From positions 155,434,001 to 155,498,000 of the forward strand of contig OZ038378.1 in assembly GCA_964036045.1 (NCBI GenBank): DNA of 64,000 nt, given 5' to 3'. Position 1 is the stretch's first letter; each line of letters opens with the position of its first letter. Both the position numbers and the translations under genes were made by a program. Positions 1 to 64,000 of this stretch are shown in pieces. The notes under the pieces are model-generated. The model made no database searches. It had not been told where the DNA came from and saw only the letters and a list, made by a program, of their open reading frames with translations. This DNA is from Eutreptiella sp. 'Long Island Sound 2002'. Taxonomy: Eukaryota; Protista; Euglenida.

Positions 1-202
1 CCGGTCTACCCACGCCCTTCATCACTTTCCCACAGGCGCAAGTATGGTCCTGCTTGTCGGCCGGCTTCTCCGTGTGACCCTTGTGCTTCGCACTTGATAG
101 ATGAGCTGCAATACTATCATCTGTGACTTGCTTGAGCACTAGTCCACAGGCACATGGGTAGGACTCGTGGACTCGGGTATGGGTGGTACTGCGGTTCCGC
201 AT
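1..202 (-). CDS. Partial ORF with tandem C2H2 (CxC...H-x5-H, U1/matrin-like) zinc fingers, running off the left edge
   Basis: Hand translation from ATG at 202: MRNRSTTHTRVHESYPCACGLVLKQVTDDSIAAHLSSAKHKGHTEKPADKQDHTCACGKVMKGVGRP, open to position 1. One complete CxC..H..H finger and the start of a second. Absent from the ORF track because no stop lies in the window. Confidence 0.5.
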   Translation of the reverse strand, partial: MRNRSTTHTRVHESYPCACGLVLKQVTDDSIAAHLSSAKHKGHTEKPADKQDHTCACGKVMKGVGRP

Positions 203-735
203 TGACTTGAAGCTCCCTATTGTTTTTACATCAAATGGGCTTTACGAGTTCAGTGCCATGACCCCGAAGGGCAAGTGTACGAAATACAGAAAACAGGTTT
301 CGGCAAGGGCAGCCAGGGTAACCATACGGGGTGCAGCTCATGGCTGCCCCCCCCCAGGGTGTCCCCAAGGGGATACACGGTCGGACATTTGGTGAAACCC
401 AGTATGCAAGTAGCAAAACCTAGTAAAATGTAGCAAAACCTAGTAAAAATTTTTTTTTAAAATTTTTTTTTTACTAGGGAAAAAAAGCAAAAATTTTAAA
501 AAATTTTCCCTTACTAGGTTACTAGGTAGTGACAAATTTGGACTTGAATTTGAACAAAAAAAACAAAGTTTATGGGGGGGGGGGCAACGGTAGGTGGTAT
601 TTATGTTTAAGGGCATGGTGCCCCCTGGTCTATTCCAGGCCACTTGTGTAAGTGGCGCCCCACCCGGGCCAAACCGTGTATTGCAAGGTCAGCAAAAATA
701 AAATGAGGCTCAAGAAAAGAAGGAGCTTTTATATC

Positions 736-740
<5 letters not shown>

Positions 741-770
<30 letters not shown>
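741..770. repeat. (TA)15 microsatellite
   Basis: Direct reading; lies just 3' of the protease ORF stop on the minus strand. Confidence 0.95.
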
Positions 771-776
<6 letters not shown>

Positions 777-797
777 TGAGGTGCACACACGTGTGCT

Positions 798-2201
798 TTA
801 TATGAAATCGCAAAACACGCGCTTGTAGATGAGGTCCGACTTCTTATCTTTGTAGGTGGGTTGTGCAGAGGGAGGGTTTTGCTTGCACATGTTGCGAAGC
901 ACGCCCGTGGTCTTTTCTTCCAACTCTTTGATTAGATTTTTGTCATACTCCAATTTCCCAGAGGCATCTTTGGGGTAATGCTCTGGAACAAAAAATTCTT
1001 CACCACGGATCACCACCTTTGGACGGACCTCATCTACAGAAGGCGGCTTGTCAACCACAAGCCGGTCACCCAAGGCGAATGCCAACACAATGCATGCCAG
1101 TGTGGCAGTAAATTGCACTCTCCATTTGCGCAATGCCACACATATCTCCGTGGAACAGAAACCGGAAGCATGCAGGGCACACTGATAAACTCCACATTCA
1201 GGGCACGTGATGTGGGCTGTCTCGTCGCAAAAAAAGCACGACGAACGGCTGGGTGAACAATAGGGCGTAGCATACATCCGTGCCAAGGCCCAACTGGGTG
1301 TGGTCTCAATAGGGGGGGCATGCGGAGAATTGCGATAGTGCAAAGCTGCCTGTGCAATCTCACGCAACAACCACAATCTGTCTTGTGGAAGTTGGATGCT
1401 ACCGTTGACAACACGCCTAGACAAAAGGCAATGTAGCATCAGAAGGCAGGCAGGATGGCAGCTCACACCGTCGTCCTGATGTAGGAAGGTGGAGTAGAGG
1501 GGGGCTATAGCAAAAGCTACACTGCCGAACTCACCCAAAAACTTGTCCCACCTCTTCTGCGCCCTTGCCTTAATGCCCTCTTGTTCGGCAATGAGGTTCA
1601 CTATTGCCAACTCCTCGGTGTTTGCACCCGCTATGTACGGCTTGTAACACAGCGGATCGAACACGAGGCACAAGAAAGTACGTGTTGGGGAAACCAACAA
1701 CAAGCGCAGCACCCAATGTGAATTGCGCTTATTATAAATCTGCGCCACGAGCAAGGGGGGCGCATAGATCATATCAATGGACGCTGCTTTCAAAGTACGC
1801 AGCGCCCATGACTCAGCCAACACCTCCCTACGACCCAACGGCAAAGCTAACACATTCCACAATGAGTCACGCACAACCCACGCCACACCCATAACATCCC
1901 AGTCCGCACTCAAAGCTGTCCGAGCGAACCACCAGTAATACACAACAATCTCGGCGGTATCTGTGACGTAAGATTTTGAGTAAACATCCCTCAAATGGCG
2001 TGCCTCCAGCTTATATTGTTGAGACCCAGAACTTGGAATGATCACGTCAAGTGGTCGTTCCCATTCGTCATGGAGCAATGACTCAACATGCTGCAATTGG
2101 GCAGTAGGGCCGCCTGGGCCATTAGTCAGGGCATGCCGCCTCGGGGATCCCCTCCGCTTCAGAGCGGGGGGCTGAATCAGAAGTGGCCCACTTGTGGGCA
2201 A
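798..2201 (-). CDS. Ulp1-like (peptidase C48, SUMO/ubiquitin-like) cysteine protease followed by a C-x2-C/C-x2-C/C-x2-H zinc finger; true start uncertain
   Basis: 467-codon intronless frame. Catalytic motifs in C48 order: YVTDTAEIVVYY (WLNDEVIN-like), NSHWVL (H162), VFDPL (D182), HQDDGVSC (Q242, C248). Then CFFC-x7-CPEC-x4-CALH-x4-C. The track start is TTG inside the 85-bp array; the first ATG is at codon 104. Confidence 0.75.
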   Translation of the reverse strand: MPTSGPLLIQPPALKRRGSPRRHALTNGPGGPTAQLQHVESLLHDEWERPLDVIIPSSGSQQYKLEARHLRDVYSKSYVTDTAEIVVYYWWFARTALSADWDVMGVAWVVRDSLWNVLALPLGRREVLAESWALRTLKAASIDMIYAPPLLVAQIYNKRNSHWVLRLLLVSPTRTFLCLVFDPLCYKPYIAGANTEELAIVNLIAEQEGIKARAQKRWDKFLGEFGSVAFAIAPLYSTFLHQDDGVSCHPACLLMLHCLLSRRVVNGSIQLPQDRLWLLREIAQAALHYRNSPHAPPIETTPSWALARMYATPYCSPSRSSCFFCDETAHITCPECGVYQCALHASGFCSTEICVALRKWRVQFTATLACIVLAFALGDRLVVDKPPSVDEVRPKVVIRGEEFFVPEHYPKDASGKLEYDKNLIKELEEKTTGVLRNMCKQNPPSAQPTYKDKKSDLIYKRVFCDFI

Positions 2202-3226
2202 GGTGGCTACTTAACCCCTGCCGCCTCGGGGATCCCCTCCGCTTCAGAGCGGGGGGCAGAATCAGAAGTGGCCCACGTGTGGGCAAGGTGGCTACTTAAC
2301 CCCTGCCGGCTCGGGGATCCCCTCCGCTTCAGAGCGGGGGGCAGAATCAGAAGTGGCCCACTTGTGGGCAAGGTGGCTACTTAACCCCTGCCGCCTCGGG
2401 GATCCCCACCGCTTCAGAGCGGGGGGCAGAATCAGAAGTGGCCCATGAATGGGCAAGGTGGCTACTTAACCCCTGCCGCCTCGGGGATCCCCACCGCTTC
2501 AGAGCGGGGGGCAGAATCGGAAGTGGCCCAGTTGTGGGCAAGGTGGCTACTTAACCCCTGCCGCCTGGGGGATCCCCACCGCTTCAGAGCGGGGGGCAGA
2601 ATCAGAAGTGGCCCACGTGTGGGCAAGGTGGCTACTTAACCCCTGCCGCCTCGGGGATCCCCACCGCTTCAGAGCGGGGGGCAGAATCAGAAGTGGTCCA
2701 CTTGTGGGCAAGGTGGCTACTTAACCCCTGCCGCCTCGGGGATCCCCACCGCTTCAGAGCGGGGGGCAGAATCAGAAGTGGCCCACAAGTGGGCAAGGTG
2801 GCTACTTAACCCCTGCCGCCTCGGGGATCCCCTCCGCTTCAGAGCGGGGGGCAGAATCAGAAGTGGCCCACGTGTGGGCAAGGTGGCTACTTAACCCCTG
2901 CCGCCTCGGGGATCCCCTCCGCTTCAGAGCGGGGGGCAGAATCAGAAGTGGTCCACTTGTGGGCAAGGTGGCTACTTAACCCCTGCCGCCTCGGGGATCC
3001 CCACCGCTTCAGAGCGGGGGGCAGAATCAGAAGTGGCCCAGTTGTGGGCAAGGTGGCTACTTAACCCCTGCCGCCTCGGGGATCCCCACCGCTTCAGAGC
3101 GGGGGGCAGAATCAGAAGTGGCCCACGTGTGGGCAAGGTGGCTACTTAACCCCTGCCGCCTCGGGGATCCCCACCGCTTCAGAGCGGGGGGGAGAATCAG
3201 AAGTGGCCCACTTGTGGGCAAGGTGG
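2134..3226. repeat. 85-bp tandem array, ~13 copies, each unit multiply palindromic
   Basis: Unit CCCCTGCCGCCTCGGGGATCCCCTCCGCTTCAGAGCGGGGGGCAGAATCAGAAGTGGCCCACTTGTGGGCAAGGTGGCTACTTAA; period measured 2134 to 2219. Confidence 0.97.
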
Positions 3227-3236
3227 TAACCCAGTA

Positions 3237-3470
3237 ACCTAGTAAAAAAAAAAACTTTTGTTTTCACTAGGTTCTGAAACCTAGTAAAAACAAAAACTTT
3301 TTTTTAACTAGGTTCCGAAACCTAGTAAAAGCAAAAACTTTTTTTTTACTAGGTTTTGAAACCTAGTAAAAAAATACCTTTTTTTTTTACTAGGTTCCCA
3401 ATACCTAGTAGAAAACCAGTGAACCTAGTAAACTGTTACCTAGTAAAAAATTTTTTTTACTAGGTTTCAC
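3237..3470. repeat. Subterminal ~41-bp palindromic repeats (ACCTAGTAAAA...TTTTACTAGGTT) x4-5
   Basis: Units start near 3237, 3279, 3320, 3361 and 3438; the same half-sites occur at 418-530 at the other end of the element. Confidence 0.9.
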
Positions 3471-4904
3471 TACAGACCCTACACGGTCCGTCTAATGGGA
3501 TTTTCCCCTTGTTCGGATCCCAGTGTGCCTTATGGCGTTTTGAGAGTGGCTGCAGTGGGTCGCACTCCTCCCTGGGTTGTTGTTGTTTTTTGGTGTTCCG
3601 GCGCTAGGCGTGTAACAGCCCCCGAGAAGCACTGCGATCACAGGGCGCACATGGACATTGGGTCCAGAACTATGTACAGTCTCCATCTTGTGACCTGCAG
3701 CTTCACATGGGAAAAGTGTGTCCCCAAGAGGGACACCACAGGAGGCAAGACTTGGGTGCAGACTGTCCAATCGATGTAGCCGCAGCCACCACGACCCTGC
3801 TTCAGAAACCTCCCTGGGCTGTCCCCTTTCTCATTTCCACCAAAGTCCGCGATAAAACACCTGCACCCAAAATTCACGCTTCACCCAACTTAACCTAAAC
3901 TAACAATTTCAAAGGTGGAACACTTGTTGTTTGTACTTTTCAACAAATTTGGACATCGATCGGCCGCAAAGAGACACCATTGGCACCAAGACATGCAGAC
4001 ACTTTTGACCTAACACCGTGCAACAACACCGTGCAACGAAGCATCACAGCGACCAAATGCACTTATGGCCAATTAATGGTAGGTTGTTTTGCATCTGTAT
4101 CCAAATTACATATTGTGCAAGAAATTGCTGAATGGGGTGAGACAAGCCAAAGCAGTCAAGGTGGTTATACAAGTACGGGTTGGATTGGAACATACACACA
4201 CACATGCGGGCAGAGAGGTCGACTTCTCTGAAACAGCCATGTGGCGCGGTTGCAGCATGGCATGATACACCATCCCTTACTCAAGACCACACACAGACAC
4301 ATAGAAATATACGCATATATAATATGCATGCATATACTCCCGCGCAAGCAACGGTATCTGACCAGACATGGACGGAACCAACACCTAGTGTTGCTTAGAC
4401 TAGGGCGTTGCTTACGCACTGCACTGTGCATGGTACACATGCACACAATCCTCAGGGGGTTTGAAGCTGAGACAGTGGCGGGTGGACAAATGGAACAAAA
4501 CAGGCATAAACAATGATCATTGCCGACCCAGAAACCGGAACATACAGTTTGAAAACAATGCACACCATGGGTTCACAGGCTCCGAAATGAAGCCTTGTTA
4601 AGTTAAGCTATAGCACATTGTGAACTACTAGACCTGCTTCTTCTTCTTGCTCTTTGGATCACCCTTTGATGGAGGTTTGGGTGCAGGTTGTGGGGCTGGT
4701 CTTGGGACAGCAATGTGCAGAGGAATGCAAGCATCGTCCCTCGTCCTGCGCTGCTTGCTGCCCACCTTTTCACAATTGACCTCCATAGGGTTTGGGGCTA
4801 GCAGTGATGAGGTTGCATCCACAGGGGGCACCTCCTTCCAATAACACCCCAACCAAATTTATTGGAGGCAGGTGGCAGCTTCTTCACAAAAGGTGGCGGT
4901 TTGG

Positions 4905-5130
4905 GTTCAGCAGTCGATTTTTTTTTGCTCAGACTTACGTAAGTGCTCGGTCAGACAGACCGGTTCTGTGTGGCAGGTTATGACCCCGTGTGGAGACTCC
5001 ACATGCCGTCAAAGACGGTGGGGCGTATATTTGAACCTTGAAAACTGTCACTAGCGGATGCAGTGGGATGCGGCTGCCACGCCCTGACGGCCTCCCATGA
5101 AGATCAACCCTGAAATGAGAAACAAGAATT
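4905..5130 (+). pseudogene. Decayed coding relic homologous to 30520-30760 of the tandem unit
   Basis: Shared TTTTTTTGCTCAGACT, GTAAGTGCTCGGYCAGAC, CGTATATTTGAA and AAATGAGAAA in the same order; both translate to FFAQT..VSAR and PC..W..VYL.L with stops. Confidence 0.65.
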
Positions 5131-6733
5131 GATGAAATGAAAGACCTGAGATATGGAGCATCCTGTACGAGTATGAGAAATGATGACTGGGCAGCACACG
5201 GGGGTGACCGAGGCCCCTCCCTGTCTACCGGTATCTCGTTCTTTTGAGTGCCTTGTGCAGTATCATGTCGGTCTGTCTGGTGCGTTTCATTCCTCTATGG
5301 AGGCTCAATTTATCTGTGAAAAAATAGAAAAGGTCTTGTTTGCACTCCCAATGTATTTGGATGCACTGCTGAATTTGTTGGTGCCATTTCCTGATGCGCG
5401 CTGCTGTGTATGTCTGTGTTGTGGCTGTGGCCGTGTGCTTGTATAAGGTTTCAAGCATTTCTGCGTGTCCCTTGACCCATGGTTGTCTTTGGTGTAGTAG
5501 CCATTTCCCGCGTGCGTGCCAATGCATCATCTGTTTGGGTGGTGAACCTTTAACCAATGTAGTAAAAAGGCGGCGGTGGTGACTCCTGTGCCTGGTGTAT
5601 ATGCGGGTCTGTCGTTTGACAAGTCAGGTAACGTTACGGTGAACACATCCATGGTAATGTCGGTCTTGCAGCAGTGCGTTGGCAAGGCATCGCCTCGTCT
5701 CAAAGACGTTGGTGAGTTCAGCGCTGACATGTGCAGGCAAGGGTAGATTATCAGGCATATGACCAAGATATCGTTCTAGCATGCGTTGCGAGTCATCAGT
5801 TCCTGCGGGTAATGTGCTCAAGAAACGAATGGCTTCCACTTTTGTGGTGTGGGACAGAGGCTTTGTGACTAGCATTTGCACGTGGCACTTCACTTGTTGT
5901 GCAGGGGGTTGTGGCTTAGCTCCCTTTTTGTGCTTTGGGGCTTTGTACAGACATTGCTCGCACAGGTTCTTCCTTGAGGGATTGGGGCTGACGTGGCGGG
6001 TTCTTGGTTTGGAGAACCACGGCGTTTCCTGCTCACCAGACACCTGTTCAGTTTCTGTGGCTTCCCTTGGACCTGGTGCCGGTCACACAGACTCAAAAAC
6101 CACTGAACAAACACTTGGGTAGGTCCACCAATGAGGGCGTCTTTGTTTTTTGAAACACAAGTCCAAAGTCCATGAATACTCAGTCCATCAGGAGGCCAAC
6201 CCTATGTACAAACGTATGTACCCACGTCCCAAGTCAAATGGTCAGGGGGGCCAGCACAGAAAAGGGAAGGTAGACGGGAACTTGAAGTGCAAAATCCCCG
6301 GGGATTATGGCTGGTGTAAGGGGGTCGTGACGCACGTTGGTTGAAGCCAGAGGGAGACCAAATGTGGGGCTGAGACATATTTCTGAAAAGAAAATGGGGA
6401 CATGCAAACTGCGCACGCATCGAAAGAGCGAGAAGAGGGGTCATGCTGAGGGGTGGCATGCCACAACCAGAAAAGGAAGGGCCCACCTGCCAAAATAGAA
6501 AAAGGCAAGCGACCAGTCATTTCGGCTCCTGTGGGGAGGTGGGGGGGAGGAGAGTGGAAGGGGCAATGATGGCAGGGGAGGAAAAAAAGAGGTACCGGGA
6601 ATGAGGATGGGCGTAAGCCCGTGCAGGGCTGCCGTCCTATGGGCCCGCGGAAGGGATTGAGAAAACTGCAGTGGGGAGCACACAAGACTCAGAGAATCAA
6701 TCAGAGTGATCAACAGGAATCGTCTGCGAAAAG

Positions 6734-7832
6734 GGCGGGAAGAAAATTACTCTGCGGGGGGGGGGGGATGACACAGAGGCCCATTTTCCCAACCCGCCCC
6801 CCCTCCTTGGCCGCCGTGACGGGAGGGGGGGTTCAGGGCGGGGTGTCCGACCTGCTGTGCCGGGGGGGGGGGGGTCAACCCAACATCTATGGCTCAAAAT
6901 GATACCCACGTCGCGCTGATCATTTTGACTACTCAAATGTGGGGGAGGAAATTATTGGTGGAAAAAACTTTTTCGGGCCAAAATGTGTGCTCCTGCACCT
7001 TCGGCGCCAACATCCGTTCTTAGAGGGAAACATACGCACCGCGCGCAGCGCGTTGTGCACCGCGCGTGCGTTTCTACCAACCCTTTCCTGCATTTTTCAC
7101 ATTTTTTCAGGGTGGCAAGGACGCGGTGGCCTAAGGGGTAAGCACACAACAACGGAGGCCTCCACTCCATCCTCCTCACCAATGGTGGTTGTGGCCGCCC
7201 ACACCCCCTGCCAGGGGAGGGCCGTAGGAAGAGGAAGAAGAGGATGTAGAACTCTCCGGTACGGCCGCTCGACCGAAGAGCCTAGTGACAAAAACCAAAT
7301 GAAAAAAACACTTTCAGGTCTGCACAACGGGAAGAACAAGAGGAGGAACCAGATGGAAAATAAACCTTTCAGATCTGCACAAGGGGAAGAACAAGGTGAC
7401 TAACAGTGGACGCACAGACTCGCTACGAAAAACGCGCGTACTTCAGCGGAAAACGTTTTGTGCCTCTGATTTTTCATTTGTTCTCTATAGAGGGAGGGGC
7501 GAGGCACCCGTGGCAATTGTCCGCCATCGCGACAGCCATCGCAACCTGGCTTGGCGCCCTATCCCGCAGCCACGGCACACGGGCTCACCACAAGGGAGGG
7601 GCAAATAGTGGTGAGGTGCAGAAAACAGCACAAGGGGAAAGAAAAGGTTGTACGCGCACGTGGAAAACGAACGCACCGCGCGCGCACCGCGTGGTGCACC
7701 GCGCGCACCGCGCGTACGTCTCCCACTTACATAAAACAAAGGGCCCGACACGGAATCCCATTTCTCCAACCCCCCCCCCTTCGGCGGGCGTCCATGTCAC
7801 CCCCCCCCCGGCAGAGCAATTTTCAGGTCGCC
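6734..7832. mobile_element. ~1.1-kb non-autonomous TIR element (MITE-like)
   Basis: GAAAATTACTCTGC(G)nATGACAC at 6742-6774 is the inverted counterpart of ATGTCA(C)nGGCAGAGCAATTTTC ending at 7824. Outer GGCG/CGCC at 6734/7832 are flanked by AAG on both sides (possible 3-bp TSD). GCACCGCGCG motif clusters at 7036-7070 and 7670-7715. Confidence 0.6.
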
Positions 7833-8449
7833 AAGTCCTGCATATGCACAGGGCCCTGATGGCAAAACCAGAGTTAAATTGGGTGGCAGTGGACCAGGCG
7901 ACGAAATCCGATGTGTTTCTGGTAGACACCCTAAGCAGAACTCGCACTCAGCTTGGGTCGGCCACAGCCTGAAGGTGGCAGTAACGGAGAGCCGACCTGA
8001 GAAGCAAAGGGACATGAGCACGGAGGAGCGGAGGGCATACAAAGCAAAACGGAGGTGGGAGGGTTCAGCACTCAAGGGATTGGGGTTTGGTCGCCAATGA
8101 GCGCTGAACTTCTAGGTCCCAGTATGCCTGCTGTACTGGTGCCTGATGCCGAGGCTACAGCCCCTTACACCCAAGATGTAGCCGTTCCCTTTCCGGAGAG
8201 AAGTGCGACCCCAAGAGGATACCATTGAGTTCTACTTTATATGAGTTTGGGAGACCTAGTAGCCTACACATAGCGATGCAACCATCTCGGAGAATGGCAG
8301 AAGCTCCAGTTATAGGGGGGTTCCCAGACTTGCTTCCATCTGTGATTGCTCCCTCGGGTCTATGCTCAGAGGGAATGAGATACACATTGGGTCCCGCAAC
8401 AGATACCACCGAGGTCGCCTGTGTCATTACTTTCTGGGCCTCCCACGTC

Positions 8450-8770
8450 CCACCAAACTGTCGGGGGTGGAGGAGGGGGGTGACCAGGGGGTATAACTTC
8501 GAGTAAATCCAGCACATGAACAGGCGGCAGATCGAATTGCTCATGGCAATGGGTCTCCACCTGTCTGGCTCCTGCCACTGGCCTTTGCCCTTCAACAGGC
8601 AAAAGGTCTCGGAGGTCAGCCAGTCGTCCGGAATGGATCCCCAGTCGTAACACATGGTCAGGTGTTCATGGACGCGGGAAAAGATGTCATCAGGGAGGGA
8701 AGCAAGAAGATAAGGGGGGTACGCCGTCAGGGCCAGGGGATTTTTTGCGAGACGCCTTAGCCAAGCGGTA
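8450..8770 (-). pseudogene. Non-LTR retrotransposon reverse-transcriptase fragment (domains ~1-2)
   Basis: IPDDWLTSETFCLLKGKGQWQEPDRWRPIAMSNSICRLF...LLHPRQFGG matches the LINE RT consensus P..W......L.K......RPI.L.N..YK.F...QFGF; truncated after QFGG. Confidence 0.85.
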
Positions 8771-9494
8771 AAGCTCCAAAAAAGTGGGGGTAGGGACATC
8801 CGGCATCCTATCGTGCCACGGGATGATGTCCAAGGCGTTTTGCAAACCAAAATGTGTTCCGCTGGAGAATACCCTAATTTTTTCTGGTTGGTACGGGGTG
8901 GGTAGATTGGGCCGGGGGGGCCAGCCGTGTATGTTTCACCCCACGGTACCCTTGGTCCGGCGCTCAGCTTGACGTGCAATCTGGCGGACTACAGATGCCC
9001 AGTCGCTCATGTCCTTATCTGATTTGGGGGGAACCTGTTTTTCGGTGTTGACTTCTCTCGTTGCCGTTAGCATACAAGAGCTGAGACAGCCATAGACTGT
9101 AGAGACATTGAACACCGAGGTAGTCGGCTGGATGTCTGTCAGCCAACGTCCCTGCAATTCCACGAGGCACACCGGCCTTCAGGGATGTGCGGCTGTGACC
9201 ATGGCACAGTGCAAACTAGGATTGTGGTCCTGTATTCCATGGACCCGGGAAAAATCTAGAACTGCGGCACTGGAAGTACCATGAGTCATACACCAGAGTC
9301 CGGCGTTACGGTGGCACCAGAAGCTATATTGATCGTGCCTATGGGTCCAGATGTTTCAACTCCATGTTCAACACCTCCAGTGCCACCAATGAGGGCATCT
9401 TCGATGAGGCTCCCCCGCAGGAACACAACTCCTGCATGTATGCTTGGGTAACTGACACGTGTACCCCACCCCCCCTTGTGTAAGCTATGCAAAA

Positions 9495-9780
9495 GTCCCA
9501 AATTAATACGGTCCCTACGCCTACTGTAGCTTGGACAAGGCCGTAGCTTACGCGCAACACATACAACTACTGACACACACGAGTGACAAGAAAGGGGAAT
9601 ATAACAAATATAAATGTAACAAACACTCACAACAAATGTGTCAATGACTCTATCTAACTGGCAAATTTGTCCCCAAACCCCTGTCTTATGTGGCTGCACT
9701 ACATTTGGTACCGAATTAAATTAGGTCCCAAATTAATATGGTCCCTACGCCCGCTGTAGCTTAGACAAGGCCGTAGCTTA
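9495..9780. repeat. 56-bp direct repeat pair (9495-9550 and 9725-9780)
   Basis: GTCCCAAATTAATAYGGTCCCTACGCCYRCTGTAGCTTRGACAAGGCCGTAGCTTA in both copies; the GCTTAGACAAG..CGT.GCTTA core recurs near 9943 and 4393. Confidence 0.9.
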
Positions 9781-9782
9781 TA

Positions 9783-9893
9783 CAAGGGGGGGGGGGGGCA
9801 CAACGGAGGCTGCCCATCTCCGTGAACGTCTCCTTGTAGCGTTCCTGGCCGTACATTTTACGGCGCTCCCGCTGTACCCCCCCCCCCCCCTTG
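9783..9893. mobile_element. 111-bp mini-element with poly-G/poly-C inverted termini
   Basis: CAA(G)13CACA at 9783-9802 vs TGTA(C)14TTG at 9873-9893; it interrupts the GCTTA-CGCGCAA junction that is intact in the first direct-repeat copy (9546-9557). Confidence 0.55.
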
Positions 9894-10465
9894 CGCAAGC
9901 ACGCTGAAAATCAGGAAAACGACGGTCAGACGGGGTCCCGTGCTTAGACAAGCCCGTGCTTATGCGCGACGCGCAGTACCAAAAGAACGTACGTACAAAA
10001 CGTATGTGGATATTTTCGGTCCACGGCTGCATGGCCCACTCACATGCAAACGACGCTACACACACCAGCCACACAGCCAAGCAGGCAAGAAGGCACCCAG
10101 CGAAGGGAAGAACGGGTGAGTGTCGTGGGGCCGGTAAACACACCATCGTAGGACGAAATGTCACACAGGGGGTCACTAGAGACCCGAAAAGGTGTGAGGG
10201 GCCCCAAGAGTGGAAGCATGCTGCGTCCGCAAGAACAGTTCTGGCCAGAGAGGCAGCAAAATGTGTATGACGGGTAGCTTAGGAGGGAGGGAGGAACAAG
10301 GGAACTGGGCTTCTTCCCTGTGGTTGGAGAGCTGGAGCACCCTGCACCCTCTGCACCCTCTGCACAGAGGGTGGCCACGGTTATCACATCCTGTACACTG
10401 CGCTCACTGTACTCAGGGTGGCCTCAGCAATCATAGATCACCCCCTGCATCCTCTGGCAACTCCT

Positions 10466-11680
10466 TCAACCATTGACGACGGCTCCATTTCGCAATTCGG
10501 TCGAGAGCCATGTGGGTGCTGGGGGTCTTCTCTCCTTGATGATCTGCTCCCGATCTTCCCGTTCTAAAAGGTATTGCCCATACTCTTTAGCGAGATATGC
10601 AGTTAGCGTAATGACTTCTTCTGCAGCGTTTCGGAGACTGTCATTGGGAGAGACATTCAAGAACTGGGCGTCCAACTCACCGACCATGGCCTCCAGAACG
10701 TCAGCCTTCGTATGAAGCCAATCTTTGATGTATTGTAGGTACTTTTTCTCACTTTGGGGATTGGGGCCGTGATGCTGCTCACACAGCAGTTTGGCGGGCT
10801 GGCTGCCATTACAGAAGAAAGACTTCAGTTCAAGTTCGTCGAAGAGCAATGCAAAAGTCTCCCGTTGCTCCGCTCGCGCCTGCTGGTCTGTTAGTGTTCC
10901 AGGGTCTCCATGAGGATGCTGTAGCAGAAGACTTCTCCCTATTTGAAGCTTCAAAATCTTATCCCCAATGAACTCGAAGCGCTCGAACTTGAGGTTCTGA
11001 GGTCCTTCTGAGGTGCAGGCGTTCCAGCACTCCCCAAGCTTCCCCGCTCTGGAGAGCTTGCGAAGATCCCCCTTCAATATCTCTTGATGGCGCCGTAAAT
11101 TCTTCTGTGCAGTAGCCAGAATTTGCAGATAAAAATCTCTAACGATCAATGGACGGCAGCCTAAAAGCTTGCTCGAGACCCTAGGGGTGGAAGGGAGCCC
11201 ATTGGATGCAGTAGAGCTGGAAGGGAGCCCGTTGGTTGCAGTAGAGCTGGAAGGGAGCCCGTTGGTTGCGGTAGAGCTGGAAGGGAGCCCGTTGGTTGCA
11301 GTAGAGCTGGAAGGGAGCCCGTTGGTTGCAGTAGAGCTGGAAGGGAGCCCGTTGGTTGCAGTAGAGCTGGAAGGGAGCCCGTTGGTTGCAGTAGAGCTGG
11401 AAGGGAGCCCGTTGGTTGCAGTAGAGCTGGAAGGGAGCCTGTTGGTTGCAGTAGAGCTGGAATGGTGCTCATGGGGTGCAGCACAGGAGCCAATTTGATG
11501 AGTTAAGCAAAGTACTTTGGAACATTTCGAACATTTCCTCCAAGATTCTTCGTTGCCACCTATCTTGCCACATTGATGGCAAGCATCCTTTTTTCCTTGT
11601 TTCAACAGACCCAAATTGTGCTTCTGAGCCTGCTTCTGAGTCTTAATACGACCAGGACACAGTACTGCTTTTGGAGGCAT
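10466..11680 (-). CDS. Stand-alone RNase III-domain protein with N-terminal zinc finger and Ser/Thr-rich repeat linker, no dsRBD (404 aa from first ATG)
   Basis: Intronless. ERFEFIGDKIL (RNase III signature, plus-strand 10961-10984), HPHGDPGTLT, and KADVLEAMVGEL (~10688-10705) supply all four acidic residues equivalent to E. coli RNase III E41/D45/D114/E117. N-terminal CHQC-x12-CSKC-x4-CLTH-x4-C. Confidence 0.85.
   Translation of the reverse strand: MPPKAVLCPGRIKTQKQAQKHNLGLLKQGKKDACHQCGKIGGNEESWRKCSKCSKVLCLTHQIGSCAAPHEHHSSSTATNRLPSSSTATNGLPSSSTATNGLPSSSTATNGLPSSSTATNGLPSSSTATNGLPSSSTATNGLPSSSTATNGLPSSSTASNGLPSTPRVSSKLLGCRPLIVRDFYLQILATAQKNLRRHQEILKGDLRKLSRAGKLGECWNACTSEGPQNLKFERFEFIGDKILKLQIGRSLLLQHPHGDPGTLTDQQARAEQRETFALLFDELELKSFFCNGSQPAKLLCEQHHGPNPQSEKKYLQYIKDWLHTKADVLEAMVGELDAQFLNVSPNDSLRNAAEEVITLTAYLAKEYGQYLLEREDREQIIKERRPPAPTWLSTELRNGAVVNG
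11190..11459. repeat. 30-bp coding tandem repeat x9 (SSSTATNGLP)
   Basis: GAAGGGAGCCCGTTGGTTGCAGTAGAGCTG units, in frame within the RNase III ORF. Confidence 0.97.
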
Positions 11681-13649
11681 GTTGAAACAAAAAAGGCAGA
11701 AAGTTCCCAAACACCTGAGCACAATTGGGACAAATCATCCATAGCCACTGACCTCTGAGGCCCCGTACGTATAGACCCCCCGCTTGTGGCTCCTCGAGCT
11801 TATGCCTCGCCACATTTCCCAGGCCTGTGTGCCTGCACTTGCTGCGCCCTTTGCCCTTGCCCTGGGCACCTGTGCCTCTCGTTGCACCACATTGTTCCAG
11901 TTTCAAGAATTGCTTCCTCGTTACTGTCAGTGGCCGACTGGAGGTAAGAGTTTTACTTAATCAAGGAGACACAATCATCGTTCAAACTACATCAGTTTGT
12001 TGGTCCGAAGGCAAGGCCTGTGGGATACATTCGAAGGGTGGTATGATACATTCAAGCCAGAGTCCACAAACCACAACACAGAAGAAGTGCTGCGGAGCCC
12101 TCCTCATCTGACACTACACCGAAACGCTGTTTGGAGACAGCCATGACACCAACGACGCAATCATGATTCACAGCTGCGACAATTTGGTGGTCTTCGGGAT
12201 GCTATGTAAACTGTAGTTCTCATAGAATACATAAACACCACGAGATCAACAAGGACTACCCAGTTTGCATGGGGGAGTATGTTCCATTGGCGACGGCAAC
12301 CAGTTTGAAGAAAGTGAGGGGTGCAATCAATTCCATCATGCGCTGAAGTACCCGGACACAACATGCAGAGAAATGTCCAACTTGCATGCCAGTAGGCCCT
12401 GCAAAATCATGTACCGCTTTATCGCCTTTCTTTCCCTTCCCTTCCCTTCTTGGTGGCAAGGCTTACATCAATAATCTCACCTGATTAAAGCTACAAAAGT
12501 CATTCAAAGTTGGCCCACTCCGGCCATTCCTTGGAATGTCTGCTGCACACCATGATGATATCAAAAAATCATGTTTACCCTCAGCCTTGGACTAAGCCAA
12601 AATTTGATACTGGATGCCAACGGGTGCTTCTGGTCACCAACATTGTTCAGCTTTTATTTTTTACTAGTCCCTCTTGCCTTTCTCTTGTTTCTCTTTTTTG
12701 CCTATCTTGCTGCCATACATGTGTGAGTACCACTTCTCCTATAGGGGGGGTGCCGAGAGTCATTGCACTCGAAAGTCAAACGCCTCTCTTGAGAGTGTGA
12801 TTTTGCACTCCAAAATCAAAAATCATGTTCCGCGACTTTGGAGTACACCAATTAAGCAAGAAACAATTCACAATCCACAATGCAGAACCTTACGGACAAA
12901 AACAACTACGGGAACGTATTCCGTTCGTCAATGATCCAATCCTTCGCGATGGCGCAGGCACTGCTCCATTAAGACAAAATGAGACATATCCTTTGTGTGT
13001 GCAATGCTGCCTCAGTGTCAATAGCAGTCTCGGCAACGCCAATGTCAGGTATAGCACTCTCAGCTACAACGTGTTGTGTGTCAGCCTGCTGACTTGCAAA
13101 AAGTTGTTGTTGACTGGGACTTGAATTTCCTCATCGATTTTTGTCTTGCTCTTCAATTTCCGGCTGATCTGCATATCATACACCTTCTTGCTTTGAACAA
13201 CAAATGGATTTTGCACATACAAAACACCCATGTGTGGCCAGAATTGGGGTAAGAAGACAAAATTGTGATAACACATCAAGTAAGCGGTGCACAGAGAAAT
13301 ATACACCCAACCCCAATTACACAGGCCCGCCCCTTGTTCCATAATGGCTTTTGCATGTCCCTTGTTGATTCACTTCTTCTGTTGTGAATTGCTGGTCACC
13401 GATGTCACCAAATGAAAAAAAAAAAGCCAAACCACCGGGCACTGCAATCCCGGCTTAGGAGGCTTGGAGTACATGAAAAATATTGTTCACTTAATCTGTT
13501 GCCCACACTGTGCAAAAAATGAGCATTGGCTGGTGCCTTTTGGCCCAGCTGTTTATGCACATCCACTAATTTGGGTCAGTTGTGCGCAAGGCTTCAAAAA
13601 GTGCTCACATCTTATCATAGCTCCCAACAACAGAGCACCCAAATGTTCC

Positions 13650-15620
13650 ATCTCCTCACCATCACCATCAAATCTTTTTTCGCTAATCTTGCTACCCTCC
13701 CCCTCACCCACAACGAAATTATCAAACCTTCCAACATTCAGTTGATCACAACCCTTACTTACAGACTTATCTACAACTCTCTCCCTCAAGACAAACTGGA
13801 CAAACGGGAATCCCTCATCTGGAGCCACATCTTCGAAATGGGCAAACTCTCTTACTGTACCCCCCACAAAACTTATTACTCTTCTAATCACTCCTTTGGT
13901 CTCAACATCACTAATCTCTGTCATCACTCAAATACAAGCAATCAACCATATACTCCGTTACTCCTTCCACGATGGTCCTCCGGCCATTAACTCAAACGTT
14001 ATCAGAACCCTTCGCAGCGACTCACCCGAACCAAATCTACTTCAGCTAATGACTGTCACTTCAGCCAACTTTCTGGGCTACCACTGCCACAATGTCCCAT
14101 CTGTAAACCCGTGCTCTCCTAACCACGTCCGCTCCCACACCTCAGTCGAAGTGGCCTTCGCCTACTACCAATCCGGAAGTGACCCCCCAACCTACTCACT
14201 TACGCAAAACCCTGACCGTCCCACAAAAACCACCAGGTGGTTTAAGGGAACTCTGGACTACTCCATACTCAGTGCCAGTTCCACACATGCCTTCCTTAAA
14301 ATCACCTTGAAAAACAAAATACCCCCGCCGAATCCACAACAGCTCCACTATTGGGGATGTCGCGACCTCCTACAAGCTCTGCAGCAACACCCCACAGCCA
14401 CCATTTGCTACAGTGACGGGTCAAACAACCCCAAAAAGATCACTCCGTCAGGCTCAGTGGCCACTTTAAACACCACTCCACCCATAGACATTTGCAGCAT
14501 TTCACCCATCAAAGGCTCTTACCCTGCAGAAAATTTTGCTATTATTCTTATAACGTTATTTCAACCCCTGTCCCACCTTCCACAGCCTATCATTTTTGCC
14601 ATCGACAATCTCAGTGTCTGCACCACACTTCAATACATCCAGCTGGTCCACACCAACCCTTTCACTGCACACAACAACTGCTTCTCTGTTTGGTACAGTT
14701 TACTTTGGAACTTCCTACACACCTCCCCTATTCACATTATTTTCACTTGGATTAAAGGACATGCTGACTTCCTTGGGAATGATTACTCAGACAACATTTC
14801 CAAGTGGTCTGCGGAGCACATTTCCCAAAACCCTCTAAACCACAAACCTGGAACCATTTATGTCATCTATCAAGGCCACACACCCCTTCCCAGGAAAATT
14901 ACTCTAAGAACAGTCAAACACCTACTCCCCTCCCACGCACACAACAATGGGCACCTCTCCCTCAGCAACGACTTTTATTCCCATACTTCCTAGTTCTAAC
15001 GCTTTCCGTATAAATTGGTCAATGGCCTGTACTGCTGTGTAGGATACCAACCCCACTACATGCTCAACACATTTAACTGCCCCAAATATCTCTCTCATCA
15101 CCCACTAGACCCAATAACCACAGTCTCCGAATGCTCTACCACTGAACACCTCAGACAAGCATTCTTCCACGCATGGACTCCCCCTTTTCATAAAACCATC
15201 ACAGACTGGTGGACTACAGCAACTCTGGGTGACAGACGCAATTACATGAGAACACTCATGCCCAACTCTCTCAGCAATCTGCTCTGCTCTCCTCCCCCAG
15301 ATACCCCTTACTTTCAACACAAACACACACTCAATTCAGCACTAAAACAACGACGCAAACGACTGAAGACAGCACTGCAAGACACTCAAGATTCAAACAC
15401 TTCAACCAAACTCAGCAGACAACCCCGGGAAAAACCCAATGTCCACCTACAGCACCTCCTCTTTAGCACCAACACCTCTCTTTCACCCCAAAAGACCCAA
15501 CCAAGTCCCAGTCAACACACATCCCAACCAAACGAGGTCCATTGTCAAAAAAAACAAAAACGACAAAACATCAAGCACTAACACTCCCCACTCAGTGATA
15601 CCCACAACAACGTAACTCAT
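13650..15620 (+). mobile_element. 5'-truncated, frameshifted non-LTR retrotransposon with RNase H domain
   Basis: RNase H D-E-D-D motifs in ORF 13896-14993: ICYSDGS, YPAENFAI, AIDNLSV, WIKGHADFLGNDYSD. Upstream SFGLNITNL resembles the RT-thumb GGLGL motif. C/A-rich sense strand; three frames joined by frameshifts. Confidence 0.8.
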
Positions 15621-15703
15621 CAGACTACTCAGGGAGAACTGTGATTGACTTGTCTGCATACCCCCCCCATCACCCTGCACAACCCCTACAGGACAGAACC
15701 CTA

Positions 15704-16159
15704 GTACCCTCGCCCCCCCTTGTCGTTCCCCACCCCAGGGAAGACGGTCCCCCACCACCCCCTGGGGGACGGTCACCAAGCGACGGTCCCCCACCCCCCC
15801 CTGGGGGACCGCACCACCACCGTACACGCACATTTGCAGGCACAGAAATTGCAGCATAAAACGAAAGAATTCAGCATAGGATGTGTTCAAAGGGCTGCCA
15901 ATGTACGGAGACCTACTCCTTGACCGGCTCGGTGTAAAACATCACACTTGTCCCAGGGGGAAACATGGTTGTGCCATCAAGTTCCATTTCAGTGAAAGTG
16001 AGCAAAATGTCCTGCCATGAGTGCAAGGGATACAAGCGGCAGTGCCTCACAACACAGTCACCTACACAACAACACAATGAGCCGCAACGAAAATTTTGGG
16101 GTTGACCAAGTGATGGTCACCCCCCACCCCCCGGGGAACGACAAGGGGGGGGAGGGTAC
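15704..16159. mobile_element. 456-bp MITE-like element with ~27-bp TIRs
   Basis: GTACCCTCGCCCCCCCTTGTCGTTCCCC (15704-) vs GGGGAACGACAAGGGGGGGGAGGGTAC (-16159); internal GACGGTCCCCCACC..CCCCTGGGGGAC duplicated; no clean TSD. Confidence 0.65.
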
Positions 16160-17103
16160 CTCAGTGTGAAAGGAAGCTAGGCTCCGCTTGCGACTGGGGG
16201 GTTTCCGCCCCGCACTGAAATTCCGGCAACGTGACCTCTTTTTCTTGGAAAACCTCATCTCTCCCTCATCTTCTACACCCCCTTCAGCAGCCAGCCCCTC
16301 CCACACACACTTTCCCCCAACATTGCCAACTTTTGGTGCAAACAGAAGTGACCATGACTCCACATCTCCCGTTTTGTTTTCTTGCGACTAGCTCAGCCTT
16401 CCACTTCCCAACAAAGGACACAACTCGGCATAACTTCAGGCCTTTGGTGCCTTGTATGGCAGTGTTTTACACGCTGATTTTCTGCCCAACATGCTGTCAC
16501 TATCTCAGAGTCAGTCTCTTCAGTCCAGCCTGAATTTATCTGATGTTGCGTGTACATGGTGCAGCTTTCCTTTGGTTGAACTTCGGCTCGCGATGAACGC
16601 TCCTTTGCCCGTGGTTAGGCCGCTTTGAGTTATGCTCGCCGGGGGAATACCCCCATGCGTCAAAAAACTTATCTCTGCTCCCAGGCACCTCCTTGGACAG
16701 AAGATTGAGCACGTCAATAACCATTTTGGGGATAGGGTAAATCGAACCCCCCAACTTTGCGACAAATACCCCCCCAAAATTGGGTCAAATTACCACCACC
16801 CCTTGTCCTAACACGGGCCAGGGCCGCGGGCCTTGGCCGAGCCGCGGCAGCACCGGAGCTGTCGGCCCTCGGCATTGAGGATGTCGTGCTGGGCCACCGT
16901 CGGACGTCCGTATGTCGTGCGGACGGAGCCGCCCCGTCGCCCCCCAGTACCCCGGGCTCGAGCTTGATGGAGTACGTGCCGGCGAGCTGCAGTGAGGCGG
17001 GCTCGCCCCCCAGTAGCCCCGCGTCCAGTCTGCTGGGGTACCGGGCGTGCAGTGTCGCGAGCGCGGGATCCGGTTTATTGGGATATATGCCGACGAGCGT
17101 CTG

Positions 17104-20100
17104 TTACACGCCACGGGACGTGGGGTCGCTCCCCAGTGGTCCGCGCAGCGGTGGCGCAGAGCCCGATTCCGGAATCGCTTGTGATAGCGACGGCGCGTCC
17201 TCTGCCTCCTCTCGGTCATCGGTGTGAATATGCTCGTACACGTCGACCGCGCGGAGGTCGTGCTCGATGGCCGTCCGCGTGTGGGCGGCGTCCTTGAGCC
17301 CGGCGGCCGCGAGCGCGACGTTCGTGTGGGCGAACGCCACGTGGGAGTGGGCGGGGCCGAACACCTCGCGCCACACGCCGAGGGCCTGCTCGAACACGGC
17401 GAGGGCCTTGCGGCGGTGGCCCCGCTGCATGTGGGCGTGGCCCAGCGCGATGGAGCAGTTGGCCCGGTCCTCGCGCCGCTCCTGCCCCAAGGCCAAGGCT
17501 TTGTTCATGTACTCGATCACCTGCGAAGAGCATCGGCCCCCCAAACACTGCCACAACATCTCTGGCCCGCTCTCTCCGAATCAATGGCCCCAAGCCCCCC
17601 CCCCCCCCCCCAAGTCAATCCCTTTGCCGTCCACACAAAACCACTGCCTTATCCCCCATCCATTGTTGCTGCGGGCACAAAGTAGAAGCAGGGCTGGAGC
17701 TTGTTCACAGGCACACGCCGCATGATCGCATGGACGAGCGTGAAACCCAAATAACATGCAATTGTATATGTAGGCAGCGGTATTCTGTTGCTCTTGTTGT
17801 TCAGTGAAGTGCTGCAAATACCTGGTCCACTTGCCCTGCACTTGTTTCAGCCGCGTCTACGACAAAGCACCCATACTTGCACTCTGTTTTGCACCAATGC
17901 AGTTCAGCAGCAGCCAGCACCACACCACAAATATACCAATCCACGGCAATCCAAATCCACACCAACCAGGGGGTCATTATCAGCGCCTATTAGGCACAGC
18001 CCGCACGGTCATCTCCCTCAGTTGCGCACTCCGCATCGCAAAATCGGGATAGGGAGTGCCGCACGTACACAACGAACGACGACGACCGGGCCCCAGCCCA
18101 ATACCACGGAGCCCCGAGCCCCGAGCAGCCAGTGACTCACAAGCAGGCGGGTCCCACATACAGTCCCCGAAGGACCACTGAAGCCCTCCTCTGAAAACAC
18201 CACAAGTCACGAAGTGCGACAACATCCCCAGCCACCGCCACTCAGGGGCAGGGGAAGGGGGGCAGACCATCTGACCACCGGCCTACTCCGAACAGCCCGT
18301 GACACAGACCCGGGTCAGGCAACACTCCCACTCCCTCAGCAGCCCCTCACGCTGTGAACTCTCGCGCCGAAGATTGTCCTGTGGTCAAAAGCGGCAACAC
18401 AATCTGTTCACCACTTCACCATCCAATGGGGACGATGGTCCCAAACACTGGGGCAGCTGGATCTTCAATTCCGCGCCGCACGGGGGGGGGGGGGGGCTTA
18501 CAGCCCTCCGGCCGGACGCCCATCCCCCAAAAAAGGAGTCCGGTTGATGATCTGGAAAATATGGGCGCAGACTCGAACCCCTGTCCTGTCAACCAGCCGT
18601 ACCTTTTGGGCGCAACCCGTGCGCCCACATTTTCCGTTTCGCTGACCGGGCAAGGGGGGGGCGCGCCCAAGATCCCTGGCTGGCTGACCGGCCTTCGCGC
18701 GCCAAAAAATATCTGTTTCGCTGACCGGACAGGGGGAGTGCGCGCCCACAATGTGCGCAAAGTCCCTGTCTGGTCAGCGGACACACACACACACACACAC
18801 CCACAGTGTGTGTGTGTGTGTGTGTGTGTGTATCAATCACACTGCAGATGCTGCGCCCAGTTTTACCTGTTTCCCTGGCCGGACACAGTACCCGTATGTC
18901 TCACTATCTGTGTATGTATATATGTGTCGGTATATGTATATATCTGTGTAGGTATATATGTGTCGGTATATGTATATATCTGTGTAGGTATATATGTGTC
19001 GGTATATGTATATATCTGTGTAGGTATATATGTGTCGGTATATGTATATATCTGTGTAGGTATATATGTGTCGGTATATGTATATATCTGTGTAGGTATA
19101 TATGTGTCGGTATATGTATATATCTGTGTAGGTATATATGTGTCGGTATATGTATATATCTGTGTAGGTGTATATGTGTCGGTATATGTATATATCTGTG
19201 TAGGTGTATATGTGTCGGTATATGTATATATCTGTGTAGGTATATATGTGTCGGTATATGTATATATCTGTGTAGGTATATATGTGTCGGTATATGTATA
19301 TATCTGTGTAGGTATATATGTGTCGGTATATGTATATATCTGTGTAGGTGTATATGTGTCGGTATATGTATATATCTGTGTAGGTATATATGTGTCGGTA
19401 TATGTATATATCTGTGTAGGTATATATGTGTCGGTATATGTATATATCTGTGTAGGTGTATATGTGTCGGTATATGTATATATCTGTGTATGTATATATG
19501 TGTCGGTATATGTATATATCTGTGTAGGTATATATGTGTCGGTATATGTATATATCTGTGTAGGTATATATGTGTCGGTATATGTATATATCTGTGTAGG
19601 TATATATGTGTCGGTATATGTATATATCTGTGTAGGTATATATGTGTCGGTATATGTATATATCTGTGTAGGTGTATATGTGTCGGTATATGTATATATC
19701 TGTGTAGGTGTATATGTGTCGGTATATGTATATATCTGTGTAGGTGTATCTGGTATATAGTATATCCTCAAGCAAAGGCTCATGTCATCGTCATCAGAGG
19801 TACCAGCAGCGCCTTTCGGCTCTGCAGCAGCGCTTGGGTCATGATCCCCGAGTCCTACAGAGATCACAGTGCACCGCTCCCGTTCCGGCAGCATGTCCCT
19901 CAGCCTTTGCAGGTACGATGGCTGACACCCTCAACCGCACAAAGTCAACAGCTGGGCCTCAGCCGCCGGCGGGGCTCTGCAGACAACCACAAATACGAAC
20001 CCACAATCCCCCCGTCATTCGTCATCATCGCCATTTCCTGCCTCAAGCCCGATGAACAGCGTTGAGTGCGCAGCGTGTGCCAGGGACTTCAGGGGAACGG

Positions 20101-22730
20101 CACAGGGACAGGGAGACGCGGGGACACACAGTACAGGGCGCACGGGGGGGGGGGGGGGGGGGCGAGGGAGGGAGGGGGGGGGGCGTGTGGTACGGGGCCT
20201 CTCTCCTGGGCTGAGCGGCAGTGGCGGACCATTGAAGTCACGCGAGCCCGAAGAGGCTACCACCAGATCGATCCGGGGGCGACAGGACTAGAGCCAGTGA
20301 TGGAAGGGCTTCCTCATCCCCATCCCCATACCCCCCACGTCGTGTGGCTGCCGGCGCTACTGCGATACGTACGTACGCTCGGACAGTCTGAGCACCGGTC
20401 CGGCGCAGGCAAAGCAACCCCCGCCGGCCCCGCAACGAGTGTTTTGGGGCTCTGTTGACGCCGCCCCCCGACTTTTTTGTGGGCTCTATTGAGGGCGTCC
20501 AATTGAAAGTCCGAGTTTGCAGCGCTGTCTTGGGGCTCCCCCGTGCCTTTCCCCCGCGCTGCCGACGGGGCGAAGGGGTCCGCAGGCGGCAAAACTACGG
20601 TGGGGTCGACCGTCCGGCGTCCCGACCCGGACCCCCACGCGCACCTTCTCGGGTTTGCGCAGCGTCCCGTACACGAGCCCCGCGTTCATGATCGCGTTCG
20701 AGGCGGCCCTGCGCTGCTGGCGCGCCTCGTACACCCGCTGCGCATCGGCGTAGAGCACGAGGGCGCGGTCGTACTGGCCCAGCTCGGCGCACAGACCGCC
20801 GAGGCAGAGGACCGCGCGGGGGTCGCGGCGCCCCGATCGCCCTCCCGCTGGAGCTGCGCGAGGGCGTCTTCGCCGGTCGCGAGGAGCCCGATCCGGAGGT
20901 GGTCCTTGACGACGCTGTTGAGTGCGGTAAACCCCACGGACGAGGGCACGGCTCTGCGGAGTGCCTGGCCTCCCCAACGAGAGCGAGTGTCAGGGAAGTG
21001 TGTGTGGGTGTCCCCAACCAACACAACCCAAACTCGTCGGGTCCTGTGCAACTGCTTCAGTCACCCGCACATTGTCCGTGCGGAGGCCCCGGACAGGACG
21101 CCTTCACAGTAGGGCTGCACGCCCTCATGACAGGGAGGGGGGGGATTTCGTCTGGGGACAGTTTCGGCACACCTCCAATTTTGGTGCGGGGCCATCAGAC
21201 GCGGGAAACTTCAACACCTCCGACAAAAAAATGTGGCCTTTTTTGCACTCGAACCAAGCTCACACATTCTCGACGACGACCAACTTCTCACTCCCAAAGG
21301 AGCAAGATGAACGGACGTGACGAACAGACGGACTCCCGACAACAGCGCAATAATACCGGGCTACCGCCACCAGAGAGCCAACCCCCGTCCCCCTGCAGAT
21401 GACGGAAAGACGAGAAACAGAATTCGGCTGAACAAATGACAAAAATGGTGTGCGGTTGACTGGGTGGTGTAGACTGTGCACTGTGGCTCTTGAGGAGCCT
21501 CGCAATTCTTGGAAAGATCCTCCGCCAGCCTGCGCATTGAAAGAGCGTGACCGGCTCGGAATGGGGTCGATGGGCAGTGAGAACAGAGATTTCGTCGTGT
21601 CACACATGTTCGTATTGCACACATCAGCCGTCATCTGCAAACCCCTTAGGCCACCGCGTCCCTGCCGCCCTGGAAATCTGCCAAAAGTGCGTAAAATCGC
21701 AATGAAGAACTAGCACGCGGTGCGATGCGCGGTGCACGCAGTGCGTTTGCTTCTCTCTCTGGGTAGTGGCATGGAAAAAACAAACCGAGCAAAAGAGGCA
21801 ACAACGGGGGTTTTGGTGGGTGATACAATGTGGGTACAAAATGATCATTTTTTTTAGCATACAACAACGGAGGCCTCAATTTACAGCCCGCAGTGACTAA
21901 ATGAAAAAGTTGTGCATTCCTAAAATAGCACCAGATACCGTGCGCACCGCGCAACACACCACGTGCACCGCGTGCTCGTTTCTCTCAGAGAAAATACACT
22001 TGCCTTAGGTTTCCAGCGATTTGGACCACTGCATCCCCCGCCACAGACCACCCCCCCCCCCCCACACCCTGTCCCCAGCCGCATTCCATCCCCTGCCACA
22101 CCCCATGCCCGGAGGCATGGGGCCGGGGCCCCTTCAGAAGTGCTACAAAAGCACCACCTCAACGGCCTGCAATATCATTCGCTGGTCCTGCTCGCGCCAG
22201 CCCTGCGCCTTCGCCACGTCGATCCGGACCAGCACGTCCATCACCGCGTTGAAGGCGTCCAGCAACGCCCGGCGGAACTCCTGCTTCTGGGCGGCCGGCA
22301 GGCGGATGACGAGGTCGGAGGCCTCCTGGATGGTGCACAGCAGCTCCCACAAGCACCAGGCCCGCGGCAGGGGCACCGGGGCGTGCCAGGGCATCAGCAC
22401 CAGCAGCGTCATCCCCAGCGATCCGATCTGCCGGCGGAACGTGGTGGCCCACCACTCTTGAGGCGGGTGGACGGCAGCTGGTTGTTGGTGAACAGATCGA
22501 ACCAAAAGTACAGCCCTGGCTTGCCCTGCCCCCGCAGCTCCTTTGCGTACGCCAGGAGCACACCGACCACCTGATGAGTATGGGTCGTCGCTGCCTCCGA
22601 CCATGCGACAGTCAGGCAAACTGTTGAAGGTCGGGGCATAGAGCCCACTGCGCGATCCCTTATCAAAAGGGGCTCAATGGGCTGGACCCCGAATCCCGTG
22701 TAAGACACCGCTGGCTATCACACGGATCCC

Positions 22731-22827
<97 letters not shown>

Positions 22828-22829
22828 GC

Positions 22830-22884
<55 letters not shown>

Positions 22885-22914
22885 GCAACAACAACAACAG
22901 CAACAACAACAACC

Positions 22915-22974
<60 letters not shown>

Positions 22975-22976
22975 GC

Positions 22977-23032
<56 letters not shown>

Positions 23033-26018
23033 CCACAACGACGACGACGACGACGACCACGATCACGACCACCACCACCACCACCACCACCACCACCAGG
23101 ACCACGACGACAACCATGACCACAACCACAGCAGCAGCAGCAGCAGCAGCAGCAGCCAGCAGCAGCAGCGGCCGGGCCAGCAGCAGCAGCAGCAGCAGCA
23201 GCATACTCCAACTAGTGAAAACAACTACTTCCACAAAAAAGCTTTCAGCACCCAGGGTCAGAGTGGCTATCGATTTGCCAGCCCATTGAGCCCCCAGCCC
23301 AGGATCCCGACCACCCCCCACCCTCCCCCATTGCTGACCAGGCACCAGTATGAAGAACCTCAGCCTGTCAGCATGCATGGTGCCTTGCACTGCTGGAACA
23401 GGCGGGGGCCACCGCATTGAGGCCAGAATAGGCACAGGCCGCTGCCTCCAGGCCACAAGGACTGCTGGCGTCTGACAGGTACTACACGGGTGTGACAGCC
23501 TACAGGAAAGCTAACCAGGGCCCTATAATGTCCGCTTGTAAGAGGAGACACAGCCGCCAGCACGACTTGGGATGGAGCAGTGGGCAGGCGCAACGGTGAC
23601 AAGGGCTGCCGCTGGCTGAACTGTTGGTCTGACTACTGTGTGAGCCGCTGCAGATGGTTGATGGGGGCCTCGTGCAGGCAGAAACCGGGGTGGGTAGACG
23701 CTGGTGCAAACGTGGCAGACCACATGTTGGTATAACAACACCCGCGAACTGCTACACGTTTGTCCTGAGCAGGAACTACTGCAGGCAGAGACCAGTGCAG
23801 GGAGACGCTGGCCATCCGCATGCGGAGACTGTTGTAGGGAGAAGCTGTAGCTAGCTCAAATACTTCTTTGTGCAGGCCCCTGGCTTTAACGAGAGATAAC
23901 CCCCCACAGTGAGGTTGTGCCTGAAAGGGATTTCGATCGAAGTGGGTTTCAATCATGGTGATAATGTGTCTGGTGAGGCCTCTCAACGGGCCTGTTTTCT
24001 TGTGTCTGGCGCACTGCCATAGTTCACTAACGTCTACATCCCCCATTTTGGGACGGCGACTGTACGTTAAAAACCTCACAGTCTTTAGTGCCTGCTGGCT
24101 CTGTGGTGCCACCATGGCCCAGACGGTGGCCCTAGCTGATGCCTGTGTCTGGGGCACACGTACCAAGGCCAGGATGGTCCACCCAGGCAAGCTGATGTTT
24201 TGTGCCTGGGCCATGCAGAATACTGAGATGATACTTGTGCCGGAAGATGTACCACAGGACCACAGGACCAACCTCCATTGATCCCACACGGTCGTGGGTC
24301 TACAGGTCACCCCTCACGTGTTACCAGCCAAAGTGCTTCAGAAGATGGTAGTGTCAGCTGAAAATTTGAAGGCCCCTGTCCTCACAGCTGCCTCTTGCCA
24401 CTGGTCCTGACGCACATGGTAAGTCCGTATTCCCGTAATGAGTATGCCACTGCTGCAACACACTACCTCATTGCAGAACGCCATGAAGCCTCAGAAGGCC
24501 ATGCCCTACTGCAAGCAGTGCTACCCGACCTGCCCGTAGCAGTTTTACCATCCCCTTTGTACGCAAAAACACACATCACATGCAGCGGGGTATATGCCCT
24601 TTTGCACGCACACGAGCTGGTGGCTGCCACTGATGCTGCCATTGTTGGCTCCACACATGGGTGTTCAGTGGTGCTCTGTGACCTGCGGTCAATGCAGACT
24701 GTCACATGTTCCACAGCGCACGAGGCCTACAGGGCTGACCCATCCGCCCTGGAAACCGTGGCGCGGTTTCCTAGTGCTTCACCAATGACATGACTGGCAG
24801 GGCCTTTTGCGGTCTGCTTGCGACTGTGTATCTGCCCTGTGGCGTATGTTTATCGTCCTCGCGCACAAGGAGACGGCTATGGCAGCGATTTTTCGTTCCT
24901 TGGCACATGTTTTTCACCGTGTCACCAGCCCAACATGAGTCCATGTGTGTTGACCCCCTCAGTCGCCTCAGTGCTGGTGCCCATAATGCTGCACCAGCGG
25001 CGGCCCAGACCAGACCCTGTGCAGGAGTCCCTCTAGCTACACACCTGTATGGCATGCTGGTCCTGATGTACCGAGGGGCCCTGCAATTCCATCCGTGGAC
25101 TGTCTAGGGATATGGTGAGCGTCCAGCATGCCCCCCCACCAGCTGGGCTTGCTGCCGGGCAGGATGTTTTGGACTCTCCTTGAAATGCAAAAACAAAAGA
25201 AGGAATCTTGTACAACCCACATTTCCCACAGGAATGCTTCTTGGGCCCCACATTCTTTAAACGCGAGCCAAATATTCAACCTGCTGCTGTGGAGCAATTT
25301 TCGGCACCAAGAAGCGTTCCGTGAAGAAAGGGCTCAACAAGGTACATGCTCAAATGTCAACCGGTGCACAAAATATCATCCTCTACCTTTGTACAGCCTG
25401 ATATGTGGCGAGAGAAATCTGGGGCAGCCCGGAAGAACTGCGGGACATTTGATGAACACCTTTGGAGTTCCCATGGTTAATTTTGCAGTGAAGTTGAGAC
25501 GTGAAATTTCCCATGTGAAACCCTACCCCAAACGCCCGCCTTGTACAAAAAACAAGACATGTGGTACATTGGTGAATTCCAAAAGCACAGAAAACCACAT
25601 TCCCTGTCCAATGCCATGGCTCTGCACGCCACTTCTTCTTCTTCGCCAGACCAAAGTACATTGGTTCTTGAACTTGGTCAGTGGGCGTGCCCGGCACAGG
25701 TTGAGGAGGAGGACGGTATGATAAACTTGTCCTGTACTGCAGGCTAATAAGGGCTGGTGATGCCTGGAGAACACCTCGTGGAAAGCGTGCTGCCAGGCAT
25801 GGCTGACGAACACCGTCGCCGGGCCGATCAGCGGTGCATTGCCACGGCCGCCGCACTGTCGCGTTAGTAGGTCCGTGTACGCGCAGCAGTCCGCCGAGGT
25901 GCGCGGCAGCACCACCCTCTCACACATGTCGGCCGTGGTCATGTCCCGTGAGATGGCGGGGTCCTCGTTCATTGATGAAGGAGGAGAGCATGGCAGCCGA
26001 TACACCGATGCACCCGCT
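17104..26018 (-). CDS. Four-exon gene (or recent pseudogene): HET/TIR-like domain + TPR repeats (kinesin-light-chain-like protist family); 5' end not identified
   Basis: Exons 26018-25775, 22570-22158, 20953-20645 and 17520-17104, each bounded by AG/GT. Joins give HAFHE|VVGVLL and LRKPEK|VIEYMNK. Motifs GVSAAMLSSF, MTTADMCERVV, VFVSHAW, YFWFDLFTNNQ, PRAWCLWE, then TPR-like helices. Four single-base frameshifts are needed. Confidence 0.8.
18780..18831. repeat. Inverted (AC)n/(GT)n microsatellite pair
   Basis: ACACAC...CCCACA followed directly by GTGTGT..., self-complementary. Confidence 0.9.
18905..19748. repeat. 36-bp intronic minisatellite, ~23 copies
   Basis: Unit TATATATGTGTCGGTATATGTATATATCTGTGTAGG; explains the long low-complexity ORFs at 18354-20065. 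Confidence 0.97.
21642..22075. mobile_element. Intronic relic related to the 6734-7832 element
   Basis: 21642-21672 is the reverse complement of 7108-7138 (29/31 identical); CAACAACGGAGGCCT occurs at 21862 and 7147; GCACCGCG motif clusters in both orientations; poly-C run at ~22050-22064. Confidence 0.6.
22730..23202. repeat. Compound triplet microsatellite (CAA)~100 then (CGA), (CAC), (CAG)
   Basis: Direct reading; source of the poly-C, poly-V and poly-L ORFs in the track. Confidence 0.97.
23630..25060 (-). pseudogene. Heavily decayed non-LTR RT relic inside intron 1 of the TPR gene
   Basis: PYRCVARGTPAQG...PALRRLRG...WAGDTV resembles G.PQG...PL.R.L...YADD; downstream CGGLSLVKA resembles the thumb GGLGL motif; correct order on the minus strand. 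Confidence 0.5.
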
Positions 26019-27789
26019 CTGCGAGGGGGACGGGGGGCCCCTCGTTAAACCGAGTTTGAGGGCAGTGGGGCGCTCGGGTCGGACCCTCGACGGGCGGCAG
26101 TAGCGCGGCTTGGGGCGTGGAGCAGGAGCCTTCCCCTGTGCCTGGCACCGAATGGGCATTCGAGAGGTCACCGAGGCATTGAGGAGGCTCGCCAAGATGG
26201 GCTGGGTGCTCGCAATGTGCCGCAGCAAACCCAGGTCACCAGCAAGCGTAGTCTCGGACGCCATCTTGGCCGTACCTGCACACATCAAGAGGCTACAGTA
26301 CACACCCAACAGGGCTTTGATGGCCTTAACGACTATGCGAGGAGAGAGCGATCCAAGGAGACTACAATAAACCAGAAGTAGTTTTTGAACTCGTCCACTT
26401 GCACAGACCGCAGAAACTGTTTTTTTCCCCAAACCGGCTTGCAAAAATTGTTTAACTCATCCTCAGCAAAGCGCAACGGCAATATACACAGCAGAACAGT
26501 TGGATCAATGCACTTCCAGACAGGGTTCTCACCCCGGTCCATCTGATCATAGTTGATGACCGCCAGGTTGTACCTTGCTTCGGCTTAGCATTCAACATTC
26601 AACATACAACTGCTCTTTGACCTCCTGTTGCAATTGCATTGTTCATGTTGTTACTGCGTCACGCATGATGCACTGTGTCTCAGGGGATCCTGGGATGTAT
26701 GTACCGTATCAAGTTCGAACCTGGTCGTATCCTGGAAAAAGGGGGGCGGAGTACCCCACCCGCGATGCCTTTGCATTGCCAGTGCTGGGTTCTCGGCACA
26801 GCCAGCAACTCATCCCATACCCCACAACCACAAGGCGCACAACATTGCGACGATGCAGGATTGCAGAAAGCTGTACACAAAGCTGTGCCTTTGATCATCA
26901 CCAAAGCTGACGTGCACACTGAGAGTCCTGTTCAGGGTTTTTGCTTCGAGCTTGGGTCTAGCATATTTTCATTGTTCTTAATTTGAATCTGAGGCACCCA
27001 GGGCTGTGGAATAGAAGCCAACAATTGCACATGGTTGCTTTTTGGGGCAGGCTTTGGAACGGCCTTGGCCAGGGGCTTAGGAATGGGTTTGGGCTCCTGG
27101 GCTCCTTTCCTTCAGAACAAAATCATCCTTTGCGACATGCAGCCTACCCTCAAAAACATGACCCCATCCCCAAAGCCCACATGCCATTTTTTCCCATCCT
27201 GCTGAAAATCATTCCACGATTGCACATTACACGGATGTGGGTAACAGCCATGCCATAAACAGCAAATGGTCAGTCGTTAAAAAAAGCAGATCAAAATGTG
27301 AACCAATGGCCGTAACTCTCAAGTAAAATGTTGCAATTTCCACAGACAACCCTAACAATCATCAAACAGCCCCTCTGTCTGATCCATCGCCTCAAAATAA
27401 TGTTGAAAAAACGGTTTTTGCCACAGGAATAAATTTCGCTCCGGCTTTAGTTCACATAAGATCCGAAAATTGCTGTGGTAAGTTTCACATACAGGGGGGG
27501 GGGGGGGGGCTGGCCCGGCGTGCACCTGGCGCGCTACTTTTGTACCAAGTATTCCAACTTTAGCCCCAGTTCTACCCTCCCCTGAGGGGGAATGTTTGCC
27601 CGGCGCGCTACTTTTCTATTAACTATCCCGACTTCAGCCCCAGATTTACCCTCTCATGGAGAAGCCCCCCAAGTAGACCACATTGCACTGCACACCTTCC
27701 CTACAAAGCACGTTGCAAAATAAAGCAATATCTGTGACTTCAACCACTGCAACTGTCATTTGTAGTGTAATTAACAAACAACATTGGTC

Positions 27790-27885
27790 CCACAAGTGTG
27801 GGTGTCAATACATTCATTACAATAGTGCTCCTTACACTCATCACAAACTGCGACGGTGGAGCGCCTTTGGCAACACAAAACACAC
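27790..27885 (-). pseudogene. B-box-type zinc-finger coding relic (also at ~41252-41347 and ~54706-54801)
   Basis: CVLC-CQRRSTVAV-CDEC-KEHY-CNEC-IDT-H fits C-x2-C...C-x2-C-x4-C-x2-C-x3-H; no ATG-initiated frame evident. Confidence 0.55.
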
Positions 27886-27903
27886 ACTTCCGCCTCATCC
27901 TCT

Positions 27904-28006
27904 GTGGATTGTGAGTCCCTAACCCCAACTCGAGGGGCCACGCAACAAAGCGTGGATTGTGAGTCCCTAACCCCAACTCGAGGGGCCACGCAACAAAGCG
28001 TGGATT
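27904..28006. repeat. 48-bp direct repeat x2 (present in all three units)
   Basis: GTGGATTGTGAGTCCCTAACCCCAACTCGAGGGGCCACGCAACAAAGC at 27904 and 27952. Confidence 0.95.
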
Positions 28007-30313
28007 CAAAGATTGTCCCGGTTTCCTCAATAGCACCGGAAGGTTGGGGCCCAAACGAGGGTGGAAATGCTACGTCACCCCTGCATTCTCGGGGGTCCCC
28101 AACAAAGGAGACAAAATCAGAAGTCAAAACCTACGCCGGGGGGTCACCATGATGCTCCTAGTATCTCAAAGTGTGGGTCCCTAGTACAGCCAGGCGCCCA
28201 AATAGCTGCACTGTGCTAAGTGCGCCCCCTTAGCGCACCCCCTAAAAGGTCACCGGTGGGGCACGTGTCCAAAAAGATGCCCGGCGCGCGCCCGGCGCGC
28301 CCCTGAGAAGCCTCCCAAGCAAACCAGAATCAACCGCAAACCTTTCCAGACCAATTTTGTAAATTCCACTTGCTCAACACATATGACATGGATTGTGCCT
28401 AATAAACAATTTCACATGTGTACACTCCGCACAATAATTTCAACTACATGCACCACAAACTGTGGTGGTGTGCTTCTAACAGCACAATACACAAACCCCA
28501 ACGTCATCCCCTCCATCATCTTGTATGGCAGCTGAGTTGCTTGCATCAGCAGTTTTCTGAACATGAGGGGCAACATGTTCCCATGGTACATAAGGGGGGT
28601 AATGGACCAACGTGCCATTCTATCTCCCAATGAAGGCACAATGAAATGAATACGGTCCCGGTACGCCCCTTCATGGCCCCCAGCCTCAAAATCAAACCGA
28701 CCAGCTTGTGTGTGAGATGGTCCGTACCTTCCCCATGTTAAGACATGCCATCTGAGGGGAAAATGAAATGGCTACATAACCCCTGCATTCTCTGCAGAGT
28801 GTGGAGGAATCAGAGTGGTTGCTTAGTACAGTGCTGGTCACGGGCATTTTGGCCTTAAAAGATGCCCAGTGCACTAACGCATCCCCTCTACCTCCTAGAT
28901 CTACTACGTGAACACAATGGCACAAATAGTGGAACACACATCATCGTCCAAAAAGCATGTGGTAAGTTTTGCACCAAACTGATTTGCCAAGTTTCCTAGA
29001 ATGAAACAGACCCGTCCGAAGCCCCCGCCCCCCCGCCCACACACAGAGGCCAAGTTCTTGCACTGCGTGCGCACTACGTGCATACTGCGCACGCAGAGGC
29101 TGGGATACTCACCCAAGAATACCTGTCACCTGTCTAGTAGCACGGGGAAGCAGCAAAGCCCACATGAGAAAAACGAAACTGCCTTCAACTTGGTAATCAA
29201 CTGTCTTTATGAACAAGCCACTCAGCCTTGTGGTTGTTCTTCCAAAAATCAAAATGGGCCCTATGGAATTCATTGAGGAAGAGGACCCGCTCAAGGGGTC
29301 GACATTTTCGGAGACTCATGGGTGGGGGCGGGGTTGAGGGCCACCGGTCCTTGTATTGATTTAAGATTGCCACCTCCTTAGCGTGCATGGCCTTCAACTT
29401 ACTCTTCACCACATCATGGTACCGAATGCTTGGATGTACTTCAACGGAGCCTCCTCCATGCTTTGAGGGGTCCTCGTCCTTCTTTTTTCCCACTCGTGCT
29501 TTGCCACCACTCTAGAATTGATGCCCGGCGCGCACCCCGTGCGCTAACGCCCATGCAGGGGAGGAAATAGGGGGAAATGGTTGAAAATGGGCAAAAATGG
29601 TAGACAATTCAAATATGCCACATCCTGAATGCTTAGGAAGCTAAAAAAAACCCCGGTACGGAACCAAAAACTTGTGAAAAGGGGTTGAAACTAGGGTTCG
29701 AGTGCGTGCATGGCATTCCCACACACTTGTACCAAGCAAATGAGGACTTTTCTAGATCCAGTCACCCTGCTGATTCCTAGGGCATGGGGTGTAGGCCCTG
29801 GTGGCGCATAGCTGCGTTGGTTGTCATGCAATGTTGAGCCTTTGGGACCTTGGACTGCTGTGTGTGTGTGTGCCCCAAGTGGTGGGCAGATGGTTGACCG
29901 GAGCAATTTACACCGGATCTCACGAGAGCTCGCGCTTGCTGCAGCTGATCCGCTCGTACCAACTGTGCATCGGTTGCTTGGGAGGGTTGAAGGCCATGGA
30001 CACAGCGAGGGCTCACTGTGGTGGGCATCATTTCTGGCACTGCTTCTCTTTTTGAGCTTCCGAAGATCCGCACCGCGCGTGCACCGTGCAGACAGCAACC
30101 CTTTTGGAACCAAATTGTCCTATTTCATTAGTTGTGACCATCCAACTATATCCTGGGCGCATACATTGCAGATTTGGTCATTTGATGCATCGATGGGACG
30201 TCCGTGCTTCCCTTAATGTGGGCCATCTAATGTTGTGTTTCACGATCAGTAAGGTATTGTGGGACAGAAAATGTTTTTATGGCGGGTGTGTTAGATATAA
30301 CGACGAATGGTGG

Positions 30314-30521
30314 GAGCATGTGATGTACGAGAACGGGCATGTGTCTAGGACGAGTCCAACCATTCTCCCCTTCCCCTCCCCACTAATTAGGTCTCACCCC
30401 TCTCAAGGGGCCTTCAGCCCACTTGTACTGCGCGCGCGCGGGGGGTCGCGTCTCAACACAAGAATTTGTCTCCTCTGTGCTGCATGGGAATGCGGGAACG
30501 TGGTGCGGGTGAGGAGAATAT
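30314..30521. repeat. ~205-bp direct repeat R, left copy (right copy 39463-39674; unit 2: ~43787 and ~52920)
   Basis: GAGCATG.GATGTACGAGAACGGGCATGTGTCTAGGACGAGTCC...GGTGCGGGTGAG(GAG)AATATT occurs twice per unit, ~9.15 kb apart. Confidence 0.92.
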
Positions 30522-31170
30522 TTTTTTTGCTCAGACTCACAAGTTCATCGTAAGTGCTCGGCCAGACGGGCTGGATCAGTAATGACAGTGTAAGTACAAC
30601 ATATGTTGTCCCGTGCGATACCTGGGCCGCATACCACCCGTGGTGGCGGGACGTATATTTGAAACTCACCTGTAACCTGTCATCCGCTCATGCAGTATCA
30701 GAAACTGCCGAGCCACCGGGGCAACGAAGAAAGAAAAACAGTAAATGAGAAAAAGTCTGCTGTGAGAAAAAGAGAGTAGCTTGCCTGGCGTCTCTGGTGG
30801 GATTATGTCCTTCATGTAACTCATGTACGTGGGCGCTTGATTGTCCATTGTGCTCTCTGGTCTTCAGGTCCACTGCGTTTTCTGCCCCTGGGGATATTCA
30901 TCTGCTCGACGCTGGATGAGCATGCAAATGTCCGATCCCGCTGTGGATCAACGAAACCACAATATTCAGAAACACAGTGTAGGCACAAAAAAACCACCCT
31001 TTTTTGCCTCCTTGCCTGCCTTTGGTCTGAACCCACCAAGTGACAACTGACAGCACACCAGCAGACATCCGGCGTGTGCGCAACATTCCAGCATTGTTGC
31101 TCACGGTGCCTTGCCGCTGATTGTGCAGCTGTTGTGGAGTACATTGTGCGCAGCACAACGATAATTCTGC

Positions 31171-31907
31171 ATGCAACAATTTGTCTGAAACTTTTCTATT
31201 TAGAATTCTTGGCCCAGACCAAGATGAGCTGGCCTAGACTGGTCACTGCACCAAATTAGGTAGGGGAAATGCAATAGCAAGGCGAACATGCACCGGATGT
31301 CCAGCACACAGCTCGCAATGCCCATAAATCCACCGGGACTTGCGTGGCGCCACCCACGTCCAAGCACAACTCTGGAGGCTCTGAGAGGTTGGTGAGAAAG
31401 AGAAAAGATGCAATGGAAAGATAAATCTTAATGCAACAATTTGTCTGAAACTTTTCTATTTAGAATTCTTGGCCCAGACCAAGATGAGCTGGCCTAGACT
31501 GGTCACTGCACCAAATTAGGCAGGGGAAATGCAGTAGCAAGGCGAACATGTACCGGATGTCCAGCACACAGCTCGCAATGCCCACAAATCCACCGGGACT
31601 TGCGTGGCGCCACCCACGTCCAAGCACAACTCTGGAGGCTCTGAGAGGTTGGTGAGAAAGAGAAAAGATGCAATGGAAAGATAAATCTTAATGCAACAAT
31701 TTGTCTGAAACTTTTCTATTTAGAATTCTTGGCCCAGACCAAGATGAGCTGGCCTAGACTGGTCACTGCACCAAATTAGGCAGGGGAAATGCAGTAGCAA
31801 GGCGAACATGCACCGGATGTCCAGCACACAGCTCGCAATGCCCACAAATCCACCGGGACTTGCGTGGCGCCACCCACGTCCAAGCACAACTCTGGAGGCT
31901 TTGAGAG
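31171..31907. repeat. 260-bp internal tandem repeat: ~2.8 copies in unit 1, ~1.8 in units 2 (44641-45117) and 3 (58095-58571)
   Basis: ATGCAACAATTTGTCTGAAA starts at 31171, 31431 and 31691; only two starts in each of the other units. Confidence 0.95.
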
Positions 31908-32152
31908 GCTTAGCCCCCTAACCAGGCATCCTTCAGGTGTGCTTGGCACGGCACGAGCCCAGGGGGAAGGCAACAACTGTCTTGACCGTAATCCCTCTGA
32001 CGAGTGATGGCGACAGGGTGCTGCAGGCTTCAGGGGGTCAATAGGGGGCAGCCCCTCCTCTTGCCGTGTTTGTTTCCGGCCTCCTGCCAATGTGCTGCCC
32101 CTCTTGCCCATCTCTGTGCCGCGCATCCAAACTCCCTCGCCCCATACTCTAC

Positions 32153-32980
32153 CTGGAGCTGGAAAGGGGAGATGCTCTTGCTCTTCGCCTGCATCACGGC
32201 AGCATGGGCCAGCTGCTTGCACCCAAGTTTGATCAGGTGATTATCGTTGTCGCTCAGCTTTTTCAGGCAGTGCAGGTCGTTGATGACGAACTTCAAATAC
32301 TGCAGCCGCAACAAGAAGGTCACCGCCTTCACCTTCGTCTCACTCATCCCCCTCCAGAGCAGCAAGTACCGCACCGACTCCAAAAATGCTCGATACGCTG
32401 ATGCCTGGCACCGTGGGGGCGTCCGGAAGGCACTGCAAGGTTCGTCACAGGTTTCCGCAATCGCGGCCTGCAACGGTTTGCCTGCAAGCCACGGCAGCAG
32501 CCAGTCGTAGACGTTCTCCACATGCTTCTCTGGGCCATCTCCTATCATGCTCATCAGGAAGTACATCCACCATGAATCATCCTGCATCCTGTCATCGGGG
32601 ATGTTATCAATGGCAATGCAGCCTTTGTACTTGATTTTGCCATCCAGCGTTGCCACCGAGGGATGATACGGGTTCTCGTCCCCACCCGCGCACGCCACAA
32701 AGCGGAATCCTGACGCCTTCTTGATCAGCATGAAGACAATCTTCTTCGGTGAGGGCAACAGCAGTGCCTGTCCCACTCCCAACTCCCCGATGTTCTTCTT
32801 CAAGAACTTCAACAGCGCGGTCAGCCGCGACACACTCTGCAGGGTCCGCTGCCGCAGGCCGAAGCCCACTGCGCGCTCCAGGTCCTTGAGGGTGGAGAGC
32901 AGACAATCCTGGTCCTCTTCCATGAAACTTCCCATCCACTGCGACTGCTCCTTCGCCATGCGCGCCATCGAAAAGTGCAG
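32153..32980 (-). pseudogene. Orphan exon X, copy 1; splice acceptor removed by a 27-bp deletion
   Basis: Same frame as the copy 2 exon with GT donor at 32152; lacks 46191-46217 of copy 2, which contains the AG. Confidence 0.75.
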
Positions 32981-34966
32981 GGCGAGGCTGCGAGCACGGG
33001 GTGATGGAAAAGGCAGGAACAAGGGGTGGTGGGGAAGGAGGATGAGGGAGGGGCGGTAAGAAATGGAGGGCAGCAAGTAGGAGGGGGCTGTGCGCAAATA
33101 GTTTGGGTTGTGTGCCTCAGGGCAAAGAGTTGCGGGTCACCAAGTAATACGCTGCCCCGTTACGTGGCCCTAGCCCAGGGCACACTCCTGCTTCGGGTTT
33201 GTTTTGGCGGCACTGCAAGGGTGCCCAGTGGGCGACGACGCCTGTCCTGCTGTTGTGGATGATTTTTGTGGGTGAGCTCCCGCTGTCGCTCAGGCCAACC
33301 CTGGCAACGGAGGTGTTCCACGGCGAGTATGGCGGAGAACTGCAGTGCGCCTCTGATGGGTATAACCCCCGCAGAGGCACATGGATGCACACCCTTGGCC
33401 CCGGGGCCTTGGTTGTAGTGACCAGGTATCCGCCTCCCACGCAAGGGACCGGGCGGCCCTGACCACAGTGCCAGGCCACCCTTACCTTTCCCCACAAGGC
33501 AAAATGCCTGGAAACGCCGCACACCACCGATGAGCGACACTTGGCGTTTCGGACCCTCCTGGCCTATTTTCTCAGGCTTTATGGGAACCCCCACCCCACC
33601 CCGCACCCCAGAGTAGACCCTGGCCGACAAGCAGGCCACACAGAAGACATGGCACAACACCGATTGTGTTACATGTGAACCGACCAGCTTTCATGGAATT
33701 CCAGAGGTCTCATCCACACCGTTTGTCTGTCAGCTGCACACATCTTGACTCACGTGGCTTCAAGTACCGCATGTATAATGCGGCCTCTCCTTCCTGTTTG
33801 ACACGAGTGAGCGTCTCAGAGAGTTGCTCTAGGGTCCTCAACATTCACCCATTGTTTATTCGATGGGTGCCCTGGTTTGAGACAGGGATTCAGGCTGTCC
33901 TTCGAGCCCCTGAATCTCCTCTGCCAGATCATAGCTCCCTCGCTGAACAACACACAGGCCACAGAGAAGACCTGAAATGCAGCACAGCGAGCAGCCCACA
34001 CAGTTCAGGCTCAACCACCGGCGGTTGTTCTGTTCCCTTGCTGTTTCGGGGGGGGGGTACCATAAAGGTGCAGTGTGAGAGGGGGATTCGCGGCTACCAG
34101 CAGGGGCCTCTCTTGCTGGAGGGTTTTTCCCCATCACTGCCACGTGCATCACGCTATCGCTTACCTCCCGGATCTTGCAATGACCCATTTTCTGCCTTAT
34201 GCGCTGACATGTACCAAAGCTCTCCTGTAAGCAGCGTTCTCGTTGGGTATCAAAGAGGAAGAGTCTAAGCAACAGCGCAAGTGAGGGCGGGACTCGGGAA
34301 TGTGTCGCTTTTGACACCCGAGACCCTGCAGAAGCAAGTTGCAGAGGGAGGAGGGGCCGTGGCATCCCACCTCCTTTTGAGGTGGCTCCACGAGGGCGCC
34401 TCCTGCAGATCAATGGACCTGCTGAGGCCTGAAGACCACTGCATCCGGTTGCTAGTGATGGCGTGTTGAACCTCCCCCAATTCCCGTGTCCTCCGCAGGG
34501 ATCTCCTGGGCCCTCCGCACTGGCCCCTGAGCTTGCGCTCTTGTTCAGTGACCCGTGCGGTGCTGCATCTTTGGGTGACTTGTGGAGGGGCAAGCCAAAA
34601 AGATGGCGGCGGCGGGGGAGGTTGTGGGGCTGACCCTGAGGACATAATTAGGTCGTCCACTGCAGGCATTTGTGCCAGAGATGAGGACAGCCTGAGAAAC
34701 CACCTGAAGCAAGTCCAAGGTCAAAGGGCCGAGACTGTTGGTAAGAAGAAGTCACATTGGCGTCCGACAAGAGAGACAAGGTATAAGAGTTGCGAAAAAA
34801 GGGGGGAGGGATTAGGAATCCGGGGGCACAGTGAGGAAGGCATCGTGAGGGCAGAGGGGGAGGAATGGGAGGAAGTGGGGGGTATGATGCAAGAAGTATG
34901 GGGGCAATTGGTACTAGCAGCCAAACGGCGTAGGCAGTATGCGACAGACACGCAATGTCGGATGAC

Positions 34967-35990
34967 CTTGAGGAAATTCATGGGGTCATTCACCTCACCA
35001 AAAGCGGTGTCAACAAGGACCGGGTCGCAGAACTCCCCCCAAAACGCAGGGTCGGCCCAGATTGGATGCGGCTTCCGGAACAGCGCCTTCAGAGTGAACT
35101 GCTGCCGCAGCTCCTGCTGGGCCTTCTCGGCATCCTTCACGCACTGCGAGTACAGGCTGTCCACGTAAGTTCCCGCGCGCACCTGGGAGCCCGACAGCGC
35201 GGTGTTGGCTATGAACTTGACGTACTTGATGCAGACCTCTGTGCTGGCCCCGCCACCAAAAAGCACGATGCCCTCGGGGTCCACGGCGAACCTGCCGCCA
35301 TGGATTGTGATCTCCTTCTTGGCCACGACCGCACACTTCTTACCCCCCACATACGTGGTCATGGTATCGGACCCAACTGTCACCACAACTCTCGTCCACT
35401 TCTCTAAAGGGACCGACCCGTCTTGCCCAAACGACTCATCCAGCCCCAGTCCCAAGTTCGCGCTGACGAGGCATTCGCCAACCTCTGTCGGGTACGGCCA
35501 GCCGGTGGTGTACACAGACAACCCCTGCGAAGGGGGTGCCGCTGGCAGCAGCATGTCCATAATCAGCGTGTACAACTGCACCTTCTCCCGCCTCTCTGGG
35601 AGTTGATCTTGATGCATCTCATCTTTTGCCAAAGGCTCCTCGGTCTCCTCCCCGCGGGCCTTAGCTCTACGTGCGCGGCGCTCCTGCATCTTCTTCTCCT
35701 TCTCTTTTTGCTTCTTCCAGATCATCTGCTGTGTTTCAATGCCCAACCGCACCTTCAAATATGCGCCGGGCTGCAGTCTCAGCATCGTTGCCTTGGTGTT
35801 CATTTCCTCCAGATTGCCCTCGCCCACCACCTGGGCCTTCTGGGGCAACGTACCATCCCGGAAGTCAAAGACACGCGTGTTTGGCTCCTCTTTTTTCTTC
35901 TTGTGGTCCGCCCGTTGATCCTTGACTCCGGGCACCTCGTAAAAATGCAGAGTGTCAGCTGCATCCGTCCACATCGTGGTATTCTCCGTT
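34967..35990 (-). pseudogene. LamG/concanavalin-A-like domain coding segment (also 48205-49228 and 61658-62681) fused to the 3' end of the secreted gene
   Basis: YTLIMDMLL...GECLVSANLGLG...VPLEKWTRVVVTV...TYVGG...GRFAVDPEGIVLFGG is LamG-like. Probable GT donor after NFLK followed by pyrimidine-rich intron-like sequence; no clear acceptor at the 5' side. Confidence 0.6.
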
Positions 35991-37740
35991 GGGTCTGGTT
36001 CGGCCTCGGCTGCCGCTGCTTCCAGCTCCTGGATCAGCTCCTCATCCGATTCATCATCCGATAAGGAGACAACGCGGCATGGTTGATACTCGCAATCGTC
36101 AGAAACCGCGGACCTTGCAAAGCTGCTGTTGTCCTCCATTCCAGCAGATTTGTCCGCGGCAGGACGCTCAATACTTTTGTTTGTCGCAGTGATGTGGGAA
36201 CCGATTGCCCTAGAACAGTGGACGTCAATTGCCCTTGAACACTGGAGGTCGATTGGCCTTGAATACTTGAAACCAGCGGTACTTGAACAGACGACGTCCG
36301 TGGGACTGGACCAGAGGAAATGAATGGGCCTTGTACGGAGGAAGTGAATGGGACGGCAGCGGTGCTGACGAAGTGGCCTTGAGCACTGGAAATCAGTTGA
36401 ACGGACGAAAAGCGACAATCAGGGAGCCGGCAAATCCTACTCTCTGCTGACGGTCCGTGGCCATCGCAGTCAGTCCCCCCATATCGGGGGACTGGGCTGC
36501 TGCACTCTCTTGTGCGTTGTTGGACCCCGAAACCGCATGGGCCCCATTCACCCCAAGGCCCGTAGCGGCCGTCCACGGCGCATGTGTCGCAGGGTCGGCT
36601 CTTGACGGCCGCGGGACACTTGGCTCCTCCGTTCTGCGGCGGCACCGCCACGGCGCGGGTGCGCGTGCGCATTCCGGTGGTGCAGCATCGACTCTACTCG
36701 GACCACCGATCGTACCCACAATCAACTGAGCACCCAAAGACCCCAATGAAGCTCTGGCCTTGAATAGTGGAAATTGATTGGCCTTGGACACTGGCCGCCG
36801 GTTGTGCCGGGCTGGGGCATGTTGCACTGCCGACGTTGGAGAAACCAGCATATCCCTTGGCACAAACAACCGACTTGGATTTCAACGTCTCAAGCGTGCA
36901 TCCACCGGCCCCTTCAGTGCACACCGCGTTGTTGTTGTTGTTGTTGTTGTCCTTGCGGATGCTGTACCCCATTGGGAGGACACACTTGGGCACAACTTTG
37001 ATACTGAGGGTGGCTTGATTTGAGGTCGCACCATTGTTGTCCGTCACAGTGTACTGGATAGTAACGGTGCCAACGTATCCTTGTACAGGGGTGAATGTGA
37101 CCACTCCGTTCGCATCCACAGTGGCAGTTCCCTGACCTTTGATTGTGGTTGTTGTTTGCCGACCGCGAGCTGCAGGGTCCAGGTTCACCCTGCTTGGGTC
37201 AATGGTTCCATCAGGATCAACGTCATTGCCAACCAAACTCACGGTCCCTGAAGTGCCGACGAAGTGCTGACTGGTATCACCACCGCATCAGGGGCAGCTT
37301 GTGGGGGGCCGTTCACTTTGATACTGAGGGTGGCTTCATTCGAGGTCGCACCATCGTTGTCATTCACAGTGTACGGGATAGTAACGGTGCCAACGTACCC
37401 TTGTACAGGGGTGAATGTGACTGCTCCGTACTCATTCACACTGGCCTCGCCCTGACCTCCCAATTTAAGCCAGGATTGCCGACCAGGAGCTGCAGGGAGC
37501 AGATCCACAGTGCTTGGGTCAATGGTCCCGTCAGAATCAACGTCATTGCCAACCACAAGGTGAGTCCCTGGACGGTCTGCTGGGAACACCACATTATCAT
37601 TGGCAGCTTGTGGTGGGGCGTTCACTTTGATACTGAGGGTGGCTTCATTTGAGGTCGCACCATCGTTGTCATTCACAGTGTGCGGGATAGGTTCAGAGTG
37701 CCATCAACGATGAACAAGAAACTGCCCCAGTCAGGCGCAG

Positions 37741-37935
37741 GCATGGTCTCCTGAGAGTCTTCAGGAACGTAAATGGGTTTTGTCGTACGAGGGCCACGAC
37801 GTCTCCACAACAGTCCTCGAAAAGGCCCTCACCGACCCTTCCATCAATGGGGACGTCCGGATGTTGCTGAACGAGCTTCAGCTCAATCCTTCTCTTCGTG
37901 CCACCGACAGGCCCCAGCAGCCTGCAGGATCTTAA
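37741..37935 (+). pseudogene. Clamp-loader (RFC-family AAA+) lid-domain fragment
   Basis: Hand translation PESLQERKWVL(S/W)YEGHDVSTTVLEKALTDPSINGDVRMLLNELQL matches the RFC consensus L.ERL..I...EG..V....LE......GD.R..LN.LQ; ends in TAA. Confidence 0.6.
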
Positions 37936-38174
37936 AGTGCCAATTGAGTTTGCGCCTGCAGTCCGATTGAAAGCGCGGCTGTTCTCGTGAAACAGATTTT
38001 GTGGTACGAGGGCCACGACGTCTCCACAACAGTCCTCGAAAAGGCCCTCACCGACCCTTCCATCAATGGGGACGTCCGGATGTTGCTGAACGAGCTTCAG
38101 CTCAATCCTTCTCTTCGTGCCACCGACAGGCCCCAGCAGCCTGCAGGCACTTAAAGTGCCAATTGAGTTTGCGC
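37778..38174. repeat. 219-bp internal tandem repeat: ~1.8 copies in unit 1, ~2.8 in unit 2 (~51017-51630)
   Basis: TTTGTSGTACGAGGGCCACGACG recurs every 219 bp; accounts for the 588-aa vs 661-aa ORF difference (73 codons). Confidence 0.95.
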
Positions 38175-38432
38175 TTCTTGGCGTTATCGCCCTTCTCGGC
38201 GCTGCCAGCGCTGGGGGTGGAGGGTACAGTCCGCTTGTCACCCGGCTGCTCATCCTTGGGTGTGGGGTTGGGTGCTCCTCTTCCACCAGTGGGGGGTGCT
38301 GAGGACCTTCGTCCTCCACCAGGGTTACCCTTACCGGGGGGTCCCCCACGATTACGGCCTCCCCCCTCGGGGTTACCTTTACCGGCGTTCTTTCGCCGTT
38401 CTTCTTATGGCTCATGGAATTCGTGTGTTCAG

Positions 38433-38546
38433 GTCCCCGTCTTGTGGTCCGAGAAATATAGGCCCACAATCGACACCTTCGTGGCGGGGCCGCAATTCGT
38501 GCAGCTCCAGAAGTTCTTGACCGAGTTCCGTGAGGATGACCCCCAG
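38433..38546 (+). pseudogene. 114-bp exon encoding the RFC-family N-terminal WxEKYRP motif (copy 2: 51890-52003)
   Basis: TTCAG|GTC...CAG|GTGTGT; 38 codons VPVLWSEKYRPTIDTFVAGPQFVQLQKFLTEFREDDPQ. Confidence 0.65.
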
Positions 38547-41500
38547 GTGTGTGTGCCCCATCCGTCATCCCCACGCAGCCTGGAAGGTGGGTCCCTGGAC
38601 GGTCTGCTGGGAACACCACATTATCATTGGCAGCTTGTGGGGGGGCGTTCACTTTTGGGAGGCCATACAGAAAAAAATACAGGTCATCACCGTTAGACTC
38701 CAAAAAGGCGCCGTTCTGGCCGGCTGATATGTACGCCACCCCATCAGGGTAACCGTTGGCATGTGATGAAAGGGACTTGTCGCTCTGAGATTCCATATAG
38801 AAGTAGTAGTTATAAGCAGGAGAAAGCTCCACCTCCGGGGGAAATGTCCACCTCTTGCCACCGAATGATGAGTCATCGACTGACACTGAGCTGGCGATGA
38901 GACTGGCCGATGTGGACAGGTCAGCGGGTGTACCAGTGTATGGCGCGGACAAGATGTGGAGAGTGCCGACCGCATAATGTGCCGGGGACTGATCGTAAAC
39001 GACAAAATTGAACTGGATGTTATTGTAGGGGACTAGCACATTCAATTTCGGTATCGGAATCGAAACGGCCTGCCCGTAGAACTGCCCGTCCGTCTGCCCG
39101 CTGTTTGTGAGACCGCTGTTAACCGGCCAATTAAGGATGATGGGCGCAACTCCGCAAGCAGGGAGATCGAACGTCCCACCATTGACTGGGCATTGAACAT
39201 TGCGCGTGTCTAGATTGCCCTTATAACCCTCAGCGCACGTCAGTAAATTCCGGGTGTCAGCACTTGCTGCGAGCGCACCAACGGTACAGCCAGCCTCACC
39301 GTTGTTGCAGCTGGTGTCTGTGCTCAATGTTCCCACGGGAAGAGTGCAGAGGGGTTGGCCTGATGCAACCGAGTTCATGTAAAGCAGGATGAGAAAACAC
39401 GAAATCCTGAACAAGAGCATGTTGCTTCCAGCAAAAAGGAGCCCAAAAATAATAGACACTCAGAGCATGGGATGTACGAGAACGGGCATGTGTCTAGGAC
39501 GAGTCCAACCATTCTCCCCTTCCCCTCCCCACTAATTAGGTCTCACCCCTCTCAAGGGGCCTTCCGCCCACTTCTACTGCGCGCGGCGGGGGGGGGGGGG
39601 GTCGCGTCTCAACGCAAGAATTTGTCTCCTCTTTGCTGCATGGGAATGCGGGAACGTGGTGCGGGTGAGAATATTGTGGTACATTGTGGTCACCAAACTC
39701 AACATCCCAGGGGCGGATGTCGCAGAGTTGTTGCGGCATGGGTGGTCGTGGGCATACAACCTTCTTATGAGTGTACCATTTCCCCCTACCTTGTGTTGCA
39801 AGAGGGGTGGGTGCTTCTACCCAGTGGTACAACGAATTTAGCCCTTTTTGGACAACTTCATCTGCCACATTGTGGACTGTGGCCGACTGGGTACCCCTGG
39901 GCAAGTCCGGGTCCCCAACTTTGTGGTAGACTAGTCCAGAGGTAGTTAACGGGGGTGGCGGTGGCATGGCCGGCAGGTAGAATATTGGTGTCTTAGTTGG
40001 GGTGGAGACATGCCGCATCAATCCTGTAGCCTTACTTGGAGTGCTGTACGGGCTCTAGAAGGAATCCATCATGCCGCTTGGGCCACGGATGCTCAGTTGG
40101 ACGGCGGAGTCCCCGCCGCTAAATTATGTTACATACCCTGGACCCTGTAAAACCTCCACTAGGAGACCCAACTTGCTGATCAAGACTCAATACTATGACT
40201 GAGCTGGGTCTGTATGGTTCTCCTCAAAAGGGTTGAAAAACCGCTCATTTTCATGTCAAAAGCCAGCAACTCATCCCTTACCCCACAACCACAAGGTGCA
40301 CAACATTGCGATGATGCAGGATTGCAGAAAGCTGTACACAAAGCTGTGCCTTTGATCATCACCAAAGCTGACGTGCACACTGAGAGTCCTGTTCAGGGTT
40401 TTTGCTTCGAGCTTGGGTCTAGCATATTTTCATTGTTCTTAATTTGAATCTGAGGCACCCAGGGCTGTGGAATAGAAGCCAACAATTGCACATGGTTGCT
40501 TTTTGGGGCAGGCTTTGGAACGGCCTTGGCCAGGGGCTTAGGAATGGGTTTGGGCTCCTGGGCTCCTTTCCTTCAGAACAAAATCATCCTTTGCGACATG
40601 CAGCCTACCCTCAAAAACATGACCCCATCCCCAAAGCCCACATGCCATTTTTTCCCATCCTGCTGAAAATCATTCCACGATTGCACATTACACGGATGTG
40701 GGTAACAGCCATGCCATAAACAGCAAATGGTCAGTCGTTAAAAAAAGCAGATCAAAATGTGAACCAATGGCCGTAACTCTCAAGTAAAATGTTGCAATTT
40801 CCACAGACAACCCTAACAATCATCAAACAGCCCCTCTGTCTGATCCATCGCCTCAAAATAATGTTGAAAAAACGGTTTTTGCCACAGGAATAAATTTCGC
40901 TCCGGCTTTAGTTCACATAAGATCCCAAAATTGCTGTGGTAAGTTTCACATACAGGGGGGGGGGGGGGGGGCTGGCCCGGCGTGCACCTGGCGCGCTACT
41001 TTTGTACCAAGTATTCCAACTTTAGCCCCAGTTCTACCCTCCCCTGAGGGGGAATGTTTGCCCGGCGCGCTACTTTTCTATTAACTATCCCGACTTCAGC
41101 CCCAGATTTACCCTCTCATGGAGAAGCCCCCCAAGTAGACCACATTGCACTGCACACCTTCCCTACAAAGCACGTTGCAAAATAAAGCAATATCTGTGAC
41201 TTCAACCACTGCAACTGTCATTTGTAGTGTAATTAACAAACAACATTGGTCCCACAAGTGTGGGTGTCAATACATTCATTACAATAGTGCTCCTTACACT
41301 CATCACAAACTGCGACGGTGGAGCGCCTTTGGCAACACAAAACACACACTTCCGCCTCATCCTCTGTGGATTGTGAGTCCCTAACCCCAACTCGAGGGGC
41401 CACGCAACAAAGCGTGGATTGTGAGTCCCTAACCCCAACTCGAGGGGCCACGCAACAAAGCGTGGATTCAAAGATTGTCCCGGTTTCCTCAATAGCACCG

Positions 41501-44500
41501 GAAGGTTGGGGCCCAAACGAGGGTGGAAATGCTACGTCACCCCTGCATTCTCGGGGGTCCCCAACAAAGGAGACAAAATCAGAAGTCAAAACCTACGCCG
41601 GGGGGTCACCATGATGCTCCTAGTATCTCAAAGTGTGGGTCCCTAGTACAGCCAGGCGCCCAAATAGCTGCACTGTGCTAAGTGCGCCCCCTTAGCGCAC
41701 CCCCTAAAAGGTCACCGGTGGGGCACGTGTCCAAAAAGATGCCCGGCGCGCGCCCGGCGCGCCCCTGAGAAGCCTCCCAAGCAAACCAGAATCAACCGCA
41801 AACCTTTCCAGACCAGTTTTGTAAATTCCACTTGCTCAACACATATGACATGGATTGTGCCTAATAAACAATTTCACATGTGTACACTCCGCACAATAAT
41901 TTCAACTACATGCACCACAAACTGTGGTGGTGTGCTTCTAACAGCACAATACACAAACCCCAACGTCATCCCCTCCATCATCTTGTATGGCAGCTGAGTT
42001 GCTTGCATAAGCAGTTTTCTGAACATGAGGGGCAACATGTTCCCATGGTACATAAGGGGGGTAATGGACCAACGTGCCATTCTATCTCCCAATGAAGGCA
42101 CAATGAAATGAATACGGTCCCGGTACGCCCCTTCATGGCCCCCAGCCTCAAAAGCAAACCGACCAGCTTGTGTGTGAGATGGTCCGTACCTTCCCCATGT
42201 TAAGACATGCCATCTGAGGGGAAAATGAAATGGCTACATAACCCCTGCATTCTCTGCAGAGTGTGGAGGAATCAGAGTGGTTGCTTAGTACAGTGCTGGT
42301 CACGGGCATTTTGGCCTTAAAAGATGCCCAGTGCACTAACGCACCCCCTCTACCTCCTAGATCTACTACGTGAACACAATGGCACAAATAGTGGAACACA
42401 CATCATCGTCCAAAAAGCATGTGGTAAGTTTTGCACCAAACTGATTTGCCAAGTTTCCTAGAATGAAACAGACCCGTCCGAAGCCCCCGCCCCCCCGCCC
42501 ACACACAGAGGCCAAGTTCTTGCACTGTGTGCGCACTGCGTGCGCACTACGTGCATACTGCGCACGCAGAGGCTGGGATACTCACCCAAGAATACCTGTC
42601 ACCTGTCTAGTAGCACGGGGAAGCAGCAAAGCCCACATGAGAACAACGAAACTGCCTTCAACTTGGTAATCAACTGTCTTTATGAACAAGCCACTCAGCC
42701 TTGTGGTTGTTCTTCCAAAAATCAAAATGGGCCCTATGGAATTCATTGAGGAAGAGGACCCGCTCAAGGGGTCGACATTTTCGGAGACTCATGGGTGGGG
42801 GCGGGGTTGAGGGCCACCGGTCCTTGTATTGATTTAAGATTGCCACCTCCTTAGCGTGCATGGCCTTCAACTTACTCTTCACCACATCATGGTACCGAAT
42901 GCTTGGATGTACTTCAACGGAGCCTCCTCCATGCTTTGAGGGGTCCTCGTCCTTCTTTTTTCCCACTCGTGCTTTGCCACCACTCTTGAATTGATGCCCG
43001 GCGCGCACCCCGTGCGCTAACGCCCATGCAGGGGAGGAAATAGGGGGAAATGGTTGAAAATGGGCAAAAATGGTAGACAATTCAAATATGCCACATCCTG
43101 AATGCTTAGGAAGCTAAAAAAAACCCCGGTACGGAACCAAAAACTTGTGAAAAGGGGTTGAAACTAGGGTTCGAGTGCGTGCATGGCATTCCCACACACT
43201 TGTACCAAGCAAATGAGGACTTTTCTAGATCCAGTCACCCTGCTGATTCCTAGGGCATGGGGTGTAGGCCCTGGTGGCGCATAGCTGCGTTGGTTGTCAT
43301 GCAATGTTGAGCCTTTGGGACCTTGGACTGCTGTGTGTGTGAGTGCCCCAAGTGGTGGGCAGATGGTTGACCGGAGCAATTTACACCGGATCTCACGAGA
43401 GCTCGCGCTTGCTGCAGCTGATCCGCTCGTACCAACTGTGCATCGGTTGCTTGGAAGGGTTGAAGGCCATGGACACAGCGAGGGCTCACTGTGGTGGGCA
43501 TCATTTCTGGCACTGCTTCTCTTTTTGAGCTTCCGAAGATCCGCACCGCGCGTGCACCGTGCAGACAGCAACCCTTTTGGAACCAAGTTGTCCTATTTCA
43601 TTAGTTGTGACCATCCAACTATATCCTGGGCGCATACATTGCAGATTTGGTCATTTGATGCATCGATGGGACGTCCGTGCTTCCCTTAATGTGGGCCATC
43701 TAATGTTGTGTTTCACGATCAGTAAGGTATTGTGGGACAGAAAATGTTTTCATGGCGGGTGTGTTAGATATAACGACGAATGGTGGGAGCATGTGATGTA
43801 CGAGAACGGGCATGTGTCTAGGACGAGTCCAACCATTCTCCCCTTCCCCTCCCCACTAATTAGGTCTCACCCCTCTCAAGGGGCCTTCAGCCCACTTGTA
43901 CTGCGCGCGCGCGGGGGTCGCGTCTCAACACAAGAATTTGTCTCCTCTTTGCTGCATGGGAATGCGGGAACGTGGTGCGGGTGAGAATATTTTTTTTTGC
44001 TCAGACTCACAAGTTCATCGTAAGTGCTCGGCCAGACGGGCCGGATCAGTAATGACAGTGTAAGTACAACATATGTTGTCCCGTGCGATACCTGGGCCGC
44101 ATACCACCCGTGGTGGCGGGACGTATATTTGAAACTCACCTGTAACCTGTCATCCGCTCATGCAGTATCAGAAACTGCCGAGCCACCGGGGCAACGAAGA
44201 AAGAAAAACAGTAAATGAGAAAAAGTCTGCTGTGAGAAAAAGAGAGTAGCTTGCCTGGCGTCTCTGGTGGGATTATGTCCTTCATGTAACTCATGTACGT
44301 GGGCGCTTGATTGTCCATTGTGCTCTCTGGTCTTCAGGTCCACTGCGTTTTCTGCCCCTGGGGATATTCATCTGCTCGACGCTGGATGAGCATGCAAATG
44401 TCCGATCCCGCTGTGGATCAACGAAACCACAATATTCAGAAACACAGTGTAGGCACAAAAAAACCACCCTTTTTTGCCTCCTTGCCTGCCTTTGGTCTGA

Positions 44501-45362
44501 ACCCACCAAGTGACAACTGACAGCACACCAGCAGACATCCGGCGTGTGCGCAACATTCCAGCATTGTTGCTCACGGTGCCTTGCCGCTGATTGTGCAGCT
44601 GTTGTGGAGTACATTGTGCGCAGCACAACGATAATTCTGCATGCAACAATTTGTCTGAAATTTTTCTATTTAGAATTCTTGGCCCAGACCAAGATGAGCT
44701 GGCCTAGACTGGTCACTGCACCAAATTAGGCAGGGGAAATGCAGTAGCAAGGCGAACATGCACCAGATTTCCAGCACACAGCTCGCAATGCCCATAACTC
44801 CACCGGGACTTGCGTGGCGCCACCCACGTCTCAGCACAACTCTGGAGGCTCTGAGAGGTTGGTGAGAAAGAGAAAAGATGCAATGGAAAGATAAATCTTA
44901 ATGCAACAATTTGTCTGAAACTTTTCTATTTAGAATTCTTGGCCCAGACCAAGATGAGCTGGCCTAGACTGGTCACTGCACCAAATTAGGCAGGGGAAAT
45001 GCAGTAGCAAGGCGAACATGTACCGGATGTCCAGCACACAGCTCGCAATGCCCACAAATCCACCGGGACTTGCGTGGCGCCACCCACGTCCAAGCACAAC
45101 TCTGGAGGCTTTGAGAGGCTTAGCCCCCTAACCAGGCATCCTTCAGGTGTGCTTGGCACGGCACGAGCCCAGGGGGAAGGCAACAACTGTCTTGACCGTA
45201 ATCCCTCTGACGAGTGATGGCGACAGGGTGCTGCAGGCTTCAGGGGGTCAATAGGGGGCAGCCCCTCCTCTTGCCGTGTTTGTTTCCGGCCTCCTGCCAA
45301 TGTGCTGCCCCTCTTGCCCATCTCTGTGCCGCGCACCCAAACTCCCTCGCCCCATACTCTAC

Positions 45363-46193
45363 CTGGAGCTGGAAAGGGGAGATGCTCTTGCTCTTCGCCT
45401 GCATCACGGCAGCATGGGCCAGCTGCTTGCACCCAAGTTTGATCAGGTGATTATCGTTGTCGCTCAGCTTTTTCAGGCAGTGCAGGTCGTTGATGACGAA
45501 CTTCAAATACTGCAGCCGCAACATGAAGGTCACCGCCTTCACCTTCGTCTCACTCATCCCCCTCCAGAGCAGCAAGTACCGCACCGACTCCAAAAATGCT
45601 CGATACGCTGATGCCTGGCACCGTGGGGGCGTCCGGAAGGCACTGCAAGGTTCGTCACAGGTTTCCGCAATCGCGGCCTGCAACGGTTTGCCTGCAAGCC
45701 ACGGCAGCAGCCAGTCGTAGACGTTCTCCACATGCTTCTCTGGGCCATCTCCTATCATGCTCATCAGGAAGTACATCCACCATGAATCATCCTGCATCCT
45801 GTCATCGGGGATGTTATCAATGGCAATGCAGCCTTTGTACTTGATTTTGCCATCCAGCGTTGCCACCGAGGGATGATACGGGTTCTCGTCCCCACCCGCG
45901 CACGCCACAAAGCGGAATCCTGACGCCTTCTTGATCAGCATGAAGACAATCTTCTTCGGTGAGGGCAACAGCAGTGCCTGTCCCACTCCCAACTCCCCGA
46001 TGTTCTTCTTCAAGAACTTCAACAGCGCGGTCAGCCGCGACACACTCTGCAGGGTCCGCTGCCGCAGGCCGAAGCCCACTGCGCGCTCCAGGTCCTTGAG
46101 GGTGGACAGCAGACGATCTTGGTCCTCTTCCATGAAACTTCCCATCCACTGCGACTGCTCCTTCGCCATGCGCGCCATCGAAAAGTGCAGCAC
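45363..46193 (-). CDS. Orphan exon X, copy 2: intact 831-bp phase 0-0 exon of an unidentified large protein
   Basis: Pyrimidine tract CTTCTGCTTCCTCCTCCGCGACAG|GTG CTG CAC at 46195/46193; donor CTC CAG|GTAGAG at 45363/45362; 277 open codons with globular composition. Confidence 0.7.
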
Positions 46194-49100
46194 CTGTCGC
46201 GGAGGAGGAAGCAGAAGGGCGAGGCTGCGAGCACGGGGTGATGGAAAAGGCAGGAACAAGGGGTGGTGGGGAAGGAGGATGAGGGAGGGGCGGTAAGAAA
46301 TGGAGGGCAGCAAGTAGGAGGGGGCTGTGCGCAAATAGTTTGGGTTGTGTGCCTCAGGGCAAAGAGTTGCGGGTCACCAAGTAATACGCTGCCCCGTTAC
46401 GTGGCCCTAGCCCAGGGCACACTCCTGCTTCGGGTTTGTTTTGGCGGCACTGCAAGGGTGCCCAGTGGGCGACGACGCCTGTCCTGCTGTTGTGGATGAT
46501 TTTTGTGGGTGAGCTCCCGCTGTCGCTCAGGCCAACCCTGGCAACGGAGGTGTTCCACGGCGAGTATGGCGGAGAACTGCAGTGCGCCTCTGATGGGTAT
46601 AACCCCCGCAGAGGCACATGGATGCACACCCTTGGCCCCGGGGCCTTGGTTGTAGTGACCAGGTATCCGCCTCCCACGCAAGGGACCGGGCGGCCCTGAC
46701 CACAGTGCCAGGCCACCCTTACCTTTCCCCACAAGGCAAAATGCCTGGAAACGCCGCACACCACCGATGAGCGACACTTGGCGTTTCGGACCCTCCTGGC
46801 CTATTTTCTCAGGCTTTATGGGAACCCCCACCCCACCCCGCACCCCAGAGTAGACCCTGGCCGACAAGCAGGCCACACAGAAGACATGGCACAACACCGA
46901 TTGTGTTACATGTGAACCGACCAGCTTTCATGGAATTCCAGAGGTCTCATCCACACCGTTTGTCTGTCAGCTGCACACATCTTGACTCACGTGGCTTCAA
47001 GTACCGCATGTATAATGCGGCCTCTCCTTCCTGTTTGACACGAGTGAGCGTCTCAGAGAGTTGCTCTAGGGTCCTCAACATTCACCCATTGTTTATTCGA
47101 TGGGTGCCCTGGTTTGAGACAGGGATTCAGGCTGTCCTTCGAGCCCCTGAATCTCCTCTGCCAGATCATAGCTCCCTCGCTGAACAACACACAGGCCACA
47201 GAGAAGACCTGAAATGCAGCACAGCGAGCAGCCCACACAGTTCAGGCTCAACCACCGGCGGTTGTTCTGTTCCCTTGCTGTTTCGGGGGGGGGGGTACCA
47301 TAAAGGTGCAGTGTGAGAGGGGGATTCGCGGCTACCAGCCGGGGCCTCTCTTGCTGGAGGGTTTTTCCCCATCACTGCCACGTGCATCACGCTATCGCTT
47401 ACCTCCCGGATCTTGCAATGACCCATTTTCTGCCTTATGCGCTGACATGTACCAAAGCTCTCCTGTAAGCAGCGTTCTCGTTGGGTATCAAAGAGGAAGA
47501 GTCTAAGCAACAGCGCAAGTGAGGGCGGGACTCGGGAATGTGTCGCTTTTGACACCCGAGACCCTGCAGAAGCAAGTTGCAGAGGGAGGAGGGGCCGTGG
47601 CATCCCACCTCCTTTTGAGGTGGCTCCACGAGGGCGCCTCCTGCAGATCAATGGACCTGCTGAGGCCTGAAGACCACTGCATCCGGTTGCTAGTGATGGC
47701 GTGTTGAACCTCCCCCAATTCCCGTGTCCTCCGCAGGGATCTCCTGGGCCCTCCGCACTGGCCCCTGAGCTTGCGCTCTTGTTCAGTGACCCGTGCGGTG
47801 CTGCATCTTTGGGTGACTTGTGGAGGGGCAAGCCAAAAAGATGGCGGCGGCGGGGGAGGTTGTGGGGCTGACCCTGAGGACATAATTAGGTCGTCCACTG
47901 CAGGCATTTGTGCCAGAGATGAGGACAGCCTGAGAAACCACCTGAAGCAAGTCCAAGGTCAAAGGGCCGAGACTGTTGGTAAGAAGAAGTCACATTGGCG
48001 TCCGACAAGAGAGACAAGGTATAAGAGTTGCGAAAAAAGGGGGGAGGGATTAGGAATCCGGGGGCACAGTGAGGAAGGCATCGTGAGGGCAGAGGGGGAG
48101 GAATGGGAGGAAGTGGGGGGTATGGTGCAAGAAGTATGGGGGCAATTGGTACTAGCAGCCAAACGGCGTAGGCAGTATGCGACAGACACGCAATGTCGGA
48201 TGACCTTGAGGAAATTCATGGGGTCATTCACCTCACCAAAAGCGGTGTCAACAAGGAACGGGTCGCAGAACTCCCCCCAAAACGCAGGGTCGGCCCAGAT
48301 TGGATGCGGCTTCCGGAACAGCGCCTTCAGAGTGAACTGCTGCCGCAGCTCCTGCTGGGCCTTCTCGGCATCCTTCACGCACTGCGAGTACAGGCTGTCC
48401 ACGTAAGTTCCCGCGCGCACCTGGGAGCCCGACAGCGCGGTGTTGGCTATGAACTTGACGTACTGGATGCAGACCTCTGTGCTGGCCCCGCCACCAAAAA
48501 GCACGATGCCCTCGGGGTCCACGGCGAACCTGCCGCCATGGATTGTGATCTCCTTCTTGGCCACGACCGCACACTTCTTACCCCCCACATACGTGGTCAT
48601 GGTATCGGACCCAACTGTCACCACAACTCTCGTCCACTTCTCTAAAGGGACCGACCCGTCTTGCCCAAACGACTCATCCAGCCCCAGTCCCAAGTTCGCG
48701 CTGACGAGGCATTCGCCAACCTCTGTCGGGTACGGCCAGCCGGTGGTGTACACAGACAACCCCTGCGAAGGGGGTGCCGCTGGCAGCAGCATGTCCATAA
48801 TCAGCGTGTACAACTGCACCTTCTCCCGCCTCTCTGGGAGTTGATCTTGATGCATCTCATCTGTTGCCGAAGGCTCCTCGGTCTCCTCCCCGCGGGCCTT
48901 AGCTCTACGTGCGCGGCGCTCCTGCATCTTCTTCTCCTTCTCTTTTTGCTTCTTCCAGATCATCTGCTGTGTTTCAATGCCCAACCGCACCTTCAAATAT
49001 GCGCCGGGCTGCAGTCTCAGCATCGTTGCCTTGGTGTTCATTTCCTCCAGATTGCCCTCGCCCACCACCTGGGCCTTCTGGGGCAACGTACCATCCCGGA

Positions 49101-49271
49101 AGTCAAAGACACGCGTGTTTGGCTCCTCTTTTTTCTTCTTGTGGTCCGCCCGTTGATCCTTGACTCCGGGCACCTCGTAAAAATGCAGAGTGTCAGCTGC
49201 ATCCGTCCACATCGTGGTATTCTCCGTTGGGTCTGGTTCGGCCTCGGCTGCCGCTGCTTCCAGCTCCTGGA

Positions 49272-52200
49272 TCAGCTCCTCATCCGATTCATCATCCGAT
49301 AAGGAGACAACGCGGCATGGTTGATACTCGCAATCGTCAGAAACCGCGGACCTTGCAAAGCTGCTGTTGTCCTCCATTCCAGCAGATTTGTCCGCGGCAG
49401 GACGCTCAATACTTTTGTTTGTCGCAGTGATGTGGGAACCGATTGCCCTAGAACAGTGGACGTCAATTGCCCTTGAACACTGGAGGTCGATTGGCCTTGA
49501 ATACTTGAAACCAGCGGTACTTGAACAGACGACGTCCGTGGGACTGGACCAGAGGAAATGAATGGGCCTTGTACGGAGGAAGTGAATGGGACGGCAGCGG
49601 TGCTGACGAAGTGGCCTTGAGCACTGGAAATCAGTTGAACGGACGAAAAGCGACAATCAGGGAGCCGGCAAATCCTACTCTCTGCTGACGGTCCGTGGCC
49701 ATCGCAGTCAGTCCCCCCATATCGGGGGACTGGGCTGCTGCACTCTCTTGTGCGTTGTTGGACCCCGAAACCGCATGGGCCCCATTCACCCCAAGGCCCG
49801 TAGCGGCCGTCCACGGCGCATGTGTCGCAGGGTCGGCTCTTGACGGCCGCGGGACACTTGGCTCCTCCGTTCTGCGGCGGCACCGCCACGGCGCGGGTGC
49901 GCGTGCGCATTCCGGTGGTGCAGCATCGACTCTACTCGGACCACCGATCGTACCCACAATCAACTGAGCACCCAAAGACCCCAATGAAGCTCTGGCCTTG
50001 AATAGTGGAAATCGATTGGCCTTGGACACTGGCCGCCGGTTGTGCCGGGCTGGGGCATGTTGCACTGCCGACGTTGGAGAAACCAGCATATCCCTTGGCA
50101 CAAACAACCGACTTGGATTTCAACGTCTCAAGCGTGCATCCACCGGCCCCTTCAGTGCACACCGCGTTGTTGTTGTTGTTGTTGTTGTCCTTGCGGATGC
50201 TGTACCCCATTGGGAGGACACACTTGGGCACAACTTTGATACTGAGGGTGGCTTGATTTGAGGTCGCACCATTGTTGTCCGTCACAGTGTACTGGATAGT
50301 AACGGTGCCAACGTATCCTTGTACAGGGGTGAATGTGACCACTCCGTTCGCATCCACAGTGGCAGTTCCCTGACCTTTGATTGTGGTTGTTGTTTGCCGA
50401 CCGCGAGCTGCAGGGTCCAGGTTCACCCTGCTTGGGTCAATGGTTCCATCAGGATCAACGTCATTGCCAACCAAACTCACGGTCCCTGAAGTGCCGACGA
50501 AGTGCTGACTGGTATCACCACCGCATCAGGGGCAGCTTGTGGGGGGCCGTTCACTTTGATACTGAGGGTGGCTTCATTCGAGGTCGCACCATCGTTGTCA
50601 TTCACAGTGTACGGGATAGTAACGGTGCCAACGTACCCTTGTACAGGGGTGAATGTGACTGCTCCGTACCCATTCACACTGGCCTCGCCCTGACCTCCCA
50701 ATTTAAGCCAGGATTGCCGACCAGGAGCTGCAGGGAGCAGATCCACAGTGCTTGGGTCAATGGTCCCGTCAGAATCAACGTCATTGCCAACCACAAGGTG
50801 AGTCCCTGGACGGTCTGCTGGGAACACCACATTATCATTGGCAGCTTGTGGTGGGGCGTTCACTTTGATACTGAGGGTGGCTTCATTCGAGGTCGCACCA
50901 TCGTTGTCATTCACAGTGTGCGGGATAGGTTCAGAGTGCCATCAACGATGAACAAGAAACTGCCCCACTCAGGCGCAGGCATGGTCTCCTGAGAGTCTTC
51001 AGGAACGTAAATGGGTTTTGTGGTACGAGGGCCACGACGTCTCCACAACAGTCCTCGAAAAGGCCCTCACCGACCCTTCCATCAATGGGGACGTCCGGAT
51101 GTTGCTGAACGAGCTTCAGCTCAATCCTTCTCTTCGTGCCACCGACAGGCCCCAGCAGCCTGCAGGATCTTAAAGTGCCAATTGAGTTTGCGCCTGCAGT
51201 CCGATTGAAAGCGCGGCTGTTCTCGTGAAACAGATTTTGTGGTACGAGGGCCACGACGTCTCCACAACAGTCCTCGAAAAGGCCCTCACCGACCCTTCCA
51301 TCAATGGGGACGTCCGGATGTTGCTGAACGAGCTTCAGCTCAATCCTTCTCTTCGTGCCACCGACAGGCCCCAGCAGCCTGCAGGATCTTAAAGTGCCAA
51401 TTGAGTTTGCGCCTGCAGTCCGATTGAAAGCGCGGCTGTTCTCGTGAAACAGATTTTGTGGTACGAGGGCCACGACGTCTCCACAACAGTCCTCGAAAAG
51501 GCCCTCACCGACCCTTCCATCAATGGGGACGTCCGGATGTTGCTGAACGAGCTTCAGCTCAATCCTTCTCTTCGTGCCACCGACAGGCCCCAGCAGCCTG
51601 CAGGCACTTAAAGTGCCAATTGAGTTTGCGCTTCTTGGCGTTATCGCCCTTCTCGGCGCTGCCAGCGCTGGGGGTGGAGGGTACAGTCCGCTTGTCACCC
51701 GGCTGCTCATCCTTGGGTGTGGGGTTGGGTGCTCCTCTTCCACCAGTGGGGGGTGCTGAGGACCTTCGTCCTCCACCAGGGTTACCCTTACCGGGGGGTC
51801 CCCCACGATTACGGCCTCCCCCCTCGGGGTTACCTTTACCGGCGTTCTTTCGCCGTTCTTCTTATGGCTCATGGAATTCGTGTGTTCAGGTCCCCGTCTT
51901 GTGGTCCGAGAAATATAGGCCCACAATCGACACCTTCGTGGCGGGGCCGCAATTCGTGCAGCTCCAGAAGTTCTTGACCGAGTTCCGTGAGGATGACCCC
52001 CAGGTGTGTGTGCCCCATCCGTCATCCCCACGCAGCCTGGAAGGTGGGTCCCTGGACGGTCTGCTGGGAACACCACATTATCATTGGCAGCTTGTGGGGG
52101 GGCGTTCACTTTTGGGAGGCCATACAGAAAAAAATACAGGTCATCACCGTTAGACTCCAAAAAGGCGCCGTTCTGGCCGGCTGATATGTACGCCACCCCA

Positions 52201-52877
52201 TCAGGGTAACCGTTGGCATGTGATGAAAGGGACTTGTCGCTCTGAGATTCCATATAGAAGTAGTAGTTATAAGCAGGAGAAAGCTCCACCTCCGGGGGAA
52301 ATGTCCACCTCTTGCCACCGAATGATGAGTCATCGACTGACACTGAGCTGGCGATGAGACTGGCCGATGTGGACAGGTCAGCGGGTGTACCAGTGTATGG
52401 CGCGGACAAGATGTGGAGAGTGCCGACCGCATAATGTGCCGGGGACTGACCGTAAACGACAAAATTGAACTGGATGTTATTGTAGGGGACTAGCACATTC
52501 AATTTCGGTATCGGAATCGAAACGGCCTGCCCGTAGAACTGCCCGTCCGTCTGCCCGCTGTTTGTGAGACCGCTGTTAACCGGCCAATTAAGGATGATGG
52601 GCGCAACTCCGCAAGCAGGGAGATCGAACGTCCCACCATTGACTGGGCATTGAACATTGCGCGTGTCTAGATTGCCCTTATAACCCTCAGCGCACGTCAG
52701 TAAATTCCGGGTGTCAGCACTTGCTGCGAGCGCACCAACGGTACAGCCAGCCTCACCGTTGTTGCAGCTGGTGTCTGTGCTCAATGTTCCCACGGGAAGA
52801 GTGCAGAGGGGTTGGCCTGATGCAACCGAGTTCATGTAAAGCAGGATGAGAAAACACGAAATCCTGAACAAGAGCAT
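49272..52877 (-). pseudogene. Secreted Ig-like/TSP1 pseudogene, copy 2
   Basis: Same frames and the same three lesions as copy 1; the insert is 219 bp longer. Confidence 0.8.
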
Positions 52878-55800
52878 GTTGCTTCCAGCAAAAAGGAGCC
52901 CAAAAATAATAGACACTCAGAGCATGGGATGTACGAGAACGGGCATGTGTCTAGGACGAGTCCAACCATTCTCCCCTTCCCCTCCCCACTAATTAGGTCT
53001 CACCCCTCTCAAGGGGCCTTCCGCCCACTTCTACTGCGCGCGGCGGGGGGGGGGGGTCGCGTCTCAACGCAAGAATTTGTCTCCTCTTTGCTGCATGGGA
53101 ATGCGGGAACGTGGTGCGGGTGAGAATATTGTGGTACATTGTGGTCACCAAACTCAACATCCCAGGGGCGGATGTCGCAGAGTTGTTGCGGCATGGGTGG
53201 TCGTGGGCATACAACCTTCTTATGAGTGTACCATTTCCCCCTACCTTGTGTTGCAAGAGGGGTGGGTGCTTCTACCCAGTGGTACAACGAATTTAGCCCT
53301 TTTTGGACAACTTCATCTGCCACATTGTGGACTGTGGCCGACTGGGTACCCCTGGGCAAGTCCGGGTCCCCAACTTTGTGGTAGACTAGTCCAGAGGTAG
53401 TTAACGGGGGTGGCGGTGGCATGGCCGGCAGGTAGAATATTGGTGTCTTAGTTGGGGTGGAGACATGCCGCATCAATCCTGTAGCCTTACTTGGAGTGCT
53501 GTACGGGCTCTAGAAGGAATCCATCATGCCGCTTGGGCCACGGATGCTCAGTTGGACGGCGGAGTCCCCGCCGCTAAATTATGTTACATACCCTGGACCC
53601 TGTAAAACCTCCACTAGGAGATCCAACTTGCTGATCAAGACTTAATACTACGACTGAGCTGGGTCTGTATGGTTCTCCTCAAAAGGGTTGAAAAACCGCT
53701 CATTTTCATGTCAAAAGCCAGCAACTCATCCCTTACCCCACAACCACAAGGTGCACAACATTGCGATGATGCAGGATTGCAGAAAGCTGTACACAAAGCT
53801 GTGCCTTTGATCATCACCAAAGCTGACGTGCACACTGAGAGTCCTGTTCAGGGTTTTTGCTTCGAGCTTGGGTCTAGCATATTTTCATTGTTCTTAATTT
53901 GAATCTGAGGCACCCAGGGCTGTGGAATAGAAGCCAACAATTGCACATGGTTGCTTTTTGGGGCAGGCTTTGGAACGGCCTTGGCCAGGGGCTTAGGAAT
54001 GGGTTTGGGCTCCTGGGCTCCTTTCCTTCAGAACAAAATCATCCTTTGCGACATGCAGCCTACCCTCAAAAACATGACCCCATCCCCAAAGCCCACATGC
54101 CATTTTTTCCCATCCTGCTGAAAATCATTCCACGATTGCACATTACACGGATGTGGGTAACAGCCATGCCATAAACAGCAAATGGTCAGTCGTTAAAAAA
54201 AGCAGATCAAAATGTGAACCAATGGCCGTAACTCTCAAGTAAAATGTTGCAATTTCCACAGACAACCCTAACAATCATCAAACAGCCCCTCTGTCTGATC
54301 CATCGCCTCAAAATAATGTTGAAAAAACGGTTTTTGCCACAGGAATAAATTTCGCTCCGGCTTTAGTTCACATAAGATCCCAAAATTGCTGTGGTAAGTT
54401 TCACATACAGGGGGGGGGGGGGGGGCTGGCCCGGCGTGCACCTGGCGCGCTACTTTTGTACCAAGTATTCCAACTTTAGCCCCAGTTCTACCCTCCCCTG
54501 AGGGGGAATGTTTGCCCGGCGCGCTACTTTTCTATTAACTATCCCGACTTCAGCCCCAGATTTACCCTCTCATGGAGAAGCCCCCCAAGTAGACCACATT
54601 GCACTGCACACCTTCCCTACAAAGCACGTTGCAAAATAAAGCAATATCTGTGACTTCAACCACTGCAACTGTCATTTGTAGTGTAATTAACAAACAACAT
54701 TGGTCCCACAAGTGTGGGTGTCAATACATTCATTACAATAGTGCTCCTTACACTCATCACAAACTGCGACGGTGGAGCGCCTTTGGCAACACAAAACACA
54801 CACTTCCGCCTCATCCTCTGTGGATTGTGAGTCCCTAACCCCAACTCGAGGGGCCACGCAACAAAGCGTGGATTGTGAGTCCCTAACCCCAACTCGAGGG
54901 GCCACGCAACAAAGCGTGGATTCAAAGATTGTCCCGGTTTCCTCAATAGCACCGGAAGGTTGGGGCCCAAACGAGGGTGGAAATGCTACGTCACCCCTGC
55001 ATTCTCGGGGGTCCCCAACAAAGGAGACAAAATCAGAAGTCAAAACCTACGCCGGGGGGTCACCATGATGCTCCTAGTATCTCAAAGTGTGGGTCCCTAG
55101 TACAGCCAGGCGCCCAAATAGCTGCACTGTGCTAAGTGCGCCCCCTTAGCGCACCCCCTAAAAGGTCACCGGTGGGGCACGTGTCCAAAAAGATGCCCGG
55201 CGCGCGCCCGGCGCGCCCCTGAGAAGCCTCCCAAGCAAACCAGAATCAACCGCAAACCTTTCCAGACCAATTTTGTAAATTCCACTTGCTCAACACATAT
55301 GACATGGATTGTGCCTAATAAACAATTTCATATGTGTACACTCCGCACAATAATTTCAACTACATGCACCACAAACTGTGGTGGTGTGCTTCTAACAGCA
55401 CAATACACAAACCCCAACGTCATCCCCTCCATCATCTTGTATGGCAGCTGAGTTGCTTGCATAAGCAGTTTTCTGAACATGAGGGGCAACATGTTCCCAT
55501 GGTACATAAGGGGGGTAATGGACCAACGTGCCATTCTATCTCCCAATGAAGGCACAATGAAATGAATACGGTCCCGGTACGCCCCTTCATGGCCCCCAGC
55601 CTCAAAAGCAAACCGACCAGCTTGTGTGTGAGATGGTCCGTACCTTCCCCATGTTAAGACATGCCATCTGAGGGGAAAATGAAATGGCTACATAACCCCT
55701 GCATTCTCTGCAGAGTGTGGAGGAATCAGAGTGGTTGCTTAGTACAGTGCTGGTCACGGGCATTTTGGCCTTAAAAGATGCCCAGTGCACTAACGCACCC

Positions 55801-58800
55801 CCTCTACCTCCTAGATCTACTACGTGAACACAATGGCACAAATAGTGGAACACACATCATCGTCCAAAAAGCATGTGGTAAGTTTTGCACCAAACTGATT
55901 TGCCAAGTTTCCTAGAATGAAACAGACCCGTCCGAAGCCCCCGCCCCCCCGCCCACACACAGAGGCCAAGTTCTTGCACTGTGTGCGCACTGCGTGCGCA
56001 CTACGTGCATACTGCGCACGCAGAGGCTGGGATACTCACCCAAGAATACCTGTCACCTGTCTAGTAGCACGGGGAAGCAGCAAAGCCCACATGAGAACAA
56101 CGAAACTGCCTTCAACTTGGTAATCAACTGTCTTTATGAACAAGCCACTCAGCCTTGTGGTTGTTCTTCCAAAAATCAAAATGGGCCCTATGGAATTCAT
56201 TGAGGAAGAGGACCCGCTCAAGGGGTCGACATTTTCGGAGACTCATGGGTGGGGGCGGGGTTGAGGGCCACCGGTCCTTGTATTGATTTAAGATTGCCAC
56301 CTCCTTAGCGTGCATGGCCTTCAACTTACTCTTCACCACATCATGGTACCGAATGCTTGGATGTACTTCAACGGAGCCTCCTCCATGCTTTGAGGGGTCC
56401 TCGTCCTTCTTTTTTCCCACTCGTGCTTTGCCACCACTCTTGAATTGATGCCCGGCGCGCACCCCGTGCGCTAACGCCCATGCAGGGGAGGAAATAGGGG
56501 GAAATGGTTGAAAATGGGCAAAAATGGTAGACAATTCAAATATGCCACATCCTGAATGCTTAGGAAGCTAAAAAAAACCCCGGTACGGAACCAAAAACTT
56601 GTGAAAAGGGGTTGAAACTAGGGTTTGAGTGCGTGCATGGCATTCCCACACACTTGTACCAAGCAAATGAGGACTTTTCTAGATCCAGTCACCCTGCTGA
56701 TTCCTAGGGCATGGGGTGTAGGCCCTGGTGGCGCATAGCTGCGTTGGTTGTCATGCAATGTTGAGCCTTTGGGACCTTGGACTGCTGTGTGTGTGAGTGC
56801 CCCAAGTGGTGGGCAGATGGTTGACCGGAGCAATTTACACCGGATCTCACGAGAGCTCGCGCTTGCTGCAGCTGATCCGCTCGTACCAACTGTGCATCGG
56901 TTGCTTGGAAGGGTTGAAGGCCATGGACACAGCGAGGGCTCACTGTGGTGGGCATCATTTCTGGCACTGCTTCTCTCCTTGAGCTTCCGAAGATCCGCAC
57001 CGCGCGTGCACCGTGCAGACAGCAACCCTTTTGGAACCAAGTTGTCCTATTTCATTAGTTGTGACCATCCAACTATATCCTGGGCGCATACATTGCAGAT
57101 TTGGTCATTTGATGCATCGATGGGACGTCCGTGCTTCCCTTCATGTGGGCCATCTAATGTTGTGTTTCACGATCAGTAAGGTATTGTGGGACAGAAAATG
57201 TTTTCATGGCGGGTGTGTTAGATATAACGACGAATGGTGGGAGCATGTGATGTACGAGAACGGGCATGTGTCTAGGACGAGTCCAACCATTCTCCCCTTC
57301 CCCTCCCCACTAATTAGGTCTCACCCCTCTCAAGGGGCCTTCAGCCCACTTGTACTGCGCGCGCGCGGGGGTCGCGTCTCAACACAAGAATTTGTCTCCT
57401 CTTTGCTGCATGGGAATGCGGGAACGTGGTGCGGGTGAGAATATTTTTTTTTGCTCAGACTCACAAGTTCATCGTAAGTGCTCGGCCAGACGGGCCGGAT
57501 CAGTAATGACAGTGTAAGTACAACATATGTTGTCCCGTGCGATACCTGGGCCGCATACCACCCGTGGTGGCGGGACGTATATTTGAAACTCACCTGTAAC
57601 CTGTCATCCGCTCATGCAGTATCAGAAACTGCCGAGCCACCGGGGCAACGAAGAAAGAAAAACAGTAAATGAGAAAAAGTCTGCTGTGAGAAAAAGAGAG
57701 TAGCTTGCCTGGCGTCTCTGGTGGGATTATGTCCTTCATGTAACTCATGTACGTGGGCGCTTGATTGTCCATTGTGCTCTCTGGTCTTCAGGTCCACTGC
57801 GTTTTCTGCCCCTGGGGATATTCATCTGCTCCACGCTGGATGAGCATGCAAATGTCCGATCCCGCTGTGGATCAACGAAACCACAATATTCAGAAACACA
57901 GTGTAGGCACAAAAAAACCACCCTTTTTTGCCTCCTTGCCTGCCTTTGGTCTGAACCCACCAAGTGACAACTGACAGCACACCAGCAGACATCCGGCGTG
58001 TGCGCAACATTCCAGCATTGTTGCTCACGGTGCCTTGCCGCTGATTGTGCAGCTGTTGTGGAGTACATTGTGCGCAGCACAACGATAATTCTGCATGCAA
58101 CAATTTGTCTGAAATTTTTCTATTTAGAATTCTTGGCCCAGACCAAGATGAGCTGGCCTAGACTGGTCACTGCACCAAATTAGGCAGGGGAAATGCAGTA
58201 GCAAGGCGAACATGCACCAGATTTCCAGCACACAGCTCGCAATGCCCATAACTCCACCGGGACTTGCGTGGCGCCACCCACGTCTCAGCACAACTCTGGA
58301 GGCTCTGAGAGGTTGGTGAGAAAGAGAAAAGATGCAATGGAAAGATAAATCTTAATGCAACAATTTGTCTGAAACTTTTCTATTTAGAATTCTTGGCCCA
58401 GACCAAGATGAGCTGGCCTAGACTGGTCACTGCACCAAATTAGGCAGGGGAAATGCAGTAGCAAGGCGAACATGTACCGGATGTCCAGCACACAGCTCGC
58501 AATGCCCACAAATCCACCGGGACTTGCGTGGCGCCACCCACGTCCAAGCACAACTCTGGAGGCTTTGAGAGGCTTAGCCCCCTAACCAGGCATCCTTCAG
58601 GTGTGCTTGGCACGGCACGAGCCCAGGGGGAAGGCAACAACTGTCTTGACCGTAATCCCTCTGACGAGTGATGGCGACAGGGTGCTGCAGGCTTCAGGGG
58701 GTCAATAGGGGGCAGCCCCTCCTCTTGCCGTGTTTGTTTCCGGCCTCCTGCCAATGTGCTGCCCCTCTTGCCCATCTCTGTGCCGCGCACCCAAACTCCC

Positions 58801-58816
58801 TCGCCCCATACTCTAC

Positions 58817-59647
58817 CTGGAGCTGGAAAGGGGAGATGCTCTTGCTCTTCGCCTGCATCACGGCAGCATGGGCCAGCTGCTTGCACCCAAGTTTGATCAG
58901 GTGATTATTGTTGTCGCTCAGCTTTTTCAGGCAGTGCAGGTCGTTGATGACGAACTTCAAATACTGCAGCCGCAACATGAAGGTCACCGCCTTCACCTTC
59001 GTCTCACTCATCCCCCTCCAGAGCAGCAAGTACCGCACCGACTCCAAAAATGCTCGATACGCTGATGCCTGGCACCGTGGGGGCGTCCGGAAGGCACTGC
59101 AAGGTTCGTCACAGGTTTCCGCAATCGCGGCCTGCAACGGTTTGCCTGCAAGCCACGGCAGCAGCCAGTCGTAGACGTTCTCCACATGCTTCTCTGGGCC
59201 ATCTCCTATCATGCTCATCAGGAAGTACATCCACCATGAATCATCCTGCATCCTGTCATCGGGGATGTTATCAATGGCAATGCAGCCTTTGTACTTGATT
59301 TTGCCATCCAGCGTTGCCACCGAGGGATGATACGGGTTCTCGTCCCCACCCGCGCACGCCACAAAGCGGAATCCTGACGCCTTCTTGATCAGCATGAAGA
59401 CAATCTTCTTCGGTGAGGGCAACAGCAGTGCCTGTCCCACTCCCAACTCCCCGATGTTCTTCTTCAAGAACTTCAACAGCGCGGTCAGCCGCGACACACT
59501 CTGCAGGGTCCGCTGCCGCAGGCCGAAGCCCACTGCGCGCTCCAGGTCCTTGAGGGTGGACAGCAGACGATCTTGGTCCTCTTCCATGAAACTTCCCATC
59601 CACTGCGACTGCTCCTTCGCCATGCGCGCCATCGAAAAGTGCAGCAC
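58817..59647 (-). CDS. Orphan exon X, copy 3 (intact acceptor and donor)
   Basis: AG at 59649-59648, GT at 58816-58815; 364-aa track ORF nearly identical to copy 2. Confidence 0.7.
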
Positions 59648-62600
59648 CTGTCGCGGAGGAGGAAGCAGAAGGGCGAGGCTGCGAGCACGGGGTGATGGAA
59701 AAGGCAGGAACAAGGGGTGGTGGGGAAGGAGGATGAGGGAGGGGCGGTAAGAAATGGAGGGCAGCAAGTAGGAGGGGGCTGTGCGCAAATAGTTTGGGTT
59801 GTGTGCCTCAGGGCAAAGAGTTGCGGGTCACCAAGTAATACGCTGCCCCGTTACGTGGCCCTAGCCCAGGGCACACTCCTGCTTCGGGTTTGTTTTGGCG
59901 GCACTGCAAGGGTGCCCAGTGGGCGACGACGCCTGTCCTGCTGTTGTGGATGATTTTTGTGGGTGAGCTCCCGCTGTCGCTCAGGCCAACCCTGGCAACG
60001 GAGGTGTTCCACGGCGAGTATGGCGGAGAACTGCAGTGCGCCTCTGATGGGTATAACCCCCGCAGAGGCACATGGATGCACACCCTTGGCCCCGGGGCCT
60101 TGGTTGTAGTGACCAGGTATCCGCCTCCCACGCAAGGGACCGGGCGGCCCTGACCACAGTGCCAGGCCACCCTTACCTTTCCCCACAAGGCAAAATGCCT
60201 GGAAACGCCGCACACCACCGATGAGCGACACTTGGCGTTTCGGACCCTCCTGGCCTATTTTCTCAGGCTTTATGGGAACCCCCACCCCACCCCGCACCCC
60301 AGAGTAGACCCTGGCCGACAAGCAGGCCACACAGAAGACATGGCACAACACCGATTGTGTTACATGTGAACCGACCAGCTTTCATGGAATTCCAGAGGTC
60401 TCATCCACACCGTTTGTCTGTCAGCTGCACACATCTTGACTCACGTGGCTTCAAGTACCGCATGTATAATGCGGCCTCTCCTTCCTGTTTGACACGAGTG
60501 AGCGTCTCAGAGAGTTGCTCTAGGGTCCTCAACATTCACCCATTGTTTATTCGATGGGTGCCCTGGTTTGAGACAGGGATTCAGGCTGTCCTTCGAGCCC
60601 CTGAATCTCCTCTGCCAGATCATAGCTCCCTCGCTGAACAACACACAGGCCACAGAGAAGACCTGAAATGCAGCACAGCGAGCAGCCCACACAGTTCAGG
60701 CTCAACCACCGGCGGTTGTTCTGTTCCCTTGCTGTTTCGGGGGGGGGGTACCATAAAGGTGCAGTGTGAGAGGGGGATTCGCGGCTACCAGCCGGGGCCT
60801 CTCTTGCTGGAGGGTTTTTCCCCATCACTGCCACGTGCATCACGCTATCGCTTACCTCCCGGATCTTGCAATGACCCATTTTCTGCCTTATGCGCTGACA
60901 TGTACCAAAGCTCTCCTGTAAGCAGCGTTCTCGTTGGGTATCAAAGAGGAAGAGTCTAAGCAACAGCGCAAGTGAGGGCGGGACTCGGGAATGTGTCGCT
61001 TTTGACACCCGAGACCCTGCAGAAGCAAGTTGCAGAGGGAGGAGGGGCCGTGGCATCCCACCTCCTTTTGAGGTGGCTCCACGAGGGCGCCTCCTGCAGA
61101 TCAATGGACCTGCTGAGGCCTGAAGACCACTGCATCCGGTTGCTAGTGATGGCGTGTTGAACCTCCCCCAATTCCCGTGTCCTCCGCAGGGATCTCCTGG
61201 GCCCTCCGCACTGGCCCCTGAGCTTGCGCTCTTGTTCAGTGACCCGTGCGGTGCTGCATCTTTGGGTGACTTGTGGAGGGGCAAGCCAAAAAGATGGCGG
61301 CGGCGGGGGAGGTTGTGGGGCTGACCCTGAGGACATAATTAGGTCGTCCACTGCAGGCATTTGTGCCAGAGATGAGGACAGCCTGAGAAACCACCTGAAG
61401 CAAGTCCAAGGTCAAAGGGCCGAGACTGTTGGTAAGAAGAAGTCACATTGGCGTCCGACAAGAGAGACAAGGTATAAGAGTTGCGAAAAAAGGGGGGAGG
61501 GATTAGGAATCCGGGGGCACAGTGAGGAAGGCATCGTGAGGGCAGAGGGGGAGGAATGGGAGGAAGTGGGGGGTATGGTGCAAGAAGTATGGGGGCAATT
61601 GGTACTAGCAGCCAAACGGCGTAGGCAGTATGCGACAGACACGCAATGTCGGATGACCTTGAGGAAATTCATGGGGTCATTCACCTCACCAAAAGCGGTG
61701 TCAACAAGGAACGGGTCGCAGAACTCCCCCCAAAACGCAGGGTCGGCCCAGATTGGATGCGGCTTCCGGAACAGCGCCTTCAGAGTGAACTGCTGCCGCA
61801 GCTCCTGCTGGGCCTTCTCGGCATCCTTCACGCACTGCGAGTACAGGCTGTCCACGTAAGTTCCCGCGCGCACCTGGGAGCCCGACAGCGCGGTGTTGGC
61901 TATGAACTTGACGTACTTGATGCAGACCTCTGTGCTGGCCCCGCCACCAAAAAGCACGATGCCCTCGGGGTCCACGGCGAACCTGCCGCCATGGATTGTG
62001 ATCTCCTTCTTGGCCACGACCGCACACTTCTTACCCCCCACATACGTGGTCATGGTATCGGACCCAACTGTCACCACAACTCTCGTCCACTTCTCTAAAG
62101 GGACCGACCCGTCTTGCCCAAACGACTCATCCAGCCCCAGTCCCAAGTTCGCGCTGACGAGGCATTCGCCAACCTCTGTCGGGTACGGCCAGCCGGTGGT
62201 GTACACAGACAACCCCTGCGAAGGGGGTGCCGCTGGCAGCAGCATGTCCATAATCAGCGTGTACAACTGCACCTTCTCCCGCCTCTCTGGGAGTTGATCT
62301 TGATGCATCTCATCTGTTGCCGAAGGCTCCTCGGTCTCCTCCCCGCGGGCCTTAGCTCTACGTGCGCGGCGCTCCTGCATCTTCTTCTCCTTCTCTTTTT
62401 GCTTCTTCCAGATCATCTGCTGTGTTTCAATGCCCAACCGCACCTTCAAATATGCGCCGGGCTGCAGTCTCAGCATCGTTGCCTTGGTGTTCATTTCCTC
62501 CAGATTGCCCTCGCCCACCACCTGGGCCTTCTGGGGCAACGTACCATCCCGGAAGTCAAAGACACGCGTGTTTGGCTCCTCTTTTTTCTTCTTGTGGTCC

Positions 62601-62724
62601 GCCCGTTGATCCTTGACTCCGGGCACCTCGTAAAAATGCAGAGTGTCAGCTGCATCCGTCCACATCGTGGTATTCTCCGTTGGGTCTGGTTCGGCCTCGG
62701 CTGCCGCTGCTTCCAGCTCCTGGA

Positions 62725-64000
62725 TCAGCTCCTCATCCGATTCATCATCCGATAAGGAGACAACGCGGCATGGTTGATACTCGCAATCGTCAGAAACCGC
62801 GGACCTTGCAAAGCTGCTGTTGTCCTCCATTCCAGCAGATTTGTCCGCGGCAGGACGCTCAATACTTTTGTTTGTCGCAGTGATGTGGGAACCGATTGCC
62901 CTAGAACAGTGGACGTCAATTGCCCTTGAACACTGGAGGTCGATTGGCCTTGAATACTTGAAACCAGCGGTACTTGAACAGACGACGTCCGTGGGACTGG
63001 ACCAGAGGAAATGAATGGGCCTTGTACGGAGGAAGTGAATGGGACGGCAGCGGTGCTGACGAAGTGGCCTTGAGCACTGGAAATCAGTTGAACGGACGAA
63101 AAGCGACAATCAGGGAGCCGGCAAATCCTACTCTCTGCTGACGGTCCGTGGCCATCGCAGTCAGTCCCCCCATATCGGGGGACTGGGCTGCTGCACTCTC
63201 TTGTGCGTTGTTGGACCCCGAAACCGCATGGGCCCCATTCACCCCAAGGCCCGTAGCGGCCGTCCACGGCGCATGTGTCGCAGGGTCGGCTCTTGACGGC
63301 CGCGGGACACTTGGCTCCTCCGTTCTGCGGCGGCACCGCCACGGCGCGGGTGCGCGTGCGCATTCCGGTGGTGCAGCATCGACTCTACTCGGACCACCGA
63401 TCGTACCCACAATCAACTGAGCACCCAAAGACCCCAATGAAGCTCTGGCCTTGAATAGTGGAAATCGATTGGCCTTGGACACTGGCCGCCGGTTGTGCCG
63501 GGCTGGGGCATGTTGCACTGCCGACGTTGGAGAAACCAGCATATCCCTTGGCACAAACAACCGACTTGGATTTCAACGTCTCAAGCGTGCATCCACCGGC
63601 CCCTTCAGTGCACACCGCGTTGTTGTTGTTGTTGTTGTTGTCCTTGCGGATGCTGTACCCCGTTGGGAGGACACACTTGGGCACAGCTTTGATACTGAGG
63701 GTGGCTTGATTTGAGGTCGCACCATTGTTGTCCGTCACAGTGTACTGGATAGTAACGGTGCCAACGTATCCTTGTACAGGGGTGAATGTGACCACTCCGT
63801 TCGCATCCACAGTGGCAGTTCCCTGACCTTTGATTGTGGTTGTTGTTTGCCGACCGCGAGCTGCAGGGTCCAGGTTCACCCTGCTTGGGTCAATGGTTCC
63901 ATCAGGATCAACGTCATTGCCAACCAAACTCACGGTCCCTGAAGTGCCGACGAAGTGCTGACTGGTATCACCACCGCATCAGGGGCAGCTTGTGGGGGGC
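62725..64000 (-). pseudogene. Secreted Ig-like/TSP1 pseudogene, copy 3 (3' part only; continues beyond the window)
   Basis: ORFs 62725-63363 and 63385-63933 match copies 1 and 2, including the TAG and the 11-bp duplication. Confidence 0.8.

Follow-up and report, generated by a model that had tools for sequence, protein, structure and literature searches.

Layout of the array

From position 26800 to its end, the window (the whole 64,000-nucleotide stretch analysed here) is occupied by a head-to-tail array of 2.77 units, each of ~13.46 kb. Self-BLAST, TRF markers and comparison between the units all recover this arrangement, and the tandem array described in an earlier, sequence-only reading of this DNA is thus real. 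Read directly, the left junction with unique sequence at 26800 is clean and without microhomology. The gene content found in the flank is one ORF with an RNase III domain and one TPR ORF. The units lie as follows, unit 2 serving as the coordinate reference for gene parts.

26800-64000: tandem array, 2.77 units; far end outside the window
26800-40260, minus strand: unit 1, edge unit and the most diverged (unit comparison)
40261-53715, minus strand: unit 2 (self-BLAST and unit comparison)
53716-64000, minus strand: unit 3, cut by the window end (self-BLAST and unit comparison)

Relative to unit 2, unit 1 shows 47 SNPs and 9 indels. Among the indels, its 260-bp repeat is present in one more copy and its 219-bp repeat in one copy fewer, and stretches of 11 and 27 bp are deleted. 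Between units 2 and 3 the count falls to 11 SNPs, with two indels of 1 bp each. Divergence of the edge unit is about three times that of the inner pair, and the copy number of the nested VNTRs varies among the units.

Each unit holds only two gene-like bodies, both on the minus strand. Read along that strand, ~0.84 kb of upstream DNA is followed by an adhesin-like gene, then by a two-exon gene, then by ~5 kb of non-coding DNA with VNTRs. The features outside the genes are these.

40261-45239: rest of unit 2, ~5 kb; no family match, no codon-usage signal in bulk scoring
44630-45118: 260-bp VNTR of unit 2, within the remaining 5 kb
41366-41468: 48-bp repeat of unit 2, within the remaining 5 kb
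52920-53130: 211-bp element directly upstream of the adhesin-like ATG, with a second, direct copy inside the unit (43787-43991, 94% identity)

The unit had been described as a scrambled assembly of fragments from several genes. Family matches came from the adhesin-like gene and its intact neighbour alone, and that description does not hold. Clamp-loader pieces were not found, the P-loop lying in no real ORF, and the ORF that resembles a zinc finger, taken before as a zinc-finger/Tudor-like relic, fails to match any Pfam family even with the threshold relaxed to E<=1. The claimed lack of a transposase, integrase, Rep or capsid was borne out in unit frames of >=55 aa, and Rep/helicase Pfam families were likewise missing from flank frames of >=85 aa. 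Between 26000 and 41500, a search for the terminal inverted repeats of Pack-MULEs returned a 19-nt palindrome as the only inverted repeat. Helitron-type ends (TC and a CTRR-hairpin) are present on neither strand at the flank-array or unit-unit junctions, only the left array end being visible. There is also no relic of the dinoflagellate spliced leader (0 matches at <=3 mismatches), and tRNA and Rfam scans found nothing. A scan for bacterial promoters and terminators was set aside as irrelevant to a eukaryote.

A two-exon gene in each unit

The downstream gene body has two exons on the minus strand and encodes a 708-aa protein. When the transcript ORF P0001 is mapped to the array, the coding frame is open, with no stops, in all three units.

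48205-49377, minus strand: unit 2 exon 1, 391 codons, ATG at 49377; acidic N-terminus and LamG-type jelly roll
46194-48204, minus strand: unit 2 intron, 2,011 bp, GT...AG
45240-46193, minus strand: unit 2 exon 2, 317 codons and stop; part of the alpha/beta-helical domain
61658-62830, minus strand: unit 3 exon 1; protein identical to P0005 and P0010
58694-59647, minus strand: unit 3 exon 2; one D to N substitution relative to unit 2
34967-36139, minus strand: unit 1 exon 1; open frame, 4 substitutions relative to unit 2
32030-32983, minus strand: unit 1 exon 2; open frame, with a 27-bp deletion, private to this unit, at the 5' edge

The earlier reading had recognised a LamG segment and had concluded that the units contain no complete gene. 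The segment proves to be the first exon of the intact 708-aa gene, and spliced MMETSP ORFs match the gene (the translation of unit 2 exon 2 equals those of P0001 and P0005). The intron is bounded by GT...AG in units 2 and 3 (2,011 and 2,010 bp, respectively); its open frames in unit 2 have no Pfam match. In unit 1, the 27-bp deletion takes the polypyrimidine tract and AG acceptor of the intron together with the first codon of exon 2, and this copy of the gene is probably splice-defective. Since the deletion is private to unit 1, the statement that all inactivating lesions are shared between the units has to be given up. Coding SNPs between the units (3 synonymous against 6 non-synonymous, which are tiny counts) give no sign of purifying selection on the array copies.

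A decayed adhesin-like gene

Upstream of the intact gene, on the same strand, lies a gene for a secreted, adhesin-like protein with Big_9 and TSP1 domains. Fragments of a secreted adhesin-like gene had been reported before, and they do exist: there is an exon for a signal peptide, followed by repeats of Big_9/cadherin-like type and two of TSP1 type, with lesions common to the units. In unit 2 it is made up as follows.

52047-52877, minus strand: first coding block; ATG, signal-peptide-like start, Cys-rich module and start of Big_9 repeat 1
50934-52046, minus strand: insert of ~1.1 kb breaking Big_9 repeat 1; contains the 219-bp VNTR
51016-51631: 219-bp (73-codon) VNTR in the insert
50483-50866, minus strand: Big_9/cadherin-like repeat 2, intact (Big_9 E=9e-14)
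49935-50525, minus strand: Big_9 repeat 3 (Big_9 E=5e-12), then a second Cys-rich module
49932-49934, minus strand: in-frame TAG at the conserved Trp of TSP1 repeat 1
49650-49931, minus strand: two TSP1 repeats (TSP_1 33.5 bits, TSP1_spondin)

The domain assignments stand above the Pfam gathering cut-offs (46.9 and 52.6 bits against 23.6 for Big_9; the TSP_1 score against 21.6). The first block also holds a domain of ~200 aa without assignment and shows marginal CCP/sushi similarity. No single uninterrupted frame runs through the adhesin domains: besides the insert in repeat 1 there is a frame shift at the start of Big_9 repeat 3 (~50480-50525), and the TAG interrupts TSP1 repeat 1. The frame shift is common to all three units, the TAG has counterparts at 36694-36696 in unit 1 and 63385-63387 in unit 3, and no canonical splice sites fit to bridge the breaks. 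Because the three lesions are common to the units, decay of this gene came before amplification, and for the adhesin-like gene this part of the earlier reading holds.

The insert is foreign-looking. Its 5' boundary is the end of the first copy (52041-52112) of a 72-bp duplicate whose second copy (50795-50866) lies ~70 bp past the insert's 3' end. It is open for 371 codons in the frame of adhesin exon 1, and may be what had previously been called an orphan exon. The first adhesin ORF, being open through the insert, might still encode a shortened secreted protein and so might not be fully dead; more speculatively, the open frame of the 73-codon VNTR could encode a new repeat protein. Codon-usage log-likelihood is a low-powered measure, although in the positive controls the true frame did come out on top, by a clear margin for the N-terminal domain and Big_9 repeat 3 and only narrowly for repeat 2. 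It placed the correct frame of the first block first. It gave no support to the insert's open frame or to the remaining 5 kb.

Past the TSP1 repeats the frame stays open through a Ser/Val/Gln-rich tail that reaches 49275 and overlaps the intact gene's ATG at 49377. An ORF from a JGI contig (P0168) is 99% identical in this region.

Transcript ORFs and further copies

P0001, an MMETSP ORF of 708 aa flagged 'complete', is found as two exons in each of the three units. MMETSP ORFs with this flag lie one residue away from each of units 2 and 3; in the exon-by-exon comparison, a second MMETSP ORF, P0005, shows a single residue of difference to either unit. Across the spliced MMETSP and JGI ORFs, of which there are several variants, the distance to the window copies is 1-4 residues, and none shows full-length identity between transcript ORF and window copy. 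From the 1-residue differences we infer that these particular units are expressed. A spliced full-length functional mRNA spanning the unit had been named as an observation that would tell against a fragment mosaic. A complete spliced ORF does lie inside every unit; it spans 4.1 kb, not 13.46 kb.

Taking units, transcript ORFs and other contigs together, at least 7 distinct protein variants exist, among them at least 3 distinct full-length transcript ORFs. Three exon-1 variants (P0012, P0014 and P0015), none of them encoded in the window, stand together on one 605-kb ENA contig. With a 641-kb ENA contig included, variants beyond those of the window are found on two contigs; the contigs possibly belong to the same assembly and are possibly independent.

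Family and fold of the 708-aa protein

In the protein, a LamG-type jelly roll and an alpha/beta-helical domain are accompanied by an acidic tail. Single-sequence AlphaFold prediction was useless (pLDDT 39.5), and the alignment-based model (pLDDT 82.9, pTM 0.68) was used instead. Pfam gives a weak Laminin_G_3 match only. Relatives are nonetheless numerous: 425 at E<=1e-3, the best at 1e-61, and for 27 family representatives E ranges between 1e-61 and 1e-30. The array protein keeps 39 of the 42 strongly conserved family columns, including the invariant His498, and none of the substitutions among the units hits any of these 42. A metagenome scan with P0001 found no relatives.

In many relatives the module stands at the N-terminal end of a giant eukaryotic protein (4-7 thousand residues); the family as a whole is of undescribed function (PMC12615304). 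Residues ~185-660 align with the giants' N-terminal 150-645 at ~30% identity, with E down to 1e-55. The one giant scanned (P0018, 4,760 aa) carries DUF3638, DUF3645, thioredoxin and WWE domains. The 708-aa protein is a stand-alone form of the LamG-jelly-roll and alpha/beta-helical module that heads these giants.

Sequence and profile searches of the PDB with the 708-aa protein returned nothing significant, and matches to NEL ligases (E 0.35-0.5) were disregarded. Foldseek against the PDB retrieved only generic concanavalin-A-like jelly rolls (sialidase lectin domains, an arabinanase domain and clostridial toxin binding subdomains). For the predicted model these matches represent a common fold and are no evidence of a toxin relationship.

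Origin and maintenance of the array

We consider it highly probable that the array is a tandem segmental duplication, or gene-bearing macrosatellite, in the nuclear genome of this marine protist. There would have been one founding duplication, the adhesin-like gene being damaged already when it took place. Expansion, contraction and homogenisation would then have proceeded via unequal sister-chromatid or homologous exchange and gene conversion, processes that would keep the inner units closer to each other than to the edge unit. The divergence of unit 1 and the copy-number differences of the nested VNTRs back dynamics of this exchange type, and unequal exchange, one of several amplification routes offered before, is the most economical mechanism.

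Alternatively, the founding block may have come from an eccDNA circle that was copied by the rolling-circle mode, reintegrated and later altered by ordinary mutation. Head-to-tail, very similar units and the clean left junction are compatible with such an origin without being diagnostic of it. A single burst, however, predicts roughly equal divergence, whereas the edge unit stands well apart from the inner pair; moreover, the VNTR changes and the several transcript variants fit ongoing exchange. We therefore regard a circle as an unlikely source. Still harder to credit is an assembly artefact, in which a single-copy or two-haplotype locus would have been laid out in tandem. The window does end within the array, and 13-kb repeats of ~99% identity are hard to assemble, but private SNPs, indels and VNTR copy numbers separate the three units. 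The many protein variants, several of them full-length transcript ORFs, and the three additional exon-1 variants on a separate contig likewise speak for true copies.

Least credible of all is a Helitron- or Pack-MULE-like element that captured fragments of several genes, decayed and then amplified, with no function except perhaps as a source of small RNAs: the common adhesin lesions, the foreign-looking insert bordered by the 72-bp duplicate and the ~5 kb per unit without recognisable content would suit it, but there are just two gene bodies on one strand, one of them intact with canonical splicing and matching transcript ORFs, the clamp-loader, zinc-finger and Tudor pieces were not found, terminal inverted repeats are absent, the visible junction has no Helitron-type ends, and Rep, helicase and transposase are absent throughout the window. 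As to small RNAs, long inverted repeats are absent and all units run head-to-tail.

Given a tandem duplication maintained by exchange, the biological effect would be to raise the dose of the 708-aa protein and to multiply its sequence variants. The promoter and leader of the intact gene would be expected within the dead adhesin gene or upstream of it. Combining these points, we tentatively propose, as a speculation rather more doubtful than not, that the protist has amplified a short LamG and alpha/beta-helical module whose many variant units are co-expressed, with the dead adhesin gene serving as promoter and leader. If this were true, the array would be a generator of dosage and diversity for an uncharacterised, widely conserved eukaryotic module.

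What looked like an exotic, fragment-capturing element is recast as an ordinary tandem duplication with a working gene. The dead neighbour would have shared in the amplification as a passenger, perhaps to be used again as a leader. The 708-aa protein offers a compact example, modelled with confidence, of the conserved and functionally undescribed module at the N-terminus of giant eukaryotic proteins.

Comparison with known systems

The array resembles Pack-MULEs and Helitrons in one respect, a single fragmentary resident gene with a foreign-looking insert. It differs from them in having no terminal inverted repeats, Helitron ends, transposase or Rep/helicase, in being no mosaic of many genes and in containing an intact gene.

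The adhesin-like gene can be compared with the TSP1-repeat adhesins of protists and animals and with bacterial-type Big_9/cadherin-like surface proteins. It shares with them a signal-peptide-like start, Cys-rich modules, three Big_9 repeats and two TSP1 repeats. Unlike them it has a reading frame interrupted three times (insert, frameshift, stop codon), has no visible membrane anchor and has a tail that overlaps the start of the next gene.

With the giant eukaryotic proteins the array protein has the N-terminal module and its conserved positions in common. It differs from them in being only 708 aa long, without DUF3638, DUF3645 or any other downstream domain; its nearest relatives are likewise short (856-1,068 aa).

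Tandem gene arrays occur in dinoflagellates and trypanosomatids. Gene-bearing macrosatellites are exemplified by human D4Z4 with DUX4 and by other human macrosatellites (PMC3018141, PMC5687341). The present array is like both kinds in its kb-scale head-to-tail units of very high identity, each with a putatively transcribable ORF, in its diverged edge unit and unstable internal VNTRs, and in the unequal exchange that is presumed to shape it. As to the complete gene per unit that marks such macrosatellites, units 2 and 3 carry the gene with GT-AG splice sites, and unit 1 retains both open exons with the acceptor lost. What sets the array apart is the large 13.46-kb unit, the pairing of a spliced two-exon gene with a dead neighbour, and its marine protist host.

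Structure of the array

Tandem repeat markers (TRF) return every ~13.46 kb, and self-BLAST gives colinear matches from 26800 to the end of the window. Together with a three-way alignment of the units, these results bear out the macrosatellite array described in the sequence-only reading: the array is real in the sequence, well past chance. Coordinates within the unit are those of unit 2.

Units of the array
26800-40260, unit 1
40261-53715, unit 2
53716-64000, unit 3, cut off by the window end

In the three-way alignment units 1 and 2 differ by 47 SNPs and 9 indels, and units 2 and 3 by 11 SNPs and two 1-bp indels, the edge unit being about threefold more diverged than the inner pair. The larger indels are changes in copy number of internal 260-bp and 219-bp VNTRs, nested repeats that differ from unit to unit, and deletions of 11 bp and 27 bp in unit 1. 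The SNPs between units 1 and 2 are unevenly spread, with 27 of the 47 in a 5-kb non-coding part, 6 in the adhesin region and 2 in the intron (chi-square ~12, 4 degrees of freedom, computed by hand from alignment positions), which may reflect patchy gene conversion rather than selection. At the left junction unique sequence passes abruptly into the unit, with no terminal structure.

Each unit carries a two-exon gene

All recognisable content of the unit lies on the minus strand. One open frame, 565 aa long and weakly matched by Laminin_G_3 in Pfam, had been taken for a LamG segment in a unit with no complete gene. The frame instead belongs to an intact two-exon gene, as it matches P0001, an MMETSP transcript ORF of 708 aa that is flagged complete. 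P0001 is found in each unit as two blocks with no stop codons; in units 2 and 3 the blocks are separated by an intron with canonical GT...AG ends (2,011 bp in unit 2 and 2,010 bp in unit 3). The splice sites were set by trying donor and acceptor positions and comparing the translation with P0001; database searches used the window exons singly or P0001 as query.

Exons of the intact gene, unit 2 (splice-site placement against P0001)
49377-48205, minus strand, exon 1
46193-45240, minus strand, exon 2

Spliced genes, and proteins nearly identical to ORFs of the Marine Microbial Eukaryote Transcriptome project, mark the window as eukaryotic; it is not taken for human. Exon-by-exon comparison puts a second transcript ORF, P0005, one residue away from unit 2 and one from unit 3. 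P0001 matches exon 2 of unit 2 at every residue and shows three differences in exon 1. Short JGI contigs carry spliced ORFs, which shows them to be transcript-derived. Among the ENA ORF calls, P0007 and P0011 are encoded exactly by unit 1, P0008 by unit 2 and P0010 by unit 3. A 605-kb ENA contig carries three exon-1 variants that the window does not encode; further units therefore exist, on contigs that may come from the same or from an independent assembly. Counting units, transcript ORFs and ORFs on other contigs, there are at least seven distinct protein variants. Coding changes between units are three synonymous versus six non-synonymous, small numbers that give no sign of purifying selection among the copies.

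In unit 1 both exons are open, but the 27-bp deletion, private to this unit, removes the polypyrimidine tract and AG of the acceptor together with exon 2's first codon, and use of the nearest upstream AG would shift the frame. The disabling lesions are thus not all shared between units, contrary to what had been claimed.

A damaged adhesin-like gene upstream

Directly upstream, on the same strand, is the relic of an adhesin-like gene, which we read frame by frame and never joined or repaired.

Features of the adhesin-like gene, unit 2
52877, minus strand, ATG
52046-50934, minus strand, insert of ~1.1 kb carrying the 219-bp VNTR (break 1)

Reading from the ATG, a signal-peptide-like start comes first, then a module rich in Cys with marginal similarity to CCP/sushi, then a domain without assignment and the beginning of a Big_9 repeat. 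The gene is broken by the insert, which starts directly behind the first of two copies of a 72-bp duplicate, the second lying ~70 bp beyond the insert's 3′ end; by a frame change where the third Big_9 repeat starts (break 2); and by a TAG in place of the conserved Trp of the first TSP1 repeat (break 3). No canonical splice sites able to bridge these breaks were found. All three units share the frame change and the TAG, and the insert occurs in both units that extend that far. Because these lesions are common to the units, the adhesin-like gene decayed before the segment multiplied, and for this gene the proposed order of decay and amplification holds.

The insert (50934-52046 in unit 2, 37778-38174 region in unit 1, minus strand) is itself open for 371 codons in the frame of the adhesin-like gene's first exon, against 4-19 stops in the other five frames. 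One period of its VNTR equals exactly 73 codons, and on another contig copies with 2-4 repeats stay in frame. Codon usage, Pfam homology and the differing C-termini of the copies lend no support to a coding role.

Past the second TSP1 repeat the open frame overruns the ATG of the intact gene. Because this ATG sits inside the tail of the relic, the promoter and leader of the intact gene probably lie in or upstream of the relic. An ORF on a JGI contig is 99% identical to the TSP1 tail, which is compatible with this placement but is not proof of it.

The 708-aa protein and its family

Pfam and PDB sequence searches with P0001 gave no assignment. In an exhaustive search P0001 had 425 relatives sharing ~30% identity, and for 27 of these the E value was below 1e-30; the named ones come from Apiculatamorpha, Paulinella and Batrachochytrium. 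The region that aligns covers, in many of the relatives, N-terminal residues 150-650 of a protein 4,000-7,000 aa long. P0018 (4,760 aa), one of these giants, carries DUF3638, DUF3645, thioredoxin and WWE domains; the literature describes DUF3638 as widespread and without a known function (PMC12615304).

An AlphaFold model built from an alignment of 57 family members is confident (pLDDT 82.9, pTM 0.68) and predicts that the chain opens with a disordered acidic stretch, followed by a jelly roll (~85-315) and then by an alpha/beta plus helical domain (~320-696). Foldseek returned only generic concanavalin-A-like jelly rolls, and a profile search of the PDB gave no significant match. Of the 42 family columns with the strongest conservation, 39 are retained in P0001, among them the invariant His498, and none of the unit-to-unit substitutions falls on these conserved columns.

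Remainder of the unit and the flank

We scanned all stop-to-stop frames of at least 55 aa in the unit, on both strands, against Pfam, and found nothing credible beyond the pieces of the intact and adhesin-like genes. A zinc-finger-looking ORF at 41236-41592 has no Pfam match even at E<=1. The sole P-loop-like string lies inside a 38-codon frame. Codon-usage scoring of the unit's other 5 kb showed no sign of coding, and tRNA and Rfam scans of the window gave no matches. Each unit holds a 211-bp direct repeat (94% identity), at 52920-53130 and 43787-43991 in unit 2 and at 39463-39675 and 30314-30522 in unit 1. One copy lies upstream of the adhesin-like ATG and ends 43 bp from it; the repeat may be a duplicate of the promoter region or a small element of dispersed type.

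Several features were observed in the flank. A pooled Pfam scan of 1-26900 gave one open frame of at least 85 aa with a TPR_12/TPR_10 match (E=4e-8).

Other flank features
2134-3226, 85-bp satellite, 12.9 copies, 96% identity, then a 41-bp A/T-run repeat at 3236-3416
10469-11734, minus strand, open frame encoding a Ribonuclease III domain (E=5e-11), which may be a Dicer/Drosha-like gene fragment or exon; its in-frame 30-bp tandem repeat (11188-11462, 9 copies) also yields a GLTT-repeat match
12000-16000, strongly negative GC skew (-0.19 to -0.41)
13896-14993, plus strand, open frame matching RNase H weakly (E=0.0024, under the Pfam cut-off), which with the skew of 12000-16000 may mark a retroelement remnant
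18905-19749, 36-bp satellite, 23.5 copies, 98% identity, TATG/TGTA-rich motif
22730-23039, CAA microsatellite, ~103 copies, with a degenerate extension to ~23200

Origin of the array

Capture of gene fragments by a Helitron- or Pack-MULE-like element fails on the defining features tested: inverted termini were not found in the unit, nor Helitron-type ends at the junctions examined, and the unit is not a mosaic of many genes, as the description of scrambled gene pieces would have it. Pfam scans of unit and flank frames found no transposase, Rep or integrase, in agreement with the sequence-only reading, whose observations stand in part and whose interpretation is largely replaced.

Segmental tandem duplication fits the absence of mobile-element features, the divergence and deletion of the edge unit and the varying VNTRs. 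After its duplication in tandem the segment would have expanded, and unequal exchange together with gene conversion would have kept its units alike, except for the edge unit. The 708-aa protein would be made at a higher dose and in several co-expressed variants.

The interest of the array rests on a conserved, uncharacterised protein module and on the unexplained open insert. In its workings and by criteria the structure counts as a tandem gene array, or gene-bearing macrosatellite. Tandem gene arrays are well known in protist genomes. Gene-bearing macrosatellites are likewise well known, human D4Z4/DUX4 among others (PMC3018141, PMC5687341).
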